Assembly: GCA_964549935.1 (NCBI GenBank) | Contig: CAZJVT010000005.1 | Location: 1-56,306 of the forward strand | DNA: 56,306 bases | Source: an uncultured Candidatus Saccharibacteria bacterium | GTDB lineage: Bacteria > Patescibacteriota > Minisyncoccia > UBA6257 > 1-14-0-10-44-23 | Direction: 5' to 3' | Part shown: one piece after another, positions 1 through 56,306 of the stretch | Position numbering within the stretch: position 1 is the stretch's first letter | How the letters are laid out: each line of letters starts with the position of its first letter | The notes under the pieces: model-generated | Seen by the model: the letters and a program-made list of their open reading frames with translations, nothing else | Told to the model about the DNA's origin: nothing | Database searches by the model: none | Made by a program: the position numbers and the translations under genes

Positions 1-2
1 CC

Positions 3-1454
3 CCGCTCACGGTTGCTGCTAACCCGTCACTCTCTGCTCCGACCTACATCAATGGCGCTCAGCAAGTTAAAATCGCCTCCTTTGTGTTAACGGCAAATGC
101 CGCACAGGCCGCTTCTGTCCGCACCATAACGCTCGACAAGGACGTTAATGCTGGGTTAGATATCTCCAACTTGACCGTCATGGTCGGCGACAAACAGTTT
201 GGCTCGACGCGGCCCTCAATTGCAGCAACCGAAACAGGCATGAGCTTCTCAGGTGATGCACTCATCGTCCCGGCCGGTAACAGCGTCACAATCGACGTTT
301 ACGCAGACATCTTAAACAGCACTACAGCTGCGACCTACACCTCCGTCATCGACTTCACGGGATGGACTGCGAGCGGATCGATTTCCGGCAGTTCAATAAC
401 TTACAACGGTGCGACCTGTGCCGACACAGGCCAAGCTACCTGCGGACAGAACGTAGAAATTTCCAGCGGCCCGACTGTCACAATTTCAAAAGACAGCAAC
501 TCGCCTTCGACCAAGAAGCTCGTCATGGGTTCGAAAAACAACGACTTGTTCTGGATAAACTTCTTGAACGACAATGTTGACGATGTCTACATCACTGACC
601 TGACCATCACTGACACGATTACCGGTGGCGCGGCAGGCAAGGCTTCGTTCATGAACCTGGGCTTGTATGACAAGAGCGGCGAGTTGCTTATCGGACCACT
701 CTCAATGCAACTCGAGAGCGCAACAACCGGCACAATCGCCTTTAGTACGGCCGGTGATGGCTTACTGGTGCCAAAGAACAGCTCTGCTGTAATGGTTCTT
801 AAAGGTGATGTCCCTGATTTCACTTCGGGTGGTGCAGTCTCCGGCAGCAGCCACGTATTCAGCGTTTTCTCTATTGATGACGTCGGCGGCGGAACACTTG
901 CCAATAATGACGCCGATATGACTGTCGTCGGCGCGCCGGCAACCAGTAATGCTCAGAAAGTCTACCGAACGAAGCTCTCACTCTCCTCTAGCCTGCTGGG
1001 TGCCGCCTCAAACCGCGCCCGCACCGGCGTTGATGAAATCGGTAAACTTAACTTTATCGCAGACCCGACGTATCAGGTCCTCGTGAGCACGGTGACAATA
1101 AAATTCGTCGGTGGGGCTGTTACTTCGGGGACAACAGCCTTCACGGTTGATCTCATCGATAGCAACACTAATACCCTGCTTGGCAGCGCGAGCCAGCAGA
1201 CCTGCACTCCGACCGCGGGCGATACTTGCTCGGTAACCTTTGTTCCGAATTTTACCGTCAGCCAGGGAACAACCAAAGAAACAAAGGTTAGAGTAAACTC
1301 CGCCAGCTTTGCCAACGGCTCCTCGGTCTCCGATGCGCTTAGCGCTCTGATCTACACTTCGAGCGACGTGCTCTGGAGCGACGGAACCTCAACTGGCCTC
1401 ACTATTAGCAGCGCTATCGTCCCCTTCACCATCGCGAACGTGAGCTACGAATAA
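3..1454 (+). CDS. C-terminal part of a large secreted/cell-surface protein (5' end outside window)
   Basis: Frame is open from base 3 to the stop at 1452-1454, with no in-frame stop upstream of the GTG at 84. Thr/Ser/Gly/Asn-rich with beta-strand-like segments and no TM helix. Followed by a hairpin terminator. Confidence 0.55.
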   Translation, partial: PLTVAANPSLSAPTYINGAQQVKIASFVLTANAAQAASVRTITLDKDVNAGLDISNLTVMVGDKQFGSTRPSIAATETGMSFSGDALIVPAGNSVTIDVYADILNSTTAATYTSVIDFTGWTASGSISGSSITYNGATCADTGQATCGQNVEISSGPTVTISKDSNSPSTKKLVMGSKNNDLFWINFLNDNVDDVYITDLTITDTITGGAAGKASFMNLGLYDKSGELLIGPLSMQLESATTGTIAFSTAGDGLLVPKNSSAVMVLKGDVPDFTSGGAVSGSSHVFSVFSIDDVGGGTLANNDADMTVVGAPATSNAQKVYRTKLSLSSSLLGAASNRARTGVDEIGKLNFIADPTYQVLVSTVTIKFVGGAVTSGTTAFTVDLIDSNTNTLLGSASQQTCTPTAGDTCSVTFVPNFTVSQGTTKETKVRVNSASFANGSSVSDALSALIYTSSDVLWSDGTSTGLTISSAIVPFTIANVSYE

Positions 1455-1467
1455 GCAATGCACCCTG

Positions 1468-1497
1468 CAAAAAGCCCCTCACGGGGCTTTTTGCTTT
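1468..1497 (+). terminator. Rho-independent terminator
   Basis: aaaagcccc-tcac-ggggctttt stem-loop followed by a T-run, 14 nt after the stop. Confidence 0.7.
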
Positions 1498-1520
1498 TGA
1501 GGGTTAGATGACTCAATGCT

Positions 1521-2450
1521 ATGCTTAATAGCACTATGTCCTGGTTCCTTATCGCCCTCGCGGCTCCGCTTCTCTACAGTCTCTTAAACCACGCTGACAA
1601 ATACCTGCTGACCAAATACGCCCGCGAAACCGGCATTGGCGGTTTTATGATTTTTTCTTCATTTTTTGCTTTACTCGCCCTGCCGATTATCTACCTATGC
1701 GACCCGGCAGTCGTCGCAGTAGGCGGCAATGAAATCATCGGCCTGCTTTGCACCGGCCTCTTTATCGCCTTCGCCATTCTGCTCTACTTATACGCCCTTG
1801 AGCGCGAAGACGCCTCACATGTCGTCCCCTTTTGGTTCCTTGTTCCTATCCTCGGATATCTTTTTGGCGTGATTTTCCTCAATGAAACTTTGGCGACCGG
1901 GAAAATTCTTGGCTCGATCATAACCCTAGCTGGAGCGCTCGTGCTTTCTCTGGAATTTGAAGAAAAAGTACGCGTTAAAAAAATTACGTCCCTCTTGATG
2001 ATTGGCTCAAGCATCTTAATCGCTCTTAGCGACGTAATGTTTAAGGGACTTGTCGCTGAGCACTCATTCTGGTCTTCGATCTTCTGGAACCAACTCGGTT
2101 TCGCCATCTTCGGCATCATCTGCTACGTATTTGTCCGTCGTTATCGTAACGAATTCACGCGCATTTGCGCGATTCGCACGAAAGAGCTCATTGTGCTCAA
2201 CATAATAACCGAAGTCGGCACCGTAGTAGCAACAATTGTCGCCTACTACTCGATGACGCTTGCTCCGGTAGCTCTGATTTTACTTATTAGCTACACTTTC
2301 CAGCCGCTCTTCGTGTTCCTCGAAGGAGTCGCGCTAACGAAGTTCTACCCGCACATCAGCATTGAACGACTTTCTCGCAGGCATGTTATGCAGAAATTGG
2401 CGGCAGTCGGAGTCATGGGAATGGGGATATACTTAGTATTAATTTTTTAA
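1521..2450 (+). CDS. EamA/DMT-family membrane transporter
   Basis: 309 aa with about 10 hydrophobic helices in two similar halves, typical of drug/metabolite transporters. Confidence 0.6.
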   Translation: MLNSTMSWFLIALAAPLLYSLLNHADKYLLTKYARETGIGGFMIFSSFFALLALPIIYLCDPAVVAVGGNEIIGLLCTGLFIAFAILLYLYALEREDASHVVPFWFLVPILGYLFGVIFLNETLATGKILGSIITLAGALVLSLEFEEKVRVKKITSLLMIGSSILIALSDVMFKGLVAEHSFWSSIFWNQLGFAIFGIICYVFVRRYRNEFTRICAIRTKELIVLNIITEVGTVVATIVAYYSMTLAPVALILLISYTFQPLFVFLEGVALTKFYPHISIERLSRRHVMQKLAAVGVMGMGIYLVLIF

Positions 2451-2454
2451 ATCT

Positions 2455-2841
2455 ATGAATTTCGGCGAACATGTAACGATTGACGGATACAAAGGCTCAT
2501 TCAATTTGCTAGACAGCAAAGATATTGTTTTAAAAGCTCTGCAAGAGCTTCCGAGTCTGCTGGATATGCACGTTCTTGCCCCTGCCCAGGTCTTTTACGC
2601 CGCCGGCAATGATAGCAAGGACCCGGGAGGTTGGAGCGGCTACGTTATCATTATGGAAAGTCACATTAGTATCCATACGTTCCCGAAACGTGGCTTTTTG
2701 AGCGCAGATGTCTACACCTGCAAAAATGGCCTTGATGTTGCGAAAATAGAAGCGTTTTTCAAAGAACGCTTCGGCCTCCAAGAGATCGAGAAAAATCTGA
2801 TCCAGCGAGGGGCAAGGTATCCGGAAAGCGATCTCTACTAA
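2455..2841 (+). CDS. speH: S-adenosylmethionine decarboxylase proenzyme (small pyruvoyl type)
   Basis: 128 aa. Carries the self-cleavage motif MESHISIHTFP (ES|H) and the size of class 1B AdoMetDC. Confidence 0.8.
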   Translation: MNFGEHVTIDGYKGSFNLLDSKDIVLKALQELPSLLDMHVLAPAQVFYAAGNDSKDPGGWSGYVIIMESHISIHTFPKRGFLSADVYTCKNGLDVAKIEAFFKERFGLQEIEKNLIQRGARYPESDLY

Positions 2842-4142
2842 GATAAATACCCCCAAGAACGTAGCTGTTCACGGTCTTTTTCTCGGAAAGAGGTGCCGAT
2901 ATCATTGCGGTAAAATATTTTTGGAACTTTTATTTTTTGCGCTAAAGAGTACGCTTCTTTTTGCGCAGCTTCAACTGTTACGCCAACGCCGGTCACATAC
3001 ATCAGAAAGCCGTACTTACGAGCGACGTAATATTGGTCCTTCCCCTGATCCGGCCTACGAGCGACCTCCTCAAAATGTATTCGTGAGAGCTCCTCTTTCG
3101 AGAAATCGCTCAGCGAAAAATCTATGCCATATGAAGAATACTCCGGAAGTAAGTCGGCATATGGGAATGGCGGGAGCGCCATCAAAACTACGACTCCGTA
3201 CCCTTTCCTCCAAGAAAGTTCAAATTTTTCTCCTCTGGCAAGTGCATTCAAAAAAGTACCCCATTCTGAACTCTGCAAAGTTCGCTGCAAATGAACTATT
3301 GGCGAACCAAAGCGTGGAGTAGCCTCCAAAATATACGCGCCTGTTTCGTTCACGATACAATTTAAGGCCATATCGCCCTTAAATTGAGTCTCTTGAAGAT
3401 ACTGCTTAAGCTTGGCTAAAGTCTCGCTATAAAGCTTATTTGACTCATCATCACTGTACCAAGCTAGAGTGCCCATCTCGTTTGTAACCGGGCCTAGATT
3501 CCCGGGGAAGAGACGTGGGTGCTCAATATTAAATTCAATTGGCCCTACCCAATCTTCGCCATTAAAAAAACGAGCTACTCCGATCTCGATACCCCGAATA
3601 CGTCTATGCAGTGTAATTTTTTTTCCTTTTGTCCGCCAAGAGTTTCGATATTTCTCTAAAATCAGTACTATGTCGGAGCCATCAACTGCTTCCCCGATAT
3701 AATGGTCGTTCTTGGCAATGCTCCCATTCTGCTTCAAAACCCACGGCCCCTTTTGTCGCTTTATAAAGTCGATTGCGGCAGTGGAATTCTCAAAATCTCT
3801 TAGCAGGGCAGTCCTTAGACCGTATTTGCTAAAAACGCTCTGGCCATAGGCACGGTCAAGCTCAAGACGATCTGCCTCGGCGCTACCCCCTACTACTGCG
3901 AATCCTTTTTTTCTTAGAGAATCTTGAATATCGCCGTACCCATGATCATCGAAAATGATTAAGCCGTCTTTGCCGACCCAATTAAGTTCTTTTTTCCATG
4001 CTTGGACCTTCGGAATCATGCCGCTAAAACACTCTCTGCTATTCTTATCATCGATAAAAAGACGAACTTCGTTCCCCTCTTGCTGCAGACGCAAAGCCAT
4101 ATCTCCGGCTAACAAGTTTTTTGAGAAAAAAAGAACCCGCAT
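2838..4142 (-). CDS. ATP-grasp enzyme, PurD-like (phosphoribosylamine-glycine ligase family, divergent)
   Basis: 434 aa with an MRVLF...GNEV N-terminal Rossmann-like start and ATP-grasp-like central region. Call rests on remembered family resemblance only. Confidence 0.45.
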   Translation of the reverse strand: MRVLFFSKNLLAGDMALRLQQEGNEVRLFIDDKNSRECFSGMIPKVQAWKKELNWVGKDGLIIFDDHGYGDIQDSLRKKGFAVVGGSAEADRLELDRAYGQSVFSKYGLRTALLRDFENSTAAIDFIKRQKGPWVLKQNGSIAKNDHYIGEAVDGSDIVLILEKYRNSWRTKGKKITLHRRIRGIEIGVARFFNGEDWVGPIEFNIEHPRLFPGNLGPVTNEMGTLAWYSDDESNKLYSETLAKLKQYLQETQFKGDMALNCIVNETGAYILEATPRFGSPIVHLQRTLQSSEWGTFLNALARGEKFELSWRKGYGVVVLMALPPFPYADLLPEYSSYGIDFSLSDFSKEELSRIHFEEVARRPDQGKDQYYVARKYGFLMYVTGVGVTVEAAQKEAYSLAQKIKVPKIFYRNDIGTSFREKDREQLRSWGYLS

Positions 4143-4203
4143 ATTAATGAATTATATTAGTGTATACTAAAGAGTAAGAAAGGAAAATACCGCTTGCTTT
4201 TTT

Positions 4204-4332
4204 ATGAAAAAAAACCTGCTGACAATCTTGCTTGTTTCAATCGCAATTATCTCGGTAGGAATAACTTTTTACCAAACAATAATCGCAGGGGATTTCCTGG
4301 TAATTAAAAGCGATCTAGAGTCTTCCCCCTAG
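4204..4332 (+). CDS. Small membrane-anchored protein (42 aa)
   Basis: ATG at 4204, TAG at 4330. MKKNLLTILLVSIAIISVGITFY is a signal-anchor-like helix. Too short for the ORF track. Confidence 0.3.
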   Translation: MKKNLLTILLVSIAIISVGITFYQTIIAGDFLVIKSDLESSP

Positions 4333-4339
4333 TACCAAG

Positions 4340-5995
4340 ATGATAAACCTAGTCCCGTGCCTTGACGCGAGTCCGAATTTCTTAGGTATTATCGATACTA
4401 CGATAGCACCTCCCTTTTTGTATTATGCATATCTACCTATTATTTTTATCTCTTTATTCATAGGAATTTTTATTTTCCTGAAAGATAGAAAGGCCCTGCT
4501 GAGCCGCCTAGCGTTGTTGATATCAATCACTTTTTCGGCATGGATCATCAATATTATTGGCCAATGGATTAACGTCTATGCGAATAATGTACATTTTTTT
4601 TGGCAACTAACCGCGCTTTTTGAAACAGCTGTATTCTGCCTGACTCTTTATTTTGTTTCCGTCTACTTAAACAATGAAGATGTCCAGCAGAAAACTAAGG
4701 TGGTTTCCGCTCTTATTTTTCTACCGATTCTCATAGCTCTCCCGACTCGCTTCAACATTCAATATTTTGACCTTGCGCAATGCCAAGGAGTGGTCGGCTA
4801 TCTCTGGAATTATATTTATGTCTTAGAAGCCCTTTCGGTTGTGCTCGTTGCTTTTATGGCATTTCGCAAAATAAAAGGCCAAGGTCTCAACGGCAAAAAG
4901 AAAAGTGAGGTTTTACTCATAACGTCTGGCGCCGGTCTATTCTTGCTGATTTTTTTCTTATCGAATGTAATCGGAGAAGCCACGTTAAATTATCAGTTCA
5001 ATCTTGTCGGCCCCCTAGGAATGGTTCTCTTTATGGGGCTCATCAGCTATAGCATTGTCAAATATAAAACTTTTAACCTGAAGGTTTTTTCAGCGCAAGC
5101 CTTGATTATCGCCCTCATTTTTATTCTAGGAAGTATGTTTTTCATCCGAACCGCCGAGAATATCCACATCGTATTGATTCCAAGCTTTTTACTTACGATC
5201 ATAGCTGGAATTTTTTTAACAAAAGCTGTGAAACGCGAAGTCGCGCAGCGCGAGAGACTTGAGAAGCTAACCCACGAGCTTGAATCGGCTAACGGGCAGC
5301 TCGAGCAGCTTAATGAGCAAAAGAGCCAGTTCCTCTCCTTCGCCAGCCACGACTTGAAGTCCCCTATTAACATCATCAAGCAGTTTGCGTCACTCATTGC
5401 GGACGGAACCTACAAAGAGCCGGCGAAGATCCAGGAGACAATCCAAAAAATTAAAACTAACGCCGACCGAGCTACGAGCCTCGTTGATGACTTCCTAGAC
5501 ATCCGTAAGATCGAGGAGGGCCACATGGACTACTCGTTCGAAGTTAAGGACATTGTTGCTTTTACTCGTAATGCCGTCGAAGAATACGCGCCTGTCGCTA
5601 AAGCGCAAAAGGACCTCGTCCTCACCTTTGAGACGAAAGTTCCGGTTACTAACGTCAAAATTGACCAGACCCGCTTCCGCCAAGTTATCCAAAACCTTCT
5701 TAGCAATTCGATCAAGTACACTGAAAAAGGTTGGATTAAGGTTTTGCTTACTGAAGAACAGAAAACCGTGCTCATTAAAGTCGAAGACTCCGGCATTGGC
5801 ATGGAAAAGGAACTTCTTCCCACCCTCTTCGAGCAATTCCACCGTGCGCCGGGTGTCGCTAAGAAGATCCAGGGTACCGGACTCGGTCTCTACATCAGCA
5901 AACAGATTGTTATTGCTCACGGAGGCGATGTTTGGGTAGAATCAGAGGGTAAAGACAAAGGCTCGACGTTCTACGTAAGAATACCGAAGGCGTAA
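4340..5995 (+). CDS. Sensor histidine kinase with multi-pass N-terminal membrane domain
   Basis: About 7 TM helices, a coiled-coil linker, the H-box FASHDLKSP, and N/G boxes (NSIKYT, DSGIGM, GTGLGL). Confidence 0.85.
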   Translation: MINLVPCLDASPNFLGIIDTTIAPPFLYYAYLPIIFISLFIGIFIFLKDRKALLSRLALLISITFSAWIINIIGQWINVYANNVHFFWQLTALFETAVFCLTLYFVSVYLNNEDVQQKTKVVSALIFLPILIALPTRFNIQYFDLAQCQGVVGYLWNYIYVLEALSVVLVAFMAFRKIKGQGLNGKKKSEVLLITSGAGLFLLIFFLSNVIGEATLNYQFNLVGPLGMVLFMGLISYSIVKYKTFNLKVFSAQALIIALIFILGSMFFIRTAENIHIVLIPSFLLTIIAGIFLTKAVKREVAQRERLEKLTHELESANGQLEQLNEQKSQFLSFASHDLKSPINIIKQFASLIADGTYKEPAKIQETIQKIKTNADRATSLVDDFLDIRKIEEGHMDYSFEVKDIVAFTRNAVEEYAPVAKAQKDLVLTFETKVPVTNVKIDQTRFRQVIQNLLSNSIKYTEKGWIKVLLTEEQKTVLIKVEDSGIGMEKELLPTLFEQFHRAPGVAKKIQGTGLGLYISKQIVIAHGGDVWVESEGKDKGSTFYVRIPKA

Positions 5996-6031
5996 TAACT
6001 TCATCTGAACGTTTGGCCCAAAAGACTGCGG

Positions 6032-6037
6032 TATACT
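6032..6037 (+). promoter_or_regulatory. TATACT -10 box 9 nt upstream of the receiver-gene ATG (near-leaderless)
   Basis: cggTATACTtaaaacagtATG, with no purine-rich RBS. Confidence 0.4.
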
Positions 6038-6046
6038 TAAAACAGT

Positions 6047-6424
6047 ATGCCTCCAGCTCTTAAACGAATTTTATTGGCAGAAGACGACGCCTTCCTCTCG
6101 ACCCTTCTTAAAACTCGCCTGGAGCGAGAGGGCTTTACCGTAACCGTCGTCGGACGAGGCGACGAAGTGTTGCCTGCACTAAAAAAGACAAAGGGTGATC
6201 TTCTTCTGCTTGATATTATCCTACCCGGAAAAGTTGGCTATGAAGTACTCGATGATCTGGAAAAGGCCGATCTTAAAACGCCTTTCATTGTCATTTCGAA
6301 TCTAGCGCAAGAAGAAGATATGAAGCGCGCCAAGCAGTATGGTGCACTTGAATACTTCGTCAAAGCCCACATCTCTATCGACTCACTCATTAAGCGTATC
6401 CAAAGCTTTTTCGCAGGTAATTAG
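6047..6424 (+). CDS. Stand-alone response-regulator receiver (CheY-like)
   Basis: 125 aa with LLAEDD, an LLLLDIILPG phospho-acceptor Asp context and a conserved Lys region. No output domain. Confidence 0.85.
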   Translation: MPPALKRILLAEDDAFLSTLLKTRLEREGFTVTVVGRGDEVLPALKKTKGDLLLLDIILPGKVGYEVLDDLEKADLKTPFIVISNLAQEEDMKRAKQYGALEYFVKAHISIDSLIKRIQSFFAGN

Positions 6425-6535
6425 TTATCCACACAGAATAAGCCAAAAAAGGTTTTGATGCTGTATTATTGAAGTAAGAACTCGAGGCGGTCGCCTTGTA
6501 TGATTCTAGCTTTCCATTAAAATTATCAATCATCT

Positions 6536-7108
6536 ATGAAAAAAGGTTTCACGCTCATCGAACTCCTCATCGTCATCGGTATTCTCGCCGTGTTGGCAAC
6601 AGTCACTGTTTTGGTATTAAACCCGGCGGAACTGTTCCGTCAGGCTCGTGACAGCCAAAGAATGTCCGATCTTGGCACGCTTAAGAACGCCATCGGTCTT
6701 TATCTCACAACAGAGGCTGTGCCGGTTATTGGCGGCGGGACACAAGCGCTTACCTGTGGCTCAAAATTTGGCGCGGATAAAGCCGGTGTTACAACGCCCT
6801 TCACCGGTCTTACTCAGACAACATTGAGCGCAACCCCCTTCGCTACTGATGGCAGCGGCTACATTCCGGTTGCCTTCTCTACAATGACCGGTGGTTCGCC
6901 GATCTCAACCCTTCCGCGAGATCCGACGACGACTGGAACTGCTCAGTTCTATGCATATGCCTGCGGAACAATCGGTACTGCGAATGAATTAACTTTCGAA
7001 ATAGATACGAACATGGAAAGCACTAAATACGTAGCCGCGGAAGGAACGGATGGAGGCAATAATGCCGGTATGTATGAAATTGGTACGGTTTCGGGACTTT
7101 CGTTCTAA
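6536..7108 (+). CDS. Type IV pilin (prepilin-type N-terminal methylation signal)
   Basis: MKKG|FTLIELLIVIGILAVLA leader plus hydrophobic helix. 190 aa. Confidence 0.85.
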   Translation: MKKGFTLIELLIVIGILAVLATVTVLVLNPAELFRQARDSQRMSDLGTLKNAIGLYLTTEAVPVIGGGTQALTCGSKFGADKAGVTTPFTGLTQTTLSATPFATDGSGYIPVAFSTMTGGSPISTLPRDPTTTGTAQFYAYACGTIGTANELTFEIDTNMESTKYVAAEGTDGGNNAGMYEIGTVSGLSF

Positions 7109-7130
7109 AATCTGTCGTCTTTTACTCATC

Positions 7131-7155
7131 AAAAACCCCGCGTTGCGGGGTTTTT
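7131..7155 (+). terminator. Rho-independent terminator
   Basis: aaaaaccccgc-gtt-gcggggttttt. Confidence 0.7.
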
Positions 7156-7299
7156 GATTGCACTTATCCACAATAAAAAAGAAAAAATACAGGAAAGGTA
7201 GTATGATTAATCACATAGCAAATCTCTGAACGCTGCCGCCAGTTGCTGGTAGCACATTTCGGGGATTGTATTATTTACTAAATATTAACGGTTATTATT

Positions 7300-7887
7300 A
7301 TGAAAAAAGGTTTTACGCTCATTGAGCTCCTTATCGTCATCGGCATCCTGGCTGTATTAGCAACGGTTACTGTGTTGGTATTAAACCCCGCAGAGCTGTT
7401 CCGTCAGGCTCGTGACAGTCAGAGAATCTCGGACTTGGGTTCGCTCAAGGGAGCTATTTCTCTCTATCTTACAACTGTCCCTAGTCCAAATCTCGGCGCG
7501 CTTGGCTTTACCTGCGGAACAAACTTCGGCTCCGACAAAGCTAGCATGACGAATCCTTTCGCGGCAAGCTTGACTCAAACGGCCTCAACGACAACGGGAG
7601 TTGATGCGTCAGGATGGTTGCCTGTTAACTTGAGTACCATCAATGGCGGCTCGCCGCTCTCCGTCTTGCCTCGCGACCCGAACCGAACCGATAACAACTT
7701 CTATTACGCCTACGCCTGCGGAACCGTCGGCTCATCCAACGAACTGACCTTTGAGATTAACGGCCACATGGAGAGTGCCCGCTACCGCCACAGCCCGACG
7801 CCGGGGCCGGATGACGTAGAGAATACAGATGGTGGTAACCAGGCTGACCGCTATGAAACTGGTACTTACGCCGGCCTAGCTCTGTAA
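7300..7887 (+). CDS. Type IV pilin, tandem paralog
   Basis: First 41 residues are identical to the 6536 pilin (MKKGFTLIELLIVIGILAVLATVTVLVLNPAELFRQARDSQ). The C-terminal globular part has diverged. Confidence 0.85.
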   Translation: MKKGFTLIELLIVIGILAVLATVTVLVLNPAELFRQARDSQRISDLGSLKGAISLYLTTVPSPNLGALGFTCGTNFGSDKASMTNPFAASLTQTASTTTGVDASGWLPVNLSTINGGSPLSVLPRDPNRTDNNFYYAYACGTVGSSNELTFEINGHMESARYRHSPTPGPDDVENTDGGNQADRYETGTYAGLAL

Positions 7888-7900
7888 CGCGTCACAAGCA

Positions 7901-8488
7901 ATGAACGCACTAGACATCGTAACTATACTCATACTTTGTCTGCTGGAAGGGGCGCACTACCTGTGCCGCCCCTTTTTAGTGCAGCACAAAACGTTACTTT
8001 TAATACTTATCTTTTCTTTTGTAGCTGCGAGCCTGGGACTTCATATATATACTGACTACCATACAATCGCTTTAAGTCCTCCGCCTCTCAACTATCTTTT
8101 GCCGCCGCATGCCCCGCTAAGCGCCTATGCACTGACGGTTTGGAACAGGCTTATCGCACCCTACACTCTTTCTCTCCTTCTTTCGCTAATAACCTATCTC
8201 CTGGCTACTAAAATGCGGTTCTTCAAAGACCGCCTGCACGAGAATGAGGCACTCTATATCGTGATAACGATTTTCCTCATGCGCCATCCTTATTGGATTG
8301 CCTATTGCGCAAGCCTCTTACTCCTAGCCATTATTGCCGCGGTGATTGGAACTATAAGATCTGGCAAAGACTACCGCTTCTCCCTCTATGTACTTTGGTT
8401 GCCGAGCGGCATCATAGCCGTGCTGGGCTTCCCCCTTTTAAGGCTTCTTCCGCTTTTCCAACTTATTGGTTTTTCAAACCTTTACTAG
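7901..8488 (+). CDS. Polytopic membrane protein of unknown function in the pilus locus
   Basis: 195 aa with 5-6 hydrophobic helices. It sits where a prepilin peptidase would be expected, but I could not find a GxGDxK-type motif. Confidence 0.4.
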   Translation: MNALDIVTILILCLLEGAHYLCRPFLVQHKTLLLILIFSFVAASLGLHIYTDYHTIALSPPPLNYLLPPHAPLSAYALTVWNRLIAPYTLSLLLSLITYLLATKMRFFKDRLHENEALYIVITIFLMRHPYWIAYCASLLLLAIIAAVIGTIRSGKDYRFSLYVLWLPSGIIAVLGFPLLRLLPLFQLIGFSNLY

Positions 8489-8575
8489 CGATGAGATAAG
8501 CAATTGGGTTCCTAAGAGTGTATACTTAGGATAGCCAAAAATTCTTCTTAACTCCCATCGTCTTATCCCATATTT

Positions 8576-10285
8576 ATGGTTGAAATCCCCTCAGAACGAC
8601 TGAAGAAAATCCTCGTTGACGACGCGATCGTCACCGAGGATCGTTTTGACGAGCTCGCTGCCGAAGCACGCCGTATCGGCCAGGGACCGGCTAGCATCCT
8701 CATCAGCAAGAACATCATGACTGATGAGTACTATATGAACTTGCTTTCTCGTTTTTTCAGCGTACCAATCGCAACGCTTGAAGCGGGAACAACCGACGAG
8801 GAGGCGCTTCGTCTACTAACCGAGGACTATGCCCGTGAGAAACGCGTTGCTATCTTCAAGAAAGAGGTTGATGGGACACTGGACGTCGCCATGGAAGACC
8901 CGAGCGACCTCACGACAATTGAATACCTGGAAACAAAGTTCCAGACGAAGGTAAAGCCTTACCTTGTTTCGATGGCTAACCTCGCTCGCATCTTCGCTTT
9001 CTACGGTAAAGAGCAGGTGGAGGGCTTTCGTAAAATCATCCAAGAAAACATCCAAGCCTCTCTACAGCTCTCCGGCAAAAAAGACTCGGAAGCCGCTGTT
9101 CAGGTTCCAATCATCGCGATCACCGACAACATCATCTCCTACGCAATCTCGCTACGCGCCTCCGATATTCACATCGAAGCGCTGGAGACTGAAATTCTCG
9201 TCCGATACCGCATCGACGGTATTTTACATGAAATCATCCGCATCCAGAAAGAAATCCATCCTGCTATCGTTGCTCGCTTCAAGATTCTCTCCGGTATGAA
9301 GCTCGACGAGCACACGAATCCGCAAGACGGCCGTTTTCACTATAAAATCAGCGGCGAAAGCGTCGATATCCGTGTTTCAATCTTGCCGACAATGTACGGT
9401 GAAAAGGTTGAATTACGTTTGCTTGTCGGTGCCGGCCAGATTCTTTCCTTCGAAGAGCTTGGCATGTCCCCTGAAATTATCAAAGAACTCACGGCGAATG
9501 TCACCAAAAGTTACGGCATGGTGCTCGTGACCGGTCCGACCGGCTCTGGTAAAAGCACAACGCTCTACTCAATCCTTCACCTCATCAACCGCCCGGAAGT
9601 CAATATCATCACGGTTGAAGACCCTATCGAATACGATATGAAATACGTCAACCAAACGCAGATCAACGAACAGGCTGGTACCAGCTTCGCCAGTGCTCTC
9701 CGAGCAATTTTGCGTCAGGACCCGAATGTCATCATGGTCGGTGAAATCCGTGACGTTGAAACCGCAGAAATCTCCGTCCACGCCGCTTTGACGGGCCACT
9801 TACTACTCTCCAGCTTGCACACCAATGACGCGCCAACCGCAATCCCCCGCATGATCGATATGCACGTAGCACCGTTCCTTCTCTCGGCGGTGCTTAACGC
9901 TATTCTCGCGCAACGTCTTGTGCGTAAGATTTGCTATGACTGCCTCTACTCCTATCCGACACCCCTTGAAATCAAGAAGATTATCGAGGAACAGTTCAAA
10001 GACCTTGGCATCGGCGATCAAACACAGGTGCCCAAAACGCTCTTTAAGGGAAAGGGGTGCTTAAGCTGCGGTCAAACCGGTTACCGTGGACGCTTCGGCA
10101 TTTATGAACTGCTTACAATGACCGAGTCTCTGCGCACCGCAATCGTTGACCCTTCCTTCAGTCTTGAGAAGTTACGCCAATTAGCCAGAACAAACGGGAT
10201 GAAAACGATGTTCGAAGATGGACTGGCGAAGGCTGGTCAAGGCAAGACATCCATCGAAGAAGTTTTGCGCGTTATCCGGGAATAA
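8576..10285 (+). CDS. pilB: Type IV pilus assembly ATPase PilB/GspE family
   Basis: Walker A GPTGSGKST, Asp/His boxes, and a C-terminal CxxC...CxxC (CYDC, CLSC) zinc motif. Confidence 0.9.
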   Translation: MVEIPSERLKKILVDDAIVTEDRFDELAAEARRIGQGPASILISKNIMTDEYYMNLLSRFFSVPIATLEAGTTDEEALRLLTEDYAREKRVAIFKKEVDGTLDVAMEDPSDLTTIEYLETKFQTKVKPYLVSMANLARIFAFYGKEQVEGFRKIIQENIQASLQLSGKKDSEAAVQVPIIAITDNIISYAISLRASDIHIEALETEILVRYRIDGILHEIIRIQKEIHPAIVARFKILSGMKLDEHTNPQDGRFHYKISGESVDIRVSILPTMYGEKVELRLLVGAGQILSFEELGMSPEIIKELTANVTKSYGMVLVTGPTGSGKSTTLYSILHLINRPEVNIITVEDPIEYDMKYVNQTQINEQAGTSFASALRAILRQDPNVIMVGEIRDVETAEISVHAALTGHLLLSSLHTNDAPTAIPRMIDMHVAPFLLSAVLNAILAQRLVRKICYDCLYSYPTPLEIKKIIEEQFKDLGIGDQTQVPKTLFKGKGCLSCGQTGYRGRFGIYELLTMTESLRTAIVDPSFSLEKLRQLARTNGMKTMFEDGLAKAGQGKTSIEEVLRVIRE

Positions 10286-10313
10286 AAATTCGACTCGGGA
10301 GAACTTTGACAGC

Positions 10314-10349
10314 TATCACACAACCCCGCTAAAGCGGGGTTGTGTGATA
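10314..10349 (+). terminator. Long hairpin terminator after pilB
   Basis: 16-bp perfect stem tatcacacaaccccgc/gcggggttgtgtgata with loop taaa. Confidence 0.6.
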
Positions 10350-10420
10350 TACTAAAAAATAATCTTTAGCAATTGATTACCCGCGCCTACGGCGGGGCAC
10401 TCAATCCATAAAAAATTGGC

Positions 10421-11629
10421 ATGAAATTTCACTACACGGCGACAGGTCCCGACAACAAAGTGATCGAGGGCAATGAAGAGGCTGCCAGCACAGTCGAGCT
10501 TCTCGGCTTGCTTGCAAGCCGCAATCTAAAGCCGGTTTCTGTAAAACAACTAAAAGAAGCGGTTGCAGGCTCGGCGCATGGCGCTCTCCGGACTGCAATT
10601 ACCGTCAACGACAAAATCTTTCTTACGAAGTACCTTGCTATCATGCTCAAGGTCGGCATCGACCTTTTCCAGGCAATCAATATTTTGATTAGCGACTTTA
10701 AGCAGCCTGGGCTGCGCGCGCTTTTGACGGAAATCCGAGACAATCTTGAGCGCGGACAGCCTTTTTACAGCACCTTCGCGCACTACCCACGTTATTTTTC
10801 AAACGTATTCGTCAACCTCGTGAAGGCGGGCGAAGCCTCTGGCAACCTGGACACTGTTTTCGAAGGTCTCTCAATCTCCTTCGGTAAAGAAAAAGAATTG
10901 CGCAGCAAAATCAAGGCTGCCCTCGTCTACCCGCTGATGCTTTTCAGCATGTCGATAGTTATTTTAATCTTGCTGACCACTTTTGCCCTGCCTAAATTAG
11001 CGAATATTTTTAGCGGTGGCGATTTTACTCCCCCGCTCTTTACCCGTATCGTCTTTAGCGTCGGACTTTTTATCAACCAAAATATCTGGTTCCTTATCGG
11101 CGGCATCATCGTTTTGGTTACAGTGCTCGTAGTAACGCTGCGAACGACGGGCGGCAAAAACTTCCTTAACAACGTGATGCTGCGCGCACCGATTGTAAAA
11201 TCAATAAAATACAATCTTGCCTTGCAACGTTTCGCGACTACTTTGTCTTCGCTTTTAAAAGCCGGTGTTCCCATTCTTGAGGCTCTGCGAATTACCGCTG
11301 ACACCGTTGGACATCCCGGCCTAACAACGAGCTTAAAACGAATCGCCGATGAAGGCATAGCCCGGGGACTAACGCTCGGCGACGCTTTTAGGCGAGAGAC
11401 GAGTTTCCCGCTCGTGGTTACTAACCTTGTGGCAATTTCTGAAAAAGCCGGACACCTGGACGAAATCCTGGAGACGCTGGGTCGTTTTTATGAAAGTGAA
11501 ATCGACGCATCAATCAAGAGCGCAATCACCTTTATTGAGCCTATTCTCCTGTTACTTATCGGTCTCGTAATCGGTGGAATCGCGATGGCAATCATTGTTC
11601 CGATCTATCAGCTCACAAGTCAATTCTAA
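10421..11629 (+). CDS. pilC: Type IV pilus platform protein PilC/GspF family
   Basis: 402 aa with two GspF-like repeats and 3 TM helices. Confidence 0.85.
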   Translation: MKFHYTATGPDNKVIEGNEEAASTVELLGLLASRNLKPVSVKQLKEAVAGSAHGALRTAITVNDKIFLTKYLAIMLKVGIDLFQAINILISDFKQPGLRALLTEIRDNLERGQPFYSTFAHYPRYFSNVFVNLVKAGEASGNLDTVFEGLSISFGKEKELRSKIKAALVYPLMLFSMSIVILILLTTFALPKLANIFSGGDFTPPLFTRIVFSVGLFINQNIWFLIGGIIVLVTVLVVTLRTTGGKNFLNNVMLRAPIVKSIKYNLALQRFATTLSSLLKAGVPILEALRITADTVGHPGLTTSLKRIADEGIARGLTLGDAFRRETSFPLVVTNLVAISEKAGHLDEILETLGRFYESEIDASIKSAITFIEPILLLLIGLVIGGIAMAIIVPIYQLTSQF

Positions 11630-11631
11630 AA

Positions 11632-12192
11632 ATGAAAAATTGCAAATTGCAAATTGCAAAAAAGGAACAGGGGTGCAATCTGCGATCTGTGACCTGTGAT
11701 GCTTCTCGTGGTTTTTCGCTCATAGAAATTATGATTGTTATTGGAATTACCACGGCCATTGTTGCCGCAGGAGCGGTCTATCTCGGCAACACGAATTCTT
11801 CCATAAAAATTGATCACGTCGCTTCGCAGATCCTCACTCTTTTCCAAACCGCACAACAGCGCTCAATCAGCCAAGAGGACGGCCTGCGCTGGGGTGTCTA
11901 TGTCGACAACGTCAACACGTCCGCCCCGGGTTACAGTCTTTTCTCTGTGAAAGAGAGCGAGCTTAATGATCCATTCTTTTCCGGAATGCCCGGCGAAGGC
12001 CTCGAGCGCTCGACTCTGCCTACCGGCGTTAAATTCGTAGTCCCGGTTCCGGGCCAAGCAACAACGACTGTTTTTATGAAAGGAACCGGCCTGCCGGTTG
12101 CGACTACCACCATAGTCTTGCAAAATATGGCCGGTGAAGGGCTGCAACGTTCTGTTTACATTGAATCCAACGGCAGAATTGACATCCGATAG
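11632..12192 (+). CDS. Pilin-like (minor pilin/pseudopilin) protein
   Basis: Prepilin motif RG|FSLIEIMIVIGI. The start is uncertain: ATG at 11632 gives a 27-aa leader that contains a heptamer repeat, while GTG at 11689 gives an 8-aa leader. Confidence 0.7.
   Translation: MKNCKLQIAKKEQGCNLRSVTCDASRGFSLIEIMIVIGITTAIVAAGAVYLGNTNSSIKIDHVASQILTLFQTAQQRSISQEDGLRWGVYVDNVNTSAPGYSLFSVKESELNDPFFSGMPGEGLERSTLPTGVKFVVPVPGQATTTVFMKGTGLPVATTTIVLQNMAGEGLQRSVYIESNGRIDIR
11637..11657 (+). repeat. Heptamer tandem repeat (AAATTGC)x3
   Basis: aaattgc aaattgc aaattgc, directly after the pilC stop. Confidence 0.85.
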
Positions 12193-12214
12193 GACCAACC
12201 CGCGAGACCTCTGG

Positions 12215-12220
12215 TATACT
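12215..12220 (+). promoter_or_regulatory. Extended -10 (TGgTATACT) 7 nt before the ATG (leaderless-type)
   Basis: ctGGTATACTaagtgatATG. Confidence 0.4.
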
Positions 12221-12227
12221 AAGTGAT

Positions 12228-13754
12228 ATGCCTCTGTCATCACGCCGCGGACAATCACTCATTGAACTTCTCATCGCGCTTGGCATCGGAACGCTTTTTA
12301 TCATTGGCGCAATCGGGGCTCTTTCTGTCACACTCCGTCTTGACAGTCAAACCACTCATAGCCAACCCGGCATAGAACTTGCAAACGAGCTTATCGAAGA
12401 GCTCCGAACAATTTCTAATGCAGACTGGCACACGCTTGGCGATTTGACTCAAGATGGGGCGACAGTCTACCAAATAACGCCGACTCCGACATTCTACGCG
12501 ACATCAACCGGCAAAGAAACTGTCACACTGAATGGAACGCCGTATCAGAGATATTTCTTACTTGCACCGGTCTACCGCGATGAAGATGAGCAAATAATAA
12601 GCCCTCCCGGTATTCTTGACCCTTCAACAATCCAAGTGACTGCAATCGCTGAATGGAGCCAGTACGGTCAAACAAATGATGTTCGCGTTGTAAGCTACTT
12701 GGCGCGCACTCGCAATAGGCTCTGGATCCAGACTGACTGGAAGGGTGGGCCCGCCGGAGACGGGCCGACGACAAACCCGGGTGATCAGTACACCTCCGAG
12801 ACAAATACGGCGACCACGACAGCAGGGCAAATTTCAATTGCTGATTTTTCGGCAAATCGGCAGTCTACAAGCGGCAATGGCATTGACGCAACATACCGCT
12901 ATGGATGGAGTGATGTTACGGGTTGGATTGATTTTTTGACATATAATAATATAACGCTCGGCGCAAACGCAACAACTACTGGCTATGCCTCCAGCAGTAT
13001 AGGTGCGATTGCCCTCGACTGTGCCACCTCGCCAAACGGCGACATCTGCCCGAGCGCTCTTTTCGGAGTTATGCAGGATGGGAGCGGCAACCTTTCGGGC
13101 TTTGGCTGGAACGACGTCGCCGGCTGGGTTAGCTTCAACTGCGCTTCAGAGAATCCTCCGTTAGGAAATTGCTCGGATCAACCAGGTGGCGTTGATCATA
13201 AAGTCACAGTAGATCCCGTAAGTGGCTTCTTAAAAGGATGGGCGTGGAGCGATAGTATCGGCTGGATAAGTTTGAACTGCGACCATTCGGACCCGAGCGA
13301 CCCCCTTTTTATTAGTGACCCCGCCAATGCCAACACCTGCCCGGCGGGCGCGCCAAGAAACGGAGTTGGCCTAGCGAGCAACTATGCCGTGAAGACGGGT
13401 GCATCGACAGTATCAGTCGCCGAACTCACCTCGATGATCTTTGATACCGGCTCGCCGCATGGCGTTGCTCTCAACACACTCACTTGGCTTGGCGATCCTG
13501 CTCTTGGAACGCGGGTTTCCTTCCAGATAGCGAGTGGCAACACGGCAACTGGCGCATGGACGACTGATTTTAAGGGTATAGATGGAACAAGCGGGAGTTA
13601 TTACCAGCCGACTGACCGAGGCATGCCTATAAAAATCCGTCGCCAAGACCACACCAATGTCCGCTACATACGTTATAAGGTGAGGCTGGAATCGAATAGC
13701 CTATTTACAACATCTCCAACTGTACGAGACATCATAATCAATTACAGCCTCTAA
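12228..13754 (+). CDS. Large pilin-like protein (candidate tip/adhesin minor pilin)
   Basis: Prepilin motif RRGQ|SLIELLIALGIG. 508 aa with three W(S/N)D..GW(I/V)(S/D)(F/L) repeats. Confidence 0.7.
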   Translation: MPLSSRRGQSLIELLIALGIGTLFIIGAIGALSVTLRLDSQTTHSQPGIELANELIEELRTISNADWHTLGDLTQDGATVYQITPTPTFYATSTGKETVTLNGTPYQRYFLLAPVYRDEDEQIISPPGILDPSTIQVTAIAEWSQYGQTNDVRVVSYLARTRNRLWIQTDWKGGPAGDGPTTNPGDQYTSETNTATTTAGQISIADFSANRQSTSGNGIDATYRYGWSDVTGWIDFLTYNNITLGANATTTGYASSSIGAIALDCATSPNGDICPSALFGVMQDGSGNLSGFGWNDVAGWVSFNCASENPPLGNCSDQPGGVDHKVTVDPVSGFLKGWAWSDSIGWISLNCDHSDPSDPLFISDPANANTCPAGAPRNGVGLASNYAVKTGASTVSVAELTSMIFDTGSPHGVALNTLTWLGDPALGTRVSFQIASGNTATGAWTTDFKGIDGTSGSYYQPTDRGMPIKIRRQDHTNVRYIRYKVRLESNSLFTTSPTVRDIIINYSL

Positions 13755-14203
13755 TGTTATTTTCTCAAAAGAATCAAAAAGGTCTTGCGTCTCTACCTGT
13801 CGTGCTTTTGCTGGGCGGGATAATCATTGAAATCGCGATCGCGGGTGCATTTATTTTCTATTACGTAAATAGCAATGTTTACGGTACGAAATTGTCGAAT
13901 CAAGCTGCGGCTACTGCGCGCGCGGCGGTAGAAGATGCTGTTTTGCGCGTCATCCGAAACCCCAACTGTGGTGGTGTCGACCCGTGCCCGGCAAACTACA
14001 CAATAACAACCGGGGGCGGCACGGCTACCGTCAGTATCTGCAAAGATATTTGTCCTGCAGATGCATCAATCGGAATCGGCCAGACGGAAATCATTGCTGA
14101 CGCGCGCGCCTCGAGCAAAAAACACCGCATTATTACGATTCTTAATGTAAGCACCACTGTCCCCTTTGTTACCATCGCTTCTATCACCGATGTCCCACAA
14201 TAG
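13754..14203 (+). CDS. Small pilus-associated protein with N-terminal TM helix (PilX-like?)
   Basis: 149 aa with an LPVVLLLGGIIIEIAIAGAF helix. The start overlaps the upstream stop (TAATG). Confidence 0.4.
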   Translation: MLFSQKNQKGLASLPVVLLLGGIIIEIAIAGAFIFYYVNSNVYGTKLSNQAAATARAAVEDAVLRVIRNPNCGGVDPCPANYTITTGGGTATVSICKDICPADASIGIGQTEIIADARASSKKHRIITILNVSTTVPFVTIASITDVPQ

Positions 14204-14206
14204 GTC

Positions 14207-15754
14207 ATGAGAATTTCCGAGAAAGCAACTGGTTTGCTCAGCAACCTAAAAGGATTACTTGCAGCGCCGACCAACATCGGCGCGCTTGAGGTTTCTTCGA
14301 CATCACTTAAATATCTCTCGATTAAAAACACTGTCATTACGCAAGCTTCGCTTCGCCTACCTCCCGGTATTCTCGAGCGGGGTAAAATCATTAATCAGCA
14401 GCTTTTTGTTCAGGCTCTCAAGAGCCTCCATCAACAAATCGGCCCCGCCAACAAGCCTTTGAGCGTCATGCTAGTCGTCCCGCAGGGCCTTGTTTATACA
14501 CAATCTTTCACGGTTCCAATCGTTGCGCAGAATCAGATAACTGAATCGATTATGCTCAATCTTCAGATGATCTCTCCTGGTAAAGTCGAGGAATCCTTCT
14601 ATGATTATCAAGAGGTTCAGGAGCGTCCGGATGCCGGTCAAATTGAATTACTTGGTGCATTCGCTGCGCAATCGAACATCAACGCGATCACTGAAGCCGC
14701 GAAGGCAGCGAGCTTTATCCCCGTTGCTGTTGAATTTCCGGCGCTCGCTCTCGCGAGCCTGATACGTCTTCGCTGGGGCGGCTTAAGCGCCACCGAAGAT
14801 TATCTCGTGCTCTACGTTAACAGCGAAGGCTTAATGGCTCTGATCTTAAAAAACGGCAATCTTGCCTTTAACCGATTTACGCCCTGGTATGAAATTATCA
14901 AGAATCAGGACTCGGTTGATTCGCTTACCTTCGAACAGATCAAAGAGTTTGTCGCAAGCGACCTCCAGCGTGTTTTAAATTTTTATGTCGGCCGAACAGG
15001 CCGACAGTTGGCAAACGCAATTTTAATTTCCCCTGTTTTTAACTACGAACTCATCACTCTTGTCCGAGAAAGGCTCGGCATTGCGATGCACAACCTTGCA
15101 ATCGCGGAACTTCCAAAGCTACAGCCAAGCTGGCTAACTGTACTTGGTGCAGCTTTGCGCGGCACAATCCCCCGCAATAAAGACACCGAGATAAGCCTAA
15201 GTGCCGAAAATGCCCAAACCGAATACATGGAGGAGCGTATTATCGATTTTATAGCCCTCTGGCGCAATATAATCGCGGGCTCGCTTATTGTTGTACTGGC
15301 AGCCTTTGCTTTCGCAGATCAAACTTTCCGCATCGAAAAAAACCAACTTGCCGATCGCTTGAGCGCCAGCTTTGACGCAAGTAATTTGGCGAGCTACAAA
15401 GCAATGCAAGAGAACATCAAAGGATTCAATAACTTAATTGCTATCATCGATAAGGTGCGTCAAAAAGAGCGAGTTTGGTCGCCACTCATGCAAAGAGTCA
15501 AAGAAACCGCTGGCAACGACATAGTGTTAAAAAAAATTGTAGTTGATTCAAATCTTAGTTTTTTGTTGAACGGTAATGCCAAGAGCGACGAAGGCGCGCT
15601 CGCCTTCAAAGACCGGGTTATCTCTTTACCGTTCGTTAAAACGGCGAACCTTCCGCTTAGCGCAATCAGTCGACAGGGCGACAACGCCGTCTTTTTCGAT
15701 AACCTAAAAGGAGTTTTCTCGTCCCTCCCGAGCTCTACAAAACCAGGTCTTTAA
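14207..15754 (+). CDS. PilM-like actin-fold protein fused to a TM segment and a PilN/PilO-like C-terminal domain
   Basis: 515 aa. N-terminal roughly 330 aa resemble PilM, followed by one TM helix (IIAGSLIVVLAAFAF) and an extracytoplasmic tail. Confidence 0.6.
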   Translation: MRISEKATGLLSNLKGLLAAPTNIGALEVSSTSLKYLSIKNTVITQASLRLPPGILERGKIINQQLFVQALKSLHQQIGPANKPLSVMLVVPQGLVYTQSFTVPIVAQNQITESIMLNLQMISPGKVEESFYDYQEVQERPDAGQIELLGAFAAQSNINAITEAAKAASFIPVAVEFPALALASLIRLRWGGLSATEDYLVLYVNSEGLMALILKNGNLAFNRFTPWYEIIKNQDSVDSLTFEQIKEFVASDLQRVLNFYVGRTGRQLANAILISPVFNYELITLVRERLGIAMHNLAIAELPKLQPSWLTVLGAALRGTIPRNKDTEISLSAENAQTEYMEERIIDFIALWRNIIAGSLIVVLAAFAFADQTFRIEKNQLADRLSASFDASNLASYKAMQENIKGFNNLIAIIDKVRQKERVWSPLMQRVKETAGNDIVLKKIVVDSNLSFLLNGNAKSDEGALAFKDRVISLPFVKTANLPLSAISRQGDNAVFFDNLKGVFSSLPSSTKPGL

Positions 15755-16226
15755 TTTGGTTCCAGGCTTTTTTTGCGACGTCCATAAAAGCAGCTTCTTC
15801 TGCCTTACTCCAGGTCGTGAGCACAAACTCCCCCGCCTTTTTACGTATCACTTCTTTTGGATCTCGAATCCCAACTCGCAGTCGTGCAAACTCTTCGGTA
15901 TGCAGGTGTTCTATCAAACTAGCTATGCCGTTATGCCCGGCGCTACCGCCTCCATGAGAAATTTTATACTCGCCTATCGGCAAATCGCTTTCATCGTGAG
16001 CAACAATAATCTCATTGATTTGCAGATTGCCCTGCTTCATCCACGCAGCAACTGGTAATCCGGAAACATTCATATATCCGACTGGTTCATACACTTTAAG
16101 CGACTTCCCTTCTGCAGAGGCCAGCTTTGCAATCTCCTGTGCAACAAAAACACCAACGTTGTGATACGTGGACTCATACTCTTTGCCGATATTGCCGAGG
16201 CCAACTAATGCTTTGATCATATTCAA
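15735..16226 (-). CDS. pth: Peptidyl-tRNA hydrolase
   Basis: GLGNIGKEY..TYHNVG, HDESDLPIG and GHNG motifs. Confidence 0.85.
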   Translation of the reverse strand: MNMIKALVGLGNIGKEYESTYHNVGVFVAQEIAKLASAEGKSLKVYEPVGYMNVSGLPVAAWMKQGNLQINEIIVAHDESDLPIGEYKISHGGGSAGHNGIASLIEHLHTEEFARLRVGIRDPKEVIRKKAGEFVLTTWSKAEEAAFMDVAKKAWNQIKDLVL

Positions 16227-16314
16227 TACTCACAAGTATACTCCGAGACGCCTCTTTTTTACAAAAAACATTGCACACACTCCTTATAATGTAGTACAAT
16301 CTCCTGTATCACGC

Positions 16315-16884
16315 ATGCTTAGCACTATCAAACGCCTTTTGACGGAGACCTGGGATGTTCTCGAGGTCATCCTGATTGCCCTCGCAGTCGCCCTTTTTAT
16401 ACGCTACTTTATCGCCCAACCCTTCCTGGTCTCCGGCGCAAGCATGGAGCCTGATTTCCACAACGGCAACTTCCTGATCGTTGACGAGGTAACCTACCGC
16501 TTTGGTGCGCCGGACCGCGGCGATGTAATCGTTTTTAAATACCCCGGCAACACTAAGGAATATTTCATCAAGCGCATTATCGGTTTGCCCGGCGAAACAT
16601 TGACGGTTAACGGGAACGTCGTTACTATAGACACGAAAAACGGACCGCTCGTGCTCTCGGAGCCCTATATCGCCCCGGATGGACGCAATCTGGCCGGTAA
16701 AACGGTTACGCTCGATGACCATAGCTATTTCGTTATGGGAGACAACCGCGGAAACAGCTTTGACTCCCGCAGTTGGGGCCCGCTCGACAAGAAGTTCGTC
16801 ACCGGAGTTGTCCGAGTCCGCCTCTTCCCCTTCGACCAGATTGGCATCATTCATCAAACAGACTACGCATCATCAACTAAATAA
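16315..16884 (+). CDS. lepB: Signal peptidase I
   Basis: SGASMEP Ser box and GDNRGNSFDSRSWGP box. The ATG at 16315 is chosen because the longer ORF overlaps pth. Confidence 0.85.
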   Translation: MLSTIKRLLTETWDVLEVILIALAVALFIRYFIAQPFLVSGASMEPDFHNGNFLIVDEVTYRFGAPDRGDVIVFKYPGNTKEYFIKRIIGLPGETLTVNGNVVTIDTKNGPLVLSEPYIAPDGRNLAGKTVTLDDHSYFVMGDNRGNSFDSRSWGPLDKKFVTGVVRVRLFPFDQIGIIHQTDYASSTK

Positions 16885-16890
16885 ACTTGT

Positions 16891-18210
16891 ATGCCCAAGA
16901 AAACACCCGCGAAGAAACCAGCAGCTGCCCCGCAAAATCTCCAATCAGTAAAGGGCATGCACGATGTACTTCCGGCAGAGGCATTTTATCAGGAAAAGAT
17001 CTGCAAGGCAGCTAAGGAGATTCTCGATTTCTATAACTTCCAGCCGATTGCGACTCCACTCGTTGAGCAACTCGGCCTTTACGCCCGCACGACCGGTGAG
17101 GCGACCGACATCGTCGAAAAACAGATGTTTACGATCAAATCCCGCGGCAGCGAGTCGCTTGCGCTTCGTCCGGAGTTTACCCCGGGTATCTCGCGTGCAT
17201 ATATAGAACACGGCATGAGCCACTGGGCCCACCCGGTGAAGCTTTTCACTATTGGCCCGCTCTTCCGCTACGAACAACCGCAGGCCGGACGTCTTCGTCA
17301 GTTCACCCAAGTAAACGCGGAGGTTTTTAGCACAGAAAACGACCCGATTTATGACGCCCAGGTCGTGCTGGCCTTTTACCGCATCCTCGAGGAGCTCAAA
17401 CTTAAAAACGTCATCGTTGAAATAAACTCAATCGGCGACAAAACCTGCCGCCCAAACTATAAGAAAGCCCTCGTCGCTTACTATAAGCCGAAGGAAAAAC
17501 AACTTTGTGCTGACTGTAAACGCCGCCTTGCGACTAATCCGCTTCGTTTACTCGACTGCAAAGAACCGCAGTGCCAGCCGTTTAAAGAAAGTGCCCCAAC
17601 CACCCTCGACCATCTCTGCGGCCCGTGTAAAAAGCACTTCAAAGAGGTTTTGGAGTACCTGGACAACCTCGCCGTTCCCTACACGCTCAACAACTACCTC
17701 GTCCGCGGCTTAGACTACTACTCGAAGACGGTTTTTGAATTTAAAATCCAGCCGGAGGCCGGCGAGGAGCACTTGGCTTTCGCGCTCGGTGGTGGCGGCC
17801 GTTACGACTACCTGCTTGAAGAACTTGGCGCTAAATCAACCGCGGCCGTCGGCGGCGCACTCGGCCTTGAACGCATTTTGGAGGTGCTCAAACACCGCAA
17901 CCTTCTCCCGGCCGGACGCCCAAAAACGAAAGTTTTCCTCATTCATATCGGCGACCTCGCCAAGAAAAAGAGCCTCTGCCTTATCGAAACCCTCCGCCAG
18001 GCCCACATCGGCGTCATTGAGTCGCTCGGAAAAGAATCGCTCGGTGCCCAGCTGCGTGCTGCCGACAAAGCTGAAGCGCCGCTCGCCCTTATCTTCGGCC
18101 AGAAAGAAGCTTACGAGGAATCAATTATTATCCGCGATATGAAAACCGGTGCACAGGAGATGGTGCCGCTCAATAAGCTCGCCGAAATGATCAAGCGCAA
18201 GCTTGGATAA
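16891..18210 (+). CDS. hisS: Histidyl-tRNA synthetase
   Basis: Class II motifs: KGMHDVLP, FRYEQPQAGRLRQF and GGGGRYD. Confidence 0.9.
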   Translation: MPKKTPAKKPAAAPQNLQSVKGMHDVLPAEAFYQEKICKAAKEILDFYNFQPIATPLVEQLGLYARTTGEATDIVEKQMFTIKSRGSESLALRPEFTPGISRAYIEHGMSHWAHPVKLFTIGPLFRYEQPQAGRLRQFTQVNAEVFSTENDPIYDAQVVLAFYRILEELKLKNVIVEINSIGDKTCRPNYKKALVAYYKPKEKQLCADCKRRLATNPLRLLDCKEPQCQPFKESAPTTLDHLCGPCKKHFKEVLEYLDNLAVPYTLNNYLVRGLDYYSKTVFEFKIQPEAGEEHLAFALGGGGRYDYLLEELGAKSTAAVGGALGLERILEVLKHRNLLPAGRPKTKVFLIHIGDLAKKKSLCLIETLRQAHIGVIESLGKESLGAQLRAADKAEAPLALIFGQKEAYEESIIIRDMKTGAQEMVPLNKLAEMIKRKLG

Positions 18211-18221
18211 ACCAGCAAACC

Positions 18222-18641
18222 ATGAGCTGTTTGTTTTGCGACATCGCCGCAAAGAAAATCCCGAGCAATACCATCTACGAGGACGACACGACGCTTGCCT
18301 TCTTAGATATTCACCCGCTCGCCGCCGGTCACACGATTGTTATCCCTAAAGTCCACGCGGCCCGTATAACTGACCTATCAGAGCTTGCCGCCTCCGCCCT
18401 TGGGTTGACTAGCAAGCGCGTTTCTGATATCTTACATGCATCGCTTAATCCGGAGGGATTCACGATTGGTATGAACGACGGCGAGGGTGGCCAGCAAGGT
18501 ATCCCCCACGTTCACACCCACGTTATTCCTCGCTGGAAAGCAGATGGTGGCAGCAATATTCACGGTATTATTCGGAGCAATCCGAAACAGTCCGTCGAAG
18601 AAATTGCAGCCCTTATTCTTCGAAATACAAACAAAAACTAA
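18222..18641 (+). CDS. HIT-family nucleotide hydrolase
   Basis: Histidine triad HVHTHVIP. Confidence 0.85.
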   Translation: MSCLFCDIAAKKIPSNTIYEDDTTLAFLDIHPLAAGHTIVIPKVHAARITDLSELAASALGLTSKRVSDILHASLNPEGFTIGMNDGEGGQQGIPHVHTHVIPRWKADGGSNIHGIIRSNPKQSVEEIAALILRNTNKN

Positions 18642-18657
18642 TTATCACACTGTAGCT

Positions 18658-18876
18658 ATGCTCTCTGTCCGCAAACGCGAAAACGAATCAGCAACCAGCC
18701 TCATGTACCGCTTCAACAAGCGCATGAAGCAGAGTGGTGTCGTCAAAGAGGTGCGTAAGCGCCGCTTCACCGACCGCCCGGTTTCTAAGCTCAAGCGCAA
18801 GGAATCGGCTCTTCACCGCAACGATATGAAGGTGGAGTTCCTGAAGAAAAAGAAAATGGGTATCGCCGCTTACTAA
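18658..18876 (+). CDS. rpsU: 30S ribosomal protein S21
   Basis: 72 aa and basic. The VRKRENES..YRFNKRMKQSGVVKEVRKRRF pattern matches S21. Confidence 0.8.
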   Translation: MLSVRKRENESATSLMYRFNKRMKQSGVVKEVRKRRFTDRPVSKLKRKESALHRNDMKVEFLKKKKMGIAAY

Positions 18877-18887
18877 AGAATCAAACT

Positions 18888-18917
18888 CACAGGCCCGCTC
18901 GACAGAGCGGGCCTGTG
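18888..18917 (+). terminator. Rho-independent-type hairpin
   Basis: cacaggcccgctc-gaca-gagcgggcctgtg. Confidence 0.6.
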
Positions 18918-18956
18918 TTGTTACAATGACGAGCATTAACGCACTACAACATTACT

Positions 18957-19412
18957 ATGGCACTTAAAGACCAATTGATGACTGATATTAAAACCGCGAT
19001 GAAGGCCGGCAACCAGTCCGAGCTCACCACGCTGCGCGGTATGTCTTCAGTTTTGAAAAATGCGGAGATCGCAAAGCAAATGAAAAACGGCGCCAGCGCC
19101 ACGCTGACCGACGAAGAAGCGATGAACATCATCCTCACCGAAGCAAAAAAGCGTAAAGACGCCATGACCCAGTTTACCGCCGGTGGCCGCCCGGATCTTG
19201 CCGAAAACGAGCAGAAAGAATTAGTCATCGTGCAGCGCTACCTGCCAAAGCAGCTTACTGGCGAGGAAACCGCCAAAGAAGTAGAACGTATTCTTGCCGC
19301 CTCCGGAGCACAAGACTTCCCGGCTGCGATAAAAGCTGTCATGGCCGAACTCCGCGGCAAAGCTGACACCACTGCGATCACTGAAATGCTTAAGAAAAAG
19401 TTCGGTAAATAA
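18957..19412 (+). CDS. yqeY: GatB/YqeY-domain protein
   Basis: 151 aa with the typical LKDQLMTDIKTAMKAG...LRGM..V start. Confidence 0.8.
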   Translation: MALKDQLMTDIKTAMKAGNQSELTTLRGMSSVLKNAEIAKQMKNGASATLTDEEAMNIILTEAKKRKDAMTQFTAGGRPDLAENEQKELVIVQRYLPKQLTGEETAKEVERILAASGAQDFPAAIKAVMAELRGKADTTAITEMLKKKFGK

Positions 19413-19423
19413 ACCGTCCCTGA

Positions 19424-19876
19424 TTGCGCATGCTTACCGTTACCGTTCTTGATCCAAAAGCCGCGAAATACAAACGCGGTGTTTCTGCGGCTGCAAAAAT
19501 TTTTCTCGCCGCTCTCAAGAAAGAAAAGACCTCACTGGAAATTTTTCTCGTTGGCGACAAAGAGATGAGTAAAAATGTCCTTGCCTTCCCTGCCGATGCC
19601 TCATTCCCTCGTCCGGATATTAACGAACCGGCACTTGGTGAGATATTTTTAAATCCAAGCTATATCGAAAAAAATCCCGTCGCGCTTCCTTTCCCCGCAT
19701 CGGATTTCACGTTACACGTTACACGTTCTACGTTGCACGTGCCAGCACAGCTGGCGTATATGCTCGCACACGGCATCCTGCACTTACTCGGGCACGATCA
19801 CGAGATTGACCGTGATAGAATGAAGATGGAGAAACGAGAAGCAGAACTTCTCGCACTCCTTCCGCAGCGAAAATAA
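19424..19876 (+). CDS. ybeY: rRNA maturation endoribonuclease YbeY
   Basis: Zinc motif HGILHLLGHDH. The start is TTG at 19424 or ATG at 19430. Contains an in-frame heptamer repeat. Confidence 0.85.
   Translation: MRMLTVTVLDPKAAKYKRGVSAAAKIFLAALKKEKTSLEIFLVGDKEMSKNVLAFPADASFPRPDINEPALGEIFLNPSYIEKNPVALPFPASDFTLHVTRSTLHVPAQLAYMLAHGILHLLGHDHEIDRDRMKMEKREAELLALLPQRK
19707..19741 (+). repeat. In-frame heptamer repeat (CACGTTA-like x5) inside ybeY
   Basis: cacgtta cacgtta cacgttc tacgttg cacgtg encodes TLHVTRSTLHV. Bases 19709-19732 are identical to the reverse complement of 31648-31671. Confidence 0.9.
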
Positions 19877-19888
19877 GCTGCAGCTTTT

Positions 19889-21124
19889 ATGCAGTATCGA
19901 ATTGGCTTAGACATTGGCAGTCACACTATCCGCGTCGCACTTGGACAAACAGACAAGAGCGGCGCTTTTGTGCTTACGCAACTTTTGCAGCAGCCATCCG
20001 CCGGTATGCGCCAGGGCGTTCCACACAATCCGACGCAGCTCGCTCAAGCACTCTCCGGCCCGATAGGACAACTTAAGACGCTCGCCCGCGGCAGCCTTCG
20101 CCACATCACACTCGGTGTCGGTAGCCCGGATATGAAAGTTCAAATGAGCCGCGGTGTCGTCGCTGTTTCGCGCGCTGATGACCAGATTCAAAACGACGAC
20201 ATGGAGCGTGCGCTCCACTCCGCCCGAGCTATTACGATGCCGGCCAATCGAATGGTCATTGACTCGATGATTAAAGAGTTCGTCGTCGACGGAATCGCCG
20301 GAATCCAGGATCCTATCGGCATGCTCGGCAAGCGCTTAGAAGTTTCGCTGATGCTTATAGATGCCTTCGCTCCTTCTATCAAACCGCTGCAGCGCGTCGT
20401 TGAAACGCTCGGCGGCACACCAGACACCCTCATCGTCTCGCCGCTCGCTGCGAGCCATGCTGTTTTAACGCAAGAACAAAAGGAACACGGCGTACTCCTC
20501 GTCGACATCGGCTTTGCAAAAACCAGTATCGCGATTTACGAAGAGGGCCGCCTGACTCACGTCGCAGTTATTGCCGTTGGCAGCGGTGCAGTCACCAACG
20601 ACCTGGCTATTGGTCTACGAATCCCTATCAACATCGCCGAGACCATCAAACTTTCCTACGGTAGTGCGCTGGCAAAAGAGGTTTCCTCACGTGACGCCGT
20701 CGAACTTTCAAAAATTGACCCGCAACTCAAGGGAACGGTCACCCGCAAGTTCATCGCCGAGATTATTGAGGACAGACTTGCTGAAATCTTTGAACTCGTT
20801 AATAATGAGGTCAAACGGGTCGGTAAATTGAGCCAAATCCCTGCGGGCATCGTCCTAGTCGGGGGTGGAGCCAAAATGCCGGCAATCACCGAATTAGCCC
20901 GTCAGGAGCTCCGTTTATCGGCTCAAGTCGGTATTCCAAGCCTCAATGGGCTTTCTAGTCCGAACACCGATCTGACGCTAACCGCCGAAGACCCTGCTTT
21001 CGCCACCGCCCTTGGCCTGCTCACCTACCCACAAACGAGCGAAGGAGGCAGCGAACGAATGAGTGGCGGTAGCAGTAACGCCGGAGCGACGCTCAAGAGG
21101 ATACTCAATTACTTTATACCCTAG
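19889..21124 (+). CDS. ftsA: Cell division protein FtsA
   Basis: Actin-fold GLDIGSHTIRV start and VLVGGGAKMP motif, immediately upstream of ftsZ. Confidence 0.85.
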   Translation: MQYRIGLDIGSHTIRVALGQTDKSGAFVLTQLLQQPSAGMRQGVPHNPTQLAQALSGPIGQLKTLARGSLRHITLGVGSPDMKVQMSRGVVAVSRADDQIQNDDMERALHSARAITMPANRMVIDSMIKEFVVDGIAGIQDPIGMLGKRLEVSLMLIDAFAPSIKPLQRVVETLGGTPDTLIVSPLAASHAVLTQEQKEHGVLLVDIGFAKTSIAIYEEGRLTHVAVIAVGSGAVTNDLAIGLRIPINIAETIKLSYGSALAKEVSSRDAVELSKIDPQLKGTVTRKFIAEIIEDRLAEIFELVNNEVKRVGKLSQIPAGIVLVGGGAKMPAITELARQELRLSAQVGIPSLNGLSSPNTDLTLTAEDPAFATALGLLTYPQTSEGGSERMSGGSSNAGATLKRILNYFIP

Positions 21125-21218
21125 TAATCACTAACATACGAACCCACTAATCATACGAACAAAAAATCTCGTTCCCGTTAGCGTGTTTCGAGAGTTCGTA
21201 TGTTCGTGAACACTATCT

Positions 21219-22637
21219 ATGGCGAAGCGTCGTAAACAATCAAACCCAATCTCAAACAACGCTCCGCTCGAGCGCCCGGTTACCTACCAGGTGAAGGTTA
21301 AAGTTTTTGGTATTGGCGGTGGAGGCGGCAACGCCATCAGCCGCATGGCTTCGCATTTTAATCAGCGCTCGATTGAACTCATTTCTGTAAACACCGATAT
21401 GCAGGACCTGGAAAAGTCACAGGTTCGCAAGCGCATTCACATCGGCAAAAACCTGACTCGTGGACTTGGCACCGGCATGAACCCGGAGCTTGGTCGCCAG
21501 GCGGCCGAGGAGAACCGCTCGGAAATCGTTGAAGCCGTCAAAGGCGCTGACTTAATCTTTATTACTGCCGGACTCGGTGGTGGTACTGGTTCAGGAGCCG
21601 CCCCGGTAGTCGCCGAAATCGCCAAAGAAAACGGTGCTTTAACCGTCGCTATCGTTACGAAGCCGTTTACCTTTGAAGGCACGCAGCGCTCCCGCATCGC
21701 CGAAGAGGCTTTAATGCGTCTGCGTGAACGTGTGGATGCTTTGATCGTCGTTCCGAACGACCGCGTATTTAATGTCATTAAAAAAGAAACTCCACTCGTC
21801 CGCGCGTTTGAAAAAATCGACGAAATTTTGCGCGACGCGCTCGCCGGTATCACCGAACTCATTGCCACGACCGGAATCATTAACGTCGACTTCTCCGACG
21901 TCCGCACGATTATGAAAGAGGCCGGCTCGGCTATCGTCGGTGTCGGTACCGCCGGCGGACAAAACCGCGCTGTGGAGGCCGCTACCCAGGCACTCAACTC
22001 TCCCCTGCTCGAGTTCTCCATCGAAGGTGCTCGCGGTGTTCTCTTCGGTATCTCCGGCGGCCGTGATATGCGTATGAGCGAAATCAACGACATCGCTAAA
22101 GCCATCACCGCCACCGTCGACCCGTCTGCCAAAATTATTTTCGGCGCCTACCACGACCGCAAACTTAAAGCCGGCACATTGAAAGTAACTCTTATTGCCA
22201 CCGGTTTTAGCGGCACTGCCAAGACCTCACCAGAGCTTATGAATATGGCTAGCCTCTTTGGCGACATGCAGATGACGACGCTGCGCGAGCAGAAGCAGGA
22301 TGGCAAACAAGCCGCACTGCCGACCCCAGTAAAAGAAAAGGAACATGAACGCGAGCGTGACCGCCAGCGTGAGCCGGCGATCGCCCGCGACCTCCGCCGC
22401 CCGATAGAAAAAGTTTCACAGACTCCGGCGCAGGCCCAGCAGTCGACCAAGGAACCGGCTACCGTCATCCGCGAGTTCAAACTGCCGAACCAGCCTCGCC
22501 CGCAACCGCAGCCAGGTAATCAACAGCCGGCGGCACCAAAGCAACCGAATCCAGCAGCTCCCGCAGAGGATAACAGCAGCATTTGGGAGATCCCCGCTTT
22601 CCTCCGCAAGAAGCGCCGCGACGGAATGCCGCAATAG
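21219..22637 (+). CDS. ftsZ: Cell division GTPase FtsZ
   Basis: GIGGGGGNAI and GLGGGTGSGAAPVVA tubulin signature. Long Pro/Gln-rich C-terminal linker of about 130 aa. Confidence 0.95.
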   Translation: MAKRRKQSNPISNNAPLERPVTYQVKVKVFGIGGGGGNAISRMASHFNQRSIELISVNTDMQDLEKSQVRKRIHIGKNLTRGLGTGMNPELGRQAAEENRSEIVEAVKGADLIFITAGLGGGTGSGAAPVVAEIAKENGALTVAIVTKPFTFEGTQRSRIAEEALMRLRERVDALIVVPNDRVFNVIKKETPLVRAFEKIDEILRDALAGITELIATTGIINVDFSDVRTIMKEAGSAIVGVGTAGGQNRAVEAATQALNSPLLEFSIEGARGVLFGISGGRDMRMSEINDIAKAITATVDPSAKIIFGAYHDRKLKAGTLKVTLIATGFSGTAKTSPELMNMASLFGDMQMTTLREQKQDGKQAALPTPVKEKEHERERDRQREPAIARDLRRPIEKVSQTPAQAQQSTKEPATVIREFKLPNQPRPQPQPGNQQPAAPKQPNPAAPAEDNSSIWEIPAFLRKKRRDGMPQ

Positions 22638-22650
22638 GCCTTTAAAACAC

Positions 22651-22675
22651 AAAAACCGCCCTAGGGCGGTTTTTG
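22651..22675. terminator. Bidirectional hairpin terminator between convergent ftsZ and the PfkB kinase gene
   Basis: aaaaaccgccc-ta-gggcggttttt. Confidence 0.75.
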
Positions 22676-22687
22676 TTTGACTAGCAG

Positions 22688-23677
22688 TCAAAGAGAGCTG
22701 ACCTTATAACTCGCGGGAGCCTTGTCTACGTACTCTAGGAGCTGCTTTTTGGTCAGTAAGCCCTTCTGTGCGCCCGTAAACTGAACGACGCTCATAGACT
22801 CAATTGGAGCCCATTGCAGGGCCTGTGGGACCGTTAATCCGGTCATTAATCCGGCCATAAAACCGGTACTAAAGGCATCCCCGGCGCCGGTCCGCTCAAA
22901 CGGTGGCTTTGGGTCCGGATATGGCGGCGTAACATACTGACTTTGCCCGTCGCTGGCGTAGGCGGCGTCCGGTCCGTCGGTAATCACGACGATCTTCGGT
23001 CCAAGCTTGTGCAATCCTTCGAAAAGCTTCTTGATGTCGCGCTCCTCGTTTTCTAAAATGCGGGCCGCCTCCTCGCGGTTTACAAACAATACGTGGGTGC
23101 GTTTATAAATCCGCTCCAAGCGCTTGGCGCCAAGTTTAATTTGAAAGGTCCCCGGGTTAAAACCCATTTTGATATTAGGGTGATCCTCGAGGTGCTTGGC
23201 GATCTCGTCGTGCATACCGACTGCGCTCTCGGCGATTGAAGAAAAGTACATCCAGTTAACCTCGTCGATGACGGAAAGCGGCGAGTACTGGTAGCTATTG
23301 TGCTTGATTAAAATAGTTCGCTCAGCCTGGAAGTTTAAAACGAAGTGATAGTTGGTCGGCACGCCCGGATTGATTTTAATAAACTCCTTGCCAACCCCCT
23401 CTTTGTCGTAGGCCTCAAGCACCTGCTTGCCAAACAAGTCGTCGCCAACCGCCGCAATCATGGCCGACTTAAAACCAAGGCGCGAAAGCCCGACGGCGAC
23501 GTTTGAAGCATTGCCGACGGCCGGAATTACCTCTAATGTTTCGTACGGAATCTTGTCTGCAAAGGTCATACAGATCTCGCACTTCGAGTGATTCACGTTG
23601 CAGTGCACCGAGGCCTCGTGCAAACGGATAAAAGCATCGATAACTACGTCGCCGATACAAACAACATCGTATTTCAT
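22688..23677 (-). CDS. PfkB-family sugar/nucleoside kinase
   Basis: 329 aa with the C-terminal TGAGDAF anion-hole motif and an N-terminal GD.VID start. Confidence 0.75.
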   Translation of the reverse strand: MKYDVVCIGDVVIDAFIRLHEASVHCNVNHSKCEICMTFADKIPYETLEVIPAVGNASNVAVGLSRLGFKSAMIAAVGDDLFGKQVLEAYDKEGVGKEFIKINPGVPTNYHFVLNFQAERTILIKHNSYQYSPLSVIDEVNWMYFSSIAESAVGMHDEIAKHLEDHPNIKMGFNPGTFQIKLGAKRLERIYKRTHVLFVNREEAARILENEERDIKKLFEGLHKLGPKIVVITDGPDAAYASDGQSQYVTPPYPDPKPPFERTGAGDAFSTGFMAGLMTGLTVPQALQWAPIESMSVVQFTGAQKGLLTKKQLLEYVDKAPASYKVSSL

Positions 23678-23707
23678 GCAACTAGTTTACCATATTAAAA
23701 AATATCT

Positions 23708-23729
23708 GACGCGGCGCTTTAAGGATGCA
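23708..23729. repeat. Direct repeat copy 1 (gacgcggcgctttaaggatgca)
   Basis: 20 nt (cgcggcgctttaaggatgca) are identical to the copy at 23809-23830, 101 nt away. Confidence 0.85.
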
Positions 23730-23808
23730 AGACCGTTGAAACGCCCTTACCGCTTATGAATACATAAACGCCGGGCGTGCTCCTTGCTGCTTGATTATAA
23801 AAGCGCCT

Positions 23809-23830
23809 GTCGCGGCGCTTTAAGGATGCA
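23809..23830. repeat. Direct repeat copy 2 (gtcgcggcgctttaaggatgca)
   Basis: See copy 1. This copy is embedded in nested hairpins (aaagcgcc/ggcgcttt; gcgtgc..ccttgctgc/gcagcaagg..gcacgc). Confidence 0.85.
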
Positions 23831-23927
23831 GCAAGGGCAAAAAAGCACGCGCCGGACCGAAGGGTCTTCCCTTGGTCCGGCTGTGGCGCTCTACTTCTGA
23901 TTCGTTTCCGACCGACCGGGAGCGGTC

Positions 23928-24851
23928 CTACTTGTTGGTCGCCGCACCCACGTAGTCGGCGATGCGGTTGCGCAGGTAGTTGCTCTTGTTGGGATCGCGG
24001 AGCCATGCCTGCTCGAGCCTTGCATGCTTCGCAGCCACACGAACGGCCTTGAGGCGTTGATCCTCTGTCAGGCACAGGAAGTGCGGATCATGTGCCAGCC
24101 CCGTGAGCAATGCAACGGGGTCTCGGCAGCTGCGCGGTTCGAATGCCGGCACCGTCTCGACATGCCCGTTGCCGTTCACCGCGCTGGTGGAATCTGGCTC
24201 CGTTGTTTCGGGTTCGGGAGCAGCCTCTACCTCGACCGGAGTCTCAGCGAGAGGCGGTTCGGTAGGCGTCGGTTCTGCACTTGGCGCAGCCTCGACGATT
24301 GGATCTTGTACTGCAGGCGGAGCTACCACTTCTTCCGCCCGATCCGTAGTCGCCACCACATCGCTGGGTGGCGGCCCTTCTTCGCGCTGCCTTCTGACAT
24401 CGGCCGCACGTTGTACCTGCTCCTCTTCCTGGCGCCGCTCTTCACGGACCAGCTCGAGACAGTCCTTGATCATCTCTTCTGCGAGAGAGATCCCCTTCTC
24501 GCTCTTGATTCGAGCGAAGGCGACTTGGACGGCGAGATCCCCGTCTGGCATGCTCGGCTCGCCGTAGCGCCGGACGAGATTGAGAGCTTCGTCCAGAGAG
24601 ATCCCAACCACCACCGCCTGCTCTTCCGCGGCACGTCGCCGCGCAGCGGCTTGGGCGTTCATCCTGGCAAACTTCGCCAGGATGTTCTCCCAGCGCAAGT
24701 CCTCCCTCAACCCCCGTAGCCGAGCGTCGCTGGCCAGGAGGGCGACCCAGTTACAACTGCAGCCATCATCCGGATACAGCATTCGTCGTCTCCTTTCCGG
24801 CCACCACTTCGGCCTAGATTCAAGCCTATGCTTCAAAATAAACTCGGTCAA
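23928..24851 (-). CDS. G+C-rich hypothetical protein with a central Pro/Glu/Ala/Thr-rich linker
   Basis: 307-aa ORF with a TTG start as drawn. Codons are GC-rich at the third position, and a G+C-rich hairpin with a T-run lies downstream (23852-23880). Confidence 0.5.
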   Translation of the reverse strand: MTEFILKHRLESRPKWWPERRRRMLYPDDGCSCNWVALLASDARLRGLREDLRWENILAKFARMNAQAAARRRAAEEQAVVVGISLDEALNLVRRYGEPSMPDGDLAVQVAFARIKSEKGISLAEEMIKDCLELVREERRQEEEQVQRAADVRRQREEGPPPSDVVATTDRAEEVVAPPAVQDPIVEAAPSAEPTPTEPPLAETPVEVEAAPEPETTEPDSTSAVNGNGHVETVPAFEPRSCRDPVALLTGLAHDPHFLCLTEDQRLKAVRVAAKHARLEQAWLRDPNKSNYLRNRIADYVGAATNK

Positions 24852-25021
24852 CTTGTAGAAAAAATATAAAATTGTCTTATATAAAATGATTCACCGCTCC
24901 GAGCAACAAGCTGGAGCGGTGAAGCGAGGGAACTTATAATTTTTAGAGACGCTTCCCTCTACGCTGCGTCTTTCTTCTTCTACGGCCAGGTCATACCGGC
25001 CTCCTTTATGTAGCTACTGCG

Positions 25022-26056
25022 CTACTTCTTCGAGCCCTTGCGACTGCGGCGAGGAACACCCCCACCGATCATCTTCCCGAGCTGCGCCAGGCGCTGCCTG
25101 GCATCATGCCCGGCCGCAACCTCCTTCTTGAGCTCACGGACGATCTTCTCGTCGGCCTTTGCTCGCGCTCGAAGAGCGAGCAGGTCCGCCTCGCACTTGA
25201 CCAGAGCCGCCTTGAGAGCCGGCTCACGATGCTGCGCGAGGACGGCGGACTGCCACTCCTCGCTGCTGCGATCCTCCGCCGACTTCACCTTGGCCTCAGC
25301 CGTATCGCGGATCTTCTTGATCTCCGCGAGCGTCTGATCGAGCCTGGCCTTCATACCGGCAAGCTCCTCCCGAGCACGACCGAGTTCGCTGGAGAGCTTC
25401 TCCTGCTCGTCTCGCGAGCGGCCGACCGCCGCCCTTGCCTCCTCCAACTGCTGATGAAGCTCGTCAGCTCGTGCGGTTGCACTCGCCTCCTTACCTCGAA
25501 CGTCAGAGAGAGAAGCTGTCAGACCTCCGACCTCCTCCGTACGCCGCTGAAGCTCATTGCGCAAGCCACGAAGGTCTCCCTCCAGGCTCACGATGCGCTT
25601 CTTGGCGACATCGAGATCGGTGCGAATTCTGATCGTCTCCTCCGGGTTGAGCGCTGCGAGCTTCTTCTCCAGCTCCTCAGCCTTAGCCCAGGATTCGATG
25701 ACCATCTGATTGAGCTGGTCGCGCTCCTGCTCCTCCGTCCTGCAAGCTGGCGGCTTCAAGCCAACCAGTCGGTGAGCCGTTCGCCCCAGATCAGCTGGGT
25801 CCGTGGGTCCGTAGTAATGGACCCGTCGCTCCTGAGCCTTTCGGCGCAGAGCTGCGACCTGCCCATCGCTGAGCTCACTGCAGAGGAGCAGGTGCCCGGT
25901 GCTGCCGGGCAGGCCTGCACGAAGACGACTAGGGAGGTCATCGTCGAGAGGCCAGATGGTGATTCCCTTGCTATCGGGAAACCACCTCCGAATATCGCCA
26001 GGTGGTACCCCGACGACCAACATGGATCGAGGGCTACCGGGATTAACTGAAGACAT
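25022..26056 (-). CDS. G+C-rich coiled-coil protein with a roughly 100-aa N-terminal alpha/beta domain (DUF2325-like?)
   Basis: ATG preceded by GGAGGAAG. About 240 aa of E/K/R/L heptad-like sequence. GAG/AAG/CTC codon bias supports this strand. Confidence 0.6.
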   Translation of the reverse strand: MSSVNPGSPRSMLVVGVPPGDIRRWFPDSKGITIWPLDDDLPSRLRAGLPGSTGHLLLCSELSDGQVAALRRKAQERRVHYYGPTDPADLGRTAHRLVGLKPPACRTEEQERDQLNQMVIESWAKAEELEKKLAALNPEETIRIRTDLDVAKKRIVSLEGDLRGLRNELQRRTEEVGGLTASLSDVRGKEASATARADELHQQLEEARAAVGRSRDEQEKLSSELGRAREELAGMKARLDQTLAEIKKIRDTAEAKVKSAEDRSSEEWQSAVLAQHREPALKAALVKCEADLLALRARAKADEKIVRELKKEVAAGHDARQRLAQLGKMIGGGVPRRSRKGSKK

Positions 26057-26093
26057 AAAGGGCTTCCTCCGCTGTGAGAAATGTGACCATTCG

Positions 26094-26114
26094 AAAAACC
26101 GCCCACCAGGGCGG
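26094..26114 (-). terminator. Intrinsic terminator downstream of the tkt operon, lying in the leader of the 25022-26056 gene
   Basis: Minus-strand ccgccc-tggt-gggcgg followed by TTTTT. Confidence 0.6.
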
Positions 26115-26127
26115 CCTTCGAGAGTAC

Positions 26128-26156
26128 ATTATAGCACTATTTTATAAAAAAGTCAA
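26128..26156 (-). promoter_or_regulatory. Near-consensus sigma70-type promoter (TTGACT-17-TATAAT) on the minus strand
   Basis: The reverse complement of 26128-26156 reads TTGACTtttttataaaatagtgcTATAAT. Confidence 0.5.
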
Positions 26157-26159
26157 GAC

Positions 26160-27167
26160 CTAGGCTCTGATGGCGATTCGCCTCTCGGCAGCGCGTTTTA
26201 CGGCTGCAACGATTGCCTTTACGTCCATTCCGTACTTCGCGATGAGCTCGCGCGGAGTCCCGCTCTCGCCAAACACGTCCTGCATACCCAAAAACTCCAT
26301 CGGTGTCGGCAACTTCTTTGCCAGCACCTCCGCAACCGCTCCGCCAAGCCCACCACTGACCTGGTGCTCCTCAATCGTAACCATCGCGCCGCAGGTCCCG
26401 GCCACGTCGATAATCGCCTTCTCGTCAATCGGCTTAATCGTGTGCATATTGACTACCATCACCTCAAGCTTGTGATTCTCCTGCAACTCTTTTGCGGCCA
26501 GCAGTGCATTGTGAAGTAGTGGTCCGGCGCCAATAATGGCAACCTGCGGTTTACGGCCACGCCAAAGAATATTCGCCTTACCGGGAATAAATGGGGTTTG
26601 CTCTGTCGTAAAAACCGGAGTCTTCTCGCGGCCAAAACGCAGGTAGACCGGTCCGACAATCGCCGCGGCGGCGACCGTCGCCTTACGCGCCTCGATAGCA
26701 TCACACGGGACAAACACGCGCATGTTGGCCATCACTCGCATCGTCGCGATGTCTTCAACGGCCTGGTGCGTCGCGCCGTCCGGACCGACAGAAATACCCG
26801 CATGATGACCGGCGATTTTTACGTTGGCATCGTTATACGAAATAGTGGTGCGGATCTGTTCCCAGTTACGGCCCGGAGAAAACGTCGCGTAGGAAGCGAT
26901 AAACGGCACCTTGCCTGTTACCGCCATACCGGCGGCGACTGCAGCCATGTTTTGCTCGGCCACGCCGACTTCAAAAAATCGTTCCGGAAATTCTTTGGCA
27001 AACAAATGCGTGCGCGTAGACTCCGAAAGATCGGCAGTGAGCGCGACGACGTTTTTGTTGATTCTTCCGGCTAATACAATTCCCTCCCCGTAGCCGTCGC
27101 GCGTCGGGCGCTGGCTGATTTCGGGAGCGAAGAGGCTATCGGTAAGTTGTGCGTCTTTATGAATCAT
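26160..27167 (-). CDS. tkt: Transketolase, C-terminal (pyrimidine-binding) subunit
   Basis: Split transketolase. The start is taken at MIHKDAQL (27167), 4 nt after the stop of the N-terminal subunit. Confidence 0.85.
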   Translation of the reverse strand: MIHKDAQLTDSLFAPEISQRPTRDGYGEGIVLAGRINKNVVALTADLSESTRTHLFAKEFPERFFEVGVAEQNMAAVAAGMAVTGKVPFIASYATFSPGRNWEQIRTTISYNDANVKIAGHHAGISVGPDGATHQAVEDIATMRVMANMRVFVPCDAIEARKATVAAAAIVGPVYLRFGREKTPVFTTEQTPFIPGKANILWRGRKPQVAIIGAGPLLHNALLAAKELQENHKLEVMVVNMHTIKPIDEKAIIDVAGTCGAMVTIEEHQVSGGLGGAVAEVLAKKLPTPMEFLGMQDVFGESGTPRELIAKYGMDVKAIVAAVKRAAERRIAIRA

Positions 27168-27171
27168 ACAA

Positions 27172-28065
27172 TTATTCCAAATGGTGACACTCGATAGAGC
27201 CGCCAAGTGTTCGGATACTCTTAATAGCTGCGCGCGCCTGCTCGGCCTTCGGCGGCGCTCCGGAGACATCGCCGATGCCCGGCGGATTGCCGTGCCACTC
27301 GTAGCGTCCCTCCATATAATCAACACCCTTACCTGGAATCGTGTGCGCGATAATCACGGTCGGCTTTTCGTAAATCGCCCGCGCCTCGTTAACCGCACCG
27401 ATAAAGGCCGGAATGTCGTTTCCATTTACCTCAATCACATGCCAATTAAAGGCCTCGTACTTCGCTTTAAACGGCTCAAGCGGCATCACCTCCTCGGTAT
27501 AACCGTCTATTTGAATATTGTTGCGATCAACGACGGCGGTCAGATTGTGCAGCTTCAACTTGCCGGCAAGCATCACCGCCTCCCAGTAATTACCTTCGTT
27601 GTGCTCACCGTCGGAGGTCAAGCAGTAGGTTTGAAACTTTTTACCGTCCATCTTCGCCGCCATTGCGATACCAACCGCCTGCGACAAACCTGACCCGAGC
27701 GGTCCGGAGGTCGTTTCTAGCCCTGCAAGCGAGGTGCGGTGCGGGTGACCCTGCAACCGACTGCCGAGTTTACGCAGCGTAAAAAGCTCGTGAACTGGAA
27801 AGTAGCCGGCGTGCGCCATCGTTACGTACTGCACCGGGCAGATGTGTCCGTTACTCAAAACAAGTCGGTCCCGATCAGCCCAATTCGGCTTTTTCGGGTT
27901 GTGATTCAAAATATGAAAATAAAAAGCCGTAAAAATATCCGCCATTCCGAGCGGTCCGGCCGAGTGACCACTCCCCGCTTCAACAAGCGTCGTAATGATA
28001 TTCGCGCGAATGGCGGTGGCTTCTTTTTCGAGAAGCTTAATTTTTGCGGTCGTGAGTGACTGCAT
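27172..28065 (-). CDS. tkt: Transketolase, N-terminal (TPP-binding) subunit
   Basis: GSGHSAGPLGMADI and SDGEHNEGNYWEA TPP motifs. Confidence 0.85.
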   Translation of the reverse strand: MQSLTTAKIKLLEKEATAIRANIITTLVEAGSGHSAGPLGMADIFTAFYFHILNHNPKKPNWADRDRLVLSNGHICPVQYVTMAHAGYFPVHELFTLRKLGSRLQGHPHRTSLAGLETTSGPLGSGLSQAVGIAMAAKMDGKKFQTYCLTSDGEHNEGNYWEAVMLAGKLKLHNLTAVVDRNNIQIDGYTEEVMPLEPFKAKYEAFNWHVIEVNGNDIPAFIGAVNEARAIYEKPTVIIAHTIPGKGVDYMEGRYEWHGNPPGIGDVSGAPPKAEQARAAIKSIRTLGGSIECHHLE

Positions 28066-28117
28066 GTGTTTATTATAACACCATAAACACCCGCGAACGG
28101 GCTACCCTCAACGGAAA

Positions 28118-28777
28118 CTAATCCCCGACGGCAACTACAAATTCTTCGTAAGCTTTTTTCGGATCTGCGGCGTTAAAGATATATGCACCTGCAGCAACCT
28201 GCGAAGCACCGGCCTCGCGGCAGCGTCTGGCAATCTCCGGCGTGATGCCACCGTCAACGGCGATTGGCATGAGCGGCTTTGCGGCTTTAATGGTCTTGAT
28301 GTGTTCGAGCGAACTCTCCTGAAACTGCTGGCCGGAAAGCCCGGGGTTAACTGCAAGCACTAAGCAACCATCAAAAAAGGCCAAGTCCGCGATCGCCGCC
28401 TCCATATTGGCGCTTGGCGTTAAGCCCAGATACGGCTCCACTCCATGCGCATGGCACTGACTCGCGAGTAAGGCCGCCTCCTCGCGACTCATCGCCTCCT
28501 GATGCAACACTACGCGGCTGATCCCGCTCTTAAGCCAACTTTCGAGCACCGGCTCCGGCTTAGCAACCATAAGGTGCAAAGCAACCCGCAGCTTAGTCTC
28601 TGCAATGAGTCCTGTAAGCTCGGCCGGACTGCTCCAGGTCTTATAACCATTCGTAAACGTTCCGTCGGCGATATCAACGTGTGCAACACCGCCCTCACCG
28701 AGCAGTTCGCGCGCAACCAAAAAGTGCTGCTTAGCTGTTTCAAAATCGGGACAATTGATGACGGGGTTGATGGTCAT
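28118..28777 (-). CDS. rpe: Ribulose-phosphate 3-epimerase
   Basis: HVDIADGTF, HLMV, NPGLSGQQF and VDGGI motifs in Rpe order. Confidence 0.7.
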   Translation of the reverse strand: MTINPVINCPDFETAKQHFLVARELLGEGGVAHVDIADGTFTNGYKTWSSPAELTGLIAETKLRVALHLMVAKPEPVLESWLKSGISRVVLHQEAMSREEAALLASQCHAHGVEPYLGLTPSANMEAAIADLAFFDGCLVLAVNPGLSGQQFQESSLEHIKTIKAAKPLMPIAVDGGITPEIARRCREAGASQVAAGAYIFNAADPKKAYEEFVVAVGD

Positions 28778-29166
28778 AGGTTAAATAATTCGCCTTCTCG
28801 CGGGAATGTTACCTCGCGACGCAGCAACTCGCCCTCAATGAGATTGAACCTTTCCTTCGCGATACTTAGCCCTTCTTTAACATTTTCTATCTGACCCTCT
28901 AGCGCTCTCTTATCTTGAAATGCAAACCATGGTGTTCCAGCGAGCTGACCTTGAAATCTGATAAGTGCCTTTGTCAGTTTATCTTTGTCCTCGAGGTAAT
29001 TGTTATATGAAAGCTTGAGATGATCCTCGGTAAATTTTTGTATCTCATCTTTCTCCTGCCAATTCTTATCAAGATTAAGTTTGGTATCATCAAATGGCAC
29101 TCCGGCAGGTATTTCTGGCCGTTGCTCGTCGGAACCGCCATGATTTGAAGGAAATGCCTCTTGCAT
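28774..29166 (-). CDS. Hypothetical protein inside the pentose-phosphate operon
   Basis: ORF with the start trimmed to MQEAF (29166) to avoid overlap with rpiB. No motif recognised. Confidence 0.4.
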   Translation of the reverse strand: MQEAFPSNHGGSDEQRPEIPAGVPFDDTKLNLDKNWQEKDEIQKFTEDHLKLSYNNYLEDKDKLTKALIRFQGQLAGTPWFAFQDKRALEGQIENVKEGLSIAKERFNLIEGELLRREVTFPREGELFNL

Positions 29167-29170
29167 AAAA

Positions 29171-29653
29171 TTAAAACTTCTTAATCCTGCGTTCATGCCG
29201 CTCTGCGTGCGTAAACTGCGTGGCTAGAAAAATCTTTGCCGCCTGCAGCGCCTCTGCATTGGTTACGAAACGAGCGCCAATAGAAAGAACGTTGGCATCA
29301 TTGTGCTCCCGTTCGAGCTTAATCATTTCAAAAGCGTCACTGCTTGTGTGTCCCTCGGCATCAATCGCTTTTTTAGCCGCCATCGGACCGTAAAAGACTG
29401 CGCAGCGGACATTTTTGTAGCGGTTCGCAACCATCGCCTCGCCCTGACCAGAACCGCCGATAACAATCGCTTTCTCAAAAGGATTACGCGAAACTAACTC
29501 TGCCGCTTTGCCGACAAAGTCAGGATAATCATCAATCGGATCGAGTGCGTGAGCTCCGCAGTCAACCACGCTGGCATACTCTTTTTCGAGTGCCTGTTTA
29601 AGCACTCCCTTGAGTTCGAACCCTGCATGATCAGCTGCGAGATAAATCGTCAT
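29171..29653 (-). CDS. rpiB: Ribose-5-phosphate isomerase B
   Basis: MTIYLAADHAGFELK start and GGSGQGEAMVANR motif. Confidence 0.85.
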   Translation of the reverse strand: MTIYLAADHAGFELKGVLKQALEKEYASVVDCGAHALDPIDDYPDFVGKAAELVSRNPFEKAIVIGGSGQGEAMVANRYKNVRCAVFYGPMAAKKAIDAEGHTSSDAFEMIKLEREHNDANVLSIGARFVTNAEALQAAKIFLATQFTHAERHERRIKKF

Positions 29654-29654
29654 A

Positions 29655-29909
29655 CTATTTCATTTTTGTGCCAACTCGTTTCTTTTCAATCAAAAATCCG
29701 ACTATAGCTATGATGACAGACGGGATTATTAACGCTAAGCCAGCCGTATAATAGATCAGAACGATTACGCCGCCAAAAGATTCGCCCGAAGCAGTAGTTA
29801 GGATAGTTTCGATCCCGGTATCGCCGGGCCAAAGAGAAAGCACGTATACAAACAAAATTATCACTGTGCTAACTAGTCCGATGAGTAACCATTTCAATGC
29901 GAGTTTCAT
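29655..29909 (-). CDS. Small two-helix membrane protein
   Basis: 84 aa with two hydrophobic helices and a basic tail. Confidence 0.45.
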   Translation of the reverse strand: MKLALKWLLIGLVSTVIILFVYVLSLWPGDTGIETILTTASGESFGGVIVLIYYTAGLALIIPSVIIAIVGFLIEKKRVGTKMK

Positions 29910-29913
29910 ACTT

Positions 29914-30945
29914 TTATTTTACTGCTAATACGTGTTGCACGAGCGTCGTAACGTATCCCCATTCGTTGTCGTACCAGGCCAAAACTTTGACCAGGTCGCC
30001 GTCAATGACTTTTGTGTATTCTAAATCGACAACTGAAGCAAACGGCGTGCCAATCATATCGCCGGAGACCGGCTGGTCATTGTTAACACCCAGAATTCCC
30101 TTCCAGCGAGCGCTGGCGGCCGCTTTTTTAAAGATCTCGTTAACCTCCTCAACGGTTGTTTTGCGTTTAGCTACAAAGGTTAAGTCGGTCAGCGAGCCGG
30201 TAACTACCGGCACGCGGATGGCGATGCCATCAAACTTGCCTTTGAGATCAGAAACGGCGCGTGTAACAGAAACGGCGGCCCCAGTCGTCGACGGGACGAT
30301 GTTTTGTGCGGCAGCGCGACCGCGACGGAAGTCCTTACCTTTGGCCGGCGAGTCGGTGAGCGACTGGGTAGCGGTGTAGGCGTGTACTGTCGAAAGCGCC
30401 GCCTTTAAAATGCCAATCTCCTCGTGCATAACTTGTACAACCGGTGCAGTAGCGTTAGTTGTGCAGGAGCCGTTGCTAGAAACGTTGCAGGTCTTAAGTA
30501 CGTCATCATTAATACCCATCAAGATAGTCCGCCCACCTGCCGTACCCTCGTCATCTTTTGCTGGAGCACTAATGACGACGTGTTTGGCGCCCGCAGCGGT
30601 TACGTGTACACTCGCCTTCTCAAATGACTCAAAAAATCCGGTACACTCGACGACGACGTCGACGCCCATATCCTTCCACGGCAGTTTACCTGGCTCTTTT
30701 TCCTGCAAAACTTTAATCTTTTTACCATCAACGATGATGTTACCGCCAACACCCGAGGCGTCCTTATCAAACCCAATCTCGTGTCCGGCGTAACCGCGGT
30801 AGACCGTATCGTGTCGAAGCAGATAGGCAAGGTTCTCAATGTCACCGAGGTCGTTAATAGCGACTATTTCAATATTCGAATTGCCAAATGCCTGCCGGAA
30901 AAAGAGACGACCAATGCGGCCAAACCCGTTGATAGCTACTTTCAT
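29914..30945 (-). CDS. gap: Glyceraldehyde-3-phosphate dehydrogenase
   Basis: MKVAINGFGRIGR and SCTTN active site. An alternative upstream ATG lies at 30966. Confidence 0.9.
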   Translation of the reverse strand: MKVAINGFGRIGRLFFRQAFGNSNIEIVAINDLGDIENLAYLLRHDTVYRGYAGHEIGFDKDASGVGGNIIVDGKKIKVLQEKEPGKLPWKDMGVDVVVECTGFFESFEKASVHVTAAGAKHVVISAPAKDDEGTAGGRTILMGINDDVLKTCNVSSNGSCTTNATAPVVQVMHEEIGILKAALSTVHAYTATQSLTDSPAKGKDFRRGRAAAQNIVPSTTGAAVSVTRAVSDLKGKFDGIAIRVPVVTGSLTDLTFVAKRKTTVEEVNEIFKKAAASARWKGILGVNNDQPVSGDMIGTPFASVVDLEYTKVIDGDLVKVLAWYDNEWGYVTTLVQHVLAVK

Positions 30946-31021
30946 TTTTTTAGAACCAAAAAACATACGTTACTAATGATGTTACGTATAGTATACCCTA
31001 GCGCGAGCGAGAGAAAAATGC

Positions 31022-31471
31022 CTAGCGAAGAACCTCTACCGCGTCGCCGGCTTTGATCCCCTCATTCGCAACTGTCCCCGCCGGCACCTCCAGGACCATG
31101 TCCGCCGGACCATTGGACGTAAATGTTGGTACGCTGCTTGTCGGTATCGGTGCGCGTTCTACGAAACCAATAACTTTGCCTTCTTTTATCCAGATGATGT
31201 CGATAGGGAAATTCATATCCTTCATCCAAAAATTCTGCGTTGAAGCGGTTTTAAAAATGAAAAGCATCCCGTGACCGGCTTCGAGCGACTCGCGGCCCGA
31301 AAGCCCTTGGGCCTGTTTAAACAAAGTATCAGCGAGCTCGACGACAAACTCATGCGCGCCGACGCGCACCTTCACCTCTCCGGCAACGGCCTTATTGCTC
31401 ACCTTCACCCAAATCGTCACCAGCGCCGCAATAACGAGCACGACCAGCGCAATCTCAAGTCTTTTGTCCAT
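31022..31471 (-). CDS. DUF192-family protein with signal anchor
   Basis: GLSGRESL..GMLFIF..FWMKDMNFPIDIIWI pattern. Confidence 0.6.
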   Translation of the reverse strand: MDKRLEIALVVLVIAALVTIWVKVSNKAVAGEVKVRVGAHEFVVELADTLFKQAQGLSGRESLEAGHGMLFIFKTASTQNFWMKDMNFPIDIIWIKEGKVIGFVERAPIPTSSVPTFTSNGPADMVLEVPAGTVANEGIKAGDAVEVLR

Positions 31472-31482
31472 AAATAATTAAA

Positions 31483-31956
31483 TTATCGGTCGCGGAGCGC
31501 AAAGGCGGCAATGCCAAAGGCGACGCTAACATTAAGTGACTCCTTCGCCCCCTGCATAGGGATTTCTAAAATGGTATCACACTTCGCGAGTAATGCCGGC
31601 GGCAGACCGGTGACCTCGGCACCGAGGACGAGTGCGGTCTTGTTAAGCGTAGAACGTGTAACGTGTAACGTAGAATACGGGACCGAACGCGGAGATTGTT
31701 CAAGGGCGATAATTTTGAACCCGTCCTTCTTGAGTTTGTAGATTAAACGGCTGGTGCTGGCGGCTTTTTCCCACGGCACAGTCGTTTCAGCTCCCAAGGC
31801 TACTTTAGCCAGCTGCTGCGGCACCTCCCCGAACCTATCCTTCGGCGCAGGCGTAATACCGCATAGATACAGCTTTTTTGCCCCAACGCCATCAGCGGTG
31901 CGAAAGATAGAACCTACGTTATAAAGACTGCGGATGTTATGCAAAAGTACTACCAT
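31483..31956 (-). CDS. SpoU/TrmH-family RNA 2'-O-methyltransferase
   Basis: 157 aa with N(I/V)GSIFRT and LGAE..G motifs and a C-terminal knot region ESLNVSVA. Contains the in-frame heptamer repeat. Confidence 0.7.
   Translation of the reverse strand: MVVLLHNIRSLYNVGSIFRTADGVGAKKLYLCGITPAPKDRFGEVPQQLAKVALGAETTVPWEKAASTSRLIYKLKKDGFKIIALEQSPRSVPYSTLHVTRSTLNKTALVLGAEVTGLPPALLAKCDTILEIPMQGAKESLNVSVAFGIAAFALRDR
31648..31676 (-). repeat. In-frame heptamer repeat inside the methyltransferase gene
   Basis: On the coding strand it reads acgttacacgttacacgttctacg and encodes TLHVTRST. This is the same 24-mer in the same frame as in ybeY. Confidence 0.9.
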
Positions 31957-31960
31957 GCTG

Positions 31961-32031
31961 TGCCCCCAGAAGGAATCGAACCTTCATCTGCGGATTAAGA
32001 GTCCGTAGCTTTACCACTAAGCTATAGGGGC
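31961..32031 (-). tRNA. tRNA-Lys (anticodon CTT)
   Basis: Reverse complement folds as a cloverleaf: acceptor GCCCCTA/TGGGGGC, anticodon loop CTCTTAA, T-arm GAAGGTTCGATTCCTTC. No encoded CCA. Confidence 0.85.
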
Positions 32032-32154
32032 TTCTTTTGAGTTTTGATAATACTTCATTTGTAGAGTTTTGAAAAGGGGCGCCTCGTGAGCCTTGTGAAG
32101 AAGACCTTATTCTGCTACCCTAGAACTCAATCAGGGGTGCGTCCTTAATGCTGC

Positions 32155-34374
32155 ATGTTAAACAACATCATCAACCTGGAAACCAAACTCGCGATGGTTC
32201 AAGGCATTCCGCCAAAGAGCCTCGCGCATCTTAAGAAATTAGGTATCGAAAGCGTCCGCGCCCTCCTCTGGCACTTCCCGACTCGTTACGAGGACTACTC
32301 AAAAATTACGAAAATTGCCGATTTACAAGTCGGACAGACTGTTACAATTCGCGGCGAGATTCGCACGGTCAATGTTAAGCGCGCCTGGAAATCGTATATG
32401 CCGATTGTCGAGGCGACGGTTACCGACGAAACCGGCGGCATCACGCTCGTTTGGTTCAACCAGCCGTTTATGGCCAAGGCGCTCCACCAAGGGCAGCAGG
32501 CCAACTTTGCGGGTAAAGTATTCAGCAACAAAACCGGCACGCATATCGCCAACGCGAGCTACGAAGTGTTGCGCGGCACCACCGTCGGAACCCACACCGC
32601 CGGCTTAATCCCCGTCTACCCCGAGACCCGCGGCCTGACTTCAAAAGGCATTCGCTTTATCATCAAGCAGTTCTTAGACATCATCCCGAAGGCTGACGAT
32701 TTTATCCCCGAGGAGATTTTAAAAAAGCACGATCTGCCAAGCCTCGACTACGCGCTGCGCCACATTCACTTCCCGCACACTGCCGATCAAGTCCAGCGCG
32801 CCAAAACTCGTTTTGCCTTTGAGTATGTTTTTTTGCTGCAACTCCACACGATGCGACTGCGCCAGGAACTTTTGCAGGAACAGGCGCCGGCAATCATTTT
32901 AAACAAAGCCCGCCTCGAGGCGCTACACAAGCAGCTGCCGTTTACCTTAACCGAGACCCAGCAGACTAGTCTCGATGAGGTGCTTGCGGATATGGCCAAG
33001 CCGACGCCGATGAATCGCCTCCTGCAAGGTGACGTTGGTAGTGGTAAGACCGCCGTCGCAGCACTTGCAGCGCTCGCAGCCGCCCAGTGCGGTTACCAGG
33101 CAATTTTTATGGCACCAACCGAGGTGCTCGCTCGCCAACACTACCACTCAATCACGACTACGTTTAAATCTTTTGAAGGCGGCGTCGCTCTGCTTATCGG
33201 CAGCGAGGCGCGTATTCATCACGAGCAAAATTTAGAAGAGGCGGTCAGTAAGGCCAAGTTAATTAAAATGATTGAAGACGGTTCAGTCTCAATCATCATC
33301 GGTACACACGCTTTAATCGCCAGCGAGTCCGGCAAGAGCGCCAAAAAAGCTTTGAAAATCAAATTCGCTAAACCGGGACTGGTCATCGTCGACGAGCAAC
33401 ACCGCTTTGGCGTCAATCAGCGCGCGATGCTCACGGGTCAAAAAGAATCTACGACCTCTAAATCCAAAACGCCGAAGCACAACTCCGTCCTCCCGCACTT
33501 CCTCTCGATGAGCGCCACGCCTATTCCCCGCACGCTCTCACTCGCTATTTTTGGCGACCTGGATGTCTCGACAATAAACGAACTCCCGAAGGGCCGCAAA
33601 GCCATCATTACCAAAATTGTCGACCCGACCAACCGTCCCAAGGCTTACGGCTTTATTAAACAGCAGGTAGAAGCCGGCCGGCAGGTCTTCTTTATCTACC
33701 CGCGCATCGAAGAGGCCCCGACGACCGAGCAGCCGACCCTGACGCAGGAACTGATGACCAAAGCCAAGACCAGCATCTTTTCAAATGAAGCCAAGGCGGT
33801 TAAGGCGGAGTACGAGCGCCTTTCCAAAACTGTTTTCCCAACTCTGCGCGTCGCGATGCTGCACGGCAAGATGAAAGCGACAGAAAAAGCTAAAGTGATG
33901 GCCGACTTTAAGGCCGGCAAAACCAATATTTTAGTTTCCACCTCGGTTATCGAGGTCGGCGTCGATGTGCCAAACGCCACGATTATGGTCATCGAGGGCG
34001 CGGACCGCTTCGGCCTCGCGCAACTTTACCAATTCCGTGGCCGCGTCGGGCGTGGCGAGCATCAATCGTTCTGCTTCCTTTTGACCGACTCAACCGCCGA
34101 TACAACGACCGCCAGACTTAACGCCCTCCTTGAAGCGCGTAACGGTTTCGAGCTAGCCGAAAAAGATTTAGAGCTTCGCGGACCGGGCCAGTTCCTCGGC
34201 GACAAGCAAACCGGTATGCCGGACGTCGCGATGGATTCACTTTCTGACGTCCGCCTAGTAAAAGCCGCCCGCGACAGCGCGCAGGAACTCCTGGCCGCTG
34301 ATTCAAGCCTGACCGCTCACCCGCTCCTTCGAACGAAGCTAGACGAAATCCGCAAAAAAGTGCATCTTGAATAG
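32155..34374 (+). CDS. recG: ATP-dependent DNA helicase RecG
   Basis: N-terminal OB wedge, GDVGSGKT Walker A, DEQHRFG, and helicase C motifs (QLYQFRGRVGRG). Confidence 0.9.
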   Translation: MLNNIINLETKLAMVQGIPPKSLAHLKKLGIESVRALLWHFPTRYEDYSKITKIADLQVGQTVTIRGEIRTVNVKRAWKSYMPIVEATVTDETGGITLVWFNQPFMAKALHQGQQANFAGKVFSNKTGTHIANASYEVLRGTTVGTHTAGLIPVYPETRGLTSKGIRFIIKQFLDIIPKADDFIPEEILKKHDLPSLDYALRHIHFPHTADQVQRAKTRFAFEYVFLLQLHTMRLRQELLQEQAPAIILNKARLEALHKQLPFTLTETQQTSLDEVLADMAKPTPMNRLLQGDVGSGKTAVAALAALAAAQCGYQAIFMAPTEVLARQHYHSITTTFKSFEGGVALLIGSEARIHHEQNLEEAVSKAKLIKMIEDGSVSIIIGTHALIASESGKSAKKALKIKFAKPGLVIVDEQHRFGVNQRAMLTGQKESTTSKSKTPKHNSVLPHFLSMSATPIPRTLSLAIFGDLDVSTINELPKGRKAIITKIVDPTNRPKAYGFIKQQVEAGRQVFFIYPRIEEAPTTEQPTLTQELMTKAKTSIFSNEAKAVKAEYERLSKTVFPTLRVAMLHGKMKATEKAKVMADFKAGKTNILVSTSVIEVGVDVPNATIMVIEGADRFGLAQLYQFRGRVGRGEHQSFCFLLTDSTADTTTARLNALLEARNGFELAEKDLELRGPGQFLGDKQTGMPDVAMDSLSDVRLVKAARDSAQELLAADSSLTAHPLLRTKLDEIRKKVHLE

Positions 34375-34914
34375 ATGAGTGAACCAAAAATTGAAAAGAT
34401 AGAGGCCGCGATAGAAGCCGAAAAAGAAAAAAGCGATCTTCTCTCGCCTACGGACGCGGAGTTTAAGTTTCTCGACGAAACTAAGCGCGAAGAAATCTTA
34501 GAGCGACATCCCGGCATGACGCTGCAGGAAATCCATCAGCGCCTCGGCCAGGAGCTTTTTGAGCAGCGCTATGGTCCACTGCGCGAATTCCTCGGAGAGG
34601 AAAAATCTTTCTATGATCGCAAAAAGCTTGTTTCAAAGGTAAATATTTTGAGCGCTCTACTACGAAAAAGGCTTGAGGAAAAATTTAAGAACCAGGGCGA
34701 AGAGTTGGCGAACGAAGAGGACACGATAGAAGGCTACGAAAGAAGTGGCCACTTTATGAAACCTGCGCTGCGCAAACAAAAGCTCCTTGAGCTCGAACAC
34801 GTCATAATGCAAAGCAAGCCTGATCAAGCTGCTGAAAATGAATATCCCTTGTACCTCAAGCTACTCGAATTTATCGCCCTCTCACGAGTAGAGGGTGATC
34901 AGGACGTCGATTAA
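34375..34914 (+). CDS. Hypothetical acidic protein
   Basis: 179-aa ORF that starts right after the recG stop (TAGATG). No recognised motif. Confidence 0.4.
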   Translation: MSEPKIEKIEAAIEAEKEKSDLLSPTDAEFKFLDETKREEILERHPGMTLQEIHQRLGQELFEQRYGPLREFLGEEKSFYDRKKLVSKVNILSALLRKRLEEKFKNQGEELANEEDTIEGYERSGHFMKPALRKQKLLELEHVIMQSKPDQAAENEYPLYLKLLEFIALSRVEGDQDVD

Positions 34915-34915
34915 C

Positions 34916-35320
34916 CTACAGAATAGCCCACGAACCGCTGCCAAGCGTTGCCAGCAGCAGTAAAGCCGCTATCAAAAGCAGATCAAACTCCCAGCCAGTC
35001 GCCTGCATAGAGGTAAACGGTGCCTTTTTCGAAATTTTGAAGAAAAGAGCGACGATCATATTGACGACGAGGACCAGCGCAGCGATAGGAGCGTAAAACC
35101 CAACGGCGATACAAATACCTCCGACCGCCTCGGCCACCGAAACGACAGCTGCCCACAACCAACCCGGCTTAAAGCCCGAACTCCCGAGCCAGGCGGCCGT
35201 ACCCTTGAAATTCTTAAGCTTGGGCACCCCGTGGACGACAAAAATGACACCGAGAACGATACGAAGTAATACAATAGCCCATTCAGACTGCGCGATGAGT
35301 GCGTTTAAAATGTTTGTCAT
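34916..35320 (-). CDS. DoxX-family membrane protein
   Basis: 134 aa with 4 helices and a LLRIVLGVIFVVHG start typical of DoxX. Confidence 0.6.
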   Translation of the reverse strand: MTNILNALIAQSEWAIVLLRIVLGVIFVVHGVPKLKNFKGTAAWLGSSGFKPGWLWAAVVSVAEAVGGICIAVGFYAPIAALVLVVNMIVALFFKISKKAPFTSMQATGWEFDLLLIAALLLLATLGSGSWAIL

Positions 35321-35386
35321 GAATTGTGTTTATCTGTTGCCAGTATAGCAAAAAAAGTGTATTTTATGTAGACTCTGTTTGTAGCT

Positions 35387-35458
35387 GCTCCTATCGTCTA
35401 ATGGTTAGGACGTCACCCTTTCACGGTGTAAATCCGGGTTCGATTCCCGGTGGGAGCG
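35387..35458 (+). tRNA. tRNA-Glu (anticodon TTC)
   Basis: Acceptor GCTCCTA/TGGGAGC, D-arm GTCTAATGGTTAGGAC, anticodon loop CTTTCAC, T-arm CCGGGTTCGATTCCCGG. Confidence 0.85.
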
Positions 35459-35468
35459 CACTGATTTT

Positions 35469-35894
35469 ATGAATATACTAACTATCAAATTGCGGAAAGA
35501 AGCCGGGTTGCCTCTTTTTGAATTCTTAATTGATGGGAAATCCTTAGAAACTATTATCACTGAAATAGAAAAGAAAAAGTTTAGTGATGATCCTGCCGCG
35601 GGTAAAAAAGCTTCTTACCAGCCAATCTCTGATCTTTACGAGAACAAGGAAAATTATTTTTTACGCTCAACAAAATTCGGTGATTTCCTCAATCAAGAAA
35701 AAGGCGCAGCCTTGCTATTGGTATGTGGCGGCTGCAGTGAATGGGGTTGCTGGAATGTATTTTGCACAATAGAGTTCTCTGATGACAAGGTAATTTGGAA
35801 AGATTTCGGAAATGGGCATCGAAACTGGCAATATGGTTTGCGTTTTGAATTCGACAAAAAAGCCTATTTAGAAGAGTTTGCTAAGCTTATATAA
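35469..35894 (+). CDS. Hypothetical protein (lower-GC block next to tRNA-Glu)
   Basis: 141-aa ORF starting 10 nt after the tRNA. Contains CGGCSEWGC. No family recognised. Confidence 0.4.
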   Translation: MNILTIKLRKEAGLPLFEFLIDGKSLETIITEIEKKKFSDDPAAGKKASYQPISDLYENKENYFLRSTKFGDFLNQEKGAALLLVCGGCSEWGCWNVFCTIEFSDDKVIWKDFGNGHRNWQYGLRFEFDKKAYLEEFAKLI

Positions 35895-35928
35895 GTTCCA
35901 ACATCGTCCCACAGGGAGCGCCAACGAT

Positions 35929-36843
35929 ATGAAATTTGAACAACCAGGAGATCCAAACAAAGGAGACGCGAAAAAGTTTGAAATGGGCCCCCTTCAATTT
36001 GCTGACGATTTTGAAGGACCCGAATTGAATTCATTTTGGGGTGTTTCAGGTCCTGAGCATAGATATGTTTTCACAAAGGAGCCAACGACCGACCAGCAAT
36101 CATTGCAGATTTCAGTGGCTCCTGGTGATTGCAAGGAAGGTAGAGTGAGAAGTCGTAAAGCGGCAAATAAGAGAGATGAAGCCGTAATGTCTGGTGACCC
36201 TGAGGCTGGGTCATACATCCCGCACGGCGCAGAACGAGAAGACACTTACATGCGTGGCAAAGCAAATTGGCTTACCGAACGTTTTGAAATAAAAGAAAAA
36301 CCAGAAAATTTTGTTAAGCCGGGGGTTGAGGTATGGTACGGGGTTTCATTTTTTGTACCTCAAGATTTCGTTATCGGAAAAAACCGCTTGGTGATCGCTC
36401 AATGGCGGGAAGAAGGTACTCACGATAAAAGTCCTGCTATGGCATTTCGTTATATAGACGGCAAGCTTCTTTTTACGATCAGCACTATAGATTTAATAGA
36501 TATAGCGGCTGGCGAAGATATAACGCTTCGTGGTTTGAAATTCGATGGTCCGGAGCTAGAGAAAGGGAAATGGTACCGGCTGAGTCTCCAGTACAAATTA
36601 GGCCGGGCAAAACCTATTACCGTGCGACATCGGATGCAGGCTACCCTTGAATGCAATGCATTTGTAAATGGAAAAAAGCTTGCAACCTATCGCGGCCCAA
36701 TAGATACAATTTCTGACGGTGGACACGGCGCAGCTCCGCAGCTCCGCTTTAGAATGGGCCTTTATCGAAATCAGGTTCCTCGCACCGATTCACTTTACTT
36801 CGCTAAATTCCGCCGAGGCGATTCAAAAGAGTTCTGCGAGTAG
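35929..36843 (+). CDS. Hypothetical protein, possibly a jelly-roll/polysaccharide-lyase-like fold
   Basis: ATG at 35929 preceded by GGGAG. The C-terminal LRFRMGLYRN pattern is reminiscent of the Polysacc_lyase family, which is weak evidence. Confidence 0.35.
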   Translation: MKFEQPGDPNKGDAKKFEMGPLQFADDFEGPELNSFWGVSGPEHRYVFTKEPTTDQQSLQISVAPGDCKEGRVRSRKAANKRDEAVMSGDPEAGSYIPHGAEREDTYMRGKANWLTERFEIKEKPENFVKPGVEVWYGVSFFVPQDFVIGKNRLVIAQWREEGTHDKSPAMAFRYIDGKLLFTISTIDLIDIAAGEDITLRGLKFDGPELEKGKWYRLSLQYKLGRAKPITVRHRMQATLECNAFVNGKKLATYRGPIDTISDGGHGAAPQLRFRMGLYRNQVPRTDSLYFAKFRRGDSKEFCE

Positions 36844-36869
36844 CAAAATTCGGGTGTTACACTAAAGTA

Positions 36870-37358
36870 ATGCGGGAACCGAAACCCTTCACCCTCTTCG
36901 GGCGATCATCGTCGCTTTTGATGCTTATTTTTTATAAGCTGCTTTTGGCTGTTATCGAGATGCTCGCAGGCGCCCTCTGCTTAATCGCCGCCTTTTTTGC
37001 CGAACATCCCAACCTGGCCGTCGTTATCGAAAAAACGGCGACCCAGAGCAACCTCGACCGCTTTGTAAACTGGCTCGTGCAGGAGCTGATGCGCTTTAAA
37101 GCCGATCACGAAATCATTACCCATGTTGGGCTACTCCTCATCGCCTTCGGTCTCTTTAACATCCTGCTGGCTATCGGGGTCTGGTTTAAGTCGCGCAAGA
37201 TGCGCACGATCGCACTCGTCGTCTTCGGCGGACTCTCGCTCTACAGTATCATCACGCTCATTCAGTCATTTAACGTTCTCGACCTCGTCTCGCTCATCCT
37301 CGACCTCATCGTCCTGTACTACTTCTGGCGAATCCTGCCGCGGCACCTGGAAGAGTAG
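36870..37358 (+). CDS. DUF2127-like four-helix membrane protein
   Basis: 162 aa with 4 hydrophobic helices. Confidence 0.45.
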   Translation: MREPKPFTLFGRSSSLLMLIFYKLLLAVIEMLAGALCLIAAFFAEHPNLAVVIEKTATQSNLDRFVNWLVQELMRFKADHEIITHVGLLLIAFGLFNILLAIGVWFKSRKMRTIALVVFGGLSLYSIITLIQSFNVLDLVSLILDLIVLYYFWRILPRHLEE

Positions 37359-37406
37359 AGGTATTAGAGGTCCTAGGTAAACTTAGAGGGACTAGAAGAT
37401 TGAAAC

Positions 37407-37439
37407 AGCGCGGCCGTCGGAATTACCGGCGGCCGCGCT
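37407..37439. terminator. Bidirectional G+C-rich hairpin between convergent genes
   Basis: agcgcggccgtcgg-aatta-ccggcggccgcgct (14-bp stem, one mismatch). Confidence 0.55.
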
Positions 37440-37475
37440 TTCTTACTTTCGTATTCAGTTCGTATTTCGTAGCGA

Positions 37476-38660
37476 TTACCGCTTGAATGGTGACTTCGCA
37501 GCCAAGATTCTCTTCTTCGCAATCTTGATTGCGGTTTCGCGAGGCGTGGTCGCGCCCTTACCGACGCTTGCAAGCATCTCTTTTACATTCGGCACGATCT
37601 TGCTCTCAACGAGCTTAAACATTTTCTTCTCGTCATAACCCATGTACTCGGCGTAGCTACTGATGACGCCGCCGGCGTTAGCGATAAAGTCCGGGATAAT
37701 CAAAACATTTTTACGGTGCAGCTGCTTTTCAAACTCCTCGCGCATCGGGATGTTGGCGCCCTGGACGATAATCTGCGCCTTGATGCGATCAACGTTGTGC
37801 GAGCCGATAACGTCCGGTCCGGCGGCCGGGATCATCACGTCAGCCGAAAGCTCGTAGATAACGTCGCGAGAAAGCTTTTTGCTAGTGGTGGTCGCCGGGT
37901 AGTCGAGAACCGAACCAGTCTTGGCCTTTGCTTTCATCAGCTTGGCGTGGTTTAAGCCATGGCGGTCGTAGATAGTACCGCTGCTGTCAGATACAGCCAC
38001 CACCTTGGCTCCCCACTCCTCTAAGAACTTGTGGGCAAACGCGCCGACATTGCCGTAACCGGCGATAGTTATTTCAGCGCCCTTCAAGCTCATCTCCAAA
38101 TGCTCAAGCGCAACCTTCGCCGAAAGCGCGACGCCGAATCCGGTCGAGCCGAGCTCGTGCGGCAATCCTCGCTTTGTTTTGCCTCCCTTCTTTGTCGTAT
38201 AGTTCGCCGGCTTGCCGGTAACGGACTCCCACTCGCCGTGCGCATCAGCAAACCACATCATCTCGCGCTCCGTCGTGTTGATATCCGGACCGGCGATGTA
38301 GTACTTAGGCACAATCGGGCGAAGCATCTTTGCAAAGCTTTCGATAATCGCCTTTTTCTTGGCCAAACTCATCCCCTTCGGGTCTACCATGATGCCACTC
38401 TTGCCGCCACCAAACGGCAGCCCGGCCATGGCGTTTTTGTAGCTCATCGCGCGGGCCAAACGGGAAACCTCCACCTCATTAACCGTGCCAGTCATGCGAA
38501 TGCCGCCCTTAGCCATGCCGAGGTTCAGATTGTCGAGCACGGCGACACCGTGAAAGTTCAATTTTGGGTCATATACGCGAAAAACGATCTCCGGGCCAAG
38601 CTCGTCATAGATAATTTCAGTCTGCGCTCCCCGGTCTGCAGCCTTCTTTGTCTCTTCCAT
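37476..38660 (-). CDS. Glu/Leu/Phe/Val dehydrogenase family enzyme (glutamate dehydrogenase-like)
   Basis: MAKGGIRM and GGGKSGI catalytic motifs and a GYGNVG NAD(P)-binding loop. Confidence 0.8.
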   Translation of the reverse strand: MEETKKAADRGAQTEIIYDELGPEIVFRVYDPKLNFHGVAVLDNLNLGMAKGGIRMTGTVNEVEVSRLARAMSYKNAMAGLPFGGGKSGIMVDPKGMSLAKKKAIIESFAKMLRPIVPKYYIAGPDINTTEREMMWFADAHGEWESVTGKPANYTTKKGGKTKRGLPHELGSTGFGVALSAKVALEHLEMSLKGAEITIAGYGNVGAFAHKFLEEWGAKVVAVSDSSGTIYDRHGLNHAKLMKAKAKTGSVLDYPATTTSKKLSRDVIYELSADVMIPAAGPDVIGSHNVDRIKAQIIVQGANIPMREEFEKQLHRKNVLIIPDFIANAGGVISSYAEYMGYDEKKMFKLVESKIVPNVKEMLASVGKGATTPRETAIKIAKKRILAAKSPFKR

Positions 38661-38764
38661 ACGTAAATGTAAATAATGCTAATTTGCTAATTAGTGCCAA
38701 TTATACGCTTCTGCAAAAACAAAAGCTAATTTACAGTTTCCCTTTTTTAGGTCAAAGTTAAGCT

Positions 38765-39658
38765 ATGTCAGAACAATACAAAGAGACATTAGAGCAACGT
38801 TTGCCGGAGGCGCTGAAGAAAATAATGAGTGCGAAAGAAGCGGCGGAAAACGACCACTCCGTCCGGACACTGCAGCTCAAAAATGGCGAATACGAGTTAA
38901 CATACGTGCCCGCAATACATAGCAACGATCCTAAAGATTCCCTGATGCAAGAAATAGAAACTCGTTTCCAAGAAATGGGCCCGGCACTAGTCGTCATTGA
39001 GGGGTGGCCCGACCTCATTGACCCAAGGTCGGCGAAGGACGTTGAGATTGCTTATGGTGAACAAAATCTGACGCGTGATGAATATATCATCAAGCAAGAA
39101 GAGCGCGGCTTAGCAGTTCGTCTCGCTAGTGAACACGGCCTACCTATCGCCTCCCCTGAACCACTGGACAAAACTATCGCCCAACAATTAATGAGTGAAA
39201 ATATAAGCCCGGAAGATATCATCGGCTTTTATGTACTACGCGGCCTCAAACAAGAGATAAGAACTAAAAAGCAGCTACCCGCTCCCGCTCAAATACTTTG
39301 GAGTATCGAGGAAACCAAGAAACATCTTGGCTTAGAACACGTGCCCTACCAGCCGTCCATGCTGCAAAATCGCTTGTCAGAACTTACGGGTATCGAAAAA
39401 GAAAAACTTGATACTTTAGACAAGCTCAGCGAAGAAGAATTAACGCAGGTCTTCGACTTAACGGACCCTATCCCATGGGAAGGGAAACCGTCTAGGACAT
39501 TTAACAAGATCAGCGAACTCATCAACGTTATGCGCGATAGTTTTGCTGTGGCAAAAACTGCCGAGTATCTAACGAAATACAAAAAAGTTTTCGTGACATA
39601 CGGCGGCAGCCATCTGCTTATGCAAAAGCCGGCATTGGAGTATCTGCTCCAAAATTGA
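38765..39658 (+). CDS. Hypothetical protein
   Basis: 297-aa ORF with no recognised motif. Confidence 0.45.
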   Translation: MSEQYKETLEQRLPEALKKIMSAKEAAENDHSVRTLQLKNGEYELTYVPAIHSNDPKDSLMQEIETRFQEMGPALVVIEGWPDLIDPRSAKDVEIAYGEQNLTRDEYIIKQEERGLAVRLASEHGLPIASPEPLDKTIAQQLMSENISPEDIIGFYVLRGLKQEIRTKKQLPAPAQILWSIEETKKHLGLEHVPYQPSMLQNRLSELTGIEKEKLDTLDKLSEEELTQVFDLTDPIPWEGKPSRTFNKISELINVMRDSFAVAKTAEYLTKYKKVFVTYGGSHLLMQKPALEYLLQN

Positions 39659-39705
39659 AAATTGTAAATTGAAAATTGTAAATTAGAAATTGTAAATTAA
39701 ATTGC
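39651..39705. repeat. Heptamer tandem array ((A/T)AAATTG-like, about 7 units) between convergent genes
   Basis: aaaattg aaaattg taaattg aaaattg taaatta gaaattg taaatta aattgcc. Confidence 0.9.
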
Positions 39706-39709
39706 CGGT

Positions 39710-41152
39710 CTACTGCCCGGCAATTTTGTATACATCCCCCGCGCCCATCAAGACAATCACGTTGTTGTCCTTTTTGAATTGTTTTACGAATTGTTTGCCG
39801 CTTTGCATTGTCGGAAGATAGGTCACGGCCTTGTGAAACTTTTTTGTTTCACGGGCGAGGTCCTCGCCGTTAACCGGGCCACTTGTTTCACGCGCCGACG
39901 GGAAGATCTCCATAATCCCGACCTCATCCGCGGGCGTAAAACATTTGGCAAACTCGGAAAGCAGCGCCTGAGTGCGGCTGAACATATGCGGCTGGAATAC
40001 GCAGGCAAGCTTACGGTCCGGGTAGAGTGCTTTAATACCCTCGAGCGTTATCGTAATCGCTGTTGGGTGATGCGCGTAATCATCAATGATGGTGTAGGTT
40101 TTTGCGGTTTTGATAACCTCTAACCGACGGGCGGTACCCGGGAAACTGGCGAGCGCCGCAGCCGCCTCCTCTACTGACGCGCCGGCCATCGTTGCGGCAG
40201 CAATTGCCGCGCCGGAGTTAAGCACGTATTGTTTGCCGGGAAACGGAACGCCGGCCTCAATCTCTCTACCGTAAAACAAAACGTGAAACATTTGTGAAAC
40301 ATTTTTCTTTCCCGTGTGCTTCCCGGCGGGGGAGTACCCAATCCCCTTGTCTTCGAGTCGGCACATCTTATTTTCGGCATTAAAACCGTATGTCAGTGTC
40401 TTAACCCCTTTCTCTTTGGCGTAGGCGGCCAACAATTTTGTTTCACGATTATCCCCCTCAATAACCAGGAAGCCGGCCGGGTCAATGTTGTCTACTAACT
40501 TTTTAAAAGATTCGTAATACTGCTTAGGCGTCTTAAAGTAATCCGGGTGATCATAATCAATGCTCGTAATGATTGCCGCAAACGGCTTGTAGTTCAAAAA
40601 GGCATCCCGGTACTCATCTGCCTCGATGACTAAGAACGGCCCCTTGCCGGCGCGAGCGTTGCTCTCCCATTTATTAACTTTGGTGCCGACGATCACGTTT
40701 GGCTCGAAGCCGAGCTTTTCAAAAATCCAACCGAGCATCGCGGTGGTCGTCGACTTCCCATGGCTGCCGGCAACGGCGATGACTTGGTACTGCTTCGAGA
40801 GCTCGCCGAGCGCCTGCGGGTAGGTGATAATTTTTACTTTACGGCGCAGCGCCTCCTTGACCTCGACGTTTTCATTCAGCGCCTTTCCGTTAAAAAAGTA
40901 TGCAACAGAACTAATTACCAGCTGCGTATCGGCCGGAATATTTTTTGCGGCAAACGGCTGCGCAACCGGAATCTTTAAGCGCTTCAAAACTGCGTCCGTA
41001 AAAAATTCATCCGTGCCATCCGATCCGGTCACCTTGCACCCGCGCGAAAGCAAAATCTGCGCCAAGGCGGTCATGCCCACGCCCTTGATGCCGATGAGAT
41101 GCACTTTGAGCCCCTTTTCGAATTGGAGAGTGGAGATTGGAAATTTCGCCAT
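39710..41152 (-). CDS. murC: UDP-N-acetylmuramate--L-alanine ligase
   Basis: HLIGIKGVGMTALAQ N-terminal motif and GSHGKSTTT P-loop. The start is taken at MAKFPIS (41152). The longer ORF runs into the neighbouring G+C-rich cassette. Confidence 0.85.
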   Translation of the reverse strand: MAKFPISTLQFEKGLKVHLIGIKGVGMTALAQILLSRGCKVTGSDGTDEFFTDAVLKRLKIPVAQPFAAKNIPADTQLVISSVAYFFNGKALNENVEVKEALRRKVKIITYPQALGELSKQYQVIAVAGSHGKSTTTAMLGWIFEKLGFEPNVIVGTKVNKWESNARAGKGPFLVIEADEYRDAFLNYKPFAAIITSIDYDHPDYFKTPKQYYESFKKLVDNIDPAGFLVIEGDNRETKLLAAYAKEKGVKTLTYGFNAENKMCRLEDKGIGYSPAGKHTGKKNVSQMFHVLFYGREIEAGVPFPGKQYVLNSGAAIAAATMAGASVEEAAAALASFPGTARRLEVIKTAKTYTIIDDYAHHPTAITITLEGIKALYPDRKLACVFQPHMFSRTQALLSEFAKCFTPADEVGIMEIFPSARETSGPVNGEDLARETKKFHKAVTYLPTMQSGKQFVKQFKKDNNVIVLMGAGDVYKIAGQ

Positions 41153-41210
41153 GTTCTTATACCCTACATCAAGTTCATTAAAATGCGAAGCGGGGTGGGC
41201 ACATGGTGCC

Positions 41211-41735
41211 CTACCCCGTTCGGCGGACGACGATTCGGAAGCGCCGATCGAATTCCTGGTGTTGGCGGCGGCGCCACCAGTCAGGATACTTGCGTCGGGC
41301 TCGATCGCGGTCTTCAACAGCCTGCATGACCGCAGAGAGGGCCTTGCGCCTCAGAGTCACCGGATTGTAGAATCGCAGCCGGTGAACGATTGCGAATCCA
41401 TACCCGTACTCCCGTGCAAGACGCGCCTGCTTGTGCTTGTGAGGCTCCTTCTTCCCCTTTTCATGGACGATCTTCCGGCCGAACTTACGCACATCGATGA
41501 GGATGTCGAGCTCGGGCAGGTAGATATCGATCATAGTGCCGCACCAGACAGAGTTACCCTGCTTGTCGCGACGCTCCTCCCGTAGGAAAATCGTCGCGCT
41601 CTCAACTTCGAGATTCAGCTCCTGAGTTAGGACGATGAGGATGTCGATCTCCTCTTTGAGCAACTCACGGCGGGCAGCCGGGAACCCAACACCGCGCGAA
41701 CCGATGATGGGCTCAATCTGCACTTCATACTTCAT
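41211..41735 (-). CDS. G+C-rich cassette protein, possible DUF559/Vsr-like (PD-(D/E)xK fold) endonuclease
   Basis: ATG preceded by AAAGGAGG. IDIYLPELDILIDVRKFGRKIVH ... LAREYGYGFAIVHRLRF resembles the DUF559 core. Assigned from memory only. Confidence 0.45.
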   Translation of the reverse strand: MKYEVQIEPIIGSRGVGFPAARRELLKEEIDILIVLTQELNLEVESATIFLREERRDKQGNSVWCGTMIDIYLPELDILIDVRKFGRKIVHEKGKKEPHKHKQARLAREYGYGFAIVHRLRFYNPVTLRRKALSAVMQAVEDRDRARRKYPDWWRRRQHQEFDRRFRIVVRRTG

Positions 41736-41780
41736 GAGCCCCTCCTTTCGGGACTTTGCTACCCTACCAAATTTTGCCCC

Positions 41781-41806
41781 AAAAACAAAACTGGCCTTGC
41801 GGCCAG
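41781..41806 (-). terminator. Rho-independent terminator of tyrS
   Basis: Minus-strand ctggcc-gcaa-ggccag followed by TTTTGTTTTT. Confidence 0.75.
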
Positions 41807-41812
41807 CTCTGT

Positions 41813-43006
41813 CTATCTTCGTACTACTTTTGCAAACTTTCTCGGCCCAACCTGCACGATCATACCGTCATCAATCGCGATGGTCTCCGCCGGGTCCAGC
41901 TTCTTTTCTTCATTGATGCGCACGCCACCCTGCTCGATAAGTCGCCGCGCCTCGCTCTTGCTGGTCGCAAACCCAGTGTTAAAGACTAACTCGAGTAGCG
42001 TAAGCGCGTGGTCGCTAACGACAACCTCCGGCATCTCCTTCGGCAGCTCGCCGCGGCCAAAGAGCGAGTCAAAAGCGTCCTTCGCTTTTTCAGCGGCAAC
42101 CTTGCCGTGGTAGAGCATCGTTATTTCGTGCGCCAAACGAATCTTCTTCTCCTTCGGATGCGCCGGTAGCGCCGCAATCTCCTCCGGCGAAAGGTCGGTA
42201 CATAGCTTAAAGTATTTTTCGACAAGCTCGTCCTTAACAGACATCACCTTGCCAAACATATCGTTGGCCTCATCGGTGATATTAATCACATTGCCCCAGC
42301 TCGTGCTCATCTTACGCCCGTCCGTGCCCTCGAGCATCTCGGTCATCATAATGTCCTGTGGTGCCATTTTAAAATGCTCCTGCACAACGCGACCGGCCTT
42401 CAAGTTAAAGAGCTGATCAAAGCCGCCGAGCTCAACGTCTGACTTCACGGCAACCGAGTCGTACCCCTGCATCAGCGGGTAGAGCGTCTCTTCGAGACCA
42501 ACCTCCCCTCCTTTTTCGACGCGCTCGGCAAAATTGCGACGCGCCATCATCTGGTTCATCGTGAAGCTGCGCGCCAAATCAACAAGCTGCAAAAAATCCA
42601 ACTTCTTAAGCCAGGAGCTATTAAAAAGAAACTCCGCTTTAGAAACGTCGAGGATTTTGCCCACCTGTTGCTTGTAGTGCTTAATATTTTCCTTGATTTG
42701 AGCGTCAGTGAGTCGCGGCCGCTTATCGAGCTTGTCGGACGGGTCACCGATGCGGGCCGTGAAATCACCGACGATAAAAACAACCTGGTGCCCCAGCTTT
42801 TGAAACTCGCGCATCTTTCGCAAAACAATCGCCCGGCCGATGTGAATCTTCGAACCGGTCGGATCAAAACCAAGCTTAATGCGCAGCTGCTTACCGGAAA
42901 TTAACTGCTTCTCGAGGTGCTCACGGTCGATGATGTCCGCCACCCCCCGCTTGAGAAGCTCGGCAATCTTCGCCGGGTCTGTATCAATTTTTGGCTTCGA
43001 AAACAT
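41813..43006 (-). CDS. tyrS: Tyrosyl-tRNA synthetase
   Basis: Class I HIGH-like (IHIGR) and KMSKS-like (KMSTS) motifs, plus a C-terminal S4 domain. Confidence 0.9.
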   Translation of the reverse strand: MFSKPKIDTDPAKIAELLKRGVADIIDREHLEKQLISGKQLRIKLGFDPTGSKIHIGRAIVLRKMREFQKLGHQVVFIVGDFTARIGDPSDKLDKRPRLTDAQIKENIKHYKQQVGKILDVSKAEFLFNSSWLKKLDFLQLVDLARSFTMNQMMARRNFAERVEKGGEVGLEETLYPLMQGYDSVAVKSDVELGGFDQLFNLKAGRVVQEHFKMAPQDIMMTEMLEGTDGRKMSTSWGNVINITDEANDMFGKVMSVKDELVEKYFKLCTDLSPEEIAALPAHPKEKKIRLAHEITMLYHGKVAAEKAKDAFDSLFGRGELPKEMPEVVVSDHALTLLELVFNTGFATSKSEARRLIEQGGVRINEEKKLDPAETIAIDDGMIVQVGPRKFAKVVRR

Positions 43007-43110
43007 ATATCTTATTGTACTCGTTAATTATGAAGATTCAAAGGTTGGTACTCGGGTGCCCGGCCGCCTTGAGGCGGCAACGGGCACCCGCGCGATTCGG
43101 CTTTCGCCGA

Positions 43111-43299
43111 TTACTCCGACTTGGGAGGGGCAGCAGTAGGCCCATCCGCCTGACACTTCGGGCAGCTTTCGGCCAGCGGCGCGCCGAGATCATCGAACTC
43201 CCGCCCTGCTGCAGCCTGACACTTGCAGACCTGTTCGCAACCCATCGTCCACTCTCCTCTTGAGGAGCCCTCGCTGGTACAAATAAACCGTTTACTCAT
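43111..43299 (-). CDS. G+C-rich small Cys-rich protein (62 aa, 6 Cys including CKC and CPKC)
   Basis: ATG preceded by GGGGAGGG. A G+C-rich nested hairpin lies downstream (43053-43092). Confidence 0.4.
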   Translation of the reverse strand: MSKRFICTSEGSSRGEWTMGCEQVCKCQAAAGREFDDLGAPLAESCPKCQADGPTAAPPKSE

Positions 43300-43527
43300 A
43301 CCAGCGACCCTCCCCGAGAAAAAAGAAAACCGCTCGGGGAGCGGTGGTATGAGAGACGTTATACAACAAAACTACCGCGTCCGAGGGTTGAGAGTAAATG
43401 CGCGATAAAAGAAAACGAAATTGAGTTGTACGGCCGGGCGAGAATTCATATATGAAAAGAATAAGCGAAATACAAAATCCCGTCAAACTATCCTCCCTCC
43501 CCCGCACTACACAATATCCGGACCTTG

Positions 43528-43551
43528 TTACAGTGTACTAGTACACTGTAA
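43528..43551. promoter_or_regulatory. 24-nt perfect palindrome TTACAGTGTACTAGTACACTGTAA (trp-operator-like), remote copy
   Basis: Shares 26 nt (ccttgttacagtgtactagtacactg) with the site at 54785-54810 in inverted orientation. On the minus strand it overlaps a GTTACT-17-TACACT promoter-like pattern. Confidence 0.5.
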
Positions 43552-43688
43552 CGTAGTAACTTATATGAAAATACTTCGGCGAGCTCAGCATAAATCGAAA
43601 GGGTCTCCTTCAGCCGGAGCTGAAGGAGTCCCTTCGCGCGGGGTAGCTCCCCCAATCTCACCACTCTCGTAGGTGACACGCCTTTCGT

Positions 43689-44504
43689 TTAGAAACTCAG
43701 CGTCACTGCGACGCCGAAGACCTCCTGGTGCTGCCGGTCCCGCTCCTGATACGGACCGAACTCTTTGACGAAGACCTCGGCGCTCACACCGTCCGAGATC
43801 TTGCACTCCAGCCCGATCCGCCCAGTGAGCGTCCAGCCCGTATCCACGACCTTGGCAATGCCGCAGTCGTAGAGCGCGCTGACACCGACCTTGAGCGAAA
43901 CCGGCCCGACGACCTTGACGCTGTAATCCGCGCCAAGGGTCGCCGTAGGACGCCGCCCGAGTTCCGGAAGTAGCCCGAGACGACACTCGACCTGGGCGTA
44001 CGGCTTGAGTTTGCCCGCACTTCCAAAGTCAAAGTCCTTGCCGAACTTGAGCCGAGGGATCAGGATGTCTCCCCGACTCTGCGACTCCGGCAGGAGGTCC
44101 AGATACAGCAGATCGGCGGTCACCCACCAACTCCGCTCGAACTTCCAAGTATGGCCGACCGTGAAGTCCACCTCGTCGGACGACGTCTTCACGCCACCTG
44201 ACTCCTGAAGTCCAGTGGACCACCAGATGCCGACGTGCCAGCCGCTCGGCTCGCTCACGAGAAGCTCGGTCTGAACTGCTGGCTCGTCGCGCAGCAGTCC
44301 GCCGAAGTACCGCACGTCCTTGCTCACGTAGGTGCTCGTGAGCCTCACCTTCCACGACTCGGCCGTCTCCTTGACGACCGGGGGTTGCGCGACGACGGAG
44401 TTGACCGCCGCCGCAAGATCACTCTTCATCTCCTGCGCCTGCGCGACCGTCGCGCTGACATACGAGAGAAGCACGAACAGGACATAAGATAGTGACCGGG
44501 ACAT
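43689..44504 (-). CDS. G+C-rich outer-membrane-type beta-barrel protein (Gcw_chp-like?), copy 1
   Basis: Signal peptide MSRSLSYVLFVLLSYVSATVAQAQ, alternating-hydrophobic strands, and a C-terminal VTLSF with terminal Phe. Start taken at the ATG at 44504. Confidence 0.6.
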   Translation of the reverse strand: MSRSLSYVLFVLLSYVSATVAQAQEMKSDLAAAVNSVVAQPPVVKETAESWKVRLTSTYVSKDVRYFGGLLRDEPAVQTELLVSEPSGWHVGIWWSTGLQESGGVKTSSDEVDFTVGHTWKFERSWWVTADLLYLDLLPESQSRGDILIPRLKFGKDFDFGSAGKLKPYAQVECRLGLLPELGRRPTATLGADYSVKVVGPVSLKVGVSALYDCGIAKVVDTGWTLTGRIGLECKISDGVSAEVFVKEFGPYQERDRQHQEVFGVAVTLSF

Positions 44505-44569
44505 GGGAACTCGCTTTCCGGGGCTTCTACCCCTTCCCTGTGAATGAGCTACTATCAACAGCGCCTACC

Positions 44570-44584
44570 TTGACGCTTTTGTCA
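44570..44584. promoter_or_regulatory. Inverted repeat TTGAC-N6-GTCA in the divergent intergenic region (candidate operator)
   Basis: ttgacgcttttgtca. The equivalent TTGAC-N5-GTCAA lies at 47298-47312 in the second module. Confidence 0.35.
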
Positions 44585-44650
44585 GATTAGTATAGATTAA
44601 TGGAGTGGCCAACGGTGCCATAGGGTGCTTGTCGCCACCACATACAATTA

Positions 44651-44685
44651 TTAGAAATTAGTAATTGGAAATTAGAAATTTCAAA
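44651..44685. repeat. Heptamer tandem repeat (TTAGAAA-like x5)
   Basis: ttagaaa ttagtaa ttggaaa ttagaaa tttcaaa, immediately before the ATG at 44689. Confidence 0.85.
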
Positions 44686-44688
44686 AAC

Positions 44689-45444
44689 ATGTACCAGGAA
44701 GTTTTTGAGGGTCTCGGTCTCTCCCCTAACGAGGCGAAGATTTACGAAACGCTCGTCGTGCACGGCGAATTAGGTGTGAGTGAAATCGCCACACGCTCAC
44801 AAATCCACCGCCGCAACGCCTACGACGCAATTCGCCGCCTCATCGACAAAGGATTGTGTTTTGAAATTATTTCGAAAAAAGAAAATTTATATAACGCAGT
44901 TGATCCGGGGAAGCTCTTAGAACTCACTGAAGAAAAACGCCAGTCAATTGAAAATATTTTGCCGGATTTAAATAAAAAGTTTCACCACCGAGCTTCAACC
45001 GAAGAGGCGTTTATCTACAAAGGCTACGAAGGCCAGAAAAATATCTGGCGAGAGATCCTACGCGTTGGCCAGGATATTTATATCATTGGTGCCAAAGCAC
45101 AGTGGTTTGATGCAAAACTTGATGCTGCTCGCGATGCTTTTTATCGCGAAACCAAACGCAAAAAAATGACCTTTCGCTTGCTCCTCGACCAAGAGGTGCG
45201 AGAACGGCTTCCTAATTTTACGGAGACTTATCCCGGACTGATGGAGCACCGCTGGCTGCCGAAACAGTCTTCAACAAGCGCGATCGTCGTGACCTTTGGC
45301 GACTACGTCGTGATGTATGCTGGTGTCGGAATTATGAAAATGGACGATAACACCGTATTCTTTGTCATCAAAAGTGCTGCTCTCGCCGAAGGCTATCGTG
45401 CCTGGTTTAAAAATATGTGGGAACAGAGTAAGGAAAATAAATAA
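44689..45444 (+). CDS. TrmB-family transcriptional regulator, copy 1
   Basis: N-terminal winged HTH: GLSPNEAKIYETLVVHGELGVSEIATRSQIHRRNAYDAIRRLIDKGL. ATG at 44689 is preferred over the TTG at 44665. Confidence 0.7.
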   Translation: MYQEVFEGLGLSPNEAKIYETLVVHGELGVSEIATRSQIHRRNAYDAIRRLIDKGLCFEIISKKENLYNAVDPGKLLELTEEKRQSIENILPDLNKKFHHRASTEEAFIYKGYEGQKNIWREILRVGQDIYIIGAKAQWFDAKLDAARDAFYRETKRKKMTFRLLLDQEVRERLPNFTETYPGLMEHRWLPKQSSTSAIVVTFGDYVVMYAGVGIMKMDDNTVFFVIKSAALAEGYRAWFKNMWEQSKENK

Positions 45445-45492
45445 TCTTCACTCAACCATCTGCACGGATAGTTAAATACGAGCCATGAGATC

Positions 45493-46134
45493 TCAAGCGG
45501 CTGAACTCCTAAGCTGGGCCGCAGTTTCGGCGCTTAGCAAATGCAAAAGTTCTTTGGCGCTGCGATCTTCGATAACCCGTGGCTTGCCGTCTACAAATTT
45601 TTTAGCGTCATTCACGTTACAAATTTTGCTGTCTGGCCGCAAAATACCTCGCGCTACCAAATCGTCGAGCATCACGTGGCAATCGGGACAGGGATGCAAT
45701 GCGTCATCGGCCTGATCCACATCTAAACCGCGCACGACACGCGATGTATTAGTCTCACGCGATACAGTCACGATACCGATGATAATCGGGTACGGATGCC
45801 CGGCCTGCGCAGCTCCAATGGCGTTACGTTCAGCGCAGCGTTTGTATACACCTTCGACCGGTATGTCTTTGGGCTTAAAATTATGCCCGGAAAATTCCTT
45901 GTACTCGCCGCTCTGCCCGTCCATACTAGGGAACCATGCAAGCACCGCACACCCTACTTTAAACGGCCGCTCTTTACGGTGCGAGACTGCATTGTCACGC
46001 GCTAGGGCGGCCTTTTCAATTAATTCATCTCGGTGGCGATCAAAATAAGCGAGGTGCTCCTGCATCTGCTCGGGAGTAAGTTTTGCATACTCCGGTCGCT
46101 CCAAAGAATGAACCGCCTCCATATTCCCAGTCAT
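45493..46134 (-). CDS. Cytidine/deoxycytidylate deaminase-family zinc enzyme
   Basis: CAERNAI (C/H-A-E) and PCPDC zinc-ligand motifs. N- and C-terminal extensions are atypical. Confidence 0.55.
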   Translation of the reverse strand: MTGNMEAVHSLERPEYAKLTPEQMQEHLAYFDRHRDELIEKAALARDNAVSHRKERPFKVGCAVLAWFPSMDGQSGEYKEFSGHNFKPKDIPVEGVYKRCAERNAIGAAQAGHPYPIIIGIVTVSRETNTSRVVRGLDVDQADDALHPCPDCHVMLDDLVARGILRPDSKICNVNDAKKFVDGKPRVIEDRSAKELLHLLSAETAAQLRSSAA

Positions 46135-46195
46135 AGATTCATACTAAAATAATTTTCCTTTCTTGTTAAGTGAAACGCGTATGCAAAACGAGTAC

Positions 46196-46221
46196 GGGGC
46201 GGTCACAGCTGTGACCGCCCC
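46196..46221 (-). terminator. 26-nt perfect palindromic G+C-rich hairpin downstream of beta-barrel gene 2
   Basis: ggggcggtcacag/ctgtgaccgcccc. Confidence 0.5.
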
Positions 46222-46298
46222 GCGCTTGAAGTAGCTCCTTCATCTCACCACTACGCAGGTGACTCGCCTTTCGTTTACGTTGCCCATGTTGCTGATGC

Positions 46299-47111
46299 TC
46301 AGAAGTTGAGCGTCAGCGAGACGTCTAGGCTGCCGACGTCCTTGCGGTCCTCGATGGTGTGACCCATCCAGTAACGCTCGTAGCCGATGCCGGCCACCAC
46401 GGACTTGCTGTCATTGAGCGGGACATCGAGTCCCACCCGCCAGCGCAGCAGGTTGCCGCTCGGTGTCTCGCTCGTCCCGTTGTCGTAGACGTACTTCACG
46501 GTGTTCGTGAGCGCCGCCCCGCCGATGCCGAGGTCGATGCTGTGGCTGACGCCGACGGTCGTGATCCACCGGTCCAACCCCATAGGCATCAGAATCGCGT
46601 CCTCGAGCTTGATACTGGGCGTGAGCGTCCCGCCCGTACCCAAGTCGAACGTCGTCGAGACCACGATGGACGGGTCGAGGATGTCCCCATCGCCATCACC
46701 GAGCTCGTATAGGTCGAAGTAGCCGACCGCCGCGTCGAACCGGAAGGTCCGACCCAGAAGATCGAACTCCTTCCCGTAGCCGATGGTGTAGTCCACCTCG
46801 TCGGCGAAGTCGGCGTCGAAGTCCTTGTACGAACCGCCCGAATGCCAGAAATCGAGCGAGAACCCGCAGGGCAACAATGCGAACACATCCTGCTGGGGCG
46901 CCGAACCGTTGGCGTAACCGTTGCCGGTCACGTAGTCGGTCTTGTACGTCAGCTTCAGCGAAACGGCCGGCGTCCAGGGGTCCTTCGACTCCTGCGTGAC
47001 GACGGAGTCGACCGCCGCCTGCAGATCTGACGACTGTCCGTCCTCGCTGCGCGCCACGTTGGCGCACAGACCAAAGACTGCCAGAACGACGAAAACGATT
47101 GCCTTCCTCAT
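46299..47111 (-). CDS. G+C-rich outer-membrane-type beta-barrel protein (Gcw_chp-like?), copy 2
   Basis: Signal peptide MRKAIVFVVLAVFGLCANVARS and C-terminal SLTLNF. Shares SDL.AAV.SVV.Q, DEVD(F/Y)T(V/I)G and GDIL.P with copy 1. RBS is GGGAG. Confidence 0.65.
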   Translation of the reverse strand: MRKAIVFVVLAVFGLCANVARSEDGQSSDLQAAVDSVVTQESKDPWTPAVSLKLTYKTDYVTGNGYANGSAPQQDVFALLPCGFSLDFWHSGGSYKDFDADFADEVDYTIGYGKEFDLLGRTFRFDAAVGYFDLYELGDGDGDILDPSIVVSTTFDLGTGGTLTPSIKLEDAILMPMGLDRWITTVGVSHSIDLGIGGAALTNTVKYVYDNGTSETPSGNLLRWRVGLDVPLNDSKSVVAGIGYERYWMGHTIEDRKDVGSLDVSLTLNF

Positions 47112-47297
47112 AAGTCACCCATCTCCCTTCCCTGGCTTTGTCTTTGCGCGGCCTCATTGGCCACGATCTTAGACTTAGCCACCCCGAACACGATTGATTT
47201 CAGTCGAGGTAGCGAGGTTTTAGAGCTATTTAGACTCATTCCCCGATACCCGGACTGAAATCTCTTTTCAACGTTCTCCAATCAGTTTAATCTATTT

Positions 47298-47312
47298 TTG
47301 ACAAATAGTCAA
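47298..47312. promoter_or_regulatory. Inverted repeat TTGAC-N5-GTCAA (candidate operator; also the -35 of a minus-strand TTGACT-17-TAAACT promoter)
   Basis: ttgacaaatagtcaa. The minus-strand -10 TAAACT lies at 47284-47289. Confidence 0.35.
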
Positions 47313-47397
47313 ATTAGTTTCAAAATAAATATATACAAACTTGCTTTTTTTGCCTTAAATGCTTTATAATAATGACATATATTTTTTTGACACTATT

Positions 47398-48144
47398 ATG
47401 GACATTCAGAATGAGCTCAAAAAACTAGGCCTAAAGAAATCGGAGAGCAAACTTTATCTGTATTTGCTCGAGAAAGGAGCCTCTACCCCGCCGAACATAG
47501 CCAAAGGCACTGGTATCGCCCGAACAAACTGCTACAACCTCTTAAGGGGGCTTGAAAATAAGGGCATGGTCCAAGTCCAGGGTGCGCAAAAGAGCAAAGC
47601 CTACGTCGCCCGTGATCCGGCCACGCTCCTGACCGGCTTAGAGCAAAGAATGGAAGCGGCCAAACGCATCGTGCCAGAACTTCGCGATTTTTATACCACG
47701 CAGAAGAATAAGCCAAAAATCAGATTCTTTAGCGGCTGGGATGAGGTAAAAGAGTTATACCTCTTAACACTCGAAACTGAAAAACTTTTTGCCGTCGGCT
47801 CGACCGAGACAATCGCAAAAATTGATAAGAAATTCCTTGAGTCATATTGGCATGAGCTTGCGAGCCGGAAAATCATCTTTGACAGCGTGCTGATGGCCAG
47901 CGCTAAATCGAAAACGGCTCTCGAAATAAAAGCCGTTGCGGGAGCTTTGCGCACCGACAGGTTTCTACCAGAAAGGTTCGGTGACGAGCCGATGGACATG
48001 TTCATCTGGAACGACAACATCGCTCTAATCGCCCTCTCTGATCCTGTTTTCGGAACGCTCATTACCGATGCTGCTCTGGTTCGCGTACTGAAAATCATGT
48101 TCGGTGCGCTCTGGGAAGAGCTCGGAAGACGAAATGATAATTAG
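47398..48144 (+). CDS. TrmB-family transcriptional regulator, copy 2
   Basis: GLKKSESKLYLYLLEKGASTPPNIAKGTGIARTNCYNLLRGLENKGMV. ATG at 47398, with TTGCTT-18-TATAAT upstream (47341-47370). Confidence 0.7.
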   Translation: MDIQNELKKLGLKKSESKLYLYLLEKGASTPPNIAKGTGIARTNCYNLLRGLENKGMVQVQGAQKSKAYVARDPATLLTGLEQRMEAAKRIVPELRDFYTTQKNKPKIRFFSGWDEVKELYLLTLETEKLFAVGSTETIAKIDKKFLESYWHELASRKIIFDSVLMASAKSKTALEIKAVAGALRTDRFLPERFGDEPMDMFIWNDNIALIALSDPVFGTLITDAALVRVLKIMFGALWEELGRRNDN

Positions 48145-48151
48145 TAAAACT

Positions 48152-48204
48152 AAAAATCCCCGCTTGGGCGACGCTCATCAGCGTTTAGCCTCGCGGGGAT
48201 TTTA
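48152..48204. terminator. Bidirectional compound hairpin between convergent genes
   Basis: Outer stem aaaatccccgc ... gcggggatttt with inner hairpin acgct-catc-agcgt. Confidence 0.6.
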
Positions 48205-48229
48205 GTTTCTTCTATCTACTAACTACTGT

Positions 48230-48850
48230 CTACTTTGTGTCTTTCGCCTCCGTGCGGCTCGTCTTGATCATCTCATCAATCAGGCCGTACTCCTTCGCTT
48301 CGGCGGCACTCATGTAGTAGTCGCGGTCGGCGTCCTTCTCAATCTTCTCAACCTTCTGGCCGGTGTGCTTAGCAAGAATATTGTTGAGCTTGGCCTTCAT
48401 TTTGAGAATCTGTTTGGCAGTGATTTCGATATCGCTCGCCTGACCCTCGGCGCCACCCATCACCTGGTGAATTAAGATCTCCGAGTTCGGGAGCGAGAAG
48501 CGCTTGCCCTTGGCGCCGGCGGCGAGAATGACGGCGGCCATCGAAGCGGCCATACCGACACAAATAGTCGAAACCTCCGGCTTCACAAACTGCATCGTAT
48601 CGTAAATCGCCATACCGGCGACGACAGAGCCGCCCGGGCTGTTGATGTAGATCTGGATATCCTTTTTCGGATCCTCGTGCGCCAGGAACAAAAGCTGCGC
48701 GATAACCAAGTTAGCGACAGCGTCGTTAATCGGGCCACCGAGGAAGATGATACGGTCTTTAAGCAAACGCGAGTAGATGTCGTAGGCACGCTCACCATAC
48801 TGCGTCTTCTCAAGAACCGTCGGGATGAGATACTGGTTTGTAATTTCCAT
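48230..48850 (-). CDS. clpP: ATP-dependent Clp protease proteolytic subunit
   Basis: [19 protein letters not shown], catalytic GMAASMAA Ser context and a His/Asp region. Confidence 0.95.
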
Positions 48851-48974
48851 ATGGAATGATTTTTTATTTTAAGCGCAGCTTTTTATTTATCCGGCAATTC
48901 TCGGAGGTCGACGGACCGAGAGCATAGGGCAACTTTTCAATAGAAAAGTATGCGCGGTGCCGGGAAATGAAAAG

Positions 48975-50219
48975 CTAAGCGTCTGCCTGCTTTTCAAGAA
49001 ACTCAAATATCTTCTTGTTCTGCAGTGCACTGTAAATATACTCGTGCTCTTTTTCTGGGTCAACATTGTGCTTTCGGGCCTCCTCCTCAATCTCTTCGGC
49101 GCTCGGCTCAAGCTTCTCAAGCTGGGCGATTTTGTACATCGTTAAATTACCACGGACGCTGGTCTCGGCCTTCGGGCGCAGCTTCGTGCGCGTGTCGGCA
49201 CGCAGACTCTCCTGCTTCTTAAGATCAGTCTCGCGGGTAAAGAACGAACCGTACTGCTCGAGCATCTGATCAAGCGTGCGCTCGATAAGCACCTCCGGCA
49301 CCTCGACGGTCGCGTCAGCCGCGATAGCATCAAGCGCTTTAAGGCGAAGCTTCTCGTTCTCCTTCTCCATCTTCTCCTGGGTCAAACCCTCGCGAACGCT
49401 CTTCATCAAATCCTCGGCGGTCTTAAATTGCGTACCAAGGCTGGCAGCAAACTCGTCCGTCAGCTCCGGGACAGAGCGCTCAAACACGCCGCGGACGGTA
49501 ACCGTAAACGCCAGCTGCTTACCGCGAAGCTCCTCGTTCCAGTAATCGTTCTGTGCAGTAATTTCGAAGTGTGCGACTTCGTTTTCGCTCTTACCGACAA
49601 GCTGCTCATCAAAGCCTTTGATGAAGTTGCTCTCGCCAAGAATGAAGCGGTCACCGGCAATCGTACCCTGCGGCACCGGCTTTTCGTCTACCTCGGTTTC
49701 GATGTCGGCCTCAACGAGGTCGCCCATCTTTGCAGCACGAGTAGCGCGGGTTTCAACGGCGCGCGAGTTGCGAATCCACTCCACCGTTTTTTTAATTTCT
49801 TCGTCAGTAAGCTTGACCTCCGGCTTCTCGCTGAAAACTTTTTTAGCCGTCTTCTTATAATCCTTAAGCTCAATCTCCGGGAAGACCGTTACAATGGCCT
49901 TATAGCTAATCCCCTTGCCCGGCTCGCCATCCGTTACTTCAATCTTCGGCTGGTCGATAAAGGTCCAGGTCTTTTCAGCCTTCACGCTGTTTAATGACCA
50001 GCGGACAGCTTCGTTGATAGAGGCGTGGAATACCTGGTCGTGATTAATCGCACCGTCTACCATCTCCTTCGGCGCGGCGCCCTTACGAAAACCTTTGATA
50101 GTGATTTCGGAAGCAGCTACGTCGTAAGCCTTTTTGTAATACACCGCAAACTCCTCGTCCGTGAGGTTAACAGTAACTTCAAAGCGAGAGCCTGCGAGTT
50201 TCTTGATATCTGATTTCAT
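48975..50219 (-). CDS. tig: Trigger factor
   Basis: 414 aa with an N-terminal ribosome-binding GFRKGAAP motif, positioned upstream of clpP. Confidence 0.85.
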   Translation of the reverse strand: MKSDIKKLAGSRFEVTVNLTDEEFAVYYKKAYDVAASEITIKGFRKGAAPKEMVDGAINHDQVFHASINEAVRWSLNSVKAEKTWTFIDQPKIEVTDGEPGKGISYKAIVTVFPEIELKDYKKTAKKVFSEKPEVKLTDEEIKKTVEWIRNSRAVETRATRAAKMGDLVEADIETEVDEKPVPQGTIAGDRFILGESNFIKGFDEQLVGKSENEVAHFEITAQNDYWNEELRGKQLAFTVTVRGVFERSVPELTDEFAASLGTQFKTAEDLMKSVREGLTQEKMEKENEKLRLKALDAIAADATVEVPEVLIERTLDQMLEQYGSFFTRETDLKKQESLRADTRTKLRPKAETSVRGNLTMYKIAQLEKLEPSAEEIEEEARKHNVDPEKEHEYIYSALQNKKIFEFLEKQADA

Positions 50220-50274
50220 CGTTTTAGAAGCTGCCGGGCGCGGCGAGTACGCCGCGCCCGGAAACTATACATTC

Positions 50275-52296
50275 TTATTTAATAGCTGCGATCAAAGGAG
50301 CGATAAGGAGCGCGACGATGCTGATAACCTTGATCAACGGGTTGATAGCCGGACCGGCGGTGTCCTTGTACGGATCGCCGACGGTGTCACCGGTGACGGC
50401 GGCTTTGTGCCAGTCAGTCCCCTTGTGACCTGCAGCTTCAACATATTTCTTCGCGTTGTCCCACGCAGCTCCACCCGAGGTCATCGAGATACCGAGGAAA
50501 AGACCGGTAACGATTGAACCCATCAAGAGTCCACCGAGTGCAACCGGGCCAAGCAACCAGCCAACGAGCACGACGGCGACAACCGGCATCAGCGCCGGGA
50601 CGATCATTTTGCGCAGCGCGGCCTTGGTAACAATGTCTACGCAGCGAGCGTAATCCGGCTTGGCCGTGCGCTCCATAATGCCTGGGATCTCCTTAAACTG
50701 GCGACGAACCTCAACGACGACGGCACCGGCAGCCTCACCGACTGCACGCATACCCATCGAAGCGAATAAATACGTAATCGCACCACCGATAAACAAACCG
50801 GCGATTAAGAGCGGGTTAGTAAGATCAAAGAGCGCAACCGTGCCAACCTTGGCAAGCTCGGCAACGTATCCGGCAAAGAGCACGAGTGCAGCCAGACCGG
50901 CTGAAGCAATAGCGTAACCTTTCGTGACAGCCTTAGTCGTGTTACCAACCGCATCAAGCGCATCGGTAATCACACGAACCTCCTTCGGTGCACCGCTCAT
51001 CTCGGCGATACCACCGGCGTTGTCGGTAATCGGACCAAACGAGTCGATGGCGACGATAATACCGGCGACAGAAAGCATCGCAGTCGCGGCAATCGCAATA
51101 CCCATCAGACCCATGATCGCAAACGAACCAAGCATCGCGGCGACGATGATCACAATCGGCATCGCCGTTGATTCCATACCGACAGCAAGACCCATGATGA
51201 CGTTCGTACCGTGACCGCTTCTTGAAGCCTCGGCAATCGAGGTAACCGGGCGGAACTTTTTAGCAGTGTAGTAATCGGTAACAAGCACCATCAAAACAGT
51301 GACGGCGAGACCGATAACTGAACAGAAAAATACTGCGAGCGTGTTGTCTGGGAAAAACTTCGCAGCGGCAAAGTAGAAGAAGACGATCGAAGCGATGACC
51401 GAACCGGCCAAACCCTTGTACAGGGCGCCCATGATGTTTGGATCTTTGCCCGAGCCCTGCCTGCCGGCAGGCAGGTTCACAAAGAAGCCACCGATAAGCG
51501 AAGCGAGTACGCCGAGACCACCGATAACCAGCGGGAACCACACGTGAGTCGGGTCGGCAGAAAATGCGGCCAAACCGGATCCAAGCAGCATCGCTGCAGT
51601 GAGCGTCACGACGTAGGTTTCAAACAAGTCAGCGGCCATACCGGCACAGTCGCCGACGTTGTCACCAACGTTGTCGGCGATAACGGCCGGATTGCGCTCA
51701 TCATCCTCCGGAATGTTGGCCTCAACTTTTCCAACCAGGTCCGCACCGACGTCAGCAGCTTTGGTAAAAATACCACCGCCGAGACGGGCAAAGATTGAAA
51801 TCAAACTTGAACCAAAGGCGAGACCGACGAGTGCGCCGACATCCTGCGTGTACCAGTAAAATCCGGCGACCGCGAGCAGTCCGAGCGCACCGACAAGGAA
51901 CCCAGTTACTGAACCGGCCTTAAAGGCGAGCGAGAGCGAGGCTCCCATCCCCTTCGTAGCGGCGTGGGCCGTCTTCGCATTGCTGCGGACAGCAACGAGC
52001 ATACCAATGTAACCGGCCAAACCCGAGAAGATGGCGCCGATCAAAAATCCGATGGCGACGATCCAGCTCAAAAGCAAACCGATAACAACAAACAGGACGA
52101 GCGCGACGATACCAATCGTCTTGCTCTGGCGATTTAAGTAAGCGCGTGAACCCTCCTGAATAGCTTTAGAAAGTTCCTGCATCTTCTCGTTACCGGAGCT
52201 CTGGCCTTTGAGCCAAAACATGATGTAAGCACTGTAAGCAATCGCGAGCGCAATCGGGACAAAGATTAACGTATAGATAGAAGACATAGAAATCAA
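50275..52296 (-). CDS. hppA: Membrane-bound proton/sodium-translocating pyrophosphatase
   Basis: 673 aa with about 15 TM helices and the [26 protein letters not shown] and [11 protein letters not shown] motifs. Confidence 0.9.
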
Positions 52297-52361
52297 TTTG
52301 TAATTACTTAATTTGTAATGATTGTCATTCCCGCGGAGGCGGGAATCCAGATTTTATTCTT

Positions 52362-53567
52362 TTACCCTTGCGCTTCTTCTGTTTTTTCTTCCGCAACTGC
52401 TTCTTTGGCCGGGGTTGTTTTCCCGTGGACATCAATCTTCCAACCGGAAAGCTTTACGGCGAGACGAACGTTTTGACCGGCACGGCCGATAGCGAGTGAG
52501 AGCTGGTCATCCGGCACCGTGACTTTCGCCTGGTGGTCCGGAAGAATCTCAACCTCTTCAACTTCAGCCGGTGAGAGTGAGCTGGCGATAAAGCGCGCCG
52601 GGTCTTCACTCCACTCGATGATGTCAATCTTCTCCTGACCAAGCTCGTTGCTGACAGCCATCACGCGGGTACCGCGCTGACCGACACACGCACCAACCGG
52701 ATCAATCCCCTCCGCGCTCGAAGCAACGGCGATTTTGGTACGGCTGCCCGGCTCGCGAGCGATTGATTTGATTTCAACCGAACCGTCCGCAATTTCCGGA
52801 ATTTCTAATTTAAACAACTCCGTTACAAACTTCGGGTGACTGCGTGAGAGCAAAATGCCCGGCATGCGCGCGTCGTCTGAAACGCTGACGATATAAAACT
52901 TAAGACGCTCACCGATTCGGTAACGCTCGGTCGGGATAACTTCGTTAAAGAGCATGATACCAACGGCGCGGCCGATGTCGACGTAGACATTCCCCCGCTC
53001 CATACGCTGGATAGTGCCGCTGACGATCTCGCCCTCGCGACCCTTGAACTCCTTGATGATTGACTCGCGCTCGGCTTCACGCAGACGCTGCAAGACAACC
53101 TGCTTGGCAGCCTGCGCGGCGATGCGGCCGAACTCCTCGTGCGTCTCAAGCGGGAACAAAACTTCATCGCCGACAACAGATCCTTTCTTCTCTTTCTTAG
53201 CCTCATCAACAGTGATGTGACGGTCAGCATTAAAGCGCGGTAACACCTCTACCGGTGTACCGTCGGCATTAAACTCCGGCTTGTCCGCCATAGCTTCAGC
53301 GACGGCGGAAGCCTCCTCCCCTTCCTCTCCCTCTTCTTTAAAACGGACGGTCGTCTCATCAACGACGGTCTTCACCTGCCAGAATTTTAATTCACCGGTC
53401 TTAACATCAAACTTCGCGCGAACTATTTCGCCTTTCTTTTCGTATTCCTTTTTATACGCTGCGGCAATCGCGGACTCGATAGCATCTAACACCTTCGCTG
53501 CGTCGATGCCCTTCTCCTCGGCGACTTGGTCTATCGCCTTTTTAATACTTTTTAAATCAAACAACAT
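52362..53567 (-). CDS. nusA: Transcription termination/antitermination factor NusA
   Basis: N-terminal domain, S1 domain (GEIVSGTIQR) and two KH domains (GACVGQRGTRV; AIGRAGQNVRLA). An acidic insertion lies in the N-terminal domain. Confidence 0.9.
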   Translation of the reverse strand: MLFDLKSIKKAIDQVAEEKGIDAAKVLDAIESAIAAAYKKEYEKKGEIVRAKFDVKTGELKFWQVKTVVDETTVRFKEEGEEGEEASAVAEAMADKPEFNADGTPVEVLPRFNADRHITVDEAKKEKKGSVVGDEVLFPLETHEEFGRIAAQAAKQVVLQRLREAERESIIKEFKGREGEIVSGTIQRMERGNVYVDIGRAVGIMLFNEVIPTERYRIGERLKFYIVSVSDDARMPGILLSRSHPKFVTELFKLEIPEIADGSVEIKSIAREPGSRTKIAVASSAEGIDPVGACVGQRGTRVMAVSNELGQEKIDIIEWSEDPARFIASSLSPAEVEEVEILPDHQAKVTVPDDQLSLAIGRAGQNVRLAVKLSGWKIDVHGKTTPAKEAVAEEKTEEAQG

Positions 53568-53771
53568 ACTCTCTATTTAATGTTTGTTATTAATTTTTTG
53601 ATACATACCCGCTCAAGCTGTTTCGATAAGCCCGCCAGATATGAGAATGGGGCGCTCATTCGAGCGACCCACTAATAAAAATAGTATATCCCGACCGGTC
53701 AAAAAGTCAATCCTCTGCCGTTACCCTATAAAAATGATTTTCAATGAATATGTCAATTATTCACCTACTAG

Positions 53772-54288
53772 GTGTTTTACGGCAGCCGTGAAACATCCCC
53801 TGCTCCTGCTGGCGGGCATACTTTGTTTCACACCTGTAAAACACCCTGTTTCTAGTGTGAAACAAAATTGTTTCACACTTTAGGCTCAATTTGCCAAAAT
53901 AGGTCAAAGAGTGTGAAACATTTTGGCAAACACTCTTCGCGGTTTGTTCGGGAAATAAAAAAAGTGTTTGCCGGCAAACACTTTACCCGGTGTAAAACAC
54001 CCCTAAAATTGTTTCACGGCAAACACTTTTGTTTCACGGATAGCGTGAAACATCTTATTAACAGCCAATCGGCGGGAGTGTTTGCCGGCAAACATCTTGT
54101 TTGGTAAAAAACCGCCTCCCGAACAAACCGAGAAGTGTGTTTCACGTGAAACATCTTCGCGGGTCAGAAAAAGCATAAAACAACCGTGAAACATGTTTCA
54201 CGGCAAACACTAGTATGGGTTTGTTCGGGGAACCGTGAAGAGTGTTTCACGTGAAACACTCTTCATGGTTAGAAAGCGTAAAACACCC
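53772..54288. repeat. Dense array of GTGAAACA/TGTTTCAC and related G(T/G)(A/C)AAACA(C/T) motifs with nested perfect palindromes
   Basis: Seven exact GTGAAACA (53788, 53867, 53913, 54045, 54146, 54186, 54251) and seven TGTTTCAC (53824, 53879, 54010, 54030, 54138, 54194, 54243). Perfect palindromes lie at 53963-53982, 54138-54153, 54184-54203 and 54237-54264. Confidence 0.9.
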
Positions 54289-54307
54289 AATCTGGTATAG
54301 TTCAGAT

Positions 54308-54694
54308 ATGGACAGTCGTAAAACAACCGGACAGGTAGGCGAGGCGATTGCCTGTGAATACCTCAAATCGAAAAAGTACCGGATCCTGGCGCAGAACTTT
54401 TTGGGCCCGACGGGGGAGCTCGATATCATCACGCGGGACCCGAAAGGGGTATTGGTATTTGTCGAAGTTAAAACACTCGCCGGAGAATCTAAAATATTTT
54501 CGCCGGAGCAGCATTTTAATGAAGAAAAGCGTTTTCGCGTGCGCCGCCTGGCGGAGCATTTTGCAAATGCGCATCCGGAGTACGTCGATAAAAAACTCGG
54601 CTACCGTATAGACCTCGTCGCAGTTTCGATAAAAGATCCGCTCGAAAAAGATTGGCAAAAGGGAAGTGAGGTTCGCCACTACGAAAACGTTTAG
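54308..54694 (+). CDS. yraN: YraN-family (UPF0102) endonuclease-like protein
   Basis: GQVGEAIACEYLKSKKYRILAQNF....GELDIITRD..VLVFVEVKT core. ATG at 54308 is chosen because the longer ORF runs through the repeat array. Confidence 0.7.
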   Translation: MDSRKTTGQVGEAIACEYLKSKKYRILAQNFLGPTGELDIITRDPKGVLVFVEVKTLAGESKIFSPEQHFNEEKRFRVRRLAEHFANAHPEYVDKKLGYRIDLVAVSIKDPLEKDWQKGSEVRHYENV

Positions 54695-54772
54695 TACTAC
54701 GTACTGCTACACAGCATCCGGCACGCCCACGCGCTCGGGCGTTCGACTTAACGATGCTCTAACGCAGCCCTC

Positions 54773-54810
54773 TTGACTATGTATCAGTGTACTAGTACAC
54801 TGTAACAAGG
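54773..54810 (+). promoter_or_regulatory. Promoter (TTGACT-17-TACACT) overlapped by a trp-operator-like palindrome CAGTGTACTAGTACACTG
   Basis: -35 at 54773-54778, -10 at 54796-54801, palindrome at 54785-54802. Lies about 70 nt upstream of the TrpR/YerC-like gene. Confidence 0.5.
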
Positions 54811-54872
54811 ACTAATTCGACTCGTTCTATTGAGTAGAGAATGCCTTAGCGATAGTTGAAGAAAAAAATATT

Positions 54873-55151
54873 ATGAACCCACATTATAAAAAAGAGCTTT
54901 TGAAGGTCATCGTGCAGGCAGCAAAGGACCAGCGCCTGCTTGATGCGCTTATGAACGACCTCCTCACGCCGGAGGAGTATCGGGAACTTACGAACCGCTG
55001 GCAGATTGTAAAGCGCTTGTCGCAAGGCATAGGACAACGCACGATTGCGCAGGAGCTTAAGGTTGGCGTCGCAACAGTAACTCGCGGTGTACACGTACTC
55101 GAAAATGAAAATGGGGGATTCAATCAATTGCTCGAAAAAGTCCACGTTTAA
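54873..55151 (+). CDS. TrpR-like protein, YerC/YecD family
   Basis: 92 aa. LLTPEEYRELTNRWQIVKRLSQGIGQRTIAQELKVGVATVTRG matches the Trp-repressor-family HTH. Confidence 0.65.
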   Translation: MNPHYKKELLKVIVQAAKDQRLLDALMNDLLTPEEYRELTNRWQIVKRLSQGIGQRTIAQELKVGVATVTRGVHVLENENGGFNQLLEKVHV

Positions 55152-55317
55152 TATGAAAAATATCTACACAATAATTAGTCTTCGCTGGTGGCTCGCCCAA
55201 ATAGTTCCAAGGGCGTGCTTTGTGTTGGCATAACGATTTTTTTATAAATCCGTTCGAACTCAAAACCCGCTCTTGGAGCGGTGTTTTCTATGCCGAATAG
55301 GCGGAAGGAGATTCTTT

Positions 55318-55515
55318 GTGGGTGGGTGGAACGGCAGTGGACCTGATCTCGATACCTTCCACGGAATGGAGGAGGTGAGGGCGTGTAAGCACGGCAAGGT
55401 CGCCGGACAGTGCCCGGGCGATGCCTTCGATGGCAACTGTCCGCCCCTCGGTCGCGACGAGAAGCCGTCGTGCCGCCCCGTGTTTATCCCGCAGGGCGGG
55501 TGGGAGCTCGACTGA
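55318..55515 (+). CDS. G+C-rich small Cys-containing protein (about 65 aa)
   Basis: GTG at 55318 lies 7 nt after GGAAGGAG. The frame is the one reported as ORF 55273-55515. 4 Cys. Confidence 0.35.
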   Translation: MGGWNGSGPDLDTFHGMEEVRACKHGKVAGQCPGDAFDGNCPPLGRDEKPSCRPVFIPQGGWELD

Positions 55516-55625
55516 TGGAGGAAACCCTCCACTACGTCCGACTTGTTGCAGCGCTCGTCGGACTCGCACTAATTGGACTCGTCGGCCTCCACGGCCTCAT
55601 CTCGAAGCTGCGTCGAGAAAGATGA
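55515..55625 (+). CDS. 36-aa single-helix membrane peptide, translationally coupled (TGATG overlap)
   Basis: MEETLHYVRLVAALVGLALIGLVGLHGLISKLRRER. The ATG shares its A with the preceding TGA. Confidence 0.3.
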   Translation: MEETLHYVRLVAALVGLALIGLVGLHGLISKLRRER

Positions 55626-55967
55626 CGAGAGCAACCCTTGGGCTCCGCTCGAACGGAGCCCATCGGAAGAACTAACACCTGACTATGAATACATTTTTTG
55701 GAAAAATATATTCGGCATTAGAAACATTTTTATTTTCGCGTCAGGCCGGCTGGTATGACACGGGCATACGTAATGATGGCGATTTTAGATTGCTTGAGCA
55801 CCGAGACAAAAATGGTTTCGTAACCAGCGAATTCTGGGAAGAAATACACTAGCGATGAAATCATCCTGGGCAGAAATACAATCCACTGAAAAATTCGGAA
55901 ACTTTTCGCTGGATTCTACTTCCTCCGTCCGCGATGCCCTGGGCACCGCGGACGGAGGGAACTGCGA

Positions 55968-56114
55968 CTAGCGCGGGCTGATGCCCGCAAACGGACTCGG
56001 CACGGGCCGCACGTTGCCATCGGCATCGCAGGCGGCCTTCACCGCCGCGAGCGTCTCGGACGAGAGCTTCTTGTCCGGGGTGTCGGACGCCGACGGCACC
56101 GTCTTGTCGATCAT
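55968..56114 (-). CDS. G+C-rich small protein (48 aa)
   Basis: ATG at 56114 preceded by AGGGAGG at 7-nt spacing. A 12-bp perfect hairpin lies downstream (55922-55958). Confidence 0.3.
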   Translation of the reverse strand: MIDKTVPSASDTPDKKLSSETLAAVKAACDADGNVRPVPSPFAGISPR

Positions 56115-56283
56115 GCTCGATCCTCCCTGTTTGGCCTTGTGGCCACCTCCGTCCTCTCCCAAGAGGCCGGCGTAAAAATATATTTTCTATTCTTACGTCG
56201 ACCCCTTATCAAAGACAAAGTCGCCTTACGAGGCGATGAAATAATACTACCGCAAATAAGAAATGGGTCAAGAAATGCCGTTG

Positions 56284-56306
56284 TGCGCGCTGAGGGGATT
56301 GAACCC
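56284..56306 (-). tRNA. 3' fragment of a tRNA running off the window end (identity undetermined)
   Basis: Reverse complement reads GGG-TTCAATC-CCCTC-AGCGCGC-A, i.e. T-loop, T-stem, acceptor 3' strand and discriminator. Confidence 0.5.

Follow-up and report, generated by a model that had tools for sequence, protein, structure and literature searches.

GC-rich genes in a lower-GC backbone

The window, that is, the whole stretch of 56,306 nucleotides analyzed here, comes from a small episymbiotic bacterium of the Saccharibacteria and carries a scattered set of GC-rich ORFs, eight of which had been flagged in a sequence-only reading. One of these, described as 55318–55625, is really two ORFs, bringing the total to nine. 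The ORFs, named by their first coordinate, and the elements around them are as follows (plus, forward strand; minus, reverse strand):

23851–23881, minus: GC-rich terminator hairpin after 23928; 13-nt arms, –32.0 kcal/mol in a 50-nt window
23928–24782, minus: GC-rich ORFan, 284 aa, central part acidic and rich in Pro; GC 0.628
24890–24923, minus: perfect 11-bp hairpin after 25022
25022–26056, minus: GC-rich ORFan, 344 aa, a long coiled coil after an N-terminal domain; GC 0.627
26090–26156, minus: promoter-like TTGACT-17-TATAAT, then a hairpin and T run, upstream of 25022; putative function
41211–41735, minus: 174-aa gene between tyrS and murC; GC 0.579
43053–43090: hairpin after 43111; –37.0 kcal/mol
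43111–43299, minus: Cys-rich, GC-rich ORF, 62 aa; GC 0.598
43599–43634: hairpin after barrel2
43689–44504, minus: barrel2, predicted porin-like β-barrel, 271 aa, signal peptide, C-terminal Phe; GC 0.625, GC3 0.80
44505–44664, between divergent genes: barrel2/TrmB control region, TTGGCC-17-TATACT plus a conserved upstream box
44665–45444, plus: TrmB-family regulator (type A), divergent partner of barrel2; Pfam TrmB E=2.5e-15
46195–46222, minus: perfect 14-bp palindromic terminator after barrel1; –33.4 kcal/mol
46240–46280, minus: conserved 3′ motif GAAAGGCGWGTCACCTRCG..AGTGGTGAG; second copy at 43650–43692
46299–47111, minus: barrel1, predicted porin-like β-barrel, 270 aa; GC 0.626, GC3 0.87
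47112–47290, minus: conserved, structured 5′ leader of barrel1; 42 predicted pairs
47359–48144, plus: type B regulator of the TrmB family, divergently paired with barrel1; Pfam TrmB E=3.4e-16
55318–55515, plus: Cys-rich, GC-rich ORF, 65 aa; GC 0.662
55515–55625, plus: ORF for a hydrophobic 36-aa peptide, overlapping the preceding ORF by TGATG
55639–55662: hairpin after 55515
55922–55958: 18-bp hairpin by 55968; –37.4 kcal/mol
55968–56114, minus: GC-rich ORF, 48 aa; GC 0.687, GC3 0.92

The GC content of the flagged ORFs (0.58–0.69, rounded) lies above that of any of the 51 backbone genes (mean 0.500, sd 0.041, maximum 0.563), with no overlap at all between both groups (Mann–Whitney p=4.5e-10). 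This full separation bears out the earlier description of these ORFs as far richer in G+C than their surroundings, and the sample counts given there (41/60, 35/60 and 31/60) were reproduced exactly. The enrichment of 41211–41735 is only moderate (0.579). As a control, 2.3% of 659 ORFs from 45 unrelated loci lie more than 0.07 above the median GC of their locus. At 120-bp resolution, GC islands with sharp edges are visible at 23700–24740, 24950–25930, 43020–43200, 43600–44460, 46180–47100, 55290–55590 and 55880–56110. Composition and codon usage both differ from the backbone: GC3 is 0.62–0.92 in the flagged ORFs compared with a backbone mean of 0.56, and the GC-rich genes use AAG (95% vs. 47% in the core) and ATC (87% vs. 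50%) preferentially. The shift goes beyond synonymous sites, affecting all three codon positions (GC1 and GC2 included) and amino-acid usage, with products enriched in Gly, Ala, Arg and Pro (GARP; Arg 8.1% vs. 4.5%).

Gene 23928 had been given a TTG start (24851) and no ribosome-binding site. It most likely begins at ATG 24782, which is preceded by the Shine-Dalgarno (SD) sequence GGAAAGGAGA; the database gene call likewise comprises 284 aa. It shows a period-3 GC pattern (0.73/0.47/0.69) and has a promoter-like TTGACC-17-TAGGCT upstream. Among 5.8e9 protein clusters, 23928 and 25022 matched only themselves, and 25022 gave only weak, coiled-coil-type matches in Pfam, PHROGs and NCBIfam. No homologue of 55318–55515 was found in a local comparison. 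These two ORFans and the units at 55.3–56.1 kb are strain-specific. Codon periodicity is absent from 43111–43299, so its coding status is uncertain.

Start signals and hairpins

Strong SD sequences precede seven flagged ORFs but almost none of the backbone genes in the window. We identified GGAGGAAG (anti-SD duplex –9.5 kcal/mol) for 25022, AAAGGAGGGG (–12.4) for 41211, GGGGAGGG (–11.3) for 43111, GGGAAGGGAG for barrel1, GGAAGGAG (–9.4) for 55318 and AGGGAGGA (–10.9) for 55968; all SD strings quoted earlier are present in the sequence. Duplex energies range from –8.7 to –12.4 kcal/mol in six cassettes, compared with about +3 to –4 kcal/mol for nearly all backbone genes. Also as described before, an SD is missing from most backbone genes, and many of them have a –10-like box 4–11 nt upstream of the start codon, so that their mRNAs are probably leaderless. 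SD use and an anti-SD in the 16S rRNA of this organism are likewise inferred. The window itself contains no rRNA.

The same division was found among 166 genes from seven Patescibacteria genome fragments: a strong SD precedes 26 of 35 GC-rich but only 5 of 131 core genes (p=5e-18), while the –10-like box is found near the start of 2/35 and 56/131, respectively (p=1.6e-5), in a sample subject to ascertainment bias, since the relatives were mostly found via the barrel gene and each is therefore guaranteed to contain at least one GC-rich gene.

Every cassette had been thought to end in a hairpin and to sit alone in its gap. Downstream hairpins of –29.6 to –37.4 kcal/mol are present in five of the eight cassettes, but they are not cassette-specific, since 4 of 51 backbone genes are followed by one at or below –29 kcal/mol. 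In three cases, two units share a gap.

Barrel genes and their TrmB partners

The AF2 model of barrel1 (13 strands, pLDDT 69.5) has OmpG, NanC, Tsx and FapF as top PDB fold matches; barrel2 shows weak Gcw_chp/TorF matches. Despite just 28% identity, both paralogues have the 3′ motif in common, which was not found in 1.1 Mb of unrelated loci. The barrel1 leader has no Rfam match and shows compensatory changes in 12 of its 42 predicted pairs (three sequences).

The type A regulator (GC 0.45, no SD) is paired with barrel2 in the relatives L002 and L004 and in the more distant L087 as well, and the control region between them, with its promoter and operator, is conserved in the window and all three. 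Likewise, the type B–barrel1 arrangement adjoins clpP in L002 and L004. TrmB-like genes are missing from L001; rather than conserved backbone, as which they had been regarded, they are barrel partners in a variable region. Judged by these sequence elements, the barrel units, the two largest of those that are conserved, are embedded in native regulation consisting of a divergent TrmB, a promoter/operator, a covarying leader and the 3′ motif.

Distribution in related genomes

For 41211, 43111, 43689 and 46299, and thus for a minimum of four among the eight units, homologues occupy matching positions in related Saccharibacteria, indicating that they were inherited and not inserted singly into the present genome. 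GC-rich positional homologues are found in L002 and L004 for the barrels and the 41211 family, and in L001 for 43111. The barrel2 orthologues are located at L002:16176–16973 and L004:11803–12573, and those of barrel1 (P0002, 61%; P0003, 53%) in the corresponding clpP–tyrS gap. Homologues of 41211 in the corresponding gap are diverged (40% identity in L002, 27% in L004), and that of 43111 is partial (56% over 34 aa). Gap occupancy varies among relatives: the tyrS–murC gap of L001 measures just 68 bp and is gene-free. Conservation of the same GC-rich genes throughout the lineage, proposed earlier as a refuting observation, holds in part, these genes being found in L002 and L004 and some of them in L087, but not in L001.

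The barrel family has a GC content of 0.56–0.63 in 9/9 contexts fetched, on backbones of 0.36–0.52; in one of these contexts, a MAG named as Patescibacteria by NCBI, barrel GC3 is 0.87 compared with 0.22–0.37 in the core. All six barrel relatives sampled outside the clade reside in small-genome, Patescibacteria-like contexts and none in high-GC hosts, with L090 and L093–L095 being called Patescibacteria by gene content only. In relatives, the GC-rich class also holds an OPT transporter as well as sigma-like and RNA-polymerase-alpha-CTD-like proteins. No close homologue was found beyond related Saccharibacteria among 5.8e9 clusters, none in phage, plasmid and viral collections, and no donor was detected.

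Substitution patterns of the barrel genes

A model with the same age and substitution process as the core was rejected for both barrels (LRT 31.9 for barrel1, 10.2 for barrel2; 4 df). Per site, GC-to-AT changes have a rate of 0.13 in the barrels vs. 0.35 in the core (p=1.5e-14), and AT-to-GC changes one of 0.43 in both. A maximum likelihood comparison did not distinguish younger alleles decaying to core GC from a GC-rich equilibrium of their own (p=0.08 and 0.43). Raw polarized counts (36 GC-to-AT vs. 16 AT-to-GC) show some net GC loss, with a flux of 30 vs. 6 on the L002 and L004 branches, although the data comprise three taxa and 62–118 sites per gene and parallel changes confound parsimony counts. 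Foreign DNA that simply decays by vertical descent is rejected by these tests, which do not discriminate between allele exchange among relatives and a gene-class-specific, GC-favoring bias.

Origin and maintenance of the GC-rich genes

We propose, with moderate confidence, that the GC-rich ORFs are genuine genes and form an accessory class of their own, of long standing in this Saccharibacteria lineage and also seen more widely in Patescibacteria. Two alternatives we consider unlikely, both to the same degree. In the first, the units are separate, fairly recent imports from a donor with high GC and SD use, for example the host, possibly taken up via competence/type IV pilus machinery and passively ameliorating. 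Amelioration is the gradual drift of foreign DNA to the composition of the host genome. The piecemeal acquisition suggested by the sequence-only reading is supported in part, by foreign-like composition with GARP bias, codon and amino-acid usage, initiation signals with an SD and terminator for each gene, and variable gap occupancy, including the empty gap of L001. The strain-specific ORFans 23928 and 25022, the net GC-to-AT flux, the non-rejection of younger alleles approaching backbone equilibrium and a type IV pilus locus in the window also agree with recent import. It is contradicted by the positional homologues of at least four natively wired units and by the lack of homologues in mobile-element collections or outside related Saccharibacteria. 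Likewise, the six further barrel relatives in CPR-like contexts, together with the missing donor, speak against a high-GC host as the source, and a gene GC of ~0.6 over such different backbones would be odd for unrelated imports.

In the second, the genes are native without any foreign origin, high GC and SD being selected in a differently expressed class, for instance for stable, structured, leadered mRNAs of regulated envelope or host-interaction proteins, which would require an SD since the AT-rich or leaderless route is closed to them. Persistently GC-rich orthologues, the three-fold lower GC-to-AT rate at an equal AT-to-GC rate, the elaborate leader, operator and 3′ motif, a GC enrichment of barrel1 largely limited to coding sequence, and products such as secreted barrels, a transmembrane peptide and, in relatives, the proteins named above fit this explanation. 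It accounts poorly for the shifts in GC1, GC2 and amino-acid usage and for relative-less, strain-specific ORFans. Moreover, GC3 is ordinary in the pilin genes of the window and low in L089 ribosomal protein genes (0.32–0.36), the latter indicating that GC-ending codons are not generally favored at high expression.

An unrecognized site-specific system, integron-like or other, that loads GC-rich cassettes into gaps is very improbable. The units are short, with an AT-rich spacer on one side and a hairpin at the 3′ end, the same gaps are filled in different genomes, and the murC promoter and 5′ end are duplicated around 41211, with GTAGGGTA and CGAAAGGNGGGGCTCA on both flanks; this duplication is missing from the corresponding L002 gap. 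A domain scan of roughly 60 ORFs across the 56 kb detected no integrase, recombinase or transposase, in agreement with the earlier reading, and we found neither an att-like motif or insertion scar common to the units nor a consistent target-site duplication. Seven of nine tested units lack flanking direct repeats beyond chance, their hairpins are unrelated in sequence and resemble those 3′ of core genes, and the units are scattered, each with its own promoter, not arrayed. Despite the sharp compositional edges, an assembly chimera or contamination by high-GC fragments can be rejected with near certainty, since Logan contigs from two other sequencing runs (SRR14271336, SRR14271332) match the window with 100% identity over 21187–27795 and 41916–48311, which takes in the junctions of five units out of eight (those at 41.1–41.8 and 55.3–56.1 kb lie outside), and two independently assembled genomes (601,890 and 633,618 bp) share the architecture.

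In a long-lived accessory class, each unit would be a self-contained transcription unit, in which a promoter in the AT-rich spacer is followed by a 5′ UTR with an SD, and the ORF by a terminator in the form of a GC-rich hairpin, occupying gaps in a lower-GC core of mostly SD-less, probably leaderless genes. Instead of eight fresh insertions, there would be at least four units that date back to the ancestor shared with the related genomes, two of them being porin-like barrels wired to TrmB, with a structured leader and a common 3′ motif. For the class as a whole, a foreign GC-rich, SD-using source is a plausible ultimate origin. The GC-rich state has persisted for longer than simple amelioration at backbone rates would permit: either it is renewed by allele exchange among related lineages, or it is kept by a bias against fixation of GC-to-AT changes, for which biased gene conversion at accessory loci that readily recombine is a candidate and selection linked to leadered, SD-dependent mRNAs an alternative.

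Composition of the GC-rich units

The 56.3-kb window, with an overall GC content of 51%, carries a gene content typical of the Saccharibacteria (TM7, Patescibacteria) core:

Type IV pilus locus (PilB, PilC, pilins), HisRS, FtsA and FtsZ
PfkB kinase, split transketolase, Rpe, RpiB and GAPDH
RecG, glutamate dehydrogenase, MurC, TyrRS, ClpP, trigger factor, H+-pyrophosphatase and NusA
tRNA-Lys and tRNA-Glu; in the RNA-family search, two tRNAs were the sole hits at gathering score

Within this backbone, the sequence-only reading had singled out eight ORFs as G+C-rich, designated here by their first coordinate (23928, 25022, 41211, 43111, 43689, 46299, 55318 and 55968). Their GC content is 0.58-0.69 (GC3 0.62-0.92), in every case above the maximum of the 51 backbone genes (mean 0.500, sd 0.041, max 0.563; Mann-Whitney p=4.5e-10), and the islands are sharp-edged in a 120-bp GC profile. 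Codon usage is shifted as well: AAG makes up 95% of the Lys codons in the GC-rich ORFs vs 47% in the backbone, ATC 87% vs 50% and TTC 81% vs 39%. The encoded proteins contain more Arg and Asp and less Ile, Asn and Phe than backbone products. As a control, 2.3% of 659 ORFs in 45 unrelated bacterial loci surpass their locus median by 0.07 GC. Per-gene GC, the profile and the codon statistics bear out the claimed richness of the eight ORFs, and the sample base counts offered for it were exact on recount. The list itself requires some correction: 55318-55625 (+) is a two-ORF mini-operon with a TGATG overlap, encoding a 65-aa Cys-rich product and a 36-aa hydrophobic peptide, the GC excess of 41211 is only moderate, and 43111 lacks codon periodicity. 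Translational codon selection can be dismissed as the sole cause, because the shift extends to GC1, GC2 and amino-acid usage, and GC3 is not high in the genes for ribosomal proteins and pilins.

Initiation signals of GC-rich and core genes

Calculated duplex energies with the anti-Shine-Dalgarno (anti-SD) sequence range from -8.7 to -12.4 kcal/mol for six cassettes, compared with about +3 to -4 kcal/mol for nearly all backbone genes. The strong SD claimed for six cassettes is therefore present; 23928, for which none had been noted, is a seventh cassette that is not SD-less, since its start is most likely ATG 24782, matching the database gene call, and GGAAAGGAGA lies upstream of this codon.

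For a pooled test, we combined the genes of the window with those of six fragments that are related or carry a barrel gene, 166 in all, and scored as GC-rich those at least 0.07 above their locus median. In this set, a strong SD precedes 26 of 35 GC-rich genes vs 5 of 131 others (odds ratio 73, p=5e-18), and a TAnnnT box sits 4-11 nt ahead of the start codon in 2 of 35 GC-rich genes vs 56 of 131 others (p=1.6e-5). A strong SD is absent from 126 of the 131 core genes, which together with the placed -10 box gives the leaderless type of arrangement. The geometry of the TAnnnT box is as expected for leaderless mRNAs, suggesting that the core genes may be transcribed without leaders. The anti-SD is retained in most candidate phyla radiation (CPR) bacteria (PMC9297842). 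In the searchable literature, we found no description of a link between GC excess and SD use.

Upstream of the 25022 SD, a near-consensus promoter with extended TG (TTGACT-17-TATAAT; 26090-26156, minus strand) is followed within 15 nt by a GC hairpin and a T run. This hairpin could be either the transketolase terminator, lying inside the cassette leader, or an attenuator.

Junctions, hairpins and traces of insertion

Over 21187-27795 and 41916-48311, and across every junction of five units, the window is matched at 100% identity by Logan contigs of two sequencing runs, SRR14271332 and SRR14271336. These contigs were assembled independently, and the chimeric assembly named earlier as the trivial alternative is thereby rejected for these five units.

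Hairpins had been described at the end of each unit. Strong ones (-29.6 to -37.4 kcal/mol) follow five of the eight, but equally strong hairpins follow 4 of 51 backbone genes. The unit hairpins therefore look like ordinary intrinsic terminators and cannot serve as a cassette hallmark. The units do resemble integron cassettes in being short, mostly single-ORF elements that each end in an imperfect or perfect inverted repeat. Unlike integron cassettes, they come without intI, an attI/attC consensus or a tandem array; they are scattered over 32 kb, have promoter-like sites and long leaders of their own, and their hairpins have no sequence or architecture in common. On these grounds, the units do not qualify as integron cassettes.

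A Pfam scan of ~60 window ORFs detected no integrase or transposase domains, as the sequence-only reading had stated. Flanking repeats or target-site duplications occurred at chance level except around 41211 and 55968, no flanking repeats were consistent, and a search for an insertion scar shared among the units found none. For the unrecognised cassette-insertion mechanism suggested earlier, no insertion machinery is visible.

On both sides of unit 41211 (41090-41815, minus strand), the murC promoter and 5' end are present as duplicated sequence, GTAGGGTA and CGAAAGG(A)GGGGCTCA. Of the two copies, the one upstream is orthologous to the promoter of murC in the related locus L001; it now stands ahead of the cassette, and what were its Glu-Lys-Gly codons now form the cassette SD. 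The duplication is absent from a second related locus, L002. The units at 55.3-56.1 kb lie near an apparent partial tRNA at the window end, read by eye (ARAGORN made no call); the other units are not tRNA-adjacent.

Relatives of the units and the search for a donor

A TyrRS scan of the genome collection returned a single relative, L001, an uncultured Candidatus Saccharibacteria MAG that is the nearest in the species-representative collection (TyrRS 76% identical). An H+-pyrophosphatase-anchored metagenome scan was swamped by a universal motif and yielded a short close relative (L007) and a distant CPR relative (L058), in which core genes carry SDs and the barrel described below is absent. A metagenome scan with the barrel alignment gave no matches.

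Among 5.8 billion protein clusters, the 46299 product has only two homologues, with 61% and 53% identity; their contigs measure 601,890 and 633,618 bp. Both lie in the same clpP-to-tyrS interval and adjoin divergent TrmB genes. Core genes of these two genomes have a GC content of 0.43-0.51, the intervening hypothetical genes 0.57-0.64 with GC3 up to 0.88. Units 43689 and 46299 are paralogues (28% identity), and both relatives carry an orthologue of each. Diverged homologues of the 41211 product (40% and 27% identity) lie in the same tyrS/murC gap, which in the closer relative L001 is just 68 bp long, and 43111 has a partial homologue at the corresponding place in L001. Among the protein clusters, 23928 and 25022 returned only themselves; in the fetched loci, nothing related to the two small units at the end of the window was detected, and neither 41211 nor 23928 matched solved structures by sequence.

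Given these positional homologues, at least four of the eight units were inherited. The proposed piecemeal acquisition thus stands as regards the foreign-like, SD-using character of the units and the dynamic occupancy of gaps, and fails in that most units are old residents.

No donor was found, nor any close non-Patescibacterial homologue, which leaves the suggested host donor unsupported. A phage or prophage origin was rejected on the outcome of PHROGs searches (coiled-coil noise only), of tblastn against 50,697 phage records (nothing) and of IMG/VR scans, empty for 23928, 25022 and the barrel profile; a plasmid origin was rejected on blastn of 23700-26100 against PLSDB, likewise empty.

Directly after tRNA-Glu lies an islet of low GC content (35387-36843), comprising a 141-aa ORF (GC 0.37) and a polysaccharide-lyase-domain gene (GC 0.46, GC3 0.40). 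The same site in L001 holds different genes. The cargo of variable spots can therefore be either AT-rich or GC-rich.

Barrel genes, TrmB regulators and conserved elements

The two paralogues belong to a locus with the following features:

43650-43692 (-), 3' motif behind barrel2
43689-44504 (-), barrel2
44505-44664, intergenic region between TrmB type A and barrel2
44665-45444 (+), TrmB type A
46240-46280 (-), 3' motif behind barrel1
46299-47111 (-), barrel1
47112-47290 (-), barrel1 5' leader
47359-48144 (+), TrmB type B

For the 46299 product, AlphaFold models a beta-barrel of 13 strands preceded by a signal peptide (pLDDT 69.5, pTM 0.67). In the PDB, this model best matches porins and barrels of a similar kind from the outer membrane (OmpG, NanC, Tsx, CymA, FapF), with a Foldseek probability of 1.0 for OmpG, NanC, Tsx and FapF. 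Both barrel sequences end in F, as do 103 of 149 relatives. A C-terminal Phe is a hallmark of outer-membrane insertion in Gram-negative bacteria, and Patescibacteria are thought to be without an outer membrane. Predicted porin-like barrels with a signal peptide and C-terminal Phe occur in Patescibacteria in the window pair and in L087, L089, L090, L093, L094 and L095, of which L087 is a more distant locus and the others are further barrel-containing loci.

A profile search retrieved 630 relatives, and 21 of 47 sampled match Gcw_chp (Pfam PF09694; the NCBIfam model TIGR02001 is named 'TorF family putative porin') at E<0.01. Like the TorF/Gcw_chp porins of Gram-negative bacteria, the barrels are ~250-270 aa long and have a signal peptide, a C-terminal aromatic residue and 12-14 predicted strands, so that on the structural model they would share the fold of this family. 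Unlike these porins, they are encoded in Patescibacteria, paired with TrmB and below the curated cut-offs (barrel2: 22.5 vs 24 bits for PF09694 and 19.6 vs 47.15 bits for TIGR02001; barrel1: no match).

Both barrel genes have a divergent TrmB regulator gene as partner, which is low in GC and SD-less. The intergenic region 44505-44664 is conserved in four genomes (window, L002, the related L004 and the more distant L087) and contains a TTGGCC-17-TATACT promoter and an upstream box, GTGGTGGYGAC...CTATGGCACC, which is probably a TrmB operator. The ~165 nt leader of barrel1 is common to three genomes as a conserved element; RNAalifold folds it into two predicted hairpin domains (42 pairs, 12 showing compensatory changes), and a search of 43000-47400 gave no Rfam match to it even at E<=1. 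This leader is a candidate new cis-regulatory RNA. A ~45-nt 3' motif (GAAAGGCGWGTCACCTRCGAKAGTGGTGAG..GGGGAGCTACCCC) follows just past the stop codon of both paralogues and their orthologues, always ahead of the terminator hairpin, and also follows one unrelated small lipoprotein-like gene. Further copies lie at L002:10803-10860, L004:9690-9745 and L004:10811-10870, and 1.1 Mb of unrelated loci contained no match. The conserved barrel units are domesticated, regulated genes, not newly landed cassettes.

In L087 (1274-5426), another TrmB gene has as divergent partners the genes for a 480-aa unknown protein and for an OPT-family transporter. Both partner genes have a higher GC content (0.54-0.57), and an SD precedes the transporter gene. 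Control by TrmB may be a general feature of the GC-rich gene class.

Persistence of the GC excess

We fetched genomic contexts for six further barrel relatives, selected by the length of their contigs. All are small-genome and CPR-like, one being named by NCBI as Patescibacteria group bacterium, and all nine barrel contexts sampled are CPR-like in appearance. The barrel gene has a GC content of 0.56-0.62 in each of the six, among surrounding genes of 0.32-0.57; the extreme is L089, with a barrel GC3 of 0.87 vs 0.22-0.37 in core genes, ribosomal protein genes included. The excess is common to neighbouring hypothetical genes and the OPT transporter in barrel contexts, several of them also with an SD.

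Synonymous sites were compared between barrel orthologues in three genomes (62-118 sites per gene). For barrel1, 56% are identical in all three vs 25-31% for core genes, despite a more diverged protein. The per-site GC-to-AT rate is 0.13 for barrels vs 0.35 for core genes (p=1.5e-14), and the AT-to-GC rate is 0.43 in both. Such parsimony counts are insufficient as proof of a GC-rich equilibrium, because parallel GC-to-AT changes can mimic AT-to-GC events; we therefore replaced them by a likelihood comparison, which left two models. The two-state model rejects a common age and a common substitution process for barrels and core (LRT 31.9 and 10.2, 4 df), and plain vertical amelioration of an ancient import is thus excluded. 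Younger alleles decaying toward core GC and an own equilibrium at GC3 0.78-0.86 were not separable (p=0.08, 0.43). What remains is either allele exchange among related lineages or GC-favouring fixation in the barrel-type class. Given the near-constant gene GC over very different backbones and the absence of sampled donors, we lean toward a maintained state, on the basis of three taxa and 62-118 sites per gene.

On the window branch, core genes gained synonymous GC (AT-to-GC 156 vs GC-to-AT 69), and the L002 and L004 branches lose GC. With such opposite trends, backbone composition is itself shifting within the clade.

Discussion

The GC-rich, SD-bearing class is real, statistically strong and reproducible in other genomes, and its interpretation in the sequence-only reading is partly supported. 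The known kind to which it belongs is that of compositionally atypical accessory genes; unexplained by it are the coupling of GC excess to initiation mode and the persistence of this excess in one family across Patescibacteria.

For compositionally atypical, horizontally acquired genes, Lawrence and Ochman are said to have provided the amelioration framework. An 'atypical gene' class is also part of GeneMarkS-2 (PMC6028130). The units resemble such acquired genes and islets in their deviant GC, codon and amino-acid usage, in including many ORFans and in their patchy presence among relatives. They differ in being GC-richer, not AT-richer, than the backbone, in lacking an integrase or identifiable donor, and in a deviation tightly tied to a different translation-initiation architecture; several old positional orthologues are still deviant, and the GC of one family hardly varies between genomes whose backbones differ strongly in GC. 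Deviating composition is shared with genomic islands, but mobility genes and flanking repeats are missing, and instead of absence from close relatives and a foreign sister group we found four positional homologues and no foreign ones.

Leaderless mRNAs dominate genomes of, for example, Actinobacteria and Deinococcus (GeneMarkS-2 group C, PMC6028130; mycobacterial studies PMC4633059, PMC3898074). The window resembles these in having an SD-less core with a -10-like box a few nt before the start codon and a minority of SD-bearing, leadered genes. It differs in that the leadered class is also compositionally distinct, by +0.07 to +0.25 GC. We know of no report of such a GC-distinct class in leaderless-dominated organisms.

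GC-biased gene conversion reportedly raises GC in recombining bacterial genes, as Lassalle et al. are said to have described in PLoS Genetics in 2015. In agreement with this process, a subset of genes here has higher GC at all codon positions, reduced GC-to-AT fixation and fast protein evolution; unlike in the reported cases, the effect is far larger (GC3 up to +0.3 to +0.55).

A wider reading, which we regard as possible but rather doubtful, is that Patescibacteria are organized in two compartments: a lower-GC, largely leaderless core and a GC-rich, SD-dependent accessory set of envelope, host-interface and regulator genes. The latter would be actively held near 0.6 GC (cores 0.36-0.52) by a class-specific force, and not by passive import from the host; examples of such a force are selection on leadered mRNAs and, at loci prone to recombination, strong GC-biased gene conversion. 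Within the accessory set, the barrels would be conserved best and might have their site of action at the host surface.

If this two-class architecture holds genome-wide, GC excess plus SD would be a simple signature for accessory, probably host-interaction, genes of uncultivated episymbionts, most of the genes so picked out being unannotatable ORFans. Start-codon models trained on the core would mis-start the GC-rich class, as for 23928, and these tiny genomes would offer a natural test case for GC upkeep against AT-biased mutation. The TrmB-controlled, predicted porin-like barrels with their unrecorded structured leader would then be candidates for nutrient exchange between symbiont and host.

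Follow-up and report, generated by a model that had tools for sequence, protein, structure and literature searches.

The window, that is, the whole 56-kb stretch of DNA analysed here, carries two anciently duplicated and maintained modules. In each of them, a gene for an exported protein predicted to fold as an outer-membrane-type β-barrel faces, in divergent orientation, a gene for a TrmB-family regulator. The gene content of the window is CPR-like; among reference genomes, the closest is a MAG of Candidatus Harrisonbacteria (CPR/Patescibacteria). The features of the modules are collected in Table 1; all those listed in the original prediction were found where it had placed them.

Table 1. 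Features of the two barrel-regulator modules, in order of position in the window.
Feature	Positions	Strand	Description
Barrel A 3′ RNA element	43582..43691	-	Closing helix, hairpin 1 (UCACC..GGUGA), hairpin 2 (GGGG-GAGCUA-CCCC), terminator-like hairpin
Barrel A (type-A subfamily)	43689..44504	-	271 aa, exported; signal peptide; C-terminus VTLSF; predicted 12-stranded β-barrel
-10-like site and inverted-repeat segment	44568..44594	-	TATACT(AA), then conserved GCGTCAAG inverted-repeat segment; includes TTGAC-N6-GTCA, 44570-44584
Operator-like block, 37 bp	44605..44641		GTGGTGG..C(C/A)TATGG..TTGGCCAC, between regulator A and barrel A genes
TrmB-like regulator A	44689..45444	+	N-terminal winged helix-turn-helix; uncharacterised C-terminal domain of ~150 aa
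Intervening ORF	45493..46134	-	213 aa; faint cytidine-deaminase-like matches only
Barrel B 3′ RNA element	46169..46277	-	Same motif; compensatory change GAAG/CUUC in hairpin 2; 13-bp terminator hairpin, 46194-46223
Barrel B (type-B subfamily)	46299..47111	-	270 aa, paralog; C-terminus LTLNF; predicted 12-stranded β-barrel
Barrel B structured 5′ leader	47112..47285	-	~160 nt; two long helices
Overlapping divergent promoter-like sites	47284..47326		Around palindrome TTGAC-N5-GTCAA, 47298-47312
TrmB-like regulator B	47398..48144	+	Paralog of regulator A

Predicted fold and family of the barrel proteins

The two barrel proteins, which had been proposed to be paralogs, are related over their full length (28% identity, E 6e-23, BLASTP), and the signal peptides and Phe-ending C-termini claimed for them can be taken straight from the sequence. 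Positions occupied by Gly, Asp, Pro, and Tyr are invariant across the barrel family, and an SDLxAAVxSVV helix is conserved in barrel A. AlphaFold2, run on a shallow alignment of 9 sequences, predicted 12 long strands in each paralog with mean pLDDT of 76 and 70, in agreement with the roughly 12 amphipathic strands expected beforehand. Residues along the strands alternate between a hydrophobic face (+1.65 in A and +1.00 in B) and a polar face (−1.04 and −0.73), and it is on the latter that the charged residues sit. The best Foldseek matches in the PDB are all outer-membrane barrels, namely, OmpG, NanC, KdgM, VhGalP, FapF, and autotransporter β-domains, with target-normalised TM-scores up to 0.79. 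The fold named in the original prediction is thus recovered by structure prediction, which supports the assignment of both proteins to the outer-membrane-type 12-stranded β-barrels.

Among known proteins, the 12-stranded monomeric porins KdgM, NanC, and VhGalP, together with OmpG and FapF, agree with the predicted barrels in fold and size, and the first three give target-normalised TM-scores of 0.65–0.79. FapF, too, has a 12-stranded barrel plus an N-terminal helix. However, there is no relation at the sequence level, the structural alignments having 9–14% identity, and the sequence search of the PDB with the window barrels returned no match. These porins reside in proteobacterial outer membranes, where they are BAM-assembled.

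An improbable alternative is that the barrels are exported for a role independent of stable channel insertion, as a toxin or pore-former, an adhesin-like surface protein, or a hydrophobic-ligand carrier which scavenges lipids. The presence of FadL and TodX, two hydrophobic-substrate channels, among the structural matches of barrel B would suit such a role, as would the proposed tight local control through a structured leader and repressor-like proteins dedicated to each barrel. The barrels also diverge faster than the regulators (47–61% versus 57–90% identity), as surface or conflict proteins typically do. Conversely, the hydrophobic outer face is continuous over all 12 strands, which points to a lipid-embedded barrel; the nearest structural matches are small monomeric porins, and the conserved surroundings of the barrels include no partner genes for toxicity, immunity, or secretion.

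A resemblance to the Gcw_chp family had been suggested, and it is real, though below the cut-offs: barrel A reaches 22.8 bits with PF09694 (cut-off 24) and 19.6 bits with TIGR02001 (cut-off 47), and barrel B gave no direct match to either model in the profile scan. A profile of the CPR clade retrieves 676 clusters at E ≤ 1e-3 and matches Gcw_chp/TorF members with E down to 1e-37. About half of the retrieved relatives (21/46, best E 1.8e-13) match PF09694 and 16/46 match the TorF model TIGR02001; precomputed PF09694 matches are present on P0015, P0157, and P0158. The closest family relatives of the window barrels are located on CPR-like contigs. These profile matches support placing the window barrels in the Gcw_chp/TorF superfamily of putative porins, as a divergent branch below the curated cut-offs. 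Members of Gcw_chp/TorF are detectably homologous to them in sequence and, like them, are ~240–270 aa long, carry a signal peptide, and are predicted to form a small β-barrel, whereas the SDLxAAVxSVV motif as a clade-specific N-terminal helix, the encoding by CPR, and the pairing with TrmB-like regulators distinguish the window barrels. We know of no experimentally established function for this family.

Regulators and intergenic DNA

Each barrel gene diverges from one regulator gene, and both regulators are of the TrmB family, as had been claimed, scoring 56.6 and 59.4 bits against the Pfam TrmB model PF01978 (cut-off 25.6). They share 22% identity (E 3e-16), and regulator A is 76–90% identical to its orthologs. 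The N-terminal winged-helix domain is common to TrmB, TrmBL1, and TrmBL2 of Thermococcales, from which the window regulators differ in being bacterial (CPR). TrmBL2 is the nearest solved relative, with a similarity limited to residues ~8–81, and the sugar-binding C-terminal domain of TrmB was not detected in the window regulators. TrmB proteins act as local regulators through palindromic operators close to promoters. The archaeal proteins recognise TGM/TACT-type sites, which the candidate 37-bp operator GTGGTGG..TATGG..TTGGCCAC does not resemble. This block occurs in a single copy per type-A module at 7 loci, some of them in relatives with barrel identity as low as ~30%. The segment with the -10-like site (Table 1) probably corresponds either to the promoter-proximal region or to a 5′-terminal hairpin of the barrel A transcript.

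In module B, the leader of the barrel gene shows compensatory changes at 12 of 42 predicted pairs across 3 species and has no match in Rfam. The promoter-like pairs beyond it are TTGACT-17-TAAACT on the minus strand and TTGACA-17-CAAAAT on the plus strand.

It had been proposed that homology of the modules extends beyond the coding sequence. When the loci were aligned, similarity outside the genes was confined to a 3′ element and the 10-mer CAGGGAAGGG, and the other non-coding parts showed no significant nucleotide similarity. The 10-mer, one copy of which lies at the 3′ end of the barrel B leader, has exactly 2 copies in the window against 0.05 expected, each on the sense strand upstream of a barrel ATG, but it is not conserved at orthologous loci. 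The TTGAC-N5/6-GTCA repeat (3 sites in the window versus 0.72 expected) is likewise present in both modules; however, its placement relative to the promoters differs, and the copies are not homologous.

The 3′ RNA element and the age of the modules

At the nucleotide level, the modules match best in the 3′ flank (43643-43691 versus 46231-46277, 86% over 49 nt, E 3.5e-9). The conserved flank of the original prediction therefore exists, but its reading as part of a duplication does not stand: it is a copy of an independent and widespread two-hairpin RNA motif, phage-associated and not found in Rfam. That it could be leftover non-coding sequence of the module duplication is highly improbable, even though it is the strongest nucleotide match and the copy of module A starts at the stop codon. 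With barrel proteins only 28% identical, neutral flanks would have long since been erased. The element is missing from all four type-A orthologs whose 3′ flank was read, whereas it is present in all type-B orthologs and at an unrelated 111-aa ORF in the related locus L006. Moreover, its core and covarying hairpin are found at >100 distinct metagenomic and viral loci, and the extended motif is present in 55 of 63 viral matches, which contradicts a chance origin of these metagenomic and viral copies.

The motif lies mostly in temperate-phage early operons, just past the divergent early promoter region or among early genes. A terminator is found downstream in about one quarter of the copies, and upstream terminators are no rarer. 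Compact two-hairpin RNAs are also characteristic of HK022 put and lambda nut, which act in phage nascent-RNA antitermination, and the phage copies of the motif are comparably positioned near early promoters and genes; the window copies directly precede a terminator. No match to the motif was found in HK022, and thus there is no sequence similarity to put sites.

Both modules lie within the same tig-clpP...tyrS neighbourhood in relatives with ~600-kb contigs, which makes the duplication old and its genes maintained; a recent duplication with homology spilling into the flanks is contradicted by the orthologs of both paralog types found there. TrmB-barrel pairs are found again in relatives with as little as ~29% identity, and divergent pairs are also present at loci L013 and L141. 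The 213-aa ORF has no counterpart between the modules in relatives and is therefore outside the conserved system.

The composition of the barrel genes (GC 0.625 versus 0.51 for the window) might suggest a recent horizontal acquisition from a Gram-negative donor or as a phage "moron", with the high G+C as a foreign mark and little or no function in the host. The organisation of each barrel as an autonomous promoter-gene-terminator unit and the 3′ motif otherwise typical of temperate phages are in line with it. We nevertheless consider this origin very unlikely. Several independent assemblies carry intact orthologs of both types at the corresponding place in the chromosome (47–64% identity), and these orthologs have the same excess in total GC, so that the excess is maintained and is not a signature of fresh transfer. 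In addition, the nearest family relatives are themselves encoded on CPR-like contigs, and the invariant residues are retained family-wide.

Membrane context and proposed role

CPR have been placed in a monoderm clade, and a loss of porins and of outer-membrane tethers has been described for them. The monoderm-type background assumed in the original prediction agrees with this literature and with the window itself, where the genes are CPR-like and the type IV pilus locus has no secretin. No outer-membrane biogenesis genes were found in the 56-kb window or in the 20-kb flanks of loci L004 and L006.

It appears unlikely, if less so than the non-channel role, that the lineage has an outer membrane or outer lipid layer so far unrecognised, with the barrels as ordinary resident porins assembled by a BAM-like machine whose genes lie elsewhere in the genome. 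The barrels retain the classic features of outer-membrane proteins (signal peptide, 12 strands, and C-terminal Phe), both genes are conserved and vertically inherited, the gene check spans roughly 100 kb of sequence in total, and, to our knowledge, no cells of this lineage have been imaged so far. Against resident porins stand the described loss of porins and tethers, the lack of biogenesis genes and of a secretin in the sequence covered, and the ~600-kb contigs of the relatives, which would be small for keeping a second membrane.

We favour, with slightly better than even confidence, two ancient paralogous units, each made of a local TrmB-like transcription factor and a divergent Sec-exported single-chain 12-stranded barrel channel. 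Judging from position and conservation, the TrmB-like protein would bind the conserved block overlapping the divergent promoters and may gate barrel expression on a ligand sensed by its C-terminal domain. Once induced, the barrel may be abundant, as the extreme GC3 (0.80–0.87) and the excess kept in orthologs suggest. Because the lineage is thought to be devoid of an outer membrane and of BAM, the barrel would insert without BAM into a bilayer beyond the cytoplasmic membrane of the cell. The likeliest target, proposed only tentatively, may be the outer membrane of a Gram-negative partner or the contact zone, where the barrel would be a nutrient or solute channel. We know of no established precedent for a single-chain barrel of this type entering a foreign LPS-bearing outer membrane from outside, and the kept C-terminal Phe "β-signal" would fit BAM-dependent assembly better than the explanation favoured here. 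Genes for two outer-membrane-type barrels, each next to a TrmB-like regulator gene, are unexpected in a small-genome CPR bacterium, since this group is regarded as having no outer membrane.

Predicted fold and family of the barrels

The window holds two conserved units, each consisting of a TrmB-like regulator and a predicted exported, 12-stranded TorF-like barrel. Barrels A and B represent two types, each with orthologs in related genomes; among the loci compared, L004 belongs to a Harrisonbacteria MAG and L006 to a relative from JGI.

Coordinates of the two units and of the elements associated with them
Feature	Locus	Coordinates	Strand	Remark
Barrel A	window	43689-44504	-	271 aa; faces TrmB-A ORF
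Barrel B	window	46299-47111	-	270 aa; faces TrmB-B ORF
TrmB-A	window	44689-45444	+	faces barrel A
TrmB-B	window	47398-48144	+	faces barrel B
Operator-like block	window	44605-44641		37 bp, between TrmB-A and barrel A
Type-B leader	window	47112-47285	-	~160 nt
Type-B leader	L004	9826-10000		~160 nt
Type-B leader	L006	9838-10000		~160 nt
3′ element, barrel A	window	43582-43691	-
3′ element, barrel B	window	46169-46277	-
3′ element	L004	10806-10915
3′ element	L006	9693-9802
3′ element	L006	10814-10923

Over their full length, barrels A and B share 28% identity (E 6e-23). Both begin with a predicted Sec signal peptide, whose cleavage is read from the sequence between MSRSLSYVLFVLLSYVSATVAQA and QE in A and between MRKAIVFVVLAVFGLCANVARS and ED in B, and this signal is kept in the homologs. 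The C-termini, VTLSF and LTLNF, have the aromatic ending of a beta-signal; the homologs mostly end in F, some in L. AlphaFold2, supplied with an alignment of nine sequences, returns all-beta models (mean pLDDT 76 for A and 70 for B, with the majority of strands above 85), each with 12 long strands besides the helix of the signal peptide and a short N-terminal helix. Searched against the PDB with Foldseek, both models match outer-membrane barrels exclusively (among them OmpG, NanC, KdgM, VhGalP, FapF, PcoB, and autotransporter beta-domains), and target-normalised TM-scores reach 0.65-0.79 against the 12-stranded KdgM/NanC group. The likeness to KdgM/NanC-type porins is one of fold only; a sequence search of the PDB with the barrel found no relatives.

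The faces of the strands alternate. One is hydrophobic, with a mean hydropathy of +1.65 in A and +1.00 in B, and the opposite face (-1.04 and -0.73) carries the majority of the charged residues in both proteins. As modelled, A and B are closed, even-stranded antiparallel barrels with a hydrophobic, lipid-facing belt. In a barrel so wide the hydrophobic face necessarily points outward, and the protein would therefore be embedded in lipid. The original prediction of an outer-membrane-type beta-barrel is supported by the 12 modelled strands, the exclusive Foldseek matches, the alternating hydropathy, and the terminal Phe.

Membership in a named family is less direct. The likeness to Gcw_chp named in the original prediction was a correct lead as regards homology, which is seen by profile, but neither barrel is a formal member at the curated thresholds. 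Barrel A scores 22.8 bits against PF09694 (E 1.1e-4, residues 51-132 only; gathering cut-off 24) and 19.6 bits against TIGR02001, the TorF family putative porin model (curated cut-off 47.15); barrel B has no match to PF09694 at E<=1 and none to TIGR02001. A word-indexed search of 5.8 billion proteins found only five close homologs of A and two of B. Exhaustive HMMER searching with a profile that contains only CPR-clade sequences collected 676 clusters at E<=1e-3, 321 of them at E<=1e-10. PF09694 is matched by 21 of 46 sampled relatives (best E 1.8e-13) and TIGR02001 by 16 of the 46 at E<=0.01; one relative, P0015, combines an E of 7.5e-37 to the CPR-clade profile with a precomputed PF09694 match. 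Because these sampled relatives match PF09694 and TIGR02001, the barrels are placed as a divergent branch of the Gcw_chp/TorF superfamily, and the profile search shows their homology to bona fide PF09694 members.

A helix with the pattern SDLxAAVxSVV follows the signal peptide directly in both subfamilies and is absent from the next relatives. The DNA that encodes it (44386-44420 and 46993-47027) is 86% identical over 35 nt in paralogs that share 28% identity overall, a pattern suggestive of either gene conversion or constraint on the nucleotide sequence itself. In the searchable literature no report was found of OMP-type barrels in CPR, and the literature search returned nothing on Gcw_chp or on porins in Parcubacteria. 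The barrels belong to a known putative-porin superfamily, found here in an unexpected cellular context and with a dedicated, conserved regulatory architecture.

Two G+C-rich ORFs at 23928-24851 and 25022-26056 (-) were considered as further barrels and rejected: they are charged coiled-coil proteins, with an hhalign probability of 0.1%. They encode 307 and 344 aa at a GC of about 0.62, have no Pfam match, consist of highly charged coiled-coil or low-complexity sequence, and are unrelated to the barrels.

Lineage, synteny, and regulation of the units

Among GTDB representatives the type-B gene occurs in one reference genome only, on a 601,890-bp contig of "MAG: Candidatus Harrisonbacteria bacterium nzgw427". 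Identities between the window and this MAG amount to 89% for ClpP, 86.5% for NusA, 80% for H+-PPase, 65% for TyrRS, and 64% for trigger factor. The order nusA - H+-PPase - tig - clpP - TrmB - barrel B ... TrmB - barrel A ... tyrS - Mur ligase is common to the window, MAG nzgw427, and a 633,618-bp JGI contig; a shorter Logan contig (L002) reads tig - clpP - TrmB - barrel A. Contamination or chimerism is ruled out because independent assemblies show the same synteny. Orthologs are 47-48% identical to barrel A and 53-61% to barrel B, compared with 76-90% for TrmB-A, and the barrels therefore evolve faster than their regulators. Since both types have syntenic orthologs in relatives, the duplication is ancient and both copies have been maintained, so that a reading as a recent duplication with homology spilling into the flanks is abandoned. 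GC3 is 0.80-0.87 in the barrel genes and 0.50-0.73 in the regulators and housekeeping genes. As the orthologs have the same G+C excess, it points to a maintained property, for example codon bias linked to high expression, rather than to fresh transfer.

The remaining content of the window is typical of CPR and includes type IV pilins, PilB, PilC, signal peptidase I, FtsA/FtsZ, a split transketolase, GAPDH, RecG, and a Mur ligase. The type IV pilus locus of the window has no secretin, and no outer-membrane biogenesis genes are found in the window or in the roughly 100 kb of lineage DNA that was read. In the literature, CPR have been assigned to a monoderm clade in which porins were lost, and a cultured CPR bacterium has been described as being without an outer membrane.

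The two regulators are 22% identical (E 3e-16). Their assignment to the TrmB family holds, both scoring above the gathering cut-off of the N-terminal winged-helix domain PF01978 (56.6 and 59.4 bits; cut-off 25.6). The NCBIfam TrmB/TrmBL1 equivalogs give 23-37 bits against cut-offs of 500-650, with matches that are mostly N-terminal rather than full-length, and the PDB match is confined to residues 8-81, short of the C-terminal effector (sugar-binding) domain. The likeness to TrmB/TrmBL2 regulators is limited to the DNA-binding domain.

Divergent TrmB-barrel pairs also occur in distant relatives on CPR-like contigs, at L013 (protein P0012) and L141 (P0159, ~29% identity). At L140 an ECF-type sigma gene replaces TrmB and faces a distant barrel homolog; at L006 8822-9690, where an ECF-type sigma gene likewise stands in front of barrel B, an insertion separates TrmB-B from the barrel and comprises a sigma70_r4-containing protein and a 111-aa ORF, with their own copy of the 3′ RNA motif and a terminator. 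Regulator classes have thus been swapped before this barrel family. TrmB-like regulators are expanded as well, with three per 20-kb locus (L004 11589-12682; L013 1274-5426). In L004 and L013 they also face a 68-aa ORF and an asparaginase, accompanied by a lone TTGGCCACTC element, as well as a 480-aa protein that has no Pfam match and is followed by an OPT oligopeptide transporter. These neighbours hint that TrmB-like regulators may generally control uptake or envelope genes. The 68-aa ORF by the third TrmB of L004 was considered as a barrel remnant and has no similarity to the barrels.

A 37-bp block, GTGGTGG..C(C/A)TATGG..TTGGCCAC, is common to seven of seven type-A-like intergenic regions, with one copy per module and no other copy in these loci. 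About 10 nt past it stand TATACTAA and then an inverted repeat containing GCGTCAAG. Because the block lies between divergent start codons and TrmB-A is highly conserved, it is read as the candidate operator of TrmB-A, probably overlapping both promoters. A different site had been proposed, a TTGAC..GTCA repeat shared by both units. In the type-B unit the palindrome TTGAC-N5-GTCAA (47298-47312) does overlap consensus-like divergent promoters, but it is not conserved in L004. In the type-A unit TTGAC-N6-GTCA (44570-44584) is the GCGTCAAG repeat itself, whose partner arm shifts in side and spacing across species; this variation fits an RNA hairpin at the 5′ terminus at least as well as an operator. 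The tract CAGGGAAGGG occurs twice in the window, only at the two modules, as had been noted, but is absent from the orthologs.

In the type-B unit the predicted promoter is followed by a leader that three species have in conserved form. This leader can form two long helices, in which 12 of 42 pairs show compensatory changes among the three species, and it has no match in Rfam 15 at the gathering score or at E<=5. It is a candidate cis-regulatory RNA.

Several further elements surround the units. A 26-nt perfect palindrome, GTTACAGTGTACTAGTACACTGTAAC, lies at 43527-43552 and 54781-54806 in the window and at 10903-10930 in L004; around L004 140-161 there is a partial copy. The palindrome has the same sequence in the window and the Harrisonbacteria MAG, is present at least twice per genome fragment, and could either serve as a binding site for a global regulator or be a dispersed palindromic element. 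The first copy falls in a 680-nt gap between barrel A and tyrS (43007-43688) that contains no convincing ORF and also has a terminator-like hairpin at 43329-43345 (-); the small ORFs found in this gap in relatives have no counterpart in the window. Between the modules, a 213-aa ORF (45493-46134, -) with only faint cytidine/dCMP-deaminase-like matches starts ~35 nt past barrel B's 3′ RNA element and terminator. Other genes occupy this position in relatives, in L004 a RelB/YafQ pair, the third TrmB, and an asparaginase.

The RNA motif at the 3′ ends

The strongest nucleotide match between the two modules is their 3′ flank (49 nt, 86% identity, E 3.5e-9). The shared flank of the original prediction is thus real on nucleotide alignment, but it is an independent RNA motif and not a remnant of the duplication. 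It is found after three of three type-B genes, after a type-A gene in the window alone, and after the unrelated 111-aa ORF of L006. The predicted fold comprises a closing helix (GAAAGG/CCUUUC), hairpin 1 (UCACC-loop-GGUGA), hairpin 2, and a terminator-like hairpin of variable sequence. The stem of hairpin 2 is GGGG/CCCC in A and, by compensatory change, GAAG/CUUC in B, around the loop GAGCUA.

The 18-base core occurs at 120 or more loci in public metagenomes, and the majority of the metagenome matches listed have the extended motif CG.GUCACCUGCG.AGUGGUGAG with the hairpin. In RNA form this is CG.GUCACCU.CG(N1-2)AGUGGUGAG, after which comes a hairpin that covaries and has a GC(U/A) loop. The motif stands at more than 100 distinct loci from metagenomes and viruses (L016-L135, L142-L204). 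Hairpin 2 is found in 56 of 63 distinct copies, with 36 different stems around a loop containing GC(U/A), and strong hairpins number 38 compared with a mean of 14 in shuffles. IMG/VR gave 63 matches, 55 of them with the extended motif and many on viral contigs that, at 35-56 kb, are about as long as complete phage genomes typically are. Downstream genes encode ParB-like, replication-initiator O-like, Mu-type transposase, RdgC-like, and RecE-like proteins, and the motif is mostly a feature of early operons of temperate phages. In Pseudomonas phage Epa5 (NC_052964) a close variant with two mismatches to the core lies at about 18700, between two unannotated ORFs.

Rfam 15 has no match in the window region (gathering score, E<=5) or at the motif positions in 28 metagenomic loci, and a literature search on the motif sequence found nothing; the motif looks like an undescribed RNA class. 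Identity with HK022 put was considered and rejected, as the motif is absent from HK022 with three mismatches allowed, and the region 3′ of cro, the reported position of putR, contains no copy on reading. A strict rule of motif followed by terminator was likewise dismissed: terminator-like hairpins are about equally frequent downstream (27 of 100) and upstream (26 of 100), and only the downstream spacing, mostly 20-55 nt, is suggestive; a terminator lies at that distance in about one-fifth of the copies. In the window the element sits at the 3′ end of both barrel transcripts, immediately before the terminators. By analogy, the motif could be a put- or nut-like modifier of transcription elongation; it could also act in RNA processing or stability. 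For RNA and phage biologists, a widespread, covarying two-hairpin motif of phage early operons that is absent from Rfam is a by-product of this analysis with an interest of its own.

Possible sites of barrel insertion

In the proposed mechanism, the TrmB-like regulator would repress or activate from the shared promoter region in response to a ligand, and the induced barrel would be exported by Sec. The organisms are thought to be single-membraned and without BAM, so that the barrel would have to fold into a different bilayer. The most plausible target, put forward tentatively, may be the outer membrane or the contact zone of a Gram-negative partner. The retained beta-signal-like C-terminus fits BAM-dependent assembly better than such delivery, and to our knowledge there is no precedent for the insertion of a single-chain OMP from outside, which also counts against it. 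Insertion into a hitherto unrecognised outer layer belonging to the CPR cell ranks next and is considered unlikely, and non-channel roles of the barrels, ranked after it, are more improbable still.

CPR/Patescibacteria are regarded as monoderm and host-dependent. It is conceivable, if rather doubtful as a whole, that CPR without an outer membrane export tightly regulated single-chain porins, which would insert BAM-free into a Gram-negative partner and open a route by which metabolites are scavenged across the episymbiotic interface, or else that these CPR are cryptic diderms; the undescribed class of phage early-operon RNA would stand apart from either. Several parts of the system can be tested, namely the highly conserved candidate operator, the two dedicated regulators, the structured leader, and small proteins suited to bilayer electrophysiology. 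Conserved, regulated OMP-type barrels in CPR force a choice between an outer lipid layer in some CPR and barrels in a foreign membrane. The former would bear on models of outer-membrane loss in Terrabacteria; the latter would amount to barrel insertion by a new, BAM-independent mode and would give research on episymbiosis a concrete molecular handle.

Follow-up and report, generated by a model that had tools for sequence, protein, structure and literature searches.

The window, by which we mean the whole stretch of 56,306 nucleotides analysed here, contains a long gap between two divergent genes. To the left of the gap lies nusA (52362-53567, minus strand), to the right yraN (54308-54694, plus strand), a UPF0102 member and predicted PD-(D/E)xK nuclease, which is followed by a gene for a TrpR-like HTH protein (PF01371; 54873-55151, plus strand). 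A sequence-only reading of this DNA had described the divergent flanks and the lack of a credible open reading frame in the gap, and both descriptions hold: the ORFs found there are at most 80 aa long, are built from repeats, match no family and are not conserved. A promoter-like TTGACT-16-TATACT (53710 to 53683, minus strand), in an AT-rich stretch outside the repeats, is a good match for nusA. At the opposite edge a TATAGT hexamer (54296-54310) precedes the yraN ATG by only 6 nt, which would suggest a leaderless or near-leaderless transcript beginning at the edge of the repeats.

Pfam matches, covering essentially all of the long ORFs, describe an ordinary housekeeping chromosome with genes for a type IV pilus, ftsA/ftsZ, aminoacyl-tRNA synthetases, the pentose-phosphate pathway, recG, clpP, tig, an H+-PPase and nusA. 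Judging by NusA-based retrieval among GTDB species representatives, the window belongs to the Patescibacteria/Paceibacterota, near Ca. Harrisonbacteria. Its Rfam matches are two tRNAs only. Some further features are recorded here for completeness. Two paralogous TrmB-family HTH regulators (44665-45444 and 47359-48144; 259 and 261 aa) lie within 3 kb of each other, and similar genes occur in L007, one of the related loci introduced below. A high-GC island (23900-26100; 0.59-0.61 versus about 0.50 elsewhere) holds two minus-strand ORFs (23928-24851 and 25022-26056) that have no Pfam match and are overlapped by long ORFs on the opposite strand; this may be foreign or fast-evolving DNA. The last part of the window (55200-56306) is GC-rich and ORF-poor and ends inside a tRNA-Val gene, with a 100% match to positions 4879-4902 of the related locus L006. 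That locus carries tRNA-Ile(tat) and tRNA-Val(tac) at 4669-4902, and the end of the contig is probably a break at a tRNA cluster.

The repeats of the gap form a single array (53773..54288) with 29 half-site-class motifs, some of which make up six full 16-bp palindromes (TGTTTnnC.GnnAAACA). The octamer GTGAAACA/TGTTTCAC occurs in 14 exact copies, seven per strand, between 53788 and 54258, as had been counted before. The related motifs are also present in the numbers first given (GGCAAACA seven times, GTAAAACACC four times and GGTTTGTTCGGG three times), and the perfect palindromes lie exactly where they had been placed: AGTGTTTGCCGGCAAACACT at 53963-53982, a 16-mer at 54138-54153, CCGTGAAACATGTTTCACGG at 54184-54203 and the 28-bp GAAGAGTGTTTCACGTGAAACACTCTTC at 54237-54264. 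Two of the six full 16-mers are copies of TGTTTCACGTGAAACA, at 54138..54153 and 54243..54258; the second forms the centre of the 28-bp palindrome, with the start of yraN about 50 bp downstream. Two are copies of TGTTTGCCGGCAAACA, with GCC as inner triplet (53965..53980 and 54079..54094). The last two (54010..54025, composed of TGTTTCAC/GGCAAACA, and a 16-mer at 54194) are hybrids that join a consensus half to a GCC-type half. Both the variant and the hybrid palindromes keep the outer TGTTT/AAACA.

The remaining motifs are arranged less regularly. An abutting trio, GTGAAACA-TGTTTCAC-GGCAAACA (54186..54209), consists of a tail-to-tail pair overlapping the hybrid 16-mer at 54194. A split site, TGTTTTAC-N7-GTGAAACA (that is, TGTTTYAC-N7-GTGAAACA), is found at 53773..53795 and again at 54030-54052, and lone or oddly spaced half-sites (TGTTTCAC-N4-GTAAAACA, GTGAAACA-N4-TGTTTCAC and GTGAAACA-N4-GGCAAACA) occupy 53824..53932. 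The inner triplets CAC, GCC and TAC are thus mixed inside one array, and direct and inverted orientations are equally frequent. The motif GGTTTGTTCGGG is part of modules of 40-56 bp that are duplicated, both directly and inverted, within the window array, and it is not conserved among the relatives. The hairpin or cruciform potential of the region is very strong (z = -13). Contigs of at most 3.6 kb that come from the same organism, by exact protein match, carry an identical array.

The octamer is over-represented 13-fold in the window, where 19 exact copies compare with an expectation of 1.48 +/- 1.13, and none of 100 dinucleotide-preserving shuffles of the window reaches 19. All copies are restricted to two clusters. 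Relaxed half-sites occur elsewhere in the window at about 0.6 per kb and are nearly absent outside these two places. The second cluster, which does not appear in the earlier reading, lies 14 kb from the gap and comprises 5 exact and 5 relaxed half-sites (39845..40446) inside a gene for a MurC-like ligase (39710-41317, minus strand). The orthologous gene of the related locus L008 holds 4 exact octamers (15871-16501), mostly at non-homologous codons, and the intragenic octamers are encoded within codon strings such as R-E-T (CGTGAAACA) and M-F-H (ATGTTTCAC). From these placements, the intragenic cluster looks like a satellite set of sites kept by selection on the DNA. Copies of parS inside coding genes are known elsewhere. 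One intragenic site lies within a short insertion (GKHTGKKNVSQMFHV) peculiar to the MurC-like protein of the window. Separately, a short AT-rich tandem repeat of about 4 units (aaattgtaaattg/a variants; 39655-39705) separates the end of the ORF at 38765-39658 from the 3' end of the Mur-ligase gene.

The identity of the motif is given by its palindromic form. The 16-mer TGTTTCACGTGAAACA agrees at 16 of 16 positions with the consensus chromosomal parS, the near-universal, centromere-like binding site of the chromosome-partitioning protein ParB/Spo0J. A review gives exactly this sequence for Hyphomonas and names it as the consensus of Caulobacter, Burkholderia chromosome I and others (PMC7022226, Table 1), and a full-text search of the literature with the same 16-mer matched solely ParB/parS papers. 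The gap therefore holds two perfect copies of the 16-bp inverted repeat by which parS is recognised (consensus tGTTNCACGTGAAACa), and since TGTTTCACGTGAAACA is consensus parS, the octamer is a parS half-site. In the related motifs the inner triplet of this half-site differs, being TAC in GTAAAACA and GCC in GGCAAACA. ParB is reported to bind half-parS sites containing GTTTCAC (PMC5961200, PMC10419367). The earlier suggestion of a platform for an unknown dimeric protein can be kept as far as the platform goes, given its palindromic sites; the word unknown has to be dropped, as the palindrome is the consensus parS of ParB.

We compared the window with 80 nusA-centred Patescibacteria loci from GTDB, taken as slices of about 20 kb, which together with the window make 81 sequences and 1.24 Mb. 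In this set we counted 34 copies of the generalised palindrome TGTTTnnCGnnAAACA, against about 0.07 expected, and all 34 sit in arrays beside yraN/nusA. Arrays were found in L006-L009, L012, L015, L018, L022, L024 and L078. The NusA proteins of the closest three are 89% (L006), 74% (L007) and 71% (L008) identical to that of the window, and the array is retained down to about 50-60% NusA identity. The inner triplets differ between lineages, with AAC typical of L009, AGC of L015 and ACC of L018, while L012 has four perfect copies of the GCC-type TGTTTGCCGGCAAACA. L008 has 19 octamers within about 750 bp, including 5 perfect and 4 near-perfect parS sites.

The arrays themselves are not alignable over most of their length. 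Window and L006 can be aligned well in the flanking genes, but in the array only over one 113-bp stretch (75% identity, at 53824..53932). Motif content is therefore conserved while the sequence turns over, which is how a binding-site array would behave under selection. In L006 about 1.9 kb of extra DNA (8157-9816), with doubtful arginine-rich ORFs, lies between the array and nusA; the window has no counterpart of this DNA, which may have been inserted beside the centromere array. The relatives also differ in how the octamers are used. In the window 4 of the 14 exact octamers lie inside perfect parS sites, and in L006, L007 and L024 none do, compared with 89% (median 100%) in 115 control loci, which were selected for perfect sites. 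This comparison shows an apparent shift in the clade, away from perfect palindromes and towards closely packed half-sites of the lone, hybrid and variant kinds.

The array is more closely tied to yraN than to nusA. The window, at least 11 related GTDB loci and at least 4 metagenome loci all have it directly upstream of yraN, and this linkage is independent of the position of nusA, which in L024 is 5 kb away and in L007 and L008 lies beyond yraN (trpR-like <- array -> yraN -> nusA). A TrpR-like gene next to the array is confined to the four closest genomes, namely the window, L006, L007 and L008.

To place these arrays among bacteria at large, we used a DNA-pattern scan of metagenomes for a perfect parS followed 30-60 bp on by a generalised site, which returned at least 120 loci. 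Among the 120 paired-parS loci listed, tblastn finds ParA in the flanks of 75 and ParB in those of 65, usually adjacent. The probes were Spo0J and Soj sequences, and these same matches validate them. The link between parS and parAB is thus seen to hold in bacteria generally. Dense arrays of perfect parS sites were observed beside parAB in L181 (17 sites), L203 (12) and L188 (9), and L105 has 15 perfect sites in 1 kb (1044-2027) upstream of dnaA-dnaN; such arrays may be commoner than the textbook picture of a few sites per chromosome.

In four low-GC metagenome loci (L190, L193, L194 and L196) a YraN homologue lies downstream of the array. No other metagenome locus listed has a YraN match by profile HMM, and the four share proteins, at 46-67% identity, with the GTDB Patescibacteria loci; for one parAB-bearing control locus, similarity to Patescibacteria was confined to single, highly conserved proteins. 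In L196 the order is array -> yraN -> yebC -> ruvC -> dnaA -> dnaN, with dnaA-dnaN 2.6 kb from the array, and in L105 it is cca <- 15 perfect parS -> a 173-aa ORF of no family -> dnaA -> dnaN, with the array 1.1 kb upstream (both by Pfam). The same type of array is therefore origin-proximal in other lineages, as is expected of a chromosomal centromere. The partition genes themselves did not appear around the Patescibacteria arrays that we examined. Neither parA nor parB was found in the 56-kb window by Pfam, in the 80 nusA-centred loci (about 1.2 Mb) by tblastn with the Spo0J/Soj probes, or near any yraN-linked metagenome array, including the four just named, by tblastn among the loci listed. 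An unvalidated regular expression, written to catch box II of ParB and the Walker A motif of ParA, gave no match. We also found no report of ParABS, ParB or parS in Patescibacteria, CPR, Parcubacteria or Saccharibacteria in the literature searched.

Taken from the sequence, the gap is quite probably the chromosomal centromere of this Patescibacteria bacterium, an array of parS sites and half-sites that a ParB encoded elsewhere in the genome would bind. The case for ParB as the binder is built on the complete agreement with a recognition sequence that is nearly universal, together with the parAB and dnaA associations seen elsewhere. By established ParABS biology, each monomer of a ParB dimer would contact one half-site of the 16-bp palindromes with its helix-turn-helix domain. 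On full palindromes ParB would bind CTP, close to a sliding clamp and spread onto the neighbouring DNA, building the partition complex that serves to segregate the chromosome and to load SMC. Extra ParB would be held, in an open, non-spreading form, by the lone, hybrid and variant half-sites, as it is by the half-parS sites of Pseudomonas aeruginosa, and the local ParB concentration would rise in this way. The intragenic MurC-like cluster, 14 kb away, could then act as a satellite of the same ParB system. Occupancy by ParB would probably also damp transcription of yraN and the TrpR-like gene; some repression is plausible because the last sites of the array lie only 20-65 bp upstream of the yraN start.

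The mixture of inner triplets bears on what kind of ParB this would be. Full tolerance of CAC, GCC and TAC is not expected of a canonical ParB, and the existence of sites that join a consensus half to a variant half speaks for a single protein, tolerant at positions 6-7 but reading TGTTT and C8, rather than two specific paralogues. In a more elaborate version, the centromere of this Paceibacterota clade would have been reshaped into one that is half-site-dominated and of mixed specificity, read by a relaxed-triplet ParB or through open or monomeric binding, and functionally coupled to the neighbouring, universally conserved YraN. We put this forward only tentatively, as a rather doubtful extension.

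The short distance between the array and yraN also suits a different account, in which the gap is an operator array of a local dimeric regulator other than ParB, such as the TrpR-like protein, controlling yraN, the TrpR-like gene and nusA, and in which the likeness to parS is coincidental or convergent. This is a divergent promoter region with its last sites close to the yraN start, the window, L006, L007 and L008 all have a TrpR-like HTH gene beside the array, and a layout dominated by half-sites is atypical of parS. However, a match of 16 out of 16 to a near-universal consensus is very unlikely to arise by chance, and the same palindrome is linked to parAB in most of the other loci listed. 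Arrays of 14 to 30 sites with an intragenic satellite exceed what a promoter operator needs. Since the TrpR-like gene is found only in the four closest genomes, its product is a weak candidate for the binder; the arrays of L009, L012, L015, L024 and L190-L196 have no such gene nearby. On balance we judge the operator account improbable.

A strict association with yraN, found in many genomes but confined to this group, would suit an array that serves to organise the nucleoid or to process DNA and not to partition chromosomes in the classical way. The binder might be a ParB paralogue, Noc-like and of relaxed or altered specificity, or the array might act without ParB through cruciforms processed by YraN. 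The perfect GCCGGC-centred variants kept in L012, the very strong hairpin potential and the lack of parAB by the yraN-linked arrays would all be in keeping with this. Against it, neither a paralogue nor another candidate binder was found, the hybrid sites favour one tolerant protein over two specific ones, and hairpin potential comes automatically with an array of palindromes. The yraN linkage, moreover, may reflect an ancestral gene order near dnaA. We accord this account a lower probability still, and a small one.

The sequence-only reading had favoured a replication origin or an iteron field. In an origin, the octamers would be diverged DnaA boxes and the AT-rich DNA at 53581-53760 the unwinding element. 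Several features do recall an origin: the genes diverge at the gap in the window and its relatives, an asymmetric 8-9-mer in mixed orientation and spacing resembles a field of DnaA boxes, and the array is close to dnaA in L196 and L105. GC skew in the window is negative for 54 kb and positive for the last 2 kb, and L007 has a weak flip. However, no change of sign across the array is seen in L006, L008 (strong skew, +0.13/+0.20) or L012, and the skew is flat in L009 and L024. Collinearity with L006 extends to the very end of the window, and L006 keeps its sign beyond that point, so the positive final 2 kb of the window are a local blip.

The DnaA boxes also speak against an origin. The gap has no site within 1 mismatch of the TTATCCACA-like box and 3 sites within 2 mismatches, which is about background, and across the window as a whole canonical boxes are no commoner than background. 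The match of 8 in 9 positions to the DnaA box that had been claimed for the octamer applies to 4 of the 14 copies (TGTTTCACA), which end in the A of a DnaA box, and fails for the other 10 (TGTTTCACG). The arrays of the relatives contain perfect 16-bp palindromes, which are the signature of dimer binding and not of DnaA boxes. L105 has the canonical boxes TTATCCACA and TTTTCCACA in its dnaA-dnaN spacer, apart from the parS array, so canonical DnaA boxes are used in at least one array-bearing relative. Elsewhere in the window, two perfect TTATCCACA boxes (6425-6433 and 7164-7172, both plus strand; about 0.4 expected per window) flank a pilin-like gene (6536-7108) and are intergenic within the type IV pilus cluster; the skew is unchanged there.

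Neither dnaA nor dnaN is present in the window or in L006-L009, by Pfam and by tblastn with the DnaA and DnaN of L196 and L105; for the clade of the window this means that dnaA was not found within 54 kb on one side and about 7-10 kb on the other. An origin in the gap is therefore very unlikely, given that a DnaA-box cluster, dnaA/dnaN and a change of skew in L006, L008 and L012 are all missing. The iteron field has to be given up as well, as TRF finds no tandem period, no rep gene is present and the context is a housekeeping chromosome; a plasmid-type field, with regular direct repeats of about 17-22 bp beside a rep gene, is contradicted by TRF, by the motif orientations and by the gene content. 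Something of the origin idea survives, since parS sites normally lie near the origin.

We consider it extremely unlikely that the gap is a transcribed repeat array or structured RNA (a CRISPR-like array, a TIGR-like guide array or an sRNA), even though its short repeats and palindromes are dense and fold strongly and TIGR arrays are known in CPR bacteria (PMC12045711), because TRF finds no tandem period, no Rfam family matches in the gap, no Nop-domain Tas or cas gene is nearby, motif orientation and spacing are irregular, and motif content is conserved where structure is not. The regular repeat-spacer units and adjacent Tas or cas gene that mark TIGR-Tas and CRISPR arrays (PMC12045711) are both absent.

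Reading the gap as a parS centromere places it in an already well-known kind of locus; its occurrence in a member of the CPR/Patescibacteria and its variant features are what is new. With the chromosomal systems of Bacillus subtilis, Caulobacter crescentus and Hyphomonas neptunium it shares the 16-bp consensus TGTTTCACGTGAAACA in multiple copies; an origin-proximal placement is seen in the related contigs L105 and L196. Unlike those systems, the array lies upstream of yraN and not by parAB (parA being found in 75 of the 120 controls listed), and it packs about 29 half-site-class motifs into about 500 bp, with most exact half-sites outside perfect palindromes.

ParB of P. aeruginosa binds the half-parS heptamers GTTCCAC and GTTTCAC without spreading (PMC5961200, PMC10419367, PMC7022226), and the isolated GTTTCAC half-sites described here are, by analogy, plausible ParB targets. 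There, however, hundreds of such sites are scattered across the genome, whereas here they are packed with full sites into one array and its satellite. The inner triplets recall Burkholderia, whose centromeres on chromosome I (tGTTNCACGTGAAACa) and chromosome II (gTTTATGCGCATAAAc) keep the outer GTTT...AAAC and differ at the inner positions (PMC7022226, Table 1), much as the lineages compared here have their own triplets (CAC, GCC, AAC, AGC and ACC). In Burkholderia each variant has its own cognate ParB and a separate replicon, whereas here variants and hybrids share one chromosomal array.

Close packing of many sites for a ParB-family protein is also known from plasmid centromeres, such as F sopC and P1 parS (box A ATTTCAC), the heptamers of P1 being arranged in several orientations. 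The present array differs from these in its housekeeping chromosome, in the absence of a regular 43-bp repeat and in having no adjoining partition genes. With the DnaA-box clusters of oriC it has in common a long gap between divergent genes and many short asymmetric motifs in both directions, but it lacks DnaA boxes and dnaA, the relatives L006, L008 and L012 have no switch of skew and its site is palindromic, of the dimer type.

Chromosome segregation in the CPR/Patescibacteria appears to be undescribed in the literature that we searched, and this locus provides a concrete candidate centromere for a group of very small and largely uncultivated bacteria. Clusters of GTGAAACA/TGTTTCAC are best read as parS ahead of any novel explanation. 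Because parS marks the origin-proximal domain, the array could be used as a landmark to orient fragmented metagenome-assembled genomes. Its position upstream of yraN, a widespread UPF0102 gene whose function is unassigned, and sometimes directly upstream of dnaA, goes beyond what routine annotation would report. If the coupling to YraN is real, the array-yraN(-dnaA) module would be the first functional clue to this family, with YraN acting on origin or centromere DNA. Finally, arrays so rich in half-sites bear on the role of ParB at half-parS sites and, if our reading is correct, the CPR bacteria would offer a natural test case for the use of half-sites by ParB.
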